A stretch of DNA of 40,000 nucleotides from Geothrix sp. (GCF_030219325.1 NZ_CP126625.1:692857-732856); one strand, 5' to 3'; counted from the stretch's first letter, positions 1 to 40,000 are shown. Numbers and translations are program-made. The notes: generated from the letters alone by a model not told the origin.

Positions 1-360
1 CTGGACCACTACTTCCGCCAGTGCGCCCTCACCATGAGCTGCGCCGATCTGGCCAAGGCGGGGCTCTTCCTGGCCAACCACGGCCTGCGGGCCGACGGCT
101 CCCGCCTGCTCAGCCGCAGCGAGGCCAAGCGCATCAACTCGATCATGCTCACCTGCGGCACCTACGACGCCGCCGGCGACTTCGCCTACCGCGTGGGCCT
201 GCCGGGCAAGAGCGGCGTGGGCGGCGGCATCCTGGCCGTGCTGCCCGGGCGCGGCGTGCTCTGCGCGTGGAGCCCCGCCCTGGATGTCCACGGCAACAGC
301 GTGGCCGGCGTCGAGGCGCTGGATCGCTTCACCACGCGGACTGGTTGGTCGGTCTTCTGA
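1..360 (+). CDS. glsA: Glutaminase, C-terminal part (5' end outside window)
   Basis: Frame 1 is open from base 1. Translation LDHYFRQCAL...MLTCGTYDAAGDFAYRVGLPGKSGVGGGILAVLPG...WSPALDVHGNSVAG matches the conserved C-terminal half of glutaminase A. Confidence 0.85.
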   Translation: MDHYFRQCALTMSCADLAKAGLFLANHGLRADGSRLLSRSEAKRINSIMLTCGTYDAAGDFAYRVGLPGKSGVGGGILAVLPGRGVLCAWSPALDVHGNSVAGVEALDRFTTRTGWSVF

Positions 361-364
361 GGTC

Positions 365-796
365 CTAGAGGATCGTCAGCTTGGCCAGGGCGGCGCCCTG
401 CAGGTGGGTGGTGTGGCCGTGGCTCGTCCGGGTGGTGTGGATGTAGAGGGCGAAGATGTATTCGCCGGACAGCCAGACCGCGGCCGGGTTGCTGATGTAG
501 GGGACGATCCGGATGTCGTAGATGCCGCCGCTCTGGTTGAGGAACTCCGTCACCGTGACCAGGGCCCCGCCCGGGCGCACGTTGAAGCCGTCGACCAGGG
601 TCCACCCGGCGGGCAGGGTGGCCGCGCTGTTCTGGTCGCCCACGTTGGTGCCGAGGTCGTCTACCGGCACGCCGTTCTCGGTGACCAGGACGCTGATCAT
701 GGCCGAGGCCATCACGTTGGCGCCGGAACCGCCGGCCGTGGCGTTGCTCCGGTTGATCTGCATCTGGACGAGCAGCTCTTTCGTGGTCGTGGACAT
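365..796 (-). CDS. Hypothetical protein, 143 aa, no family recognised
   Basis: GC3-rich ORF convergent with glsA. GAGGTG lies 6 nt upstream of the ATG, preceded by an AT-rich island of about 90 bp (800-890). Confidence 0.5.
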   Translation of the reverse strand: MSTTTKELLVQMQINRSNATAGGSGANVMASAMISVLVTENGVPVDDLGTNVGDQNSAATLPAGWTLVDGFNVRPGGALVTVTEFLNQSGGIYDIRIVPYISNPAAVWLSGEYIFALYIHTTRTSHGHTTHLQGAALAKLTIL

Positions 797-939
797 GGGT
801 CACCTCGGAAGGATGGGTGTCCGAAGCATGATCCAATTTCGACAAAAAAAACAATATTTGCCTATATTTTACAATTTTATTCAAAACGCGGCATGCCCCC
901 GAGGGGCGTTCCGGGCGGCCTCCACCCTCTGCCTGCGCT

Positions 940-1311
940 TCAAGATGCAGGTTCCGGGGGCCGGGGCTCTGCGGCTGCCTGCGGTGCGCGCAGCAGCCAG
1001 GCGGCCCAGGCCGTGAACAGCGTCACTCCGCCGAAGATCAGGGCCAGGCGCGTCCAGGGCAGGCCCACGGCCAGCCGCTCGCCCACCCGCAGCCAGGCCA
1101 TGCCCAGCCAGGCCAGGCAGCCGCCCCAGAGCACGGCGCCGAGACTGGTCTGCAGCACGCGCTTCGAGATGAACAGCAGCACGAGCAGAACCATCGTCAG
1201 CGGCACCACCAGCAGGAAGGCCAGGCCCAGGCGCAGGGACAGGGCCCCCAGCATCACCAGGGCGATGAAGGCGGGCAGGCGGCGCAGCACGAACATGGCA
1301 TTCCTCGGCAA
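940..1311 (-). CDS. Small integral membrane protein (hypothetical)
   Basis: 123 aa with 3-4 clear hydrophobic helices (FIALVMLGALSLRLGLAFLLVVPLTMVLLVLLF...). Competing ORFs in other frames are Arg/Gly/Pro-rich artefacts. Start may be the internal Met (MFVLRR). Confidence 0.5.
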   Translation of the reverse strand: MPRNAMFVLRRLPAFIALVMLGALSLRLGLAFLLVVPLTMVLLVLLFISKRVLQTSLGAVLWGGCLAWLGMAWLRVGERLAVGLPWTRLALIFGGVTLFTAWAAWLLRAPQAAAEPRPPEPAS

Positions 1312-1344
1312 GGCTCCAAGGTAGCCGATCGCCGGGCGGTGGCG

Positions 1345-2280
1345 TCAGGGGGTCTCCGGAACCTGGAAGGACCAGGCCACGAAGCGGCTCTGCTTCTGGC
1401 CCTGGGCCATGGCCACGGTGCGGATGTCCCGGGCTCCGACCTGGCGCAGCAGGCGGTGCAGGTTGGGCAGGGTGGCCGAGCTGGACACCAGGGTGGTGAA
1501 CCAGCGCACCTGCCCACCCAGCGCCACGCTCTCGCCGATCATGCGGCGGATGAAGCCCGCCTCGCCGCCCTCGCACCACAGCTCCGCGCCCTGGCCGCCG
1601 AAGTTCCGCGCCGCGCCCGCCGCGCCACGGCCCAGCTTGCGCCACTTGGCCTGGGAGGCCTCGCGCACCGCGTGCGCGGAACCGTGGAAGGGCGGATTGC
1701 ACAACGTCAGGTCGAAGCGCTCCCCAGGCTGGACCACGCCCTCGAAGATCGCGTTCCGGTCCCGCTGGCGACGCAGCTCGATGGTCCGCTCCAGGCCCGG
1801 ATTCGCCGCCAGGATGCGCGCCGCCGAGGCCAGGGCCGTCTCGTCCAGCTCGGAGCCCACGAAGGACCAGCCGTACTCCCGGTGGCCGATGAGCGGGTAG
1901 ATGGCGTTGGCGCCGACGCCCACGTCCAGCGCACGCACGACCGCGCCCCGGGGGATCGCGCCGCCGCTCGTGCTGGCCAGCAGGTCCGCCAGGTGGTGCA
2001 GGTAGTCCGCCCGCCCGGGGATGGGCGGGCAGAGGTAGCCGGGCGGGATGTCCCAGCCCCGGATGCCGTAGGCCTCCGCCAGCAGGGCCCGGTTGAGCGC
2101 CACCACTGCCGCCGGATCCGCGAAGTCGATGGAGGCCCCGCCGTGCTTCGCCCGCTGCACGAAGGGCCCCAGCTCCGGACTGGCCGCCACCAGCCGCGCG
2201 AAGTCGTAGCCCCCCGCGTTCCGGTTGCGCGGGTGCAGGCCTGGCTTGGCGGGCGGCGGACCTCCGGCGGATGTCGTCAT
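1345..2280 (-). CDS. rlmF: 23S rRNA (adenine1618-N6)-methyltransferase RlmF-like
   Basis: Translation has LHPRNR...[20 protein letters not shown] (SAM pocket), CNPPFH and WFTTLVS, as in RlmF/YbiN. Start set at ATG 2280 (MTTSAGG); the longer ORF to 2370 runs into a repeat element. Confidence 0.8.
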
Positions 2281-2356
2281 GTCCTCAGTGTCCGATGAAT
2301 GATGGCTGCGAGGCCAGGATGGAGAATGCCGAACAGAGGAACTGCGGAACTGCTTG

Positions 2357-2653
2357 ACACCGATGAACACCGATCACTGCTGATGAACACCGATAAAGCC
2401 AGCGCCTTGCTGATGCGTCCTTGGCTGGTCCGAGGTTGGAAACGAAGAGCACCTGCCCGGATGATGTTGGGGCGCTGGCCGCGCAGGCCCGCCGTAGGCG
2501 ACTTCCAGCTTTGCCGGAAGTGATCCAGGGGGCGCCTGGACCGCGTCCTTAGAAGCGCGCCTCAGGCGCTCCCTGGATGCAGCCCGTGCTGGGGGAATGG
2601 ACGCTCCCATCCTGATCGGTGTTCATCATGCTTTGATCGGTGTTCATCGGCGT
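2357..2653. repeat. MITE-like repeat element, copy 1 (about 297 bp)
   Basis: Terminal inverted repeats of about 42 bp: ACACCGATGAACACCGATCACTGCTGATGAACACCGATAAAG on the left and its imperfect reverse complement on the right. The internal core (CCGGAAGTGATCC..GGGCGCCTGGA.CGCGTCC..AAGCGCGCCTCAGGCGC) is shared with copy 2 at 27067-27362. Confidence 0.6.
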
Positions 2654-2678
2654 TCCAGCTTTTCTTCGACGGGCAGCC

Positions 2679-3227
2679 TCAGAGCCCTGCAAGGAGTTCC
2701 TCCGTGCTCTGCACCTGGGCGAAGGTGCCGTGCAGGGCGGCGAGGAAGGCGGCCTGCACCTGGGCGGCGGGTGTCGTGGCGCCGTTCCGCCCGAGGTCCC
2801 GGGTGGCGCAGGCATCCCCGGCCAGGTGGCAGGTGAAGCCCAGGTCGAAGGCCGCCCGCACCGTGGTGTCGATGCACATGTGGGTCATCATGCCCGCCAC
2901 CACCAGCTCCGTAGCGCCAAGGCCACGCAGGTGCTCCAGCAGGGGCGTCTCCCGGAAGCTGTTGGGGAAGTGCTTCTGGAACACCGGCTCGCCCGGGAGC
3001 GGCGCCACGCCCGGGTGGATCTCCGCGCCCGGCGTGCCCGGCAGGAAGAAGGTGGCGCCGGGCCGCAGGGCGAGGTGCTGGATGTGGATCACGGGCAGGC
3101 GCTGCGCCCGGAAGGCCGTCAGCAGCCCGCCGGCCTGGAGGCCCGCCTCGGGACTGCCCACCAGCGCCATGGCCCCGCCGGGGAAGTAGTCGTTCTGGAT
3201 GTCGATGAGCAGCAGGGCCCGGGTCAT
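2679..3227 (-). CDS. Isochorismatase-family cysteine hydrolase
   Basis: MTRALLLIDIQNDYFPGG..., VIHIQH, FQKHFPNSF, ELVVAGMMTHMCIDTTVRAA: typical isochorismatase/YcaC-like motifs including the catalytic Cys context. Confidence 0.8.
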   Translation of the reverse strand: MTRALLLIDIQNDYFPGGAMALVGSPEAGLQAGGLLTAFRAQRLPVIHIQHLALRPGATFFLPGTPGAEIHPGVAPLPGEPVFQKHFPNSFRETPLLEHLRGLGATELVVAGMMTHMCIDTTVRAAFDLGFTCHLAGDACATRDLGRNGATTPAAQVQAAFLAALHGTFAQVQSTEELLAGL

Positions 3228-3257
3228 GGGTGGCTCCTTTGCGAAATCATTGGCGAG

Positions 3258-3848
3258 TCAAGCCTGCCCGCTGGCCTCGCCCTGGTGGCGCTCCAGGTCC
3301 CGGGCCCGCCGCGTGGCGAGGAGCCAGAAGCCGCCGGCGGCCAGGACCGTCAGGCAGGCCACCGTGGTGGCCAGGTTGCGGCCCTGCCAGCGGTCGTTCC
3401 ACCAGCCCATGAACTCCGTGGCCAGCACGTTCACCTTGCCGCCGTAGAGCTCCAGGTCGCGCAGGTACTTCTTCGTGTTCATGGGCTCGTAGCCCAGGGG
3501 GTTCGTAGCCTGGGGCGCGGTGGCCAGATAGATGGCCAGGGCCGCGCCCAGACCCGCCGCCAGCAGCAGGGCCGTGAGCTGGCGGATGCGGGCCAGGCGG
3601 GCGGGGAGGCTGTCGCCGAGCCGCGCCACGAAGCCGTGGTGCAGGTGTGCCTGCACCGCGGCGTCCCGCTGCGCGAGGCCCTGGCGGATGCGCGTTCGCT
3701 CCTCCTCCGCGAGGGTCAGGCCGCGCTGCTCCAGCTCCGCCAGGGCGGCCTCCACGGCCTCGGTGCGATACCCCTCGAAGTGCGCGAGAACCTGCCGCAG
3801 CTCGACCTCGGAGAGGGTGGGGATCCGGGCCTGGAACGTGTCCGTCAT
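3258..3848 (-). CDS. Hypothetical membrane protein (196 aa)
   Basis: Helical N-terminal domain followed by two hydrophobic helices (LTALLLAAGLGAALAIYLA; VACLTVLAAGGFWLLA). Codon usage matches the flanks. Confidence 0.5.
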   Translation of the reverse strand: MTDTFQARIPTLSEVELRQVLAHFEGYRTEAVEAALAELEQRGLTLAEEERTRIRQGLAQRDAAVQAHLHHGFVARLGDSLPARLARIRQLTALLLAAGLGAALAIYLATAPQATNPLGYEPMNTKKYLRDLELYGGKVNVLATEFMGWWNDRWQGRNLATTVACLTVLAAGGFWLLATRRARDLERHQGEASGQA

Positions 3849-4093
3849 GCGGGGCTCAGCCTTCGCCCAGCAGGGCCGCCAGCCGGTCGGTGAAGGCGTC
3901 GTCCTGGGGTGCGGCTGGACTCATGGCTGCGTCTCCTGGGTGGAAGGGTACCCGCTCCGGCGCCGGTCTGCGCCAGATCAGGCGACGGCGCGGCGCCTGT
4001 GACCGGGCTCCGCAAGGAGGTCGGGAAAGGTGCCAAATGGGTATTCTATTTCGAATCCGCCGCTCGGCACCCCCCGCTCACCGAGGCCATCCC

Positions 4094-4789
4094 ATGCCAC
4101 GCCCCCTCCTGCGTCCCCTTCTGTCCGGCCTGCTCCTGGCGGTGCTGGGCTGCACCCCGCATGGGGACTGCGGCTGCACGCCGCCGCCCTCCGGCACCGC
4201 GCAGGGCCGCCTGGTGGACGCGCAGGGCCAGCCCGTGGCGGGGGCCGAAGTGTGCGTGGTCACCATGACCGGCAGCGACCCCGTCCACCAGGGCCTCTAT
4301 GTCGAGGCGAAGGGCAGCTCCCGCGCCGACGGCACCTTCGACCTTCCGGCCGTCGTGGGCCGCCACCGGATCCTGGTCCGCGCCCGGGTGGGCGGCACCG
4401 TCTTCCTGCCCCGCCTGGGTCCCGAGTTCGAGCTGAAGGCTGCGGGCACCCTGGTGGCGGGCCCGGATCTGGACCTCACGGCCGCAGTGCCCGCCACCCT
4501 GACCGTGGCCATCACCCCCGTTCATGGCGCCCAGCAGGAGGACGCCCTGCTGCTGGAACAGCGCCTGCAGGCGGACGGGATCGAGTTCACGCTGCCCATC
4601 GCCAGCCTCAAGCCGGCCATCGTCGCGGGCATCGAGTCCGTGGTTTTTGCCAGCCAGCCGCCGGGCACCTACGCCCTGTCCCTCTGGCGCAGCGAGACCA
4701 CCGGCACCCACGCCAACGTGGGCTCGGCCAAGGCCACCCTCACCCTGGCGGAAGGCGCTGCCCTGGACCTGCCCCTGCCGGTGCAGTGA
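4094..4789 (+). CDS. Lipoprotein with carboxypeptidase-regulatory-like beta-sandwich domain
   Basis: Start ATG 4094 with GAGG 8 nt upstream. Signal peptide plus lipobox (LLLAVLGC). GRLVDAQGQPVAGAEVCVV is typical of the CarboxypepD_reg fold. The ORF-track upstream extension (from 3647) is Arg/Pro-rich and rejected. Confidence 0.6.
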   Translation: MPRPLLRPLLSGLLLAVLGCTPHGDCGCTPPPSGTAQGRLVDAQGQPVAGAEVCVVTMTGSDPVHQGLYVEAKGSSRADGTFDLPAVVGRHRILVRARVGGTVFLPRLGPEFELKAAGTLVAGPDLDLTAAVPATLTVAITPVHGAQQEDALLLEQRLQADGIEFTLPIASLKPAIVAGIESVVFASQPPGTYALSLWRSETTGTHANVGSAKATLTLAEGAALDLPLPVQ

Positions 4790-4800
4790 CAGGCCAGACC

Positions 4801-5241
4801 CTAGTGCATGGGGATCTTCCCCGGCTCCCGGCGCAGGGGGACGATGGGTGCCGGAGCTTCTTCGTAGGTGGGCGCACCCGCCAGGCTCAGGCGGGGGCCC
4901 CGCAGCTCCGGCAGCGGGCCCGCGCCCAGCAGCCAGGCATTCGCCCGGATCGTCAGGCGCGGGTACACGGCCGGCGGATAGGCCTGCTTGCGCAGCTCCA
5001 CCCGGTACTCGCCCGGCGGCAGGCCCCCGGCCTGGCACTGGCCCTGGGCGTTGGTGGTCGCCGCCCAGGTCCGGCCGTCCGGTCCCTTCAGCAGGATCCG
5101 CACGCCCGGCACCGGTGCGCCGCGCTGGTCGCGCACGTCGGCCCTCAGCCCGCCCTCGGTGCTGGAGATCACCGGCCGGACGGGCAGGGGCGCCGGCGCG
5201 GACTGGAGCAGGAGGCAGAAGGACAGAAGGGCAGCGGGCAT
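4801..5241 (-). CDS. Secreted carboxypeptidase-regulatory-like domain protein
   Basis: N-terminal signal peptide. VRDQRGAPVPGVRILLKGPDGRTWAATTNAQGQCQAGGLPPGEYRVEL is a CarboxypepD_reg-type motif. GGTGA RBS is present. Confidence 0.6.
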   Translation of the reverse strand: MPAALLSFCLLLQSAPAPLPVRPVISSTEGGLRADVRDQRGAPVPGVRILLKGPDGRTWAATTNAQGQCQAGGLPPGEYRVELRKQAYPPAVYPRLTIRANAWLLGAGPLPELRGPRLSLAGAPTYEEAPAPIVPLRREPGKIPMH

Positions 5242-5298
5242 GGATCACCTGACTCTGAGAGTCCGCGAAGCCAGCGGGTGTGACGGGACGACTCCAGA

Positions 5299-5514
5299 TC
5301 AGCGGCCGGTGAAGGCGGATCGCAGCGCCCGGCCCACCCAGGCCAGGATCGCCCCCAGGCCCCTCCGGCGCCGCTCCTCGCGCCGCCGCTCGACGGGGTG
5401 CGGCAGGTCCTGCTGGCGGCGCTCCGCCTTCCGCTGCTCCTCCCGGTGGATGAAGTACAACAGGCAGGCGAAGAAGGCGACCACCACCAGCAGGAGACCG
5501 TCGTTGATGCTCAT
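5299..5514 (-). CDS. Small membrane protein (71 aa), Arg/Glu-rich tail
   Basis: MSINDGLLLVVVAFFACLLYFIH then a charged tail. Its ATG overlaps the TGA of the upstream DinB gene (ATGA), suggesting translational coupling. Confidence 0.4.
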   Translation of the reverse strand: MSINDGLLLVVVAFFACLLYFIHREEQRKAERRQQDLPHPVERRREERRRRGLGAILAWVGRALRSAFTGR

Positions 5515-6149
5515 GCGGGCCTCCGTTCCTTGATCTGCCGGGCGTGGATCTCCAGGTGCAGCCGGTCCATGCGCAGCGCCTGGGACAGGGTGATGGGGCC
5601 GCAGACCGGATGCGAGAAGACGGCCCGCCCGGCCCCGCCCGGCGGCAGGCCCTCGGCGTAGGCGCGCAGCCACCGGTGCGTCGCGTCCCAGCGGTCGCGC
5701 AGTTCGGCCAGGGGCACCGTCCCCGTGGGCAGCATGCGCCGCGAGGGCACCTTCACCGGGATGCCGAGGCGCAGGACGAGCAGCACCAGGGGGTAGGTGC
5801 AGCGCTGCCGCAGGCTGCGGGGGCGGTCCACCAGGGCGGCCGGATCCGGCAGTCCCTGCAGGATCACCTGCTCCGCCACCACGAGATGCTCGACGATCTC
5901 CAGGATGGACCAGGCGCCGGGCGCGGGCCGGGCCTGCAGGGTCCCGGGGTCGAGGGTCTCCAGCGAAGCCAGCAGGGCCCGGCGCCGGTCGTCCAGCGCC
6001 TGGAGGAGGGCCGGGGCGTCGCCCTTCACAGGCCGCGCACCGCGGCGACGAGCTGGTCCAGGGTCGCCTCGGGCAGGGCGCTGGCGGGGGTCATGGGCGC
6101 TCCTCATGGTTGTGCGGACAGGCTTGGGGGACCTCCACCCTACCAGCAC
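5511..6149 (-). CDS. DinB-family (DinB_2) protein; start uncertain
   Basis: WSILEIVEHLVVAEQ...HRWLRAY...FSHPVCGPITLSQALRMDRLHLEIHARQI resembles the DinB four-helix-bundle family. Possible starts are 6149, 6107 or GTG 6029. Confidence 0.65.
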   Translation of the reverse strand: MLVGWRSPKPVRTTMRSAHDPRQRPARGDPGPARRRGARPVKGDAPALLQALDDRRRALLASLETLDPGTLQARPAPGAWSILEIVEHLVVAEQVILQGLPDPAALVDRPRSLRQRCTYPLVLLVLRLGIPVKVPSRRMLPTGTVPLAELRDRWDATHRWLRAYAEGLPPGGAGRAVFSHPVCGPITLSQALRMDRLHLEIHARQIKERRPA

Positions 6150-6176
6150 TGGGCCAGGACGGCCGTGGCGCGGGGC

Positions 6177-6635
6177 TCAGCGCCGGGAACTGGCGACCCG
6201 GGCCTCGCAGAGCGTCTTGAGCAGGGACAGCGCCCTGGGCCAGACCCCGGTCATGTACTCCTCGAAGGTCTCGGCCATGTCCATGTCCACCGTCAGCTCC
6301 GTGGCCGGGCCGGCCTCGGTGAAGGTGTAGTTCTCGAAGCAGGGGGTCCAGCTGCGGACGGCCTCGCTCTCCGTGTCCTCCACCCCCTCCTTGATCTCGC
6401 CCAGGTGCCGGATCGAGAGGAACTCATGGGGCCGCGATTCGGCGATCTCCGAGACCATGCCGTTGCCGCCGGGCGCCAGGAAGCGCATGCGCTGGCCCTT
6501 GGCCCAGGTGCCTTCGAAGTACGACCCTTCCATGAAGGCGGCGGTCCAGATGCGGTAGGTGACCGGTCCGAGCATCGTCTCCCAGACCTGGTCGCGGGGA
6601 GCCTGGATGAGCGTGGTGAACTGCAGCCTCTTCAT
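6177..6635 (-). CDS. SRPBCC (Aha1/START-like) domain protein
   Basis: MKRLQFTTLIQAPRDQVWETMLGPVTYRIWT... has the typical AHSA1/SRPBCC N-terminal signature. Start ATG 6635. Confidence 0.7.
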   Translation of the reverse strand: MKRLQFTTLIQAPRDQVWETMLGPVTYRIWTAAFMEGSYFEGTWAKGQRMRFLAPGGNGMVSEIAESRPHEFLSIRHLGEIKEGVEDTESEAVRSWTPCFENYTFTEAGPATELTVDMDMAETFEEYMTGVWPRALSLLKTLCEARVASSRR

Positions 6636-6716
6636 GGGTTCTCCTGGCGCGGGTCGATGCCCCACAGTGACAGAAGGGCGGCCTGGAAGGGCAGCCGGAT
6701 GCAGGGCCGCGCCGCC

Positions 6717-7133
6717 CTAGCAATGGCCGCGGGCCTTGGCCTGGGCGGCCTCGGCCACGAGCTGCTCGAGGACCTCCAGATCGATCTCGCGGAGGTTCCG
6801 CAGGTACAGGCAGCCCTTGCCAGCCTTGTGCCGCCCGAGCTTCGGCATCAGGGTTTCATGGCTGGGCGCGGCGTTCAGGCCGTACACGCTGATGTCCCCC
6901 TTCCGGGACGAGAAGCCCACCAGGCACATGTCCCCCTCGCGGCCGCTCTCGTACCGGTAGTGGTGGCTGCCGAAGCCCACGATGGCCGTGCCCCACATCC
7001 GGGCGGGCTGCCCGGTCGCCCGGGCCATCAGCCCGGCGAGGGTCTCACAATCCTGGCGCCGGTCCTCGTCCGCAATGGCCTCGAGGTAGTGCTCGACGCT
7101 GGCTTCCGTGGGCCTGGTCTTATTTTCCGCCAT
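6717..7133 (-). CDS. DUF1801 (YdhG-like) domain protein
   Basis: VEHYLEAI...RRQDCETL..LM...GQPARMWGTAIVGFGSHHYRYESGREGD...FSSRKGDISVY fits the DUF1801 pattern. Confidence 0.7.
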   Translation of the reverse strand: MAENKTRPTEASVEHYLEAIADEDRRQDCETLAGLMARATGQPARMWGTAIVGFGSHHYRYESGREGDMCLVGFSSRKGDISVYGLNAAPSHETLMPKLGRHKAGKGCLYLRNLREIDLEVLEQLVAEAAQAKARGHC

Positions 7134-7174
7134 GGCTGAACCCTTTCAGAAGGGGACGGGGCCGGACCGGTGGG

Positions 7175-7945
7175 TCAGGGCCTGGGGGTTGGCATGGTGC
7201 CCTGCTGCGCAGCGGCCAGCGTCTCCCGGAACGCCGGGGTATCCAGATGGGAGAGGGCCCGGTCCACGATCTCCCGGGCCTCGTCGCCGCGCTTGTTGGC
7301 GATGAGCAGGGCGACCAGGGTTGCAACCTCATTCGTATAGGTGGACATGGCGAATTCGCGATGGCGGGGGCCGAACTGCGGATCCTTGGCCATCTCCAGA
7401 TTGACTTTGAGGAGGTAGGTCGCCCGCTCCAGGTCCATGAAGGGTTTCAGGTAGGGATTGCAGCTGGTGTAGTGGCGGCCTTCGATGAGCGCGGGCTGGG
7501 CGATCAGGTAGACCTCTTTCGCAAGCTTCGGATTCTGCTTCTCGATGGCAAGGAAGAGCGCGGCCGTGTCCTTCGAGTCGCCCAGGTACTGGTTGATGGA
7601 CGACACGTCATGGAACAGCTGGTGATCGCCCGTCCCGGCGAGCAGACGGGAGGTGTCCCGGTCCCTGATCGTCTTGAGGGCGTCGAGCGCCCTGGGGTAG
7701 GCCCTGCCGAGCTCGATCCACTCGGACAGCGCGTAGGAAAGGCGGACGCCATACATGGCCCGGTCATGCTTCAGCGCGTTCTCGTGGAACCAGAGGTGCT
7801 TCTGGAGGGCGACCTCGTAATTCCCGGCTTTGAAGTCGCTGCGGATCTCATTGAAAATCCGGTCCACGTCCGGCTCGCGCGGGGGAGTCCAGCCCTCCTG
7901 GGCCCAGGACACGACCGCGATCGGGATCAGGAGCGAGGGGAGCAT
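7175..7945 (-). CDS. Hypothetical secreted helical-repeat protein (256 aa)
   Basis: Start ATG 7945 preceded by GGAGG. N-terminal signal-like MLPSLLIPIAVVSWAQE. The ORF-track extension to 8356 overlaps the next gene and is Arg/Pro-rich. Confidence 0.6.
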   Translation of the reverse strand: MLPSLLIPIAVVSWAQEGWTPPREPDVDRIFNEIRSDFKAGNYEVALQKHLWFHENALKHDRAMYGVRLSYALSEWIELGRAYPRALDALKTIRDRDTSRLLAGTGDHQLFHDVSSINQYLGDSKDTAALFLAIEKQNPKLAKEVYLIAQPALIEGRHYTSCNPYLKPFMDLERATYLLKVNLEMAKDPQFGPRHREFAMSTYTNEVATLVALLIANKRGDEAREIVDRALSHLDTPAFRETLAAAQQGTMPTPRP

Positions 7946-7970
7946 GGATCCTCCGGTGTTGTGCGGATGC

Positions 7971-8408
7971 TCAGGCGCCGAGGTACGGACCGGGGCCGAC
8001 CTCAAGGGCCAGCCGATCCAGGTTCTGCTCATTGGCCGTCTCGAGGAACTGGCGCATGTTCTCGGCAAATTCGCGGTTTTCAAAGACTCCGATCCAGGAC
8101 ACGAGGGTTCCGGCCGCACTGGGTTCCAGCGCAATGGAAAGCTCAAAGTGCGGCAGGTTGACGTGTCGGATCCGAACCATCGAATGGGGGACGATCTCCA
8201 GGAACTCGGACTGGTTCGGATAGTCGGTCCCGTCCGGCCCATGCATGGTGAACAGCCAGGATCCGCCCTCCCGGAACTCGAAGGTCTGGAACGTGTTCGT
8301 GAACCCCGCCGGACCCCACCAGCGGGCCAGACGCGCCGGATCCTGGATGGCGGCAAACACGGCTTCAGGGGCGGCTGGAAGGTCCCGGGAGTGGCGGAAG
8401 AGGGACAT
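7971..8408 (-). CDS. SRPBCC (Aha1-like) domain protein
   Basis: MSLFRHSRDLPAAPEAVFAAIQDPARLARWWGPAGFTNTF.FEFREGGSWLFTMHGPDGTDYPN matches the Aha1/SRPBCC family signature. Confidence 0.75.
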   Translation of the reverse strand: MSLFRHSRDLPAAPEAVFAAIQDPARLARWWGPAGFTNTFQTFEFREGGSWLFTMHGPDGTDYPNQSEFLEIVPHSMVRIRHVNLPHFELSIALEPSAAGTLVSWIGVFENREFAENMRQFLETANEQNLDRLALEVGPGPYLGA

Positions 8409-8448
8409 GGAAGCCTCCGTGGGTGGGTTCTCGGGCTTGGAGGGCGGG

Positions 8449-8506
8449 GCCTAGCGGAGAAGGCCGACCGGCCCCGTCTACGCCGGGGCGCTGGGCCATG
8501 TTAGTC
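8449..8506 (-). repeat. Internally deleted attC remnant (putative distal end of array)
   Basis: GCCTAGCGGAGAAGGCCGACCGGCCCCGTCTACGCCGGGGCGCTGGGCCATGTTAGTC. The first 47 nt or so align with the 5' arm of the array attC (compare 16711-16760), then jump directly to a GTTAGTC core. Confidence 0.4.
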
Positions 8507-8610
8507 CGGGGCAAGTCTGAAGCCAATCCAGGCCATCGGGAAATAGGCGAGGACAAGATCGACGGCCATGAACCAGGCGGGCGCTGGGATGGCTCCGACC
8601 GGGGTCGACG

Positions 8611-9207
8611 CTAGCGGAAGAAGCTGATCGGCTGTTTCGGCATGCGGCGCCGTGAGGCCAGCACCGCCAGGGAGGCGTTCAGGATGAAAACGTAGGCTAC
8701 GAAAGTGGTGCTTTCAAAGGTGTGGGCTTGAATCGACAGAAGGCTCAATCCGAAGCCCAATGCGCTGACAGCATAGGCAATCCAACTCTCGGAGTGGGGA
8801 TGGCGATACGACTTGATGAGGGTCGGTATGCTCGCCAGCACATCGGCCACCAGCGAAAGCAGCAAAGCCAGATTGGGTTTGCTGGTCATGGCCCAGAGGA
8901 TGATGCCGATGATGGCCGCTGCCATCAGGTAGTAGTCGCGGGGCTCGCTTTTCCAATAGGCCTTCTTGTTGAAGAAGGATGCAGCGAAGATAAGCAGCGG
9001 CATAAAGCCGGCGGCGAACGATGCCCACGATATGCCCTGGACGCCTTGCGCCCTTTGGGCCGCAAAGATGACCAAGGGGAAGATGCCCCAGAGCAGCCAT
9101 GTGATGCGGTTGGGCTGTGCCCTGCCGAGGAGGGTTTCGTACAAGTAATAGAAGCCGCCGAGCGAGCCGAGAATGGCACCAGCAATCGCGCAATGGTCGG
9201 GAAGCAT
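8611..9207 (-). CDS. Cassette ORF: polytopic membrane protein (198 aa, about 6 TM)
   Basis: Lies between the degenerate attC 9214-9337 and the remnant 8449-8506. Hydrophobic helices run throughout. Confidence 0.6.
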   Translation of the reverse strand: MLPDHCAIAGAILGSLGGFYYLYETLLGRAQPNRITWLLWGIFPLVIFAAQRAQGVQGISWASFAAGFMPLLIFAASFFNKKAYWKSEPRDYYLMAAAIIGIILWAMTSKPNLALLLSLVADVLASIPTLIKSYRHPHSESWIAYAVSALGFGLSLLSIQAHTFESTTFVAYVFILNASLAVLASRRRMPKQPISFFR

Positions 9208-9213
9208 GGACCG

Positions 9214-9337
9214 GCCTGACGGATGGGGCTGACTGGGCCCACCCGCACCGGGAAGACGCGCGAAGCCCAGACAGGGGGAAGTTGAGAGAGAGCGGAAGGC
9301 AAGGCCGGTGGAGTCTGAGTTGAGCGCAGGGTTAGGC
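9214..9337 (-). repeat. attC site (degenerate, GCCTGAC...GTTAGGC)
   Basis: 124 bp. Keeps the GAGAGAGAGCGGAAGGCA centre and GTTAGGC core, but the arms are diverged. Confidence 0.7.
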
Positions 9338-9369
9338 CTGTGTGGAGGTGTATTGAAAAGCCTTGGTCA

Positions 9370-9738
9370 TCAGGAAATTCTTGGGAGCTTATTGCTTTTA
9401 ATGATTGCGTAACCAATTGTTCCGTATACCGAGCCTTTTTTGGCCCCCTGCCAGTAAACAGCAATTTGTATGGTGTAGTCGAATCGATCGCCGCTTTCCG
9501 TGCCGATTATCCATGACTCGAACGAACCAAGGTCGTTCTCTTGCTTCTCAATGATTGTTGCCTGATAGACCAAGTTCATTCGGTTACTTGGATATTTATG
9601 ATCGTGAAATTTCTTGATGAATTGGTAGGCATCCTCCTTGTGGGCAGCCAGAGTTTGCACTCTCCCACGCGGTGCGAGCCAGGGTGGCTGACATGCCAAT
9701 AGCAGCAATAGAAGGATCGAACCTATGATTTTCATCAT
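9370..9738 (-). CDS. Cassette ORF: secreted/lipoprotein-like protein (122 aa)
   Basis: N-terminal MMKIIGSILLLLLLACQ signal/lipobox. Bounded by attC sites. Confidence 0.65.
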   Translation of the reverse strand: MMKIIGSILLLLLLACQPPWLAPRGRVQTLAAHKEDAYQFIKKFHDHKYPSNRMNLVYQATIIEKQENDLGSFESWIIGTESGDRFDYTIQIAVYWQGAKKGSVYGTIGYAIIKSNKLPRIS

Positions 9739-9771
9739 TGCACCTATGATTGCTCTGGAGTGGGCCTAGGA

Positions 9772-9895
9772 GCCTAACGAATGAAGCTCACCGGCACCGC
9801 CTGCGCCGAAGCGCTGAGCGGAGACGGGAAAGCGGGAAGTTGAGAGAGAGCGGAAGGCAATGCAGGCGGGGTCCGAGTTGAGCGGGAGGTTAGGC
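9772..9895 (-). repeat. attC site (hybrid arms CAC/GTT)
   Basis: 124 bp, GCCTAAC...GTTAGGC. Confidence 0.9.
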
Positions 9896-10270
9896 CTCTG
9901 CTATTGCGGCGATTGAGATTTTGAGACCAGGAATTTTCACTGGCAACTTTGCCCCCTGACGAGCAGGTGGGTTGGAGGGGAACCAACGAAGCCATTCTTC
10001 ATTCATACCTGGGAAGTCTTCCTCGTCTGCGAGGACCACGGTAGCGCTTACGATTTTGTCCAGTGAGCTGCCGGCTTCTTCAAGGATTTCAGCGATGTTG
10101 GTTAGGCACTGGGACGTTTGCTCCTGGATAGTTGCGCCCTGGATTTGGCCAGTGACCGGATCAATAGGAGCGGTGCCCGAAACAAAAATCAGCCCTGCCG
10201 CCTTCACAGCCTGGCTGTAGGTCGCTGGAGGCCTAGCTGCTTTTGGGGTGAAGACAATTTGACGAGGCAT
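9890..10270 (-). CDS. Cassette ORF: RidA/YjgF/L-PSP family protein
   Basis: PPATYSQAVKAAGLIFVSGTAPIDPVTGQ...SLDKIVSATVVLAD...ARQGAKLPV matches the RidA family. The TAA stop lies inside the attC core 9889-9895. ATG 10270 is preferred over 10309. Confidence 0.8.
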   Translation of the reverse strand: MPRQIVFTPKAARPPATYSQAVKAAGLIFVSGTAPIDPVTGQIQGATIQEQTSQCLTNIAEILEEAGSSLDKIVSATVVLADEEDFPGMNEEWLRWFPSNPPARQGAKLPVKIPGLKISIAAIAEA

Positions 10271-10321
10271 GTCAGCTCCTACGGATGAATCACAAGGAAA
10301 CTGGACCAATCTTGGGAAGAG

Positions 10322-10445
10322 GCCTAACGAATGAAGCTAAGCGGCCACGCCTGCACCGAGGCGATGAGCGGAGCCGAGATAGCAAAATGCTGAGAGAGAG
10401 CGGAAGGCAGAGCAGGCGGGGTCCGACTTGAGCGGAGGGTTAGGC
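10322..10445 (-). repeat. attC site (subtype A, arm triplet AAG/CTT)
   Basis: 124 bp, GCCTAAC...GTTAGGC. Confidence 0.9.
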
Positions 10446-10492
10446 GTTTCGGAACTGTCGATCAGGGCTGGAAGGGGGCATTACTAGCGCAT

Positions 10493-10723
10493 TCATGAGT
10501 GAATGATCTTTCGGAAGTCGATGAGGGCATAGGCAATCATGAAGGCGGAAATCACGAAGACCGAGATCAATTCGAACCAAAACCACAAAGGACGATCTTC
10601 CTTAGAAGTCCAGCCGTATATGTTGTCCCAGACCCGCCCAAGTTTCAGCCAGTAGACACCGACACAGAGCACGACTGCGCCAGCGAACAGGCTAGCCAGG
10701 GCCTTCATTGTCGGGATGCTCAT
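10493..10723 (-). CDS. Cassette ORF: small membrane protein (76 aa, 2 TM)
   Basis: Two hydrophobic helices; fills the cassette between attC sites. Confidence 0.55.
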   Translation of the reverse strand: MSIPTMKALASLFAGAVVLCVGVYWLKLGRVWDNIYGWTSKEDRPLWFWFELISVFVISAFMIAYALIDFRKIIHS

Positions 10724-10728
10724 GAAAC

Positions 10729-10852
10729 GCCTAACGAATGAAGCTCACCGGCCCCGCCTGCACCGAGACGCTGAACGAAGCCGAGGAAGCGAGAAGCTGA
10801 GAGAGAAGGGAAGACAATGCAGGCGGGGCCCGAGTGCAGCACAGGGTTAGGC
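10729..10852 (-). repeat. attC site (subtype B, CAC/GTG)
   Basis: 124 bp, GCCTAAC...GTTAGGC. Confidence 0.9.
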
Positions 10853-10866
10853 CGATGGTTTGCCTA

Positions 10867-11133
10867 TTAACCCTGCTTGAAAAGGTCAACATGAGAGTCT
10901 AGAGCCCCTTGAAGGCCCCAATACGAAGCGATCAATGGTGTACAGAATGAAGATAAGTAATGAATCCAGCGTAGGACGGGAGATCCTGGGGAGTAGTGTT
11001 CAATCAAATAAACGGGAGCCCCAAACAGAAGGCTTACCACAAACCCTGAGACAACTGTTCGCCATAGAAACGACCACCAAATTGTCGCTATAAAGCGTGG
11101 ATGGAATCGCTTTTGCGGGAAGAGCTCAGCCAT
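10867..11133 (-). CDS. Cassette ORF: small membrane protein (88 aa)
   Basis: Hydrophobic helices (IATIWWSFLWRTVVSGFVVSLLFGAPVYLI). Only sizeable ORF in the cassette. Confidence 0.55.
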   Translation of the reverse strand: MAELFPQKRFHPRFIATIWWSFLWRTVVSGFVVSLLFGAPVYLIEHYSPGSPVLRWIHYLSSFCTPLIASYWGLQGALDSHVDLFKQG

Positions 11134-11154
11134 GGGTGTTCCCTTTGGGTAGAG

Positions 11155-11278
11155 GCCTAACGAAGGAAGCTAAGCGGCCACGCCTGCACCGAGACGATGA
11201 GCGGAACCGAGATAGCGAAATGCTGAGAGAGAGCGGAAGGCAATGCAGGCGGGGTCCGACTTGAGCGGAGGGTTAGGC
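11155..11278 (-). repeat. attC site (subtype A)
   Basis: 124 bp, GCCTAAC...GTTAGGC. Confidence 0.9.
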
Positions 11279-11288
11279 AAGCCATGAA

Positions 11289-11735
11289 TCAATGCTTGAG
11301 GTTTATTGGACGGAACAACACAATGACAGCTTTGGATCGCCAACCACGGGTTAGATAACTAGTGCCAACTTGGACTGCTTGGCCATTTGTACTGGCAATG
11401 TTCCAGTCTTGGCTGCCCCCGGCAGAAATCGAGTAATCGATCATTTTCGGAGTATTGGGTATCTGGAATGACATCTTTGTCCTAATGTCGAGCCGGAATT
11501 TCGGTGATGAGAACGACACGCTGCATTTCTCGAGTGATTCGAGCCATCCGTGTACTTCGCTGAGGTCTTCGAGTTCAGAGGAAGGCAAAGCATTCAAGCC
11601 GTCTTCGGACTTCGCTGAAACAGGAAGTCGTTCTGATTTGATTACGAAGTATTCGAATGCAAGCTGATCTGCCCAGGCCGATGAAGAGGCCATGAGTATG
11701 AGCGCAAGGAGGACTGAACGAGGTGATCTGCTCAT
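11289..11735 (-). CDS. Cassette ORF: secreted protein (148 aa)
   Basis: Start ATG 11735 (MSRSPRSVLLALILMASSSAWA signal peptide). The longer ORF to 11804 runs into the attC. Confidence 0.6.
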   Translation of the reverse strand: MSRSPRSVLLALILMASSSAWADQLAFEYFVIKSERLPVSAKSEDGLNALPSSELEDLSEVHGWLESLEKCSVSFSSPKFRLDIRTKMSFQIPNTPKMIDYSISAGGSQDWNIASTNGQAVQVGTSYLTRGWRSKAVIVLFRPINLKH

Positions 11736-11740
11736 TGGTT

Positions 11741-11864
11741 GCCTAACGAATGAAGCTAAGCGGCCACGCCTGCGCCGAGGCGATGAACGAAGCCGAGGTA
11801 GCAAAAGGTTGAGAGAGAGCGGAAGGCAATGCAGGCGGGGTCCGACTTGAGCGGAGGGTTAGGC
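11741..11864 (-). repeat. attC site (subtype A)
   Basis: 124 bp, GCCTAAC...GTTAGGC. Confidence 0.9.
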
Positions 11865-11867
11865 CGA

Positions 11868-12293
11868 TCACAGAGGAGTAGCGGTAGATGAAAGCCTAGT
11901 GAAAGAGGAGACACGACAGAAAATTATTGCCACGACCAGCACTGGTGCCAAACCAATGAACATGACACCGACCGATAACGGCGTGATGAGTGCAATCCAG
12001 ACCAGTACGGATCCAATCACGGTGCTCAGTGAGCGGCGAAAATGGCGCCCTGAGATTCCAAAATGCACGATGGGGCCGACCACTAGACCAATGACCATTG
12101 CCACAGGACACAGAACCGTAAGGACAAACGGATTCGTCAGTGGCTCCAGAAATGGCCCTTTTCGAGCAGCGTCAGTTGCGGGCAGTGAGAACCAGACCAT
12201 CACGACGAAGAAAACAGCTGCAACGAAACTGAAGCCCACGGCGAAAAACATCGTGGCTGGAAGTGGGAGAGGGTTCTCGTCTGGATGGCGCAT
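11868..12293 (-). CDS. Cassette ORF: membrane protein (141 aa, about 4 TM); start uncertain
   Basis: Four hydrophobic helices. ATG 12293 is only 3 nt from the attC core. Confidence 0.6.
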   Translation of the reverse strand: MRHPDENPLPLPATMFFAVGFSFVAAVFFVVMVWFSLPATDAARKGPFLEPLTNPFVLTVLCPVAMVIGLVVGPIVHFGISGRHFRRSLSTVIGSVLVWIALITPLSVGVMFIGLAPVLVVAIIFCRVSSFTRLSSTATPL

Positions 12294-12296
12294 GAG

Positions 12297-12420
12297 GCCT
12301 AACGAATGAAGCTAAGCGGCCACGCCTGCACCGAGGCGCTGAGCGGAGCCGAGATAGCGGAATGCTGAGAGAGAGCAGAAGGCAATGCAGGCGGGGTCCG
12401 ACTTGAGCGGAGGGTTAGGC
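12297..12420 (-). repeat. attC site (subtype A)
   Basis: 124 bp, GCCTAAC...GTTAGGC. Confidence 0.9.
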
Positions 12421-12432
12421 AGCGGCGAAGAC

Positions 12433-12831
12433 TCATGGTTCCGGGATTGCCGGGATTGAATTTCTAAACCAAATAAGGGCCTTAGCGAATGTGTACGGTT
12501 TCTCACTGATTACAATTTGTTGGAATTCGCCTTTGGTCCTCAGAATCGATTCGGAGGTAAGTTTATGGCTTGCCAGATCGCGGTTTAAATGAAAGTAAGC
12601 TACCGCTTCCTTCCCATCCTTATCGTATTGAATTTCAAAGATGTATTCCAAGTCAGCAGATCTGAAAAGACTAATCCCGACGTGATCACATGAACTCACT
12701 TCAGACAAGGTCATTCTGAAAGCCCTAGCCCAGATTTGTAAGTCAGGGGTTATAGGCTCGGGAGGCGTAATTCCATGGAGGGAAAGGCAACAAAATAGGA
12801 ATGAAAATGCAATACATCTAGGTGTTCGCAT
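12433..12831 (-). CDS. Cassette ORF: secreted protein (132 aa)
   Basis: Signal peptide MRTPRCIAFSFLFCCLSLHG. AT-rich codon usage. Confidence 0.6.
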   Translation of the reverse strand: MRTPRCIAFSFLFCCLSLHGITPPEPITPDLQIWARAFRMTLSEVSSCDHVGISLFRSADLEYIFEIQYDKDGKEAVAYFHLNRDLASHKLTSESILRTKGEFQQIVISEKPYTFAKALIWFRNSIPAIPEP

Positions 12832-12862
12832 CCATCCGTCCTTTCATGTGCGATAGTGCGCT

Positions 12863-12985
12863 GCCTAACGAACAAGGCTAACCGGACCGCCTGCGCCTGG
12901 GCGCGGAACGGAGCCGGGAAAGCCAGAGGATGAGAGAGAGCGGAGGACATGGCAGGCGGGGTCCGAGTTGAGCCGAGGGTTAGGG
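12863..12985 (-). repeat. attC site (subtype C, AAC/GTT; core GTTAGGG)
   Basis: 123 bp, GCCTAAC...GTTAGGG. Confidence 0.85.
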
Positions 12986-13099
12986 CGATGTTGGATAGAA
13001 TTCGCCATCATCTCCTCGGACCCTGGCTCGAATGGGGCGGTGGAAACGAGGATAAGGGCAGGGAGATGAAGTCGCATCGAGAGCCCTTACGAGAGAAGT

Positions 13100-13858
13100 T
13101 CAGGGGACTAGATGGACGGTGAAATCCACATGGAGATCATTGTTCATCCAGGGGTCAAGGGCCATGGCCCTAACGGTGATTTCTCGCGGACCATCAAGGA
13201 TAGCTGGGGCAGTGTAAGAAAAGGCCCAATGGGTGCCATCCAATTCGGAAATGAGGACTGTCCCTAATGGGCTGGAAGTCACTTGGGCCGGAATGAGTTC
13301 AAACCACTGCTGAAGGTCTAGGGGGCGAGGATTCAAAGTTACGACAAATTTGGCATTTTCTCCGGGGTGCAGTGTGGCAATGTTTGGAGTGCCACCGTTT
13401 TCAACGGCCAGTGCCTCATACAGCATTGGCGTTGTCTTTTGCTCGACATGAATGGGTATGTTCTGGCTACGCTCCCACAGGTGACTGATGGGGCTTTTCA
13501 CCTCGATGCTGAATTGGACGGTAAGGCCCCCCGTTGGCACCTGGGAGGGCGGAACGTACCAGCCATAGATCGGTAGGAAGTCGCCGCCGAGGTCCACGGG
13601 CTTTCGTTCGATGTCTAGAAGAGTGCCAGGTCCTTCCAGGTGCCAACGGACACCTTCCGACCCCGAAGGGCTCACGCTGAATGCGATAGGAGTCCCATAG
13701 GATCCTTCAGTTGTTGATGTTCCGCCATCCCATCTAAATGAAAGGGTGTTCTCCCCAGAAGGACTCTGAGGGGCGGCATCGCCTGGTGGGAGGCAGGCGA
13801 GGAGAATGGGCAACATAATTACTGGAGAAACCCACATTAGCCTTCGTGATACCTTCAT
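13100..13858 (-). CDS. Cassette ORF: secreted beta-rich protein (252 aa)
   Basis: Signal peptide (MKVSRRLMWVSPVIMLPILLACLPPG). Second ORF of a two-ORF cassette. Confidence 0.65.
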   Translation of the reverse strand: MKVSRRLMWVSPVIMLPILLACLPPGDAAPQSPSGENTLSFRWDGGTSTTEGSYGTPIAFSVSPSGSEGVRWHLEGPGTLLDIERKPVDLGGDFLPIYGWYVPPSQVPTGGLTVQFSIEVKSPISHLWERSQNIPIHVEQKTTPMLYEALAVENGGTPNIATLHPGENAKFVVTLNPRPLDLQQWFELIPAQVTSSPLGTVLISELDGTHWAFSYTAPAILDGPREITVRAMALDPWMNNDLHVDFTVHLVP

Positions 13859-13878
13859 GGCTTCACCGTTACGCCGGG

Positions 13879-13885
13879 GTTAGGC
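13879..13885 (-). repeat. Solo attC core (GTTAGGC) scar between two ORFs
   Basis: An isolated GTTAGGC in the 34-bp spacer between ORFs 13893-14120 and 13100-13858. No attC arms or centre are present. Confidence 0.35.
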
Positions 13886-13892
13886 GCATCTG

Positions 13893-14120
13893 TCATAACC
13901 CCTTGAGGCCCTTGATTAAACCAGGGATTGCGAACCACAATCCAAAACAGGAACCCATGGTGGTAATGAGAATGAAAAGGATGAATTTGTATGGATCTTC
14001 CTTTCGTCTGATTGGATCGCCAATTCGAGATACGAAAATTCCAGAGCGCATCGAGGTAAAACTGAATGCCAATCCAAATACGGCGAAGACGGCCATCAAC
14101 GCTTCGTGGATATGGTTCAT
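13893..14120 (-). CDS. Cassette ORF: small membrane protein (75 aa, 2 TM)
   Basis: Two hydrophobic helices. First ORF of the two-ORF cassette. Confidence 0.5.
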   Translation of the reverse strand: MNHIHEALMAVFAVFGLAFSFTSMRSGIFVSRIGDPIRRKEDPYKFILFILITTMGSCFGLWFAIPGLIKGLKGL

Positions 14121-14125
14121 GTGCG

Positions 14126-14249
14126 GCCTAACGAAAGAAGCTAAGCGGCCACGCCTGCACCGAGGCGATGAGCGGAGCCGAGATAGCGAGCTGCTGAGAG
14201 AGAACGGAAGGCAATGCAGGCGGGGTCCGACTTGAGCGAGGGGTTAGGC
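14126..14249 (-). repeat. attC site (subtype A)
   Basis: 124 bp, GCCTAAC...GTTAGGC. Confidence 0.9.
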
Positions 14250-14259
14250 CGTTAGAAGT

Positions 14260-14724
14260 TCAAAATTTAAACTCTCGGTTGTCGAATTTGAATTCGCGTT
14301 CACGAATTTTCATATCCATCACGAATGCGCGAAATAATGCCCAATAGTGGCTATCGCGATTAATGTTAGTCCAAAAATATTTGCACTCCCAACATCGCAG
14401 TGCGTAGTAACCAAACATGTAATGAGCCAACTGTTTGCGAATTAAACCGGAATTGACAAATAATGCAATTTCTTCAAAAAAACCAAGTAAATCTCGTTTT
14501 GATTTAAACTCCATTTCAGCAAGCTTCGGATCATTCATGTCAATTAAAGAACATAGTTCAAGAAATTCTTCATTCTCTTTGAAACGTTTTCGCAAGGCGA
14601 TAAAGTGTTCAGCACGTTTTTGGGCCCCTTGTATTGTGTATTCAGCCACAGCCTTAACAAGAGTACCAAGGGCTATGATTGTTCCACCAATCGTGGCGAT
14701 ATCCTTCCAGGTATCAAGCGCCAT
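14260..14724 (-). CDS. Cassette ORF: N-terminally anchored helical protein (154 aa)
   Basis: One N-terminal TM helix (IATIGGTIIALGTLVKAV) plus a helical domain. Most AT-rich cassette in the window. Loose resemblance to the DUF4760 architecture (low confidence). Confidence 0.6.
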   Translation of the reverse strand: MALDTWKDIATIGGTIIALGTLVKAVAEYTIQGAQKRAEHFIALRKRFKENEEFLELCSLIDMNDPKLAEMEFKSKRDLLGFFEEIALFVNSGLIRKQLAHYMFGYYALRCWECKYFWTNINRDSHYWALFRAFVMDMKIREREFKFDNREFKF

Positions 14725-14744
14725 AGTGAACTCCTAATGGAACG

Positions 14745-14868
14745 GCCTAACGGAATGAGGTAACCGGCCCCGCCTGCACCGAGGCGATGAGCGGAGCCGA
14801 GGAAGGGGGAAGCTGAGAGAGAGCGGAAGGCAATGCAGGCGGGGTCCGAGTTGAGCGGAAGGTTAGGC
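14745..14868 (-). repeat. attC site (subtype C)
   Basis: 124 bp, GCCTAAC...GTTAGGC. Confidence 0.9.
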
Positions 14869-14922
14869 GTGGGAGGTGCCTTAATTTGTGGACTATTGTG
14901 ATTCACGAATCAGCGGTATGAC

Positions 14923-15156
14923 TCAACTAGTTCCCGACCATTCGCTTGTACAAAGCAAAGCACTTGGTATTTCCGCTATGGCTTCCTGTGGGCCTTCCAC
15001 ATCCCAGATGTGCTCGTAGCCACCTGTTGAATAGTCAGCTACCACCACAGTGGTACCCCATTTGGCCAACCAGGCCATGACCCACTTGTAGTCAGGTGGG
15101 TCTGCTTCATTGGGGGCCATTACCAAAATGGTGGCTCGGCGTAGGGTTGGGAACAT
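14923..15156 (-). CDS. Cassette ORF: small cytoplasmic protein (77 aa)
   Basis: Only ORF of reasonable size in the cassette; no family recognised. Confidence 0.45.
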   Translation of the reverse strand: MFPTLRRATILVMAPNEADPPDYKWVMAWLAKWGTTVVVADYSTGGYEHIWDVEGPQEAIAEIPSALLCTSEWSGTS

Positions 15157-15167
15157 GTTGATTTGAC

Positions 15168-15291
15168 GCCTAACGAAAGAAGCTCACCGGCCCCGCCTGA
15201 ACCGAGGCGCTGAACGAAGCCGGGGAAACGAGAAGTTGAGAGAGAGCGAGAGGCAATGCAGGCGGGGTCCGAGTGGAGCGGAGGGTTAGGG
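15168..15291 (-). repeat. attC site (subtype B; core GTTAGGG)
   Basis: 124 bp, GCCTAAC...GTTAGGG. Confidence 0.9.
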
Positions 15292-15687
15292 CGCTATATC
15301 GTGTGTGAGCCCAATAAAGTTCCAACCATCAGATAACGTGATAGATTCACGACCCTTTGAATCTGCCACACCGGACCATAGCTTTTTCTCGTATGAGCCG
15401 CTGAAGGGTGCATTGACGAAGTAATCAGAGTCGATAATGGAAAACTTGGCATCTACATGTTTGCCGGAGATAGTGCCCACCACTTTGTATTCCACCCCGT
15501 CGGAACTGATCATTGTTGTGCTAAGGCGCCCATTTTTGATTGTCACCTTGGCTTTGCCTTGTTTTATGTTGTAGGTGTTGGCATTGGATGAAACCCAAAC
15601 GAAGGCCCAATCCTTTTCTCCTGCGAAACCCAGCGTGCAGAGTGCAAGGAAAAGGAGCGTGGTGCGGAATCTGAATGGCTTAGTCAT
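15286..15687 (-). CDS. Cassette ORF: secreted protein (133 aa)
   Basis: Signal peptide (TTLLFLALCTLGFAGE). TAA stop lies inside the attC core 15285-15291. Confidence 0.6.
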   Translation of the reverse strand: MTKPFRFRTTLLFLALCTLGFAGEKDWAFVWVSSNANTYNIKQGKAKVTIKNGRLSTTMISSDGVEYKVVGTISGKHVDAKFSIIDSDYFVNAPFSGSYEKKLWSGVADSKGRESITLSDGWNFIGLTHDIAP

Positions 15688-15693
15688 GCGGGA

Positions 15694-15820
15694 GCCCTAA
15701 CGAAAGAAGCTAACCGGATCCCGCCGCGGCTGAAACGCTCGGTGGAGCGGCTAGATGGAATTACCAGGGAGAAGGACCCGGCCGCTTGCGGCGGGGTCCG
15801 GGTTGAGCGGAAGGTTAGGC
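15694..15820 (-). repeat. attC site, divergent type
   Basis: GCCCTAAC...GTTAGGC, 127 bp. Arms are related (GCTAACCGG / CCGGGTTGAGC), but the central 60 bp or so is unrelated to the other 20 copies. Confidence 0.75.
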
Positions 15821-16144
15821 AGGGCGTAGCGTTGGATTGAGCGTGGAAACGAGCAACTGAGGCATTGGTAGCTTGCGTAGGGACGAAGCATACCGCCAGG
15901 TGGTGTTGGGCTGAAGGAGAATGCCCTTGGAGTGGCCGAACCGTATTGAAAATGCCGCTGAACGGGATTCGGGGTGCCCACCCCGGCAGGACTGAACCAG
16001 AGCCGCTGGGCGGAGCAGACGATGGATGGTGTTTTGCGGCGCGCCAGAATGAGCGACTGCGTTGAGAAGAAACCTTACGGGGCGATCAAAGAGCCGAGAG
16101 GCGGAATTCAAAGCGAAACCGTTTGAGAGGAGGCCACGGCAGAG

Positions 16145-16268
16145 GCCTAACGGATGAAGCTAAGCGGCCACGCCTGCACCGAGACGATGAGCGGAGCCGG
16201 GATAGCGAAATGCTGAGAGAGAGCGGAAGGCAATGCAGGCGGGGTCCGACTTGAGCGGAGGGTTAGGT
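16145..16268 (-). repeat. attC site (subtype A; core GTTAGGT)
   Basis: 124 bp, GCCTAAC...GTTAGGT. Confidence 0.9.
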
Positions 16269-16288
16269 GGCCCACGCGCAGACTACAA

Positions 16289-16687
16289 CTAGGGAGTCAT
16301 AGAACACTGGAGCGAATCTAATACGAGCAACTCGTTTTGGACCGTGAACCTGAACGTGCAGTTTGAAATATCTTCGTCGTTTGATCGAGTGATTTTGAGT
16401 TCACAGTGCTTAATGCCATTGGTGATCGTGGTTTGCCCAACAATTCGATTCTGACCTACGCCAAAGTAGGCTAGATGCACGCTGAGAATATCTAGGATTT
16501 TGGCAGACCCTTTCTGACCGAAATTACCGCAACAATGGGAACCAGGTGGGAGAGCCGAATTCGAGGCGGCTAGGAGATATCGAAGGACAGCTTGCGTTTC
16601 CTTTGGATTTGATTCATCGGCCTTCGGACGCGCCGTTAGAAAAGAGCAGCAAAGGGTCAAGGCCGGAATCAGGTATTGAACCCTCAT
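16289..16687 (-). CDS. Cassette ORF: secreted protein (132 aa)
   Basis: Signal peptide MRVQYLIPALTLCCSFLTA. Confidence 0.6.
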   Translation of the reverse strand: MRVQYLIPALTLCCSFLTARPKADESNPKETQAVLRYLLAASNSALPPGSHCCGNFGQKGSAKILDILSVHLAYFGVGQNRIVGQTTITNGIKHCELKITRSNDEDISNCTFRFTVQNELLVLDSLQCSMTP

Positions 16688-16710
16688 TTGTAGACTCCTA
16701 TTGGCGGGCC

Positions 16711-16834
16711 ACCTAACGGATGTGGCTAACCGGTCCCGCCTGCGCCGGGGCGCTGAGCGGAGCCGGGGAAGCGAGATGCTGAGAGAGAGCGGGGGCCAAT
16801 GCAGGCGGGGTCCGGGTTGAGCAGAGGGTTAGGC
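16711..16834 (-). repeat. attC site (subtype C; ACCTAAC)
   Basis: 124 bp, ACCTAAC...GTTAGGC. Confidence 0.9.
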
Positions 16835-16847
16835 AGCCAGTCGAGAT

Positions 16848-17234
16848 TTACAGATGTGCATGGCATAGGGCCCTCCCCTCCAATCTACGGTTTGGACAGC
16901 CAGCCCAGGTGCAAGGCTCCTCCGAGAATCCGTTATTGCCAAGCACAAGTAGGAACTGTCGTGTTGAGCGTGCCTTCTGAATGGAAGGAAGTTCATCGGT
17001 TTTGAACGCAAAGCCGGGTTCCAAGTCCTCCTCTGGAAAGACCTCGATGTACCAGCGTTGACCACATAAAGAGCAGCGGTAGTCAGTCGACCCAAAGGCC
17101 AGAGGTGGCTCGAATGGGCCGGTTGGTAGGCCCTCAAAATAATTCTGGAAATTCCTCACACCAGCATCGCTGGTGAATGCGCCGGGGAATTGAGGGTCGA
17201 TTAAGCAAGCTGGGAGTGAATCACAATTACACAT
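16848..17234 (-). CDS. Cassette ORF: Cys-rich cytoplasmic protein (128 aa)
   Basis: MCNCDSLPAC..., CSLCGQRWY, CTWAGCPNRRLEGRALCHAHL at the C-terminus. Possible metal-binding knuckles; no family recognised. Confidence 0.55.
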   Translation of the reverse strand: MCNCDSLPACLIDPQFPGAFTSDAGVRNFQNYFEGLPTGPFEPPLAFGSTDYRCSLCGQRWYIEVFPEEDLEPGFAFKTDELPSIQKARSTRQFLLVLGNNGFSEEPCTWAGCPNRRLEGRALCHAHL

Positions 17235-17238
17235 GGCT

Positions 17239-17362
17239 GCCTAACGAACCAGGCTAACCGGCCCCGCCTGCACCGAGGCGCTGAGCGGAGCCGAGGAAGC
17301 GGGAAGCTGAGAGAGAACGGGAGGCAATGCAGGCGGGGTCCGAGTTGAGCCGAGGGTTAGGC
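17239..17362 (-). repeat. attC site (subtype C)
   Basis: 124 bp, GCCTAAC...GTTAGGC. Confidence 0.9.
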
Positions 17363-17400
17363 CGACGGGAAGGCTTGCTGGTATTGCACCACACACGGGG

Positions 17401-17709
17401 CTAGTCCTCTGCACTAAGCACACAGACAAACTCTAAATCGGAGATAGATTTATGGAGCGGCTTCAGGGGAGCGGTTGAGCCTTTGAGAATATAGAAGTAG
17501 AAAGGGAAATCCTTCATGGATTCGACGAACACCTCGGAATGGTTTTGGACGAACAGAATCTCTGATTGAGCGTGGGAGAACTTGAAATACTCACCACCCC
17601 CGAGATTTAGACCATCTCGTAGCTCCATTCCGTAGTCAGGCAAGCACTCCTGCTTGACCAAAGCGGCTAATTCATTGAAGGTGCGCTCACTTTTTACGAA
17701 CAGCTTCAT
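17401..17709 (-). CDS. Cassette ORF: small cytoplasmic protein (102 aa)
   Basis: Fills the cassette; no signal peptide; no family recognised. Confidence 0.55.
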   Translation of the reverse strand: MKLFVKSERTFNELAALVKQECLPDYGMELRDGLNLGGGEYFKFSHAQSEILFVQNHSEVFVESMKDFPFYFYILKGSTAPLKPLHKSISDLEFVCVLSAED

Positions 17710-17717
17710 GTTTGGCG

Positions 17718-17841
17718 GCCTAACGAATGAAGCTAAGCGGCCCCGCCTGCACCGAGGCGATGAGCGGAGCCGGGATAGCGGAATGCTGAGAGAGAGCGGA
17801 GGGCAATGCAGGCGGGGTCCGACTTGAGCGGAGGGTTAGGC
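17718..17841 (-). repeat. attC site (subtype A)
   Basis: 124 bp, GCCTAAC...GTTAGGC. Confidence 0.9.
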
Positions 17842-17847
17842 TGCCGA

Positions 17848-18369
17848 TCACTTCGAGCGAGGAATGCTTTCAGGGTGAAGGCGCCTCAAAATGTCTTGGA
17901 GATGCCCACCTTTGGGATAGTAGAAATCTACGAACACGCAATTTCCATTTTCAACGGCTACCTGGGGGGTAACAGCCAGACTGCCACGCTTTCCCTTTCT
18001 GTCTCGAGTGAAGACTTCTACCCAATATAAACCCTGCCATTTCCGAATACTTCCAACCATGTATGAAGGGGCTGGATCTTGCGTGTTCAGGAATGGATCA
18101 AAGTCGAGCCCGTCTATCTCCCCTTTCGCAGCTGCTTGAGCCTCTGCGTCTTTCTTCAGCTCTTTAAGAAGGAATGGATGAAATAGCTCAGGCTTTCTTC
18201 TAAGTGCAATGTTCGAAGATGGCTCCTTTTGATCTGCCAATGCAAGCGGAACATACCAGTCGTAAAATCCGGTTACTACTTTTCGAATGAGATCCTCGGT
18301 TGGATCGGCAAAGCAGTTCTGGCCCACGGAGAAGGCCATGATTACCGGAAGGAGGATTGCTCGATTCAT
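17848..18369 (-). CDS. Cassette ORF: secreted protein, DUF3828-like
   Basis: Signal peptide. VVTGFYDWYVP and GLDFDPFLNTQDP resemble remembered DUF3828 motifs (moderate or low confidence for the family call). Confidence 0.65.
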   Translation of the reverse strand: MNRAILLPVIMAFSVGQNCFADPTEDLIRKVVTGFYDWYVPLALADQKEPSSNIALRRKPELFHPFLLKELKKDAEAQAAAKGEIDGLDFDPFLNTQDPAPSYMVGSIRKWQGLYWVEVFTRDRKGKRGSLAVTPQVAVENGNCVFVDFYYPKGGHLQDILRRLHPESIPRSK

Positions 18370-18377
18370 GCGAAGCA

Positions 18378-18501
18378 GCCTAACGAATGAAGCTCACCGG
18401 CCCCGCCTGCACCGAGGCGCTGAGCGAAGCCGAGGAAGCAGGAAGATGAGAGAGAGCGGAAGGCAATGCAGGCGGGGTCCGAGTGGAGCGGAGGGTTAGG
18501 C
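18378..18501 (-). repeat. attC site (subtype B)
   Basis: 124 bp, GCCTAAC...GTTAGGC. Confidence 0.9.
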
Positions 18502-18528
18502 GGCGGGACCGGAGTTCGGGTTTGATTT

Positions 18529-18819
18529 TCAATCGAGTGATTTCAATAACCTGTTGAAGCCGAAAAATATGGCGGCAGCAGACAAAATCAGCATGGTCGA
18601 GTTTACGCCGACTCCAACATAGAAATCCGATGGATCGTCTGCACGTGAATAGTAGAAGGGGCGCCCCACTTTACTGACCCCCTGATAAACCTGGGTCGAA
18701 ATGCATTCTTTGAGTCGACGCCCAAAAACGAATGCGCCGAATGGACCCGCCGCAAGCGCGAACACAGCAACAGTGAAGCTTTTGGTTGCTCCCGAATCCT
18801 TGATGTTGGTGTCTGCCAT
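18529..18819 (-). CDS. Cassette ORF: small membrane protein (96 aa, 2 TM)
   Basis: Helices FTVAVFALAAGPFGAFVFG and VNSTMLILSAAAIFFGF. Confidence 0.55.
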   Translation of the reverse strand: MADTNIKDSGATKSFTVAVFALAAGPFGAFVFGRRLKECISTQVYQGVSKVGRPFYYSRADDPSDFYVGVGVNSTMLILSAAAIFFGFNRLLKSLD

Positions 18820-18827
18820 TGTTTGGC

Positions 18828-18951
18828 GCCTAACGAATGAAGCTCACCGGCCCCGCCTGCACCGAGGCGTTGAACGAAGCCGAGGAAGCGAGAAGATGAG
18901 AGAGAACGAAAGGCAACGCAGGCGGGGTCCGAGTGCAGCGGAGGGTTAGGC
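18828..18951 (-). repeat. attC site (subtype B)
   Basis: 124 bp, GCCTAAC...GTTAGGC. Confidence 0.9.
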
Positions 18952-19527
18952 GTCGGGGAACAGTTCGGTAGATCCAGACCACCCATCAACATAGAGACCG
19001 AATGCATCTTCAGGTGGAATCGCCTGGGTAAGGATTGTTTTTATTTGGATGACAGTTTCAACGGCACGTTTTGCGTTGGCGAGAGTAACTTGCTTTTCAA
19101 GCTTAGACTCTGGCATATCAAATAAACGCTTATCATGTTGTTCTTGAGTAAGTGTAACTTCTTCAACTACATTTTCAGGTTTTGCATGTGCAATCTGATT
19201 ACGGAATTTGATTAACCAACGAGCCGATACCCAAGGTTCAGATTCCTTGGTGAATTCGATATTCAGATGCTTGGTTAGCAGACGAAGTTTTGCTATCGGG
19301 GAGCCACTTTCAAAGTCTTGCCAATCTAGAATTATTCTCTCACCTATGGTGTTACACAATGATTCAACCGCGAGGGAAGAGAATGTAATGGCTACAAGCA
19401 TGTTGTACATATAGCCTGGGCTCTTTTGTTCTGCTGCCTCGCATGCTCGAAAGGCAGTGCTGATTAACATGTGGTGAGCGGAAAAGGGCCGCTCTTGCTT
19501 GCGCTTCAACATGCGTGGCTTGGTCAT
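18946..19527 (-). CDS. Cassette ORF: all-helical protein with HEPN-type Rx4H motif (193 aa)
   Basis: WLIKFRNQIAHAKP, with RNQIAH encoded at 19186-19203 (CGT AAT CAG ATT GCA CAT on the minus strand). TAA stop lies inside the attC core 18945-18951. Confidence 0.6.
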   Translation of the reverse strand: MTKPRMLKRKQERPFSAHHMLISTAFRACEAAEQKSPGYMYNMLVAITFSSLAVESLCNTIGERIILDWQDFESGSPIAKLRLLTKHLNIEFTKESEPWVSARWLIKFRNQIAHAKPENVVEEVTLTQEQHDKRLFDMPESKLEKQVTLANAKRAVETVIQIKTILTQAIPPEDAFGLYVDGWSGSTELFPDA

Positions 19528-19532
19528 GAGAC

Positions 19533-19656
19533 GCCTAACGAATGAAGCTAAGCGGCCACGCCTGCACCGAGACGATGAGCGGAGCCGAGATAGCGAAATG
19601 TTGAGAGAGAGCGGAAGGCAATGCAGGCGGGGTCCGACTTGAGCGGAGGGTTAGGC
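19533..19656 (-). repeat. attC site (subtype A)
   Basis: 124 bp, GCCTAAC...GTTAGGC. Confidence 0.9.
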
Positions 19657-19681
19657 AACCGGAGCGTTTGCCCAAAGTGTA

Positions 19682-20098
19682 CTAATAAATTTTACGACCA
19701 TGTTCGCCCCATGTGGTTTTTTCGAACCGCCTGTTTTGGAATCGGACCATTCCATCGCCCAATTCCACCTCTTCTGTTTTGAGGTCAAAGACCTGGCCGT
19801 TTGGACTTAGGAAGAGAATCTTCCTTTGTTTGAGTTTAGATGTGGTCGCGTCGAGGATGAATATCGAGTTGTCTCGGTACGAATACCCCTCGTATTTGAA
19901 CCCATCCATCCCGAAGCCGAACTCATCAGTAAAATTACTTTCCCATAAATTGGTATTTGGCCGGTCTGGGTGGCTCTTGGTGAGCCCGATCGATTTACGG
20001 TCATGGAGGTCGAAGGATTTATTGCAGGAGACACACAATGCTGTGATTGCTATTACCGGAATCGCGATCGAGCATTGGCGTTCGTGAAATGTCATCAT
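19682..20098 (-). CDS. Cassette ORF: putative lipoprotein (138 aa)
   Basis: Signal/lipobox-like IAIPVIAITALCVSC. Confidence 0.6.
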   Translation of the reverse strand: MMTFHERQCSIAIPVIAITALCVSCNKSFDLHDRKSIGLTKSHPDRPNTNLWESNFTDEFGFGMDGFKYEGYSYRDNSIFILDATTSKLKQRKILFLSPNGQVFDLKTEEVELGDGMVRFQNRRFEKTTWGEHGRKIY

Positions 20099-20118
20099 GG
20101 CACTCCACTCAATGGGTT

Positions 20119-20242
20119 GCCTAACGAATGAAGCTAAGCGGCCACGCCTGCACCGAGACGGTGAACGGAGCCGTGATAGCGAAATGCTGAGAGAGAGCGG
20201 AAGGCAATGCAGGCGGGGTCCGACTTGAGCGAGAGGTTAGAC
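20119..20242 (-). repeat. attC site (subtype A; core GTTAGAC)
   Basis: 124 bp, GCCTAAC...GTTAGAC. Confidence 0.85.
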
Positions 20243-20257
20243 GCCCAGTCGAGATGT

Positions 20258-20722
20258 TCATACAACCGGTATTTCAGGCCAGAGTGTAGATCGAAAGGCT
20301 TTGATGGACACGCCATATGGTAGGGCAATACCTTCGCTACCTTTAAGGAAACGCCAAAGCGGGGCCTTGCCTGGACGCCTTGAGGCGGAATTCGGCCCCT
20401 CCTCTATGATTGGAACCGATTCAATCAGGATGGAATCGTTGGCAGGAACCCGAACGAGTGTGAATTGAGTTAGCCCAGGCAGTGCGGAGAGCCAACGATC
20501 AAAATCAGCCTCTGGAATCGAAACCGACACACGAACGAATTCCGGTTTTTGATTCGCCCCCAGAGAAACTTGAAGCAGGATGTCGGTAGAGCAAACCCCG
20601 TTCATTGGGACTTGGAACCAATGAATTGCGACAGCCTTGCCCTTGATAACCCTTGTTTCTGTTTCACCACAACTGCCGATATGGCAGACGATGACAGTAA
20701 GGAATAGGGCGAGTGGTCTCAT
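20258..20722 (-). CDS. Cassette ORF: secreted/lipoprotein-like protein (154 aa)
   Basis: Signal peptide MRPLALFLTVIVCHIGSC. Confidence 0.6.
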   Translation of the reverse strand: MRPLALFLTVIVCHIGSCGETETRVIKGKAVAIHWFQVPMNGVCSTDILLQVSLGANQKPEFVRVSVSIPEADFDRWLSALPGLTQFTLVRVPANDSILIESVPIIEEGPNSASRRPGKAPLWRFLKGSEGIALPYGVSIKAFRSTLWPEIPVV

Positions 20723-20726
20723 GGGC

Positions 20727-20850
20727 GGCTAACGAATGAAGCTCACCGGCCCCGCCTGCACCGAGGCGCTGAACGAAGCCGAGGAAGCGAGAAGCTGAGA
20801 GAGAACGGAAGGCAATGCAGGCGGGGTCCGAGTGCAGCGCAAGGTTAGGG
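20727..20850 (-). repeat. attC site (subtype B; GGCTAAC...GTTAGGG)
   Basis: 124 bp. attC of the first (attI-proximal) cassette. Confidence 0.9.
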
Positions 20851-20853
20851 CGA

Positions 20854-21201
20854 TCAATAGGGTTTGATTTGATTCCATTCTTTGCGCTTGTATCGGGACC
20901 ACATAGAACGAGCAATTATGAAGCGTGTGCCAAAAAATGTGAGGAGGAGTACGGCCGCGACTGCAGGTGTTGTCCGCCAAGGCCTAACAAGGTACCCGAC
21001 AAGTAAAGCTGTAGCTAACCCACCTAGAAAACTGGACCAGACAAGAGTTGTTAGCTCGCCATAGAGAATCCCAGCACGAGCCGCCAGGTCATTTTCTTCA
21101 TTCCATCCCGGCCGCCAAAAAACCAATTCACCGGCAATCGCCGAGAACCGTCTTGCTGGCTTAATGCCCGGTGATGTGATGTAGCGGTGCTCGAATGGCA
21201 T
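20854..21201 (-). CDS. First cassette ORF: membrane protein (115 aa, 2 TM)
   Basis: Helices LTTLVWSSFLGGLATALLVGYLV and AVAAVLLLTFFGTRFII. Its start lies 7 nt from the attI crossover core. Confidence 0.55.
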   Translation of the reverse strand: MPFEHRYITSPGIKPARRFSAIAGELVFWRPGWNEENDLAARAGILYGELTTLVWSSFLGGLATALLVGYLVRPWRTTPAVAAVLLLTFFGTRFIIARSMWSRYKRKEWNQIKPY

Positions 21202-21207
21202 CGAGAG

Positions 21208-21415
21208 CCCTAACTAGTAATTGGACGACGGGGTGGGGGTGGGGTGGAGTTCGCCTATTCGGGAGACGGGGGGGAGCTGGTTGGGTTCGGTCGGTGGGGG
21301 GATAGGCGAACTGCGGAGGGGGCTTGACTGGCGAAAAAAAAGCGATAGATTGTTGTATCTCGGGGAGATAAGGAGGGCTTAGGTCGTCCTTAGTTTACTG
21401 CAATAGGCGAACTGC
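21208..21415 (-). promoter_or_regulatory. attI region (crossover core GTTAGGG plus three ATAGGCGAAC motifs)
   Basis: CCCTAAC at 21208-21214 equals GTTAGGG on the cassette strand, at the junction with cassette 1. GTTCGCCTAT lies at 21249-21258 (inverted), and ATAGGCGAACTGC at 21302-21314 and 21403-21415. The extent of attI is inferred. Confidence 0.6.
21324..21351 (+). promoter_or_regulatory. Candidate sigma70-type promoter for intI
   Basis: TTGACT (21324-21329), 16-nt A-rich spacer, TAGATT (21346-21351). Sits about 85 nt upstream of the intI ATG. Confidence 0.4.
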
Positions 21416-21434
21416 AAGGGCGGGGCGGCGGGGC

Positions 21435-22448
21435 ATGGTGAACCTGAATAGGCAGACCGGTGGAAGGCGGATGGAGGGCCCCCATTCGAGCCCGCCCCGG
21501 CTGTTCGACCTGGTGCGCGAAGCCATCCGGATCCGGCACTACAGCTTGCGGACCGAGGATGCCTACGTGGACTGGGCGCGCCGCTTCATCCTGTTCCACG
21601 GGAAGCGGCACCCGCGCGACCTGGGGGCGCCGGAGGTGCAGGCCTTCCTCTCCCACCTGGCCGTCGACCGGCGGGTGGCGGCCTCCACCCAGAACCAGGC
21701 GAAGGCCGCCCTGATCTTCCTCTACAAGGAGGTGCTGGCCGTCGACCTGCCCTGGCTGGCGGACGTGGTGCATGCCAAGCGGCAGCCCAGGCTGCCGGTG
21801 GTCCTGACGCCCGCGGAGGTGCGCGTCCTCCTGGACCAGATGGAGGGCGTGATGGGCCTGGTGGCGCGGCTGCTCTACGGCACGGGCATGCGGCTGATGG
21901 AAGGGCTGCGGCTGAGGGTGAAGGATCTGGATTTCGTGGGGCGGGAGCTGGTGGTCCGCGAGGGGAAGGGCGGCAAGGACCGGGTGACGGTGCTGCCCGC
22001 CAGTCTGGTGGCCCCGCTGCGCGCGCACCTGGAGCAGGTGCGGACCCTGCACGCCTCGGACCTGGCCGAGGGCTTCGGCGAGGTCCTCCTGCCCGACGCC
22101 CTGGCCTCGAAGTACCCGGCCGCCGCGCGGCAGTGGGGGTGGCAGTGGGTCTTCCCCTCGGCCCTGCGCTCGGCGGATCCGCGCACGGGTGCCATCCGCC
22201 GCCACCACCTGCACGCGGAGAGCGTCCAGAAGGCCGTGCGGCTGGCCGCCCGCGCCGGCGAGCTGGCCAAGCCGGTGACGCCGCACGTGCTGCGGCACAG
22301 CTTCGCCACGCACCTGCTGGCGGCGGGCCACGACATCCGCACGGTGCAGGAGCTGCTGGGGCACGCGGACGTGGAGACGACCATGATCTACACGCACGTG
22401 CTGAACCGCGGCGGCCGCGGCGTGGCGAGCCCGCTCGACGGGCTGTAG
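21435..22448 (+). CDS. intI: Integron integrase IntI (tyrosine recombinase)
   Basis: [83 protein letters not shown] (integron-specific insertion), [52 protein letters not shown]. All catalytic R..HxxR..H..Y positions are present. Start is 21435 or 21471. Confidence 0.92.
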
Positions 22449-22560
22449 CCGCCGGAACGGTGTGGGGGGCCGCTTCTAAACGGAACCCCGGGCCGGGCGT
22501 AGGCCTTCCCAGATACCCTGGCCCTGCCATGTCCAGACACCCGCTTCCCGGAGGGAACCC

Positions 22561-23901
22561 ATGAAGGTCCGACCCCCTGTCCTGGGCCTGAGCCTTTGCC
22601 TGCTGCTGTCGGCGGGCCTGAAGGCGGCCGAACCGAAGGCGCCCGCGCCACCGGCGCCGGCGGTGCTGACCGTGCCGCCGGAGGCCCAGCCGGGGCCGGC
22701 CTTCAGCGTGGACGCCGCCACCGAGGCCTACCTGGCCCAGATGCCGCCGGGGGCCAAGGCGCGATCCGACGCCTATTTCGAAGGTGGCTACTGGCTGATC
22801 CTCTGGGATTTCCTCGTGGCCTCCGCGATCTCGCTGCTGCTGCTGACCCGGGGCTGGTCGGCCCGCATGCGCCAGCGGGCCGAGCGCATCACCCGCTTCC
22901 GCTACGCGCAGGCGCTGCTCTACTGGGTGCAGTACGTGGGCCTCACCTACCTGCTCAGCTTCCCGCTGGTGGCCTTCGAGGGCTTCTTCCGCGAGCACCG
23001 GTACGGCCTGTCCACCCAGACCTTCGGCGCCTGGCTGGGGGACGAGGCCAAGGGCCTGCTGGTCACCGCGCTGCTGGGCGGCCTCGCCGTGGCCCTGCTC
23101 TTCACCATCGTGCGGCGCCTGACGCGGACCTGGTGGATCTGGGGCGCCGTGGCCTCCCTGGCGATCATGGTCGTCGGCATCCTCATCGGGCCGGTCTTCC
23201 TGCAGCCGATCTTCAACACGCCCAAAAAGCTGGATGATCCCCGGCTCACGGCGCCGATCCTCAGCCTGGCGCGGGCCAACGGCATTCCGGTACATGACGT
23301 CTACCAGATCGACGCCTCGAAGCAGACCAACCGGATGAGCGCCAACGTGAGCGGCTTCGCCGGCACCATGCGCATCACGCTCAACGACAACCTCATCCGG
23401 CGCGGCGCGCCCGAGGAGATCCAGGCGGTGATGGGCCACGAGATGGGCCACTACGTGCTGAACCACATCCCGAAGATGATCACCTTCCTCGTCATCGTGA
23501 TCGTCGCGATGTTCGCCCTGCTGCGCTGGGCCCTGGCCTGGTCCCTGGCGCGCTGGGGCGGGGGCTGGGGCATCCGGGACGTGGCCGATCCCGCCATCCT
23601 GCCTCTGGTGACGCTGGTGATGGGCCTCTTCTTCTTCGCCCTCACGCCGGTCCTCAACACCTTCATCCGCACGCAGGAGCACGAGGCGGATCGGTACGGC
23701 GTCGCCGCCAGCCGCCAGCCGGACGGTTTCGCCCTGGCCGCCCTCCACCTCGGCGAGTACCGCAAGATGAGCCCCACGCCCCTGGAGGAGTTCCTCTTCT
23801 ACGACCACCCCAGCGGCCGCAACCGCATCCACCGCGCCATGGAATGGAAGGCCGAGAACCAGCAGCTGTTCGCCCCGGCGCCGGCGGCACCGAAGGAGTA
23901 A
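22561..23901 (+). CDS. M48-family (Ste24/HtpX-like) zinc metallopeptidase, membrane-bound
   Basis: Signal/TM helices, HEMGH (AVMGHEMGHYVLNH), downstream EHEADRYG. GGAGGG RBS. Confidence 0.8.
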   Translation: MKVRPPVLGLSLCLLLSAGLKAAEPKAPAPPAPAVLTVPPEAQPGPAFSVDAATEAYLAQMPPGAKARSDAYFEGGYWLILWDFLVASAISLLLLTRGWSARMRQRAERITRFRYAQALLYWVQYVGLTYLLSFPLVAFEGFFREHRYGLSTQTFGAWLGDEAKGLLVTALLGGLAVALLFTIVRRLTRTWWIWGAVASLAIMVVGILIGPVFLQPIFNTPKKLDDPRLTAPILSLARANGIPVHDVYQIDASKQTNRMSANVSGFAGTMRITLNDNLIRRGAPEEIQAVMGHEMGHYVLNHIPKMITFLVIVIVAMFALLRWALAWSLARWGGGWGIRDVADPAILPLVTLVMGLFFFALTPVLNTFIRTQEHEADRYGVAASRQPDGFALAALHLGEYRKMSPTPLEEFLFYDHPSGRNRIHRAMEWKAENQQLFAPAPAAPKE

Positions 23902-23911
23902 CCTTCCTCCC

Positions 23912-24283
23912 ATGCACGTGTCCGACCGCGCCTTCCGCAGGCTGGTGGACGAGGCGCTGGCCCTCGTCCCGGCGGAGTTCCGGCCCTACCTGGCGGGCGT
24001 GCCGGTGGTCATCGAGGACTGGGCGCCGGACGCGCTGCTGGACGAGCTGGGCATCCCGGAGGACGACACGCTCTACGGCCTGTACTCGGGCCGTTCCCTG
24101 ACGGAGGGCCCGCCCGAGCCCGGCGACCTGCCGCCCCGCATCACCATCTACCGGGGCCCTCTGTTGGAGGACTGCGAGGACGAGGCGGACCTGCGCGACG
24201 AGATCGCCACCACCGTCATCCACGAGCTCGCCCACCACTTCGGCATCGACGAGGACCGGCTGGAGGAGCTGGGCTGGGGGTGA
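23912..24283 (+). CDS. Zincin-like metallopeptidase family protein (DUF1025-type)
   Basis: VVIEDWAP..., ITIYRGPL..., TVIHELAHHFGIDEDRLEELG: small zincin HExxH protein. Confidence 0.7.
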   Translation: MHVSDRAFRRLVDEALALVPAEFRPYLAGVPVVIEDWAPDALLDELGIPEDDTLYGLYSGRSLTEGPPEPGDLPPRITIYRGPLLEDCEDEADLRDEIATTVIHELAHHFGIDEDRLEELGWG

Positions 24284-24300
24284 TGCCTGGAGACTGACCC

Positions 24301-25131
24301 CTACAGCGTCTTCAGGATGGCGTCGCGCTTCTCCTGGTATTCGGCCTCGCTGAGGAGGTTCTCGTCGCGCAGCTTCTTCAGGGCGCGGAGGCGCTGGGCC
24401 TGGGCTTCGTAGAAGGCCTCGTCCCGCACGGCGGGGCCGGGGGCCGGGGCCGGAGCTGATGCCGCAGCGGCTTTGGGGGTGGCGGGCGCGGCCGGCGCCA
24501 CCGCGGCGGCCGGGGCCGGCACCACCGCGGCGGCCGGGACGGGGGCCGGAGCCAGGGGGAAGCTCAGCCAGTCGGCGCGGCGGCGGGTGGCTTGGGGGGC
24601 TTCGAGCGCCACGCCGGAGGCGGCGGTGCGCGAGCCGTAGGTGAAGGTGGGCAGGGTCCGGTCCGCCGAGTAGCGGTCCATGAAGGTCAGCCGGGCGTCG
24701 TGGACGATGAGGTTCAGGGCGCCGTCCGCCACGAAGAGCCGCGCGGTGAGGCCCACGGGCATCTCCATGAAGCCGCCGCCGCGCTTGTAGGTGCTGAGCA
24801 GGATCAGGTCGTGGCCGGGCCGGGCCAGGGCCAGGGCCTCGCGCAGGGGCCGGGCCAGGCCCTTCAGCTCATCCTTGGCGAAGAGGGGGATGCTCTGGCC
24901 CTCCACCGTGACCTGGACGGGGCCCAGGGCGGCCACCAGGGCCTCGTCGCCGAGGCTGGCGGGGTGGGCGTTGGCGGGGGCGCCGGGCTCGGCGGGCACC
25001 AGCTTCAGCCAGGTGAAGTTGGCGAGCCGCCACTGGGTCTGGTCCGGCTCCGAGGCCAGGGCGCTGGGCGGGACGAGGGCCAGCAACGCCGCGATCATCC
25101 ATCCCCTGCTGGTCGTCCCTGTGGTCCGCAT
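24301..25131 (-). CDS. Secreted protein with C-terminal SHOCT domain (paralogue 1)
   Basis: Start ATG 25131 with GGAGG. Signal peptide. Ala/Pro-rich linker. C-terminal LRALKKLRDENLLSEAEYQEKRDAILKTL is a SHOCT-type motif. Confidence 0.65.
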   Translation of the reverse strand: MRTTGTTSRGWMIAALLALVPPSALASEPDQTQWRLANFTWLKLVPAEPGAPANAHPASLGDEALVAALGPVQVTVEGQSIPLFAKDELKGLARPLREALALARPGHDLILLSTYKRGGGFMEMPVGLTARLFVADGALNLIVHDARLTFMDRYSADRTLPTFTYGSRTAASGVALEAPQATRRRADWLSFPLAPAPVPAAAVVPAPAAAVAPAAPATPKAAAASAPAPAPGPAVRDEAFYEAQAQRLRALKKLRDENLLSEAEYQEKRDAILKTL

Positions 25132-25189
25132 GCGTCCTCCCGGTGGCGACCAGGATAGCGCCACCCGGCCTCCAGCCGGATCCGGCCGC

Positions 25190-25978
25190 CTACAGGGCCT
25201 TGAGGATGGCCTCGCGCCGCTCCTGGTATTCGGCGTCGCTGATGAGGTTCTCCTCGCGGAGGCGCTTGAGGGTGCGCAGGCGCTGGGCCTTGGCCTGGTA
25301 GGCCGCGTCGTCGTCCGTCGCGGCGGGCGGGGCCGGGGGCCTGGGGGCGGTGGCGGCGACGGGTGCCGGGGGGACCGCCGCCGGGGCGGGCGGGGCCGCA
25401 GGCCCGGGGGCGGCCAGGGGGAGGGCCAGCCAGTCGGGGCGCAGACGCGCGGCGCCCGGGGCCTGCAGCACCTCCGGGGAGGCCTTGGCGCGGGCGCCGT
25501 AGGTGAAGCTGGGCTGGACGTTCATGGCCTGGTAGGCGATCAGGAACTCCAGTCGGGCGTCGTGGACGAGCAGGTGCAGGGCATCCCCCTGCACGAAGAG
25601 CCTGGCCGTCAGGCCCTCGGTCGGCTCCATGAGCCCGCCGCCGTGCCGGCAGGTGCTGAGCAGGAGGAGGTCCTCGCCGGGTCGGGCCTGGGCGAGGGCC
25701 TCGCTGAGGATCGGCGCCAGCTCCTTCAGCTCATCCCGGCCGAAGAGGGGGACCTGCTTCCGGTCCACCTGCACCTTCACCGGCGCCAGCAGGGCCCGCA
25801 GCGCCTCGGGGCTGAGCTGGGCGGGGTGGGCGCTGGGCGCGGCGCCGGGCTCGGCGGGCACGCGCTTCACCCAGGTGAAGGCAGCCGGCTGCCACAGGAC
25901 CTGGCTGTCCTGGGCCCGGACGGAGAGCAGGACCAGGGCCGGCAGCAGCAGCGTGAGCGTCCATCGCCTGAGTCGCAT
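25190..25978 (-). CDS. Secreted protein with C-terminal SHOCT domain (paralogue 2)
   Basis: Start ATG 25978 with GGAGG. Collinear similarity to 24301-25131 (FTW.K.VPAEPGA...HPA.L..EAL...PLF..DELK.LA..L.EALA.ARPG.DL.LLST...). The ORF-track extension to 26464 is rejected. Confidence 0.65.
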   Translation of the reverse strand: MRLRRWTLTLLLPALVLLSVRAQDSQVLWQPAAFTWVKRVPAEPGAAPSAHPAQLSPEALRALLAPVKVQVDRKQVPLFGRDELKELAPILSEALAQARPGEDLLLLSTCRHGGGLMEPTEGLTARLFVQGDALHLLVHDARLEFLIAYQAMNVQPSFTYGARAKASPEVLQAPGAARLRPDWLALPLAAPGPAAPPAPAAVPPAPVAATAPRPPAPPAATDDDAAYQAKAQRLRTLKRLREENLISDAEYQERREAILKAL

Positions 25979-26105
25979 GGAACTTCCTCCGGGCCTTCGT
26001 CCACCAGGATAGCGGGGCGGAGCCCCGGCTGCGCCCCGTGCGCCGTCACCCCCCGCGGACCCGCTATGCTGATCGATCCGGTCCCGGGACCGGTCGGGGA
26101 CGGGA

Positions 26106-26996
26106 ATGCTCAAGCGGCTTGGGTCCACCTTGAAGGGCAGCTTCGCCAGCTCGGTGCTGGCGGCCAACACCATCGCCATCTTCTCGGGCATGATCCCCTT
26201 CGCCCTGCTGAAGCTGGCGCTGCCCTTCGCGGCCGTGCGCCGGGTCGTGGACCGGGTGCTCATGGCCCTGGCCCAGAGCTGGGTGGGGGTGAACGGAGTC
26301 TGGATGGCCCTGGTGCAGCGCATCCGCTGGGACGTGCAGGGCCTCGAGGGCCTGCGCCGCCGGGGCTGGTACCTGGTGAGCAGCAACCACCAGAGCTGGG
26401 TGGACATCCTGGTGCTGCAGAAGGTGCTCCACCGGCGGGTGCCCTTCCTGAAGTTCTTCCTCAAGCGCCAGCTGCTCTACGTGCCGGTCATGGGCCTGGC
26501 CTGGTGGGCCCTGGACTTCCCCTTCATGAAGCGCCGCAGCGGCAGCCGCTCGGCGGACCTGGCCACGGCCCGCAAGGCCTGCGAGAAGTTCCGCCTGGTC
26601 CCCACGTCGGTGATGAACTTCCTGGAGGGCACGCGCTTCAGCCGCGCCAAGCACGACGCGCAGCAGTCCCCCTACCGGCACCTGCTGAAGCCGAAGGTGG
26701 GCGGTCTGGCCACGGCGCTCAGCGCCATGGGCGAGCGCTTCGACGCCCTGCTGGACGTCACCATCGTCTACCCCGGCGGCGTGCCCACCTTCTGGGACCT
26801 GCTCTCGGGCAAGGTGCGGCAGGTGGTGGTGCGGGTGCGCGAGCTGGAGATCCCGAAGGACCTGCTGGGCGGCGACTACGAGGGCGATCCCGCCTTCCGC
26901 GCGCGCATGCAGACCTGGGTGCAGGCCATGTGGGCCGACAAGGACGCCCGCATCGAGGAACTCGTCTCCCCCGGGCAGAGCCCCGCAGAGGCATGA
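26106..26996 (+). CDS. yihG: YihG-like lysophospholipid acyltransferase (PlsC family)
   Basis: WYLVSSNHQSWVDILVL (HX4D), FFLKRQLLYVPVMGLAWWALDFPFMKR, CEKFRLVPTSVMNFLEGTRF, LLKPKVGG. Closely parallels remembered E. coli YihG. Confidence 0.75.
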   Translation: MLKRLGSTLKGSFASSVLAANTIAIFSGMIPFALLKLALPFAAVRRVVDRVLMALAQSWVGVNGVWMALVQRIRWDVQGLEGLRRRGWYLVSSNHQSWVDILVLQKVLHRRVPFLKFFLKRQLLYVPVMGLAWWALDFPFMKRRSGSRSADLATARKACEKFRLVPTSVMNFLEGTRFSRAKHDAQQSPYRHLLKPKVGGLATALSAMGERFDALLDVTIVYPGGVPTFWDLLSGKVRQVVVRVRELEIPKDLLGGDYEGDPAFRARMQTWVQAMWADKDARIEELVSPGQSPAEA

Positions 26997-27066
26997 GGGA
27001 CTGCATCGGGAACCGAGAGGGATTGGGAGCTCGTCGTGGTGCTGGGCGGGAGTGAATGAAAGATTG

Positions 27067-27362
27067 GAACACCGATGAACACCGATAACTGCTGATGAAC
27101 ACAGATAAAGCACGCAGGTTGTTGGTTCATTCAGGAATGGTTGGGAGCGGGGCATCGTGGGCTATTACACGAAGGGGTCGTAGTGTTCGCCGCGCGGGCC
27201 CGCCGGAGGCGGCTTCCGGCCTGGCCGGAAGTGATCCCGAGGGCGCCTGGATCGCGTCCAAAAAGCGCGCCTCAGGCGCCCTCGGGGTACAGCCCGTGCG
27301 ATGCACGGACGCCCCATCTCGATCGGTGTTCATCATCTTTTATCGGTGTTCATCGGTGTTAA
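27067..27362. repeat. MITE-like repeat element, copy 2 (about 296 bp)
   Basis: GAACACCGATGAACACCGATAACTGCTGATGAACACAGATAAAG on the left, and CGATCGGTGTTCATCATCTTTTATCGGTGTTCATCGGTGTT on the right as an inverted repeat. The internal core is shared with 2357-2653, in the same orientation. Confidence 0.6.
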
Positions 27363-27408
27363 GCAGGTCTGCTTTTCAGCGACCGCCTTGTTCTGGTTTC
27401 ACCCAGGC

Positions 27409-29106
27409 TCAGCTCAGCATCAGGGTGCCGAAGGGGCTGCCCAGGAGGGGCGGCAGGCCGGCCTCCTTGAGCTCGTAGAGGCCCGCCATGCCGGCGTCGG
27501 GGTGGCGCCTGGCGCCGTCGGGGATGGCCAGCCCCTGGAAGCAGACGCGGGCGGCGAGGTTGGCGATGAGGGCCGCCTCGTCCTCCGCCTGGGCCTGCTC
27601 GGTGCGGAAGGCGCGAGCCACGACCTTGTGGTGGCGGAGGCGCTTGCGCAGTCGCGCGAGCAGGCCGGCGTAGGCCTCGAGCGGCAACGGGGCGCCCAGG
27701 CGGGTCAACCGGTCCAGGGTGGCGAAGGCGTGCAGCTGGGTCTGCACGGGCAGGGTGCTGCCGTGGCCGTCGCCCTGCAGGCGCTCATGGAGGACCTTGA
27801 ACGCCTCCAGGGCCGCTTTCAGGTGGGGCTTGGCGAAGCCCGCGGCATGGGCCAGGTGGGCGCCGAAGAGCAGCCGGGTGCCGCGGTCGCCCAGCTGGTA
27901 GGGGGCCTCCATGGCCGCCTCGAGCACGGTCTCGTAGGCCTGCCGGACGAACCGCTCCATGAGGATGCCCGGGGTGAAGTTGCGGATCCGGGCCGCGTGC
28001 GTGAGGGTGAGGACCAGGCGCACGAACTGGCCGTCGGCGATGCGGGTGTCCATCAGCAGTTCCGCCTGCACGCGGTGGACGGCCTCGAACAGGTGGGTGC
28101 GCCCTTCGGCCTGGCCCTCGTCCCCGGCCAGTCCGCCGTCGGCGAGGAAGAGGTCCGCCGCGTAGGGCAGGTGCCAGCCGGAGGCGGCCACGGAGCTGGG
28201 CACCAGGGGCCGCATGCGGGCCACCAGGGCATTCAGCCGCTCGCGGTTGCACCACAGGTAGGCGCGCTTGGGCTCGTCGCGCGAGGCCCGGAGCAGGCGC
28301 ACGAGGAACGCGATCTTCGCCCGCAGGGAGCGCAGCTCGGAAAAGACGGACACCCGGTCATAGGCCTCCAGCAGGTGCTCGTATTCCGACACCAGGGCCG
28401 AGGGCCGCCCGCCCCGGGCCATGCCCTCCAGGAGGTGGGACAGGAGGCTGGCGGGGTCTTCGCGGAAGTGGGAGGAGCTGGCGCTGCGGTGGGTGAGCGG
28501 CCCGAAGGCCGTCTGGAGGGCCGCCTCGAAGGCCTCCATCACGGGGGCCTCGGGCAGGGCCGCCTCGCCGGCCGGCGTGAGGGTGTAGAAGCCCCCGGGC
28601 TCCACGTGGGTGCCGGGCGGGGCCTGCTTCTGGATGGTGTCGATCTCGCGGTCGGTGTCGGCCAGGCGGTCCAGGCACTCGCGGCCCTCCACCTGGATGT
28701 ACTCCTGGATGCGGTCGAGGTGGGCGGGGATCTGGTCCAGGTCCTTCACGCCGCGGACCTGGATCTTCAGAAGCTCGAGGAGGTCCAGGAGGCGCACCAC
28801 GTCGGGATCGTCCGGCCCCGGGGGCGGCGGGACCCCCACGCCCAGCAGGCCCGCGAAGCGCGACCGGGGCGCCATGCGGCGGTGGAGGCGCTCGGCGCAG
28901 CCCCGGGCCTCCAGGATGTGGCGGTGGGTCTCCTGCAGGGCCTCGTACCGGGATTCCAGGCTGACCTGCTTGGGCCGCTCGTCCTTCTGGATCAGTCCCC
29001 GGGCCAGCAGCTCGTCCAGGGCTTCGCCGCCGATGGCCTCCAGGCGCACCGTCTCGGTGGCGGCCAGGGTCTGCAGGCAGTCGAGCCAGGTCGGGGCGGG
29101 TTCCAT
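27409..29106 (-). CDS. Large hypothetical helical protein (about 565 aa), no family recognised
   Basis: Long GC3-rich ORF with balanced composition. Start probably ATG 29106 (MEPAPTWLDCLQ); the ORF-track start is 29178. The antisense 684-aa ORF is Gly/Arg/Ala-rich and rejected. Confidence 0.55.
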   Translation of the reverse strand: MEPAPTWLDCLQTLAATETVRLEAIGGEALDELLARGLIQKDERPKQVSLESRYEALQETHRHILEARGCAERLHRRMAPRSRFAGLLGVGVPPPPGPDDPDVVRLLDLLELLKIQVRGVKDLDQIPAHLDRIQEYIQVEGRECLDRLADTDREIDTIQKQAPPGTHVEPGGFYTLTPAGEAALPEAPVMEAFEAALQTAFGPLTHRSASSSHFREDPASLLSHLLEGMARGGRPSALVSEYEHLLEAYDRVSVFSELRSLRAKIAFLVRLLRASRDEPKRAYLWCNRERLNALVARMRPLVPSSVAASGWHLPYAADLFLADGGLAGDEGQAEGRTHLFEAVHRVQAELLMDTRIADGQFVRLVLTLTHAARIRNFTPGILMERFVRQAYETVLEAAMEAPYQLGDRGTRLLFGAHLAHAAGFAKPHLKAALEAFKVLHERLQGDGHGSTLPVQTQLHAFATLDRLTRLGAPLPLEAYAGLLARLRKRLRHHKVVARAFRTEQAQAEDEAALIANLAARVCFQGLAIPDGARRHPDAGMAGLYELKEAGLPPLLGSPFGTLMLS

Positions 29107-29299
29107 GGGGGGCGGGTCGGTTCCAGGCAGGCGCCACGGGCGCTGGCATGTCATCGGCCCGCGGGCAAAGAAACCCAAGAACGGGACTTTGGGGCCTGGA
29201 ACTTGGGAGATGGCCTATCCGTGGCTTCATGGGCCGGAATAGTGGAACGCAGAGGACGCCAGGCGTCGCAGGGGACACAAAGAAAAGGCCAAAAAGGGG

Positions 29300-29532
29300 A
29301 ACCACCGATGAACACCGCAACGGGGATTGATGGAAAAGCCTTTTGCCGGAGATGAACGGAGATGGACGGTGATGGGGCCGTTTGTCACGCAGCATGGGCT
29401 CCACCCAGGGGCGCCGCCACCGAGCCTGTTGGGAGCTCGGCGGCGGTGCCCCTGGGTGACTTCCGGCTGGGCCGGAAGCCGCCGAAGGCGGGCCCATGCG
29501 GGGAATGCCCTGCTTTATCGCCGTTCATCTCC
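29300..29532. repeat. Degenerate MITE-like element, copy 3
   Basis: AACCACCGATGAACACCGCAA on the left. GGAGATGAACGGAGAT (29349-) pairs with ATCGCCGTTCATCTCC (29517-29532). An internal CTTCCGGCTGGGCCGGAAG hairpin is homologous to copies 1 and 2. Confidence 0.4.
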
Positions 29533-29651
29533 GGCTGAAATCAGTCGGCTCTTCCTCTGTGTCCTCTGTGTTCCTCCGTTGATCTGGATGAGCCCCAAAG
29601 AAAACGGACCCAGCCATCGGGCCAGGTCCGCGCTTTGGATCGGGATGGTGC

Positions 29652-30752
29652 CTACCCGTTGGTCTTGACGAACTGCTCCATGAAGTCCACGAGGGTCTTC
29701 ACGTTGTCGACGGTGACGGCGTTGTAGGTGCTGACGCGGATGCCGCCGATGTCGCGGTAGCCCTTCAGGCCCACCATGCCGGCCTTCTTGGCCTCCTTCA
29801 CGAACTGGTCGTCCAGCTCGGGGGTGGGCAGGAAGAAGTCCACGTTCATGAGGCTGCGGTGGCTCTTCTCGGTGACGAAGCCTTTGTAGAAGCCCGCGTG
29901 CTTGTCGATGCAGCCGTAGAGCAGCTCGCCCTTCTGGCGGTTGGCGGCCTCGATGGCCTTCAGGCCGCCCAGGCTCTTGTTGTAGGCCAGGACGTTGCGC
30001 AGGATGTAGATGCCAAATGTAGGCGGGGTGTTGTAGAGCGAGTTCTTCTCGGCGTGCAGCTTGAAACGCAGGTAGCTGGGCAGGTCCTGGGCCTCGCACA
30101 TCTCGAGGAAGTCCTCGCGGATGATGGTGAGCGTGACACCCGAGGGGCCCAGGTTCTTCTGGGCGCCGCCGTAGATGAGGCCGAAGGGGCTCACGTCGAA
30201 GGGACGCCACATGAAGTCGGAGCTCATGTCGCAGACGTAGGGCACGTTGCCGACCTTGGGGAACTCCTGCCACTGCGTGCCTTCCACGGTGTTGTTGGAC
30301 GTGAAGTGCACGAAGGAGCTGTCGGCGCCGACCTTGATCTCGCTGTCGAAGGGCAGGCGGCTGAACTTCTGCTCCTTGGTGCTGGCGGCCACGCGGACGT
30401 TGTCGCCGGCCACGAGCTTGGCTTCCTTGGTGGCCTTCTCGGCCCAGTTGCCCGTGACGATGTAGTCGGCCTTGCGGCCGGCGCGCAGCAGGTTGAGGGG
30501 GATCATGCCGAAGCTGAGGTGCGCGCCGCCCTGGAGCATGAGCACCTTGTAGTTGTCGGGGATGCCCATCAGCTCCTTGGTGAGGGCGATGGCCTCCTCG
30601 TGCACCGCGTCGTATTCCTTCGAGCGGTGGCTGATCTCCATGACGGACATGCCCGTGCCGGCGAAGTCCAGCAGCTCTTCCTTGGCGCGTTCGAGGGCGG
30701 GCAGGGGCAGGCCGGCGGGGCCGGCGTAGAAGTTGATCGCGCGATGGGTCAT
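29652..30752 (-). CDS. serC: Phosphoserine aminotransferase
   Basis: MTHRAINFYAGPAGLP...MSVMEISHRSKEY...NYKVLMLQGGA...GAQKNLGPSGVT..., canonical SerC. Start ATG 30752 with GGAGG. Confidence 0.9.
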   Translation of the reverse strand: MTHRAINFYAGPAGLPLPALERAKEELLDFAGTGMSVMEISHRSKEYDAVHEEAIALTKELMGIPDNYKVLMLQGGAHLSFGMIPLNLLRAGRKADYIVTGNWAEKATKEAKLVAGDNVRVAASTKEQKFSRLPFDSEIKVGADSSFVHFTSNNTVEGTQWQEFPKVGNVPYVCDMSSDFMWRPFDVSPFGLIYGGAQKNLGPSGVTLTIIREDFLEMCEAQDLPSYLRFKLHAEKNSLYNTPPTFGIYILRNVLAYNKSLGGLKAIEAANRQKGELLYGCIDKHAGFYKGFVTEKSHRSLMNVDFFLPTPELDDQFVKEAKKAGMVGLKGYRDIGGIRVSTYNAVTVDNVKTLVDFMEQFVKTNG

Positions 30753-30773
30753 GGGAACCTCCAAAAAAAACGT

Positions 30774-30799
30774 AACCGCGAATTTCGCGAATGGGCGCG
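30774..30799. repeat. Left arm of 26-bp inverted repeat bracketing the GxxExxY gene
   Basis: AACCGCGAATTTCGCGAATGGGCGCG. Its reverse complement matches 31189-31214 at 24 of 26 positions. Confidence 0.7.
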
Positions 30800-30807
30800 A
30801 AACAGGA

Positions 30808-31206
30808 TCAGGTGCTTAGGATCAAGCGCATCCAATCCAATTTGGGGGCTCCAAAATTGGCCAGGATGGCGAGGGCATGGCCTGTGGCCTTCAGGTAGTG
30901 GAGGGCCTGGGCCCGTTCTGGATCGCCGAGGGCCTTGATGGCCTTCAGCTCGAGGATGATTTGACCATAAACCAGGAAGTCCGCCCGGTAGGTATGAGAC
31001 AGGATTTCCCCTTTGTAATTCAATGCGATGGGGATTTCCCGCAGGAATGGGATGCCGCGACGACTGAGCTCGAGGGCCATGGCGTCCGCATAGACGGCCT
31101 CCAAGAACCCATGGCCAAGCACGGAATGGACCTCCATGGCGGCACCCACGATGGCAAACGCCTCGTCCTTGAACAGGAGATCTTCCTTCGCGCCCATTCG
31201 CGTCAT
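30808..31206 (-). CDS. GxxExxY (PD-(D/E)XK-like) family protein
   Basis: AFAIVGAAMEVHSVLGHGFLEAVYADAMALELSRRGIPF..E......YKG...YRADFLVYGQIILELKA matches the GxxExxY family pattern (GFLEAVY). Confidence 0.8.
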   Translation of the reverse strand: MTRMGAKEDLLFKDEAFAIVGAAMEVHSVLGHGFLEAVYADAMALELSRRGIPFLREIPIALNYKGEILSHTYRADFLVYGQIILELKAIKALGDPERAQALHYLKATGHALAILANFGAPKLDWMRLILST

Positions 31207-31214
31207 TCGCGGTT
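31189..31214. repeat. Right arm of the inverted repeat (overlaps the GxxExxY start codon region)
   Basis: CGCGCCCATTCGCGTCATTCGCGGTT. Confidence 0.7.
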
Positions 31215-32087
31215 TCAGCCTTTAAAATCCTGAAGAATCAGAACGACCTCATCGCCGATGCGGCCGAGGTTCTCCTTGGAGCTGGCGCCCAGGTGGGGGG
31301 CCATGAAGACGTTGGGGGCGGTGAGCAGCGGGCAGTCCGCCGGCGGCGGATCGCTGGGCCACACGTCGGTGCCGTAGGCGCGGAGCTTGCCGCTGGCGAG
31401 GGCGGCTGCCACGTCCGCATCCACGATGCACTTGCCCCGGCCGGTGTTGATGAGGATGAGGCCGTCCTTGGCCTTGGCCAGGAAGTCGGCGTTGATCATG
31501 CCGCGGGTCTCATCCGTGAGGGGCAGGTGCATGCTGATGACGTCGGCCTTGGCGGCCAGCTCGTCGAGGCCCACGAGCCGCGCGATGGGGTGCTCCTTCA
31601 GGTAGGGATCGTAGGCGATCACCTCCATGCCGAAGGCCTGGGCGCGCTTGGCCACTTCCGTGGCGATGTTGCCGGCGCCGATGAGGCCCAGGGTCTTCTT
31701 GAAGAGCTCGGTGCGCTTCAGCTCGCTCTTGAGGAACTTGCCCTCCTTCATGGAGGTGTGGGCCTCGATGAGGCGCGCGGGGATGGCCACCATGAAGGCC
31801 ATGGCCATCTCCGCCACGGCCACGCTGCTGGCCCGGGGGGTGTTGACGGCCTTGATGCCCTTCTCGGCGCAGAGCTTCTTGTCCACGTTGTCCATGCCCA
31901 CGCCGCCCCGGATGACGAGCTTGAGGTTGGGGGCCTTGGCCACGAGGTCGGCATCGACCTTGGTCTTGGAACGGACGAGGAGCGCGGTGGCCTGGCCCAG
32001 AGTGGCCATGTCGGAGCTGACGGTGCCGAAGGGGGCGAGGCGCTCCGGCAGCTTGGCGTCAAAGGCATCGGCGATGAGGATGTGCAT
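31215..32087 (-). CDS. serA: D-3-phosphoglycerate dehydrogenase (short form) / D-2-hydroxyacid dehydrogenase
   Basis: MHILIADAF..., LGLIGAGNIATEVAKRAQAFGMEV (NAD fold), INTGRG..VD..AL, HLGASSKE. Context is between serC and DUF1015. Start ATG 32087 with GGAG. Confidence 0.8.
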   Translation of the reverse strand: MHILIADAFDAKLPERLAPFGTVSSDMATLGQATALLVRSKTKVDADLVAKAPNLKLVIRGGVGMDNVDKKLCAEKGIKAVNTPRASSVAVAEMAMAFMVAIPARLIEAHTSMKEGKFLKSELKRTELFKKTLGLIGAGNIATEVAKRAQAFGMEVIAYDPYLKEHPIARLVGLDELAAKADVISMHLPLTDETRGMINADFLAKAKDGLILINTGRGKCIVDADVAAALASGKLRAYGTDVWPSDPPPADCPLLTAPNVFMAPHLGASSKENLGRIGDEVVLILQDFKG

Positions 32088-32098
32088 GGGATCTCCGT

Positions 32099-33349
32099 TC
32101 AGCCTTCGTACATCCGGACCAGCAGTCCGGAGCGCAGCTTGGGTTCGAACCAGGTGGACTTGGGCGGCATGACCTCGCCGGCGTCGGCCACGGACATGAG
32201 CTGGGTGAGGGAGGTGGGATACACGGAGAAGGCCACGGCGCAGCCTTCCTTCACGCGGCGCTCCAGCTCGTCCATGCCGCGGATGCCGCCCACGAAGTCG
32301 ATGCGGGTGTTGGTGCGGGGATCGTCGATGCCGAGGATCGGGTTCAGCAGGTTCTCCTGCAGGATGCTGACGTCCAGGCCGCGCACGGGATCGCTGGCGG
32401 GGAAGCTGCCGGGCTTGGCCTTGAGCTCGTACCAGGTGCCACCGAGATACATGCCGAAGGTGGTGGGCGCCTGGGCGGCGCGGTGGGTGGACACGGCCAC
32501 GTCGAACGTCTCCCGCACCTTCTCCAGGAAGGCTTCCTGGCTGAGGCCGTTGAGGTCCTTCACCACGCGGTTGTAGTCCATGATCTTCAGCTGGTCGTGG
32601 GGGAAGACCACGGCCATGAAGCTCTCCCAGGGCTCGTCGCCGTCCAGGGCCTCGCCCCTGAGCTGGGCCTCGGCGCGGCAGTACTGCCCGTACCGGATGG
32701 CGGCGGCGGTGCGGTGGTGGCCGTCGGCGATGTAGAGGGCCTCCACGCCGTTGAAGAGGTGCACCAGTTCGTAGACCACGGTCTCGCCCGACACGACCCA
32801 CACGGTGTGGCCGATGCCATCCGGGGTGACCACGTCATAGACGGGCACCTGCTTGCGGATGTCGTTCACGATGTGGTCGATGTAGGGCACGGCCTTGTAG
32901 GTGAGGAAGACGGGCTCGGCGTTGGCGGCCTGCTCGGTGACGTGGCGGGTGCGGTCGTCTTCCTTGTCCTTGCGGGTGAACTCGTGGCGCTTGATGAGGC
33001 CGGTCTCGTACTCCTCCACGGAGCAGAGGCCCACCAGGCCGGCCTGCACGTGGTCGCCCATCTTCTGCTGGTAGACGTAGAGGCAGGGCGTGTTCTCGTG
33101 GAACAGGGTGCCGCTCTCGATGAGCCCGCGCAGGTTCGACACGCCCTTGGCGTAGACCTCGTCGGCATGCACGTCGATGCCCGCGGGCAGGTCGATCTCG
33201 GGGCGGCCTACGTGGAGGAAGGAGTGGGGGTTCCCCTTGGCCAGCTCGGCGGCCTCCTGGGTGTTCACCACGTCGTAGGGAACGGCGGCCACCTGGGCGG
33301 CCAGTTCGGGCCGGGGGCGGTACGCGCGGAAGGGCTTCAGCTGGGACAT
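32099..33349 (-). CDS. DUF1015 family protein
   Basis: MSQLKPFRAYRPRPELAAQVAAVPYDVV...NPHSFLHV..PE..., IADGHHR: characteristic DUF1015 motifs. Start ATG 33349. Confidence 0.8.
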   Translation of the reverse strand: MSQLKPFRAYRPRPELAAQVAAVPYDVVNTQEAAELAKGNPHSFLHVGRPEIDLPAGIDVHADEVYAKGVSNLRGLIESGTLFHENTPCLYVYQQKMGDHVQAGLVGLCSVEEYETGLIKRHEFTRKDKEDDRTRHVTEQAANAEPVFLTYKAVPYIDHIVNDIRKQVPVYDVVTPDGIGHTVWVVSGETVVYELVHLFNGVEALYIADGHHRTAAAIRYGQYCRAEAQLRGEALDGDEPWESFMAVVFPHDQLKIMDYNRVVKDLNGLSQEAFLEKVRETFDVAVSTHRAAQAPTTFGMYLGGTWYELKAKPGSFPASDPVRGLDVSILQENLLNPILGIDDPRTNTRIDFVGGIRGMDELERRVKEGCAVAFSVYPTSLTQLMSVADAGEVMPPKSTWFEPKLRSGLLVRMYEG

Positions 33350-33530
33350 GGACACCTGCCTGGGAAGGGGCCCCCGCGGGGCCGCACAGGCGCCATTATT
33401 CCCCCAAGGGTGCCCATTGGGGGCCCAATCGCTGACCCCCCGGTTGGGTTTTGACGAAAGTCCCATTCTCGGGCCGATTTACGGGCGAACCGTCAAGGCC
33501 GGCCCCATCGGCGGGGCTTGGTCAGACCAC

Positions 33531-34262
33531 CTAGGCCTCGCCGAACTCCGGGTTCCGGTGGTCGGAGATCATGGCGGCGTTCATGAGCAGCTCGGTGAGG
33601 GGCAGGTCGATGCTGGGCTCCACGCGGCAGGTCTCCACGAACTCGATGTCGGGCTTGTCCCAGCAGAGGATCTCGTAGGCGGCGGGCAGGCCCTCGTCGG
33701 CGCGGTAGGCCGCGTGCACCACCTCGCCGAGCTTGAGGTAGAGCAGGCCCATGCCGGCCTCGGACTTCACGGTGAGGGTGCAGGACTTCTTCTCCCAGTT
33801 CAGCAGCTGCAGGATGCTGTTCAGGCCGATGCCCCGGACCATGCCGGCGGGCTCGAACTGGGCGGCGGCGCGGATGGCGTCCATGAGCAGGGTGAGGCGG
33901 GGCGGCTTGGTGAGGATGCGGATGGCGCCCAGCTGCAGGGGCGTGTTCAGGTGCTGGCTCTCGTCCAGGCCCGTCATCACGATGATGGGCACCTGGGGGT
34001 AGAAGCGGCTCACCTTGGCGATGAGGTTGAAGCCGTCCATGACGGGCATGTTCAGGTCGGTCACCAGGACGTGGACCGGCTCGTTGCGCAGCATGGCCAG
34101 GGCCTGGCCGCCGTTCTCCGCCATGATGATCTTGAAGCCCTGCAGGCCCTTCAGGCCGGCCCGGTAGAGGCTCAGGGTGGCGCGGTCATCCTCCACCACC
34201 AGCAGGGTCTTGGTGGGGACTTCCGGCATGGGCATGGGGCGGGGGCGGGTGGGTAGGCTCAT
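33531..34262 (-). CDS. Response regulator: receiver domain + DUF4388 domain
   Basis: TLLVVEDD...VLVTDLNMPVMDGF...PIIVMTG (REC), then LNSILQLLNWEKKSCTLTVKS....GLLYLKLGEVVHA...GLPAAYEILCW (DUF4388-like). Start uncertain. Confidence 0.7.
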   Translation of the reverse strand: MSLPTRPRPMPMPEVPTKTLLVVEDDRATLSLYRAGLKGLQGFKIIMAENGGQALAMLRNEPVHVLVTDLNMPVMDGFNLIAKVSRFYPQVPIIVMTGLDESQHLNTPLQLGAIRILTKPPRLTLLMDAIRAAAQFEPAGMVRGIGLNSILQLLNWEKKSCTLTVKSEAGMGLLYLKLGEVVHAAYRADEGLPAAYEILCWDKPDIEFVETCRVEPSIDLPLTELLMNAAMISDHRNPEFGEA

Positions 34263-34308
34263 GATGCGAGGTCTAGCATAACCCTGGGAAGGCCCGGGCC
34301 GGGCACCC

Positions 34309-35577
34309 TTAGCGGGCCTCGCCCTTGGGAATCTTGCGGGTCGGGGCCGGCTCCAGGGCCAGGATGGCCCGGGCCTCCGCGCCATCCTGGGGATTCCGGG
34401 CCTCCCAGTCCAGCACCCAGGGCGGCAGCTCGGCGTCCTCGTAGTCCCGCAGCTTCCGGTGCCAGCTCACCAGGGACTGGACCACGGCCTCGTGGATGTT
34501 CTCGGCCCTGGGCGGCAGGTGGCGGTCCCAGATGGGCTCGCGGAAGTACTTCCGCAGGGTGGCCTCGGCGGGCTTGCCCCACACGGCGTAGGTGCGGTCC
34601 GTGGGGCCGCCCACGGGCTTCACCTTGAGGTGCTCGCCGTAGAGGTAGTAGAACACCGCGTCGCCGTCGCTCCAGTGCCGCAATACGCCGAAGGCACCCT
34701 TCAGCAGCAGGTCCTGCAGGGCCAGGTCCAGGGGCTTGTCGGTGCGGAAGTCCCAGGGCCCCACGTGGGCGTGGGCCACGGAGGGGTAGCCCACCTCGGT
34801 GATCATCACGGGCTTCCCGAACCGGGCCGTGAGGGTGCGGGCCTTGTAGACGATCCACCACCAGGCGTCGCGGATCTGCTCGGGGGTGGGGTAGTCGTCG
34901 TACTTGGCGATGGGGTCGTAGGTGTTGATGCCGATCACGTCGAGGCAGTCGCCGAAGGTGAAGCTGTCGTGGCTGTCGAAGTTGACGCTGTAGACCAGCT
35001 TGCCCTTGAAGACTTGCCGCACCGCGGCGGCCAGGCGCCGCCACTGGTCGGGGAAGGGATGGGTGGAGGCCATCTCGGTGCCGAGGCTGTACCACTCCAC
35101 GCCACCCTCCTGGGCCAGCGCCGCCAGCCGCACGTTGAAGGCCGTGTAGTTCCGCCACCAGAGGTCCCAGTCGTCGGGCTTGATGTTGCCCCGCCACCAC
35201 TCGGCGTTCTCGGCCTCGTCCCGCATGTTGATCGTGGGGAAGAACATCATGCGCAGGCCGCGCACCCTGGCCTGGTGGAAGGTGCGGCGCAGGGCCGCCT
35301 CGGTGGGGCTGGAGGTGGGATGGCGGCGGATCTCCACGCTGTGGCCCGTGTCCATGCGGTAGATGGCCTGCAGGCTCACGCAGGTGGCCCCGGTGGCGGC
35401 GATGCGGTCCAGCTCCTCGGCATAGTCGTAGTCCGGCACGCCGGCGTAGAGGCCCAGGACGAAGCCCCGGGGTTGGGGCACCAGGGCCCGGCGCTGCGTG
35501 CGCCGCACGAAGTGCAGCGTGGCCGGCAGGGCGAGCAGGGCGATCAGGATGAGGGCGATTCGGATCTGACGGGGCAT
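34309..35577 (-). CDS. TIM-barrel glycoside-hydrolase-like protein (GH5/GH113-like), membrane-anchored
   Basis: N-terminal anchor IRIALILIALLALPA. Motifs EWYSLGTEM and VMITEVGYPS are consistent with acid/base and nucleophile Glu of clan GH-A. Start ATG 35577 with GGAG. Confidence 0.55.
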   Translation of the reverse strand: MPRQIRIALILIALLALPATLHFVRRTQRRALVPQPRGFVLGLYAGVPDYDYAEELDRIAATGATCVSLQAIYRMDTGHSVEIRRHPTSSPTEAALRRTFHQARVRGLRMMFFPTINMRDEAENAEWWRGNIKPDDWDLWWRNYTAFNVRLAALAQEGGVEWYSLGTEMASTHPFPDQWRRLAAAVRQVFKGKLVYSVNFDSHDSFTFGDCLDVIGINTYDPIAKYDDYPTPEQIRDAWWWIVYKARTLTARFGKPVMITEVGYPSVAHAHVGPWDFRTDKPLDLALQDLLLKGAFGVLRHWSDGDAVFYYLYGEHLKVKPVGGPTDRTYAVWGKPAEATLRKYFREPIWDRHLPPRAENIHEAVVQSLVSWHRKLRDYEDAELPPWVLDWEARNPQDGAEARAILALEPAPTRKIPKGEAR

Positions 35578-35595
35578 CGGGCAGGGCTCCAGGAT

Positions 35596-35683
35596 CCAGC
35601 CTAGCGGCTGAATCCTGGAGATAGGAACTGCTCCGCAGTTCCAAACGCTTTTCCTAGCTCGCAAACCGCAGGTTTGCGAGCAG
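35596..35683 (-). repeat. Intercistronic repeat element, copy 1
   Basis: CCAGCCTAGCGGC...GGAACTGCTCCGCAGTTCC...GCTTTTCCTAGCTCGCAAACCGCAGGTTTGCGAGCAG. Shares conserved flanks and two hairpins with 37363-37442. Confidence 0.6.
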
Positions 35684-35727
35684 ACCGGGCGATCGATCGG
35701 GCCGCCTCACCGGGTGGAGGATGGTTC

Positions 35728-37344
35728 TCAAAGCTCGCGAAGCCGGAAGGGCATCGTCAACCTGAACCGGGCGTAGACCGAGGTGCCGTTGAGCAGCGCC
35801 GGCATGAACCGCCAGCGCGAGGCGTACTCTTCCGCACAGCTCTTCAGCTGGGGCGGCCCCTCCACGGCATGCGTGCCATCGGGGACGCCATCCGGCCCCA
35901 CGACGATCTCCACCACCACCGTGCCCTGGATCTTGGCGATCTTCGCCAGGGGTGGGTAGGGGGGCGCCGGCGGCTGGTACCGGATCCTGATCTGGCTGAA
36001 ATCGAAATCGACGATCTTCGGGCGGCCGTCGGCCTGGTCCAGCCCATTCGCCATCCCTGCCGGCAGGGCCGGCATCCCCCCGGGGACTCCCCCGGGGGCA
36101 CGCTCATCCCGCCAGCCTGGCGCCCTGGTCTCGGGCAGCGGGGGGAGTGGCACCTGGGACCGCCAGGCCGCGGCCTTGGCGGGGTCCTTGGCCAGACCCA
36201 CCCCGTGGTCATGCATGAAGGCCAGGTGGAGCATGCAATCCGCGTCCTGCTGCTGGGCGCCCTTCTGGAACCAGGCCAGGGCTTCCTTGAGGTCGGCCTT
36301 CGTCCCCATCCCCCGTTCATAGGAGCGGCCAGCCAGGTAGCAGGCCGGGACGTGGCCCTGCCGGGCCGCCGCCAGGTACCACTTCATGGCCTCGGTCAGG
36401 TTCCGTCGCACCAGGCGCCCCTGTTCATAGATGGTTCCCAGGGCCACCTGGGCCTCGGGATCCCCGGCCTCGGCGGCCTCCTTCTTCTGCGAGAACGGGG
36501 CGGATGCGGGTCCGCCGGAGGGGCCTCCGACCACGCCACCGATGACCCCGCCAGGGGTTCCGGCGCTGGGCCGCCCGGCCTGGAGTTCGGATTCTCCCCG
36601 CCACTTCGCGATCAACGAAGGATCCTTCGGCTGGATCTCCCCGGAGGCCATGAGGCTCGACAGGCGCAGCAGGGCATCGGGTTCGTGCCCATCCGCCGCC
36701 TTCCGGAACCACGTCAGGGCCTGGACCGGATCCGCCTCCGTGCCCATCCCCTGCTCAAGGCAGGTGCCCAGCCTGAACATGGCCGTCGGCAATCCCTGAT
36801 CGGCTGCGGCGGTGTACCAGGTCAGGGCCTTCGAGTAGTCCGGGACGATGCCGCCCTTGGTGTACCAGTCGCCGAGGATGAGCTGGGAAGCCATGTCGCC
36901 GGCTTCCGCGGCCCGGGCGGTCAGGTTGTGCGATTCGGCGTCGTCCCGTTTCGTGCCCAGGCCCCTGGCGTATTTCAGGGCCAGGTAGCGCATGGACCGG
37001 ACATGCCCCTGGTCGGCGGCGAGTCGGAAGTAGCGTACCGACGATACCTGGTCGGCGGACACGCCATGCCCGTTGCCATAGAGCAGGCCCACCTCGCATT
37101 GCGCCTCGGCGTGCCCCTGGTCGGCGGCCTTCTTCAGCCACCGGAAGGCCTCCGGGTAGCTTTTGGGGAAGCAGATGGCGTCCTCATGCATCATGCCCAG
37201 GATGTACTGGGCCTGGGCCTGTCCCTGCTCCGCCAGCGTGGTGACGGCTTTGACGAAGGCATCGGCGCCGGGGATGGTGGCTGGCGGTTCGCCTGCAACC
37301 GCCATGCTGCAGGCGAGGATGGGAACGAGCAGGCGGATGGTCAT
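35728..37344 (-). CDS. Sel1-repeat protein with C-terminal TonB_C domain
   Basis: Signal peptide (MTIRLLVPILACSMAVAG). Multiple Sel1 repeats (A..W..KAA.QG...A...LG..Y..G.G). Pro-rich linker. C-terminal YPPLAKIAKIQGTVVVEIVVGPDGVP...RWRFMPA (TonB_C). Start ATG 37344 with GGAG. Confidence 0.7.
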   Translation of the reverse strand: MTIRLLVPILACSMAVAGEPPATIPGADAFVKAVTTLAEQGQAQAQYILGMMHEDAICFPKSYPEAFRWLKKAADQGHAEAQCEVGLLYGNGHGVSADQVSSVRYFRLAADQGHVRSMRYLALKYARGLGTKRDDAESHNLTARAAEAGDMASQLILGDWYTKGGIVPDYSKALTWYTAAADQGLPTAMFRLGTCLEQGMGTEADPVQALTWFRKAADGHEPDALLRLSSLMASGEIQPKDPSLIAKWRGESELQAGRPSAGTPGGVIGGVVGGPSGGPASAPFSQKKEAAEAGDPEAQVALGTIYEQGRLVRRNLTEAMKWYLAAARQGHVPACYLAGRSYERGMGTKADLKEALAWFQKGAQQQDADCMLHLAFMHDHGVGLAKDPAKAAAWRSQVPLPPLPETRAPGWRDERAPGGVPGGMPALPAGMANGLDQADGRPKIVDFDFSQIRIRYQPPAPPYPPLAKIAKIQGTVVVEIVVGPDGVPDGTHAVEGPPQLKSCAEEYASRWRFMPALLNGTSVYARFRLTMPFRLREL

Positions 37345-37362
37345 GGGCAGGCGCTCCAAGCT

Positions 37363-37442
37363 CCAGCCTAGCGGCAGGACGTCGGGAACGGCTTCGCGGT
37401 TCCATGCTTTTCCTAGCTCGCGGAGGGAAGCTCCGCGAGCAG
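37363..37442 (-). repeat. Intercistronic repeat element, copy 2
   Basis: CCAGCCTAGCGGC...GGAACGGCTTCGCGGTTCC...GCTTTTCCTAGCTCGCGGAGGGAAGCTCCGCGAGCAG. Confidence 0.6.
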
Positions 37443-37519
37443 GCCCGTGGCATAACCTCCTCGCCGGATCCTTGCTCCGCCGCCCTGCCCCGCAGGGCGC
37501 TCTGCGATCCGGCGGTCGG

Positions 37520-38767
37520 CTAGATCCGCTCCACCCGCACCTGCACGATGCGCGTGCCCTCCATCCGCAGCACGGTCAGGCGGGCGCCCTCGACCTCCAC
37601 GGACTCCTGGGGCCGGGGGACATGGCCCAGGCTGGCCATGACGAGGCCGGCCAGGGTGTCGAAGCCGTTGCGCTCCCAGGTGAAGCCCAGGGTCTCGGCC
37701 ACGTCCTCCACGTGGGAATGGCCCGCCACCAGCCACACGCCGGGGGCCTGCTCGAGCAGTCCGGCGGGGGCCTCATGCTCGTCCTGGATCTCGCCGAAGA
37801 CCTCCTCCAGCAGGTCCTCCATGGTGACCAGGCCCGACACGCCGCCGAACTCATCCACCACCAGGGCCAGCTGGGTGCGGGCCCGCTGGAGGTCGCGCAG
37901 CAGCTCGGCCACGGGCTTGCTCTCGGGCACGAAGTGGGCGGGCTTGAGCAGGGTGGCGAGGGGCGGCTTCGCCCCGTCCGCCAGCTGCATCAGGTCCTTG
38001 AGCAGCAGCACGCCGCGCACCTGCTCGATGCTGCCGTCGTACACGGGCAGGCGCGAGTGGCGGCTCTCGGTGAAGGCCGCCCAGGCCTCGCCGATGCTGG
38101 CCGTGAGGGGCAGGGCCACGATGCGCGTGCGGGGCGTCATCACCTCGCGCACCACGGTGTCGCCGAAGGTGACCACGTTGCGGATGAGCTCGCGGTCCTC
38201 GGCCTCGAGGATGCCCTCCGCCTCGCCCTCCTCCAGGAGGGCCGTGACGGCCTCCTCGGTGGTCTCCTCGTCATCGTCGTCCTTGGCCCGCTCCAGCGCG
38301 TGGCGGCGGTCGATCATCCGTGCCAGGGGGTTGACCAGGGGGCCGAGGAGGACCTGGGCCGGACCGTAGAGGGGGTAGAGCTGCACCAGCCAGAGGGCGG
38401 GATCGCGCGAGGCGAGCAGGGCCGGAAGGAGCAGGTCCAGCAGCCAGAGGCCCGCCAGGACCAGGAGTCCCAGGGTCCAGGCGCCGCCGGGCAGGGCCTG
38501 GTGGACCGGCCACAGCAGGGCCACCAGGACGAGAAGCAGCAGCTGGTTCCAGAACTCCAGGCCCATGCCCAGGCTCCGGGGTCGCTCCAGAAGCTCCGCC
38601 AGCCGCGGGTCGGTGATGGTCTCCTCTTCCAGGAGCCGGCGCCGCTGCAGGGAGGGCAGGGCGTGGAAGGCCGACAGCAGGATCGCCATGGCGCAGCGGT
38701 AGAGCCCCACCGCCAGGGCGGCGAAGAGGAACCAGGTTGGGGTGGCGCTGCCGCCGGATTCAGCCAT
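37520..38767 (-). CDS. Hemolysin-family CNNM/CorC transporter (DUF21 + CBS pair + CorC_HlyC)
   Basis: N-terminal TM domain. VREVMTPRTRIVAL..., SRLPVYDGSIEQVRGVLLLKDL (CBS). LALVVDEFGGVSGLVTMEDLLEEVFGEI, then a CorC_HlyC C-terminus. Confidence 0.85.
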   Translation of the reverse strand: MAESGGSATPTWFLFAALAVGLYRCAMAILLSAFHALPSLQRRRLLEEETITDPRLAELLERPRSLGMGLEFWNQLLLLVLVALLWPVHQALPGGAWTLGLLVLAGLWLLDLLLPALLASRDPALWLVQLYPLYGPAQVLLGPLVNPLARMIDRRHALERAKDDDDEETTEEAVTALLEEGEAEGILEAEDRELIRNVVTFGDTVVREVMTPRTRIVALPLTASIGEAWAAFTESRHSRLPVYDGSIEQVRGVLLLKDLMQLADGAKPPLATLLKPAHFVPESKPVAELLRDLQRARTQLALVVDEFGGVSGLVTMEDLLEEVFGEIQDEHEAPAGLLEQAPGVWLVAGHSHVEDVAETLGFTWERNGFDTLAGLVMASLGHVPRPQESVEVEGARLTVLRMEGTRIVQVRVERI

Positions 38768-38780
38768 TATCCAGAGGATT

Positions 38781-40000
38781 CTAGCGCGTTTCCCGGCGGG
38801 ACTCGATGAGGCGGGCGGCCTCGGCCCGGGCGCCTTCGCCGAGGTGCAGCTTCAGCCGCTCCGCCTCGCGGAAGTACTCCTGGGGATCGCGGCAGAGGCC
38901 GTCGGGTGTGGGTGGCAGGCCCTTGCGGACCCGGGCGGCGTTGAGGAAGCGGTAGGGCTCCTTGGCCAGCTCGGGGCTCTGGAGGAAGTGGCGGAAGGTC
39001 CACCAGCCGCCCAGCACGAACCACACGCCCAGCACGGCCACGGCCCGGTGCTGGAGGCGGCGCATGAGATCCGGCGTGTGCCGCACCTGCTGCCAGGCCA
39101 CGCCGGCCCAGAGGTTCAGGCCGATGATCAGGGCGGTCATCACCAGGGTGCCCGTCCAGCCCAGGCTGCCCCAGCCCCAGCCCGTGAGGCCGATGACCGC
39201 AGGCGCCAGCAGCACGCTGAAGATCATGTTGAGGTGAAGCATGTAGAGCAGCAGGGACTCGGCGCTGGCGGCCTTGATGGGGTTCGGCCCGCTCCACTTG
39301 GGCCGCACCAGCTCCACGGCACCCATGAGGGATCCGCCCAGCAGGATGAAGCCCAGGCGCCCGGCGACGCTGGGGAGCGTGGCGTTGGCGATGCCGCCCA
39401 GCTCGCTGTAGGTGAAGGCGCCGGAGCGGCTCTGCAGGAACCAGACGCCGTTCTGCTGGACCCACTGGCCGCCCCAGAGCCAGGCGTGCTGGGCGGAGGA
39501 GCCCCAGGCCAGGAGGGCCGCGCCGACGACGGCGAGGGCCACGAGAAAGCGGGGTTCGCTCCAGCGGGCCTTCCCATCGACGGGCTCCACGCGGAAGTGC
39601 CGGTAGAGGCCCCCCAGGAAGGCGCCGAAGGCCGGGAAGGCGATCCAGGGGAACAGCGGGAAGAGGGCCTGCACGCCGCGGTCGGGGTTGCCGTTGAAGA
39701 GGCCGCGGAGGGGCAGCCAGAGGCCGTCCGCCACGCCCGTGGCCCAGAGCGAGGGCGAGATCAGCGGCACGAAGATGGCGATGAGGAGCGCCAGGCCGGT
39801 GAAGAGGCGGGGGTTGCGCACCAGCCGCGCCAGGAGCTGCAGGATCAGCAGCGAGAAGACGATGCACTGCAGCACGTCGATCTTGAACAGCTCCCGGGCC
39901 TTCTGCGCGGTGTTGAGCACGGTCCAGTCGGCGGCCGTGATGCCCGGCGCGTGCAGGGCGTAGGCGCAGAGCAGGATGAAGCCCAGGCGCCGGGCGGTGT
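38781..40000 (-). CDS. DUF1624 (heparan-alpha-glucosaminide N-acetyltransferase-like) membrane protein; 5' end outside window
   Basis: Polytopic membrane protein. The ORF-track start at 39920 is a GTG, and the frame stays open to base 40000 (..ARRLGFILLCAYALHAPGITAADWTVLNTAQ..), so the gene is probably truncated by the window. Confidence 0.65.
   Translation of the reverse strand, partial: TARRLGFILLCAYALHAPGITAADWTVLNTAQKARELFKIDVLQCIVFSLLILQLLARLVRNPRLFTGLALLIAIFVPLISPSLWATGVADGLWLPLRGLFNGNPDRGVQALFPLFPWIAFPAFGAFLGGLYRHFRVEPVDGKARWSEPRFLVALAVVGAALLAWGSSAQHAWLWGGQWVQQNGVWFLQSRSGAFTYSELGGIANATLPSVAGRLGFILLGGSLMGAVELVRPKWSGPNPIKAASAESLLLYMLHLNMIFSVLLAPAVIGLTGWGWGSLGWTGTLVMTALIIGLNLWAGVAWQQVRHTPDLMRRLQHRAVAVLGVWFVLGGWWTFRHFLQSPELAKEPYRFLNAARVRKGLPPTPDGLCRDPQEYFREAERLKLHLGEGARAEAARLIESRRETR

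Follow-up and report, generated by a model that had tools for sequence, protein, structure and literature searches.

Among described systems, the superintegron of Vibrio cholerae (IntIA/IntI4, with VCR attC sites) exhibits considerable similarities to the Geothrix integron described here, as both are chromosomal and sedentary, carry a divergent intI, homogeneous attC sites of near-equal length (~124 nt in Geothrix; such integrons typically have sites of 120-129 nt, PMC5371416) and short, promoterless, mostly unannotatable cassettes, and the VchIntIA structure can be aligned with the Geothrix IntI along its entire length. There are also differences, in that Geothrix belongs to another phylum (Acidobacteriota), its array of 22 cassettes is approximately 10 times smaller, and the GC gap between cassettes and host is much larger. 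Toxin-antitoxin cassettes, which are common in large chromosomal integrons, were not recognised among the Geothrix cassette ORFs.

The integrons of Xanthomonas, reportedly genus-wide, located at a fixed site and endowed with homogeneous attC sites and low-GC, strain-specific cassettes, resemble that of Geothrix in having a genus-wide platform fixed beside housekeeping genes in a high-GC host, homogeneous attC sites, and strain- or species-specific cassettes with a GC content below that of the genome (Gillings et al. 2005; see also preprint 10.1101/2025.06.18.660453). The insertion locus and the phylum differ, and many Xanthomonas intI genes are inactivated, whereas that of Geothrix is intact. 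IntI proteins 66-72% identical to the Geothrix enzyme are found in Azoarcus, Rubrivivax, Acidovorax-group and related genomes, and the ~60-nt attC sites of betaproteobacterial chromosomal integrons are recognised by the Geothrix-derived attC model. Unlike the short, heterogeneous attC sites of class 1 and betaproteobacterial integrons, those of Geothrix are long and uniform, and its locus is without the Tn402-type context of class 1.

Within the phylum, 120 Acidobacteria chromosomal attC sites have been modelled as a conserved taxon-specific class (106 consensus positions, 30% sensitivity; Ghaly 2021, PMC8352920), in a paper whose text and supplementary files do not name Geothrix or Holophaga. 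Likened by description, the Geothrix sites show such conservation at the level of a genus or family and may fall in this class. Because conserved attC sites have been recorded before in chromosomal integrons of Acidobacteria (PMC8352920), the Geothrix integron belongs to a known kind; it is a textbook integron from a little-studied phylum, and not a new kind of system.

The integrase and its platform

Positions 8449-22448 of the window (the whole 40,000-nucleotide stretch that was analysed) almost certainly represent an entire chromosomal integron of the sedentary type, belonging to a species of Geothrix (Holophagaceae, Acidobacteriota), a genus of soil and freshwater. The parts comprise intI, an attI core, 21 intact attC sites and one decayed terminal attC site, which together delimit 22 cassettes; the intact intI, the attI and the approximate cassette number given in the preliminary description were thus all recovered. 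The platform and its surroundings are as follows.

1345-2370 (-): rlmF, flank gene
7971-8408 (-): left chromosomal flank, SRPBCC/AHSA1-domain gene (PF08327, E 8e-18), outside the integron
21208-21214 (-): attI core GTTAGGG (CCCTAAC on the plus strand), from sequence and the conservation boundary
21209-21434 (no strand): attI-intI spacer of the platform, conserved and containing G-rich tracts (alignment of 10 Geothrix loci)
21249-21258 (-): copy 1 of motif ATAGGCGAAC, in inverted orientation, ~40 bp from the crossover (exact 10-mer)
21302-21311 (+): ATAGGCGAAC, copy 2, just 5' of the -35 hexamer (exact 10-mer)
21324-21351 (+): candidate intI promoter TTGACT-16-TAGATT (consensus scan)
21403-21412 (+): copy 3 of ATAGGCGAAC, after the -10 hexamer and before the intI start (exact 10-mer)
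21435-22448 (+): intI, intact integron integrase, 337 aa (TIGR02249, 2a3v alignment)
22561-23901 (+): right chromosomal flank, M48 peptidase gene (PF01435/PF16491), outside the integron
29652-30764 (-): serC, flank gene

Both rlmF and serC, proposed earlier as the flanks, are present, but neither is an immediate neighbour, these positions being occupied by the SRPBCC/AHSA1 and M48 peptidase genes. The array is AT-richer than its surroundings, as had been noted (53% GC versus 69-70% in the flanks), and GC3 is ~0.5 in the cassettes versus ~0.96 in host genes, with intI host-like at 0.96.

The recombinase is an integron integrase. Its profile-search score is 463.5 bits for TIGR02249 (cutoff 265) and 136 bits for the XerC model (cutoff 335), its XerC and XerD scores being far under the model cutoffs. 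It aligns over its full length (residues 27-335, E 9e-83) with VchIntIA of Vibrio cholerae (PDB 2a3v), and this alignment includes the IntI-specific inserted helix region (WGWQWVFPS...DPRTG..RRHH) and all of the catalytic residues (R, K, HxxR, H and Y), in agreement with the insertion and active site first ascribed to it; the 35-residue stretch quoted in the preliminary description is present in the 337-aa ORF. IntI identity tracks taxonomy, at 92-93% for the closest Geothrix MAGs, 76-80% for named Geothrix species, 74-75% for Holophaga and at most 72% for Proteobacteria.

A mobile integron of the class 1-5 or transposon-borne type could by chance have come to lie in a chromosome, and the enzyme does belong with IntI1 (57% identity) to one broad group and scores 386 bits on NF011946, an equivalog model labelled only 'integron integrase', which we take to be of the IntI1 type. 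This score, however, is below the cutoff of 435, there are more than 19 attC sites, all of one homogeneous type, many Geothrix species share this insertion site and its flanks, no transposase or other transposition gene was found among the flank ORFs tested, and 72,556 plasmid records contain neither a close IntI nor any copy of this attC family, so that a mobile origin is very unlikely.

The sedentary reading holds by the criterion of more than 19 attC sites (Cury 2016, PMC4889954), and it was also the one offered in the preliminary description. Nine other Geothrix genomes have the same platform and intI-side flank. DNA similarity to these loci begins at 21202-21209, and exactly at 21209 in seven of the nine, then runs across intI and along the serC/serA side, interrupted by stretches of lineage-specific sequence; it spans the M48 peptidase gene in one locus, L001, and resumes downstream of that gene in the others. 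The left flank is also shared with L001, including the SRPBCC/AHSA1-domain gene, and similarity there ends at 8419.

When the 10 Geothrix loci are aligned, conservation sets in at CCTAAC, and the columns on the cassette side bear no relation to one another. The attI crossover is predicted between 21213 and 21214, and because similarity to the nine platforms starts within a few bases of this point, the position of the lone GTTAGGG core near intI, previously noted by eye, is independently confirmed. In the spacer, the GCGAAAAAAAAGCGATAGATT block at TTGACT-16-TAGATT is kept in all 10 Geothrix platforms, and this pair of hexamers may work as the intI promoter. The three exact copies of ATAGGCGAAC all lie in the attI-intI spacer, with none elsewhere across the 40 kb, and their core is conserved in the same alignment. 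A sigma-70 consensus scan of the cassette strand detected no cassette promoter (Pc).

The attC sites

The 21 full sites, collected by manual extraction and a covariance-model scan, are 123-126 nt long, end in RYYTAAC ... GTTAGRN and have a mean column identity of 87%; a repeat search returned 20 copies of a ~134-nt family together with related shorter families. The sites are listed below from attI outwards on the plus (bottom) strand, on which recombination would occur, with bits from a covariance model built from these window sites and with the probability of the recombinogenic fold (pfold).

20727-20850 (+): attC 1; 136.4 bits, pfold 0.25
20119-20242 (+): attC 2; 144.1 bits, pfold 0.18
19533-19656 (+): attC 3; 155.5 bits, pfold 0.78
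18828-18951 (+): attC 4; 146.2 bits, pfold 0.83
18378-18501 (+): attC 5; 148.5 bits, pfold 0.87
17718-17841 (+): attC 6; 151.8 bits, pfold 0.78
17239-17362 (+): attC 7; 141.5 bits, pfold 0.83
16711-16834 (+): attC 8; 130.5 bits, pfold 0.49
16145-16268 (+): attC 9; 150.6 bits, pfold 0.74
15695-15820 (+): attC 10, 126 nt, divergent terminal structure; 94.2 bits, pfold 0.69
15168-15291 (+): attC 11; 135.6 bits, pfold 0.83
14745-14868 (+): attC 12, L box weakened; 136.6 bits, pfold 0.006
14126-14249 (+): attC 13; 148.5 bits, pfold 0.77
12863-12985 (+): attC 14, 123 nt; 112.1 bits, pfold 0.79
12297-12420 (+): attC 15; 153.1 bits, pfold 0.78
11741-11864 (+): attC 16; 150.2 bits, pfold 0.78
11155-11278 (+): attC 17; 151.1 bits, pfold 0.74
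10729-10852 (+): attC 18; 141.6 bits, pfold 0.90
10322-10445 (+): attC 19; 150.6 bits, pfold 0.78
9772-9895 (+): attC 20; 136.3 bits, pfold 0.91
9214-9337 (+): attC 21, partly decayed, GCCTGAC core; 106.3 bits, pfold 0.001
8449-8578 (+): attC 22, terminal, decayed, core GCCTAGC; 20.5 bits, E 1e-3

These repeats, announced as 21 attC-type elements of about 124 bp, fold as attC sites, and covariation backs the fold. When folded as DNA, the R and L boxes pair, the spacer is unpaired, and all single-base bulges fall on the 3' arm of the plus strand. At each of the 21 sites this strand folds more stably than the minus strand (medians -24.2 versus -21.1 kcal/mol), and the median pfold is 0.78. For the sites of the window, pairing holds in 97% of cells, with compensatory changes in 6 pairs, versus pairing of at most 46% for slid partners; among 149 Holophagaceae sites, 96.4% of cells pair, with compensatory changes in 14 of 25 pairs. 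Rfam contains no attC family. The divergent attC 10 has a DNA fold of -32.3 kcal/mol (z -3.9). Poorly recombinogenic-looking sites are those at 9214, 14745 and the terminal 8449; the fold of attC 21 is no better than that of shuffled sequences, and in attC 22 the R'/L' arm alone is recognisable (8449-8496, a 48-nt match in repeat family D2).

Regularly spaced imperfect palindromes would also be expected of an unrelated element, REP/MITE-like or a CRISPR-like array, lying beside a tyrosine recombinase by coincidence. That the repeats are of this sort is scarcely credible, given their RYYYAAC/GTTRRRY boxes and one-armed bulges, the spacing of 407-1264 bp, in which each unit holds one oriented ORF, the IntI-specific domain of the recombinase, and the placement of all 22 sites on a single strand with none elsewhere in the 40 kb (covariance-model scan). 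In at least 14 related loci the sites are likewise found only upstream of intI, and the ~60-nt betaproteobacterial sites detected by the same model invariably lie upstream of intI, on the same strand.

Cassettes and their products

The cassettes, numbered from attI, carry the following ORFs.

20854-21201 (-): cassette 1, 115 aa, 2 predicted TM, no Pfam match
20258-20722 (-): cassette 2, 154 aa, lipobox-like N-terminus
19682-20098 (-): cassette 3, 138 aa, hydrophobic N-terminus
18946-19527 (-): cassette 4, 193 aa, HEPN-like, invariant R109-N110-x3-H114
18529-18819 (-): cassette 5, 96 aa, 2 TM
17848-18369 (-): cassette 6, 173 aa, homologue (38%) in the array of G. alkalitolerans (L007)
17401-17709 (-): cassette 7, 102 aa
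16848-17234 (-): cassette 8, 128 aa, Cys-rich
16289-16687 (-): cassette 9, 132 aa
15815-16111 (-): cassette 10, doubtful 98-aa TTG ORF only, GC 0.59, no codon-position pattern
15286-15687 (-): cassette 11, 133 aa
14923-15156 (-): cassette 12, 77 aa
14260-14724 (-): cassette 13, 154 aa, DUF4760 (PF15956, E 3e-6, 27.9 bits, cutoff 25)
13893-14120 (-): cassette 14, first ORF, 75 aa, 2 TM, 88% identical homologue in L002
13878-13885 (+): cassette 14, lost-attC remnant GGTTAGGC (L002 comparison)
13100-13858 (-): cassette 14, second ORF, 252 aa, lipoprotein-like
12433-12831 (-): cassette 15, 132 aa
11868-12293 (-): cassette 16, 141 aa, 4 TM
11289-11735 (-): cassette 17, 148 aa, signal-peptide-like, 96% identical homologue in L001
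10867-11133 (-): cassette 18, 88 aa, TM
10493-10723 (-): cassette 19, 76 aa, 2 TM
9890-10309 (-): cassette 20, RidA/L-PSP family (PF01042, E 7.6e-27); the true start is probably an internal ATG
9370-9738 (-): cassette 21, 122 aa, lipobox
8611-9207 (-): cassette 22, most distal, 198 aa, 3 TM, GC3 0.77

The longest ORF lies on the minus (cassette) strand in 22 of 22 inter-site segments (P ~2e-7 under a coin-flip null), opposite intI as originally described. This orientation, together with dN/dS values of 0.19 (cassette 17) and 0.07 (cassette 14, first ORF) in the only two cassettes that could be compared, establishes that the cassettes encode real proteins. The count of 22 cassettes stands, although the ORFs number 23, because cassette 14 (12869-14131) is two cassettes fused by attC loss: where cassette 14 has GGTTAGGC, its L002 homologue contains a complete attC, and similarity to L002 begins at that box. 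Cassette 10 (15701-16150) has no convincing ORF and is possibly non-coding.

The cargo was expected to be mostly unannotatable, and Pfam indeed matches only 2 of the 23 ORFs and PADLOC none of the 10 largest. The cassette 4 protein has 103 homologues and an invariant RNxxxH; HEPN_RiboL-PSP matches 4 of 25 family members (best E 5e-6), the AF2 model of the cassette 4 protein has a pLDDT of 95 with a weak PDB fold match, and a 65% homologue is itself a cassette of another integron.

Cassette turnover at a fixed site

Cassette content is almost entirely different between Geothrix arrays. Homologues in other Geothrix arrays were found for 3 of the 23 cassette ORFs, and the rank of a shared cassette differs, as cassette 17 here is the first cassette in L001. 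A shared platform and flank combined with differing cassettes therefore indicate that this chromosomal integron is sedentary and that its cassettes are actively turned over.

Alternatively, the platform and array might be a fossil, inherited as a frozen gene island after recombination was lost, with intI intact by chance or for another role. Such a reading might draw on the decay of distal sites (pfold 0.001 at 9214; 20.5 bits at 8449-8578), the loss of one attC with fusion of two cassettes, and the failure of the consensus scan to detect Pc. However, decay is confined to the attI-distal end of the array, which is what an active integron would show, pfold is at least 0.18 in 18 of 21 sites, and intI retains its full length, all of its catalytic residues and a GC3 (0.96) like that of host genes. 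In addition, a genome with a 93% identical IntI and the same flanks has a different, shorter array, and the sole cassette that it shares is at a different rank; excision and insertion have therefore been recent in this lineage, and a fossil is improbable.

For the active integron, a mechanism can be proposed by analogy with described systems. IntI, read rightward from 21435, would act on the adjoining double-stranded attI (core 21208-21214), from which the 22 promoterless cassettes extend leftward on the minus strand, each closing with a 124-nt attC. The plus (bottom) strand of attC would form an imperfect hairpin with a 7-bp R box, a 7/5-nt spacer that stays unpaired and an L-box stem bearing single-base bulges on the 3' arm only, followed by a large terminal structure, and IntI would read the shape of this hairpin and not its sequence. 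Recombination between two attC sites would excise a cassette as a circle, and recombination between attI and attC would re-insert the circle at the first position beside the platform. Recombination would accordingly involve a single strand, with cleavage presumably at the A-C step of the AAC triplet; the array would be expressed from a platform promoter, and recombination is probably active in the present strain. Overall, comparison of these loci shows near-complete cassette replacement between related genomes and fixation of the integron at one chromosomal site across the genus.

Integrase and attI site

21435–22448, plus strand: intI, an intact 337-aa ORF at the right edge of the low-GC block
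21324–21351, plus strand: candidate intI promoter TTGACT-16-TAGATT, conserved, from a consensus scan
21249–21258, minus strand: exact copy of the motif ATAGGCGAAC
21302–21311, plus strand: second exact copy of the same motif
21403–21412, plus strand: third exact copy of the same motif

On TIGR02249, the NCBIfam model for integron integrases (cutoff 265), the recombinase reaches 463.5 bits. Its residues 27–335 align with the crystal structure of Vibrio cholerae VchIntIA (2a3v, E 9e-83), and the aligned stretch takes in the insertion specific to IntI as well as the catalytic residues R, K, HxxR, H, and Y (the RKHRHY set). The preliminary description had read an integron-specific insertion and all catalytic residues in this protein, and both are borne out; the stretch quoted there is found in the 337-aa ORF. 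A XerC/XerD chromosome dimer resolvase was also considered. It is rejected because the IntI insertion is present and because the XerC model (136 bits, cutoff 335) and the XerD model (134 bits, cutoff 330) both stay far under their equivalog cutoffs, whereas TIGR02249 is well exceeded. Identity to IntI1 is 57%, and the NF011946 equivalog, which we take to be an IntI1-type model, gives 386 bits, under its cutoff of 435.

A GTTAGGG core lies at 21208–21214, at the junction of the intI side and the first cassette. Similarity to nine other Geothrix loci begins at 21202–21209, and in seven of the nine at exactly 21209, the base after the predicted crossover between CCCTAA and C; on the cassette side of this crossover the sequences are unrelated among the Geothrix loci. 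The core and the inter-genome boundary thus agree in marking a putative attI adjoining intI, in line with the earlier reading of this lone core.

The exact ATAGGCGAAC motif is confined to the 226-bp spacer between attI and intI and occurs nowhere else in the 40 kb. Nine other Geothrix platforms retain its cores, and G-rich tracts separate the copies, which may be accessory IntI sites or the operator of a regulator. For the cassette promoter (Pc), a scan of one promoter type found no sigma-70-like site on the cassette strand in 21200–21800. Promoters recurring inside the attC sites were likewise rejected, as consensus-scan counts equal the shuffled expectation and none recurs in attC.

Sequence and fold of the attC sites

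Repeat finding, manual extraction, and alignment yielded 21 attC sites of 123–126 nt with the edges GCCTAAC and GTTAGGC or near variants, and column identity over the 21 sites averages 87%, in keeping with the high attC similarity that marks a sedentary chromosomal integron. Folded as single-stranded DNA, each site has a 7-bp R box, next to which an asymmetric spacer (7 nt in the 5' arm, 5 nt in the 3' arm) stays unpaired; above this spacer rises a stem in which single-base bulges are confined to the 3' arm, and a large terminal structure caps it. The features that define attC are therefore all present: RYYYAAC...GTTRRRY boxes, paired R and L boxes, an unpaired central spacer, extrahelical bases on one arm, and a variable terminal structure. 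Because the bulges lie on the plus-strand 3' arm and the ORFs on the minus strand, the plus strand would, after the published attC model, be the bottom (recombining) strand. The plus strand is more stable than the minus strand at all 21 sites (medians −24.2 vs. −21.1 kcal/mol), and the purine-rich character of the plus strand agrees with this assignment. The recombinogenic fold has a median probability of 0.78 across the sites, and three sites, namely 9214, 14745 (both named by start coordinate), and the terminal one, look poor.

Covariation supports the attC structure. In the window alone, the fraction of cells that pair is 97%, with compensatory changes in six pairs, and sliding the partners as a control gives at most 46% pairing; with 149 sites from 14 sources, the fraction is 96.4% and compensatory changes are seen in 14 of 25 pairs. 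When the 21 sites are made into a covariance model, its only additional match in the window is a decayed 22nd site at 8449–8578. The repeats with box pairs of the preliminary description are upheld as 21 full sites, on which fold and covariation agree, and there is one decayed site besides. The same model picks up attC sites of ~60 nt beside betaproteobacterial intI genes, in every case upstream of the gene and on the same strand. This detection is an independent check that the architecture modeled here is the attC architecture. A second integron or stray attC cluster in the window was rejected, since an unfiltered model scan outside 8449–20850 gave sub-threshold noise only. An Rfam scan of the whole window gave no matches; Rfam does not hold an attC family.

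The distal-most two sites (8449–9337) are decayed, with the cores GCCTAGC and GCCTGAC. The most divergent attC is that at 15695–15820, which flanks the cassette at 15701–16150.

Gene cassettes and their cargo

18946–19527, minus strand: ORF of cassette 4 (counted from attI), 193 aa, HEPN-like
15701–16150: cassette 10, without a convincing ORF; it holds only a TTG frame of 98 aa that lacks a codon-position GC pattern
12869–14131: cassette 14, with two ORFs of 75 aa and 252 aa

The attI and 22 attC sites mark off 22 cassettes of 407–1263 bp. In every one of these 22 inter-site segments the longest ORF is on the minus strand, opposite intI, exactly as the first reading of the sequence had it, and most cassette ORFs begin 10–40 nt past the upstream recombination core. 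Cassette 10 may be a non-coding cassette. The two cassettes that could be compared between genomes are both under purifying selection (dN/dS 0.19 and 0.07).

Cassette 14 records a fusion. In Ca. Geothrix odensensis (locus L002, 4217–4592), the homologue of the first ORF of cassette 14 makes up a cassette by itself and has a full attC, and the window counterpart of that attC is cut down to GGTTAGGC at 13878–13885. The full attC in the one genome and the remnant in the other show that two cassettes were fused. The break falls on the inner boundary of the R'' box, which points to an aberrant IntI event or else a precise deletion. The stretch 13756–13885 was also considered as a divergent attC and rejected, since it is actually the start region of the 252-aa ORF together with the 8-bp remnant.

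Pfam matches among the cassette ORFs are limited to RidA/L-PSP (9890–10309) and DUF4760 (14260–14724). With 21 of 23 ORFs lacking a family assignment, the claim that the cargo is nearly all unannotatable and the array the main pool of unknown genes in the window holds. PADLOC, run on the 10 largest cassette proteins for defense or toxin content, gave no match. About half of the cassette ORFs look membrane-bound or exported in a crude hydropathy and lipobox screen.

More than 100 uncharacterized proteins form the family of the cassette 4 protein, and they have an invariant R109-N110-x3-H114 (RNxxxH). Pfam HEPN_RiboL-PSP (PF18735) is matched by four of 25 homologues (best E 5e-6) and not by the window protein. 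The predicted structure is confident (pLDDT 95), and its best relevant Foldseek match is the HEPN toxin 7ae6 (E 0.72, probability 0.60). Because no PDB match reaches E 0.001 or better in Foldseek, the protein is called no more than HEPN-like. A 65% homologue is encoded by a cassette (6001–6612) of L081, a locus on peat or soil metagenome contigs, where it adjoins an IntI 69% identical to that of the window. Beyond the array of L081, at 7998–10023, lie genes for an IS91-family (Y2) transposase and for a second tyrosine recombinase. In the window, the array that holds the HEPN-like cassette 4 also holds the RidA/L-PSP cassette.

Chromosomal residence, relatives, and cassette composition

A sedentary chromosomal integron is defined by more than 19 attC sites or by presence in 100% of the genomes of a species (Cury et al., 2016; PMC4889954). 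The window array has 21 intact attC sites and one decayed site, and its platform and intI-side flank recur in nine other Geothrix genomes. The number of its sites, above 19, places it within the published definition (PMC4889954). It is also neither plasmid-borne nor of classes 1–5, the best plasmid IntI being 61% identical and IntI1 57%. A mobile origin was rejected because PLSDB plasmids hold no close IntI and no copy of the window attC family. An identical cassette protein is found on a 3.73-Mb Geothrix sp. contig (NCBI). Among the flank ORFs tested no transposase was found, and a tRNA scan of the window found none, so there is no tRNA-linked island. The view that the element is sedentary and chromosomal rather than mobile thus stands on more than 19 homogeneous attC sites, an intI-side flank shared with nine other Geothrix genomes, and the absence of a close IntI and of this attC family from PLSDB plasmids.

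IntI relatives were sought in a scan of one genome per species, and the nearest loci belong to Geothrix and other Holophagaceae.

Table. Identity of related IntI proteins to that of the window
Closest Geothrix / Holophagaceae MAGs: 92–93%
Named Geothrix species: 76–80%
Holophaga: 74–75%
Proteobacteria: 72% or less

Similarity to the nine Geothrix loci runs on the intI side through intI and then the zincin gene, serC, and serA, with lineage-specific gaps. One locus, L001, also has the left flank with its SRPBCC gene, around an array of only ~4.3 kb with four model-matching sites. The 124-nt attC family (125–155 bits) fills the region upstream of intI in the related Geothrix genomes, and in Holophaga the family has diverged, the upper stem showing compensatory changes. 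Only three of the 23 cassette ORFs have homologues in other arrays, and cassette 17 of the window is the first cassette in L001, so that rank differs between relatives. This turnover and change of rank are indirect evidence for attI x attC and attC x attC recombination by IntI. In L015, the array of a Holophagaceae MAG, three attC sites (1292–1415, 1648–1771, and 9012–9135) have identical scores of 102.8 bits, and two of them are only 356 bp apart, which suggests duplicated cassettes.

The adjacent host ORFs at 24301–25164 and 25190–26464, both on the minus strand, each end in a weak SHOCT match under the Pfam cutoff. Around 24301–26464 both strands carry large overlapping ORFs, as is typical of 70% GC DNA, and gene calls there are uncertain.

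[quoted passage not shown] The GC skew of the window flanks on the plus strand (1–8400 and 22450–40000) is mildly positive (~+0.02 for the left flank, ~+0.06 for the right), and this 40-kb flank skew, taken by itself, hints that the bottom strands are on the lagging-strand template, i.e., in the minority orientation; if so, its 22 cassettes would put the array at the upper limit for that orientation.

That cassettes have lower GC and foreign codon usage is known, in qualitative terms, from Vibrio and Xanthomonas. In the window, the AT-richer block noted beside intI proves to be a 53% GC block at ~8.4–21.2 kb within a background of 70% GC. Cassette ORFs (8611–21201) have a GC3 of 0.37–0.77, with a median of ~0.53, and intI and the flank genes M48, zincin, and serC (21435–30764) have 0.95–0.98; the SRPBCC gene of the immediate left flank has 0.79. 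The same gap is found in nine other Holophagaceae arrays and a metagenome integron (these loci include L002, L007, L011, L015, L016, L020, L025, and L081), and all the cassettes nonetheless carry family-specific attC sites. The highest GC3 of the array, 0.77, is that of the last cassette ORF (8611–9207); together with the decayed distal sites, this agrees with a long stay at that end of the array.

The balance of AT and GC changes could be judged in one of the two shared cassette pairs, the closer pair differing at too few sites. In the diverged pair (dS ~0.9), 15 AT-to-GC differences stand against 14 GC-to-AT, a balance that in this one pair gives no sign of drift toward host composition. One reading, which seems to us improbable, is that the cassettes form a Holophagaceae-wide pool at a compositional equilibrium of its own, not set by the host; it draws on the recurrent GC3 gap, the purifying selection on shared cassettes, the balanced differences in the diverged pair, and the family-specific attC sites. 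If more than repeated import is involved, either the ORFs would derive from foreign lower-GC templates to which a lineage-specific process adds attC, or mutation in the arrays would follow a regime of its own, as might arise if they were repeatedly exposed as single strands and not subject to GC-biased repair. The high predicted foldability of the sites, and a possible place on the lagging-strand template, would accord with a chromosomal integron that is unusually dynamic.

Overall, the analysis demonstrates which class the recombinase belongs to, how the sites are built, where the boundary lies, that the element is fixed in the chromosome, and that its cassettes turn over. The element works like the sedentary chromosomal integrons of Vibrio and Xanthomonas and belongs with them by the testable criteria of membership. 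The best-supported account is the standard integron cycle, in which single-strand recombination would take place between AA and C, proximal cassettes would be expressed from a platform promoter, and the integron would be active at present. This is an ordinary, well-preserved sedentary chromosomal integron from an under-described lineage, with no sign of a new mechanism so far. Such integrons are already known in the phylum, since 120 chromosomal attC sites from Acidobacteria have been modeled as a taxon-specific class (Ghaly et al., 2021; PMC8352920). A literature search gave no account of a Geothrix integron, and the one paper that contains both words is a sewage community survey.

Finally, it should be noted that this is a clean example of an integron outside Proteobacteria, with an intact integrase and both array boundaries mapped, and that there are about 10 sister arrays for comparison, at least four of them from named, cultured species (G. 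alkalitolerans, G. paludis, G. oryzisoli, and G. fuzhouensis). The value of the GC3 gap for follow-up lies in its size and stability; because the gap between cassettes and host is very large and stable, cassette origin is measurable in Geothrix. With its intact system and its sister arrays, Geothrix can therefore be used to address questions of cassette origin and exchange beyond Vibrio and Xanthomonas.
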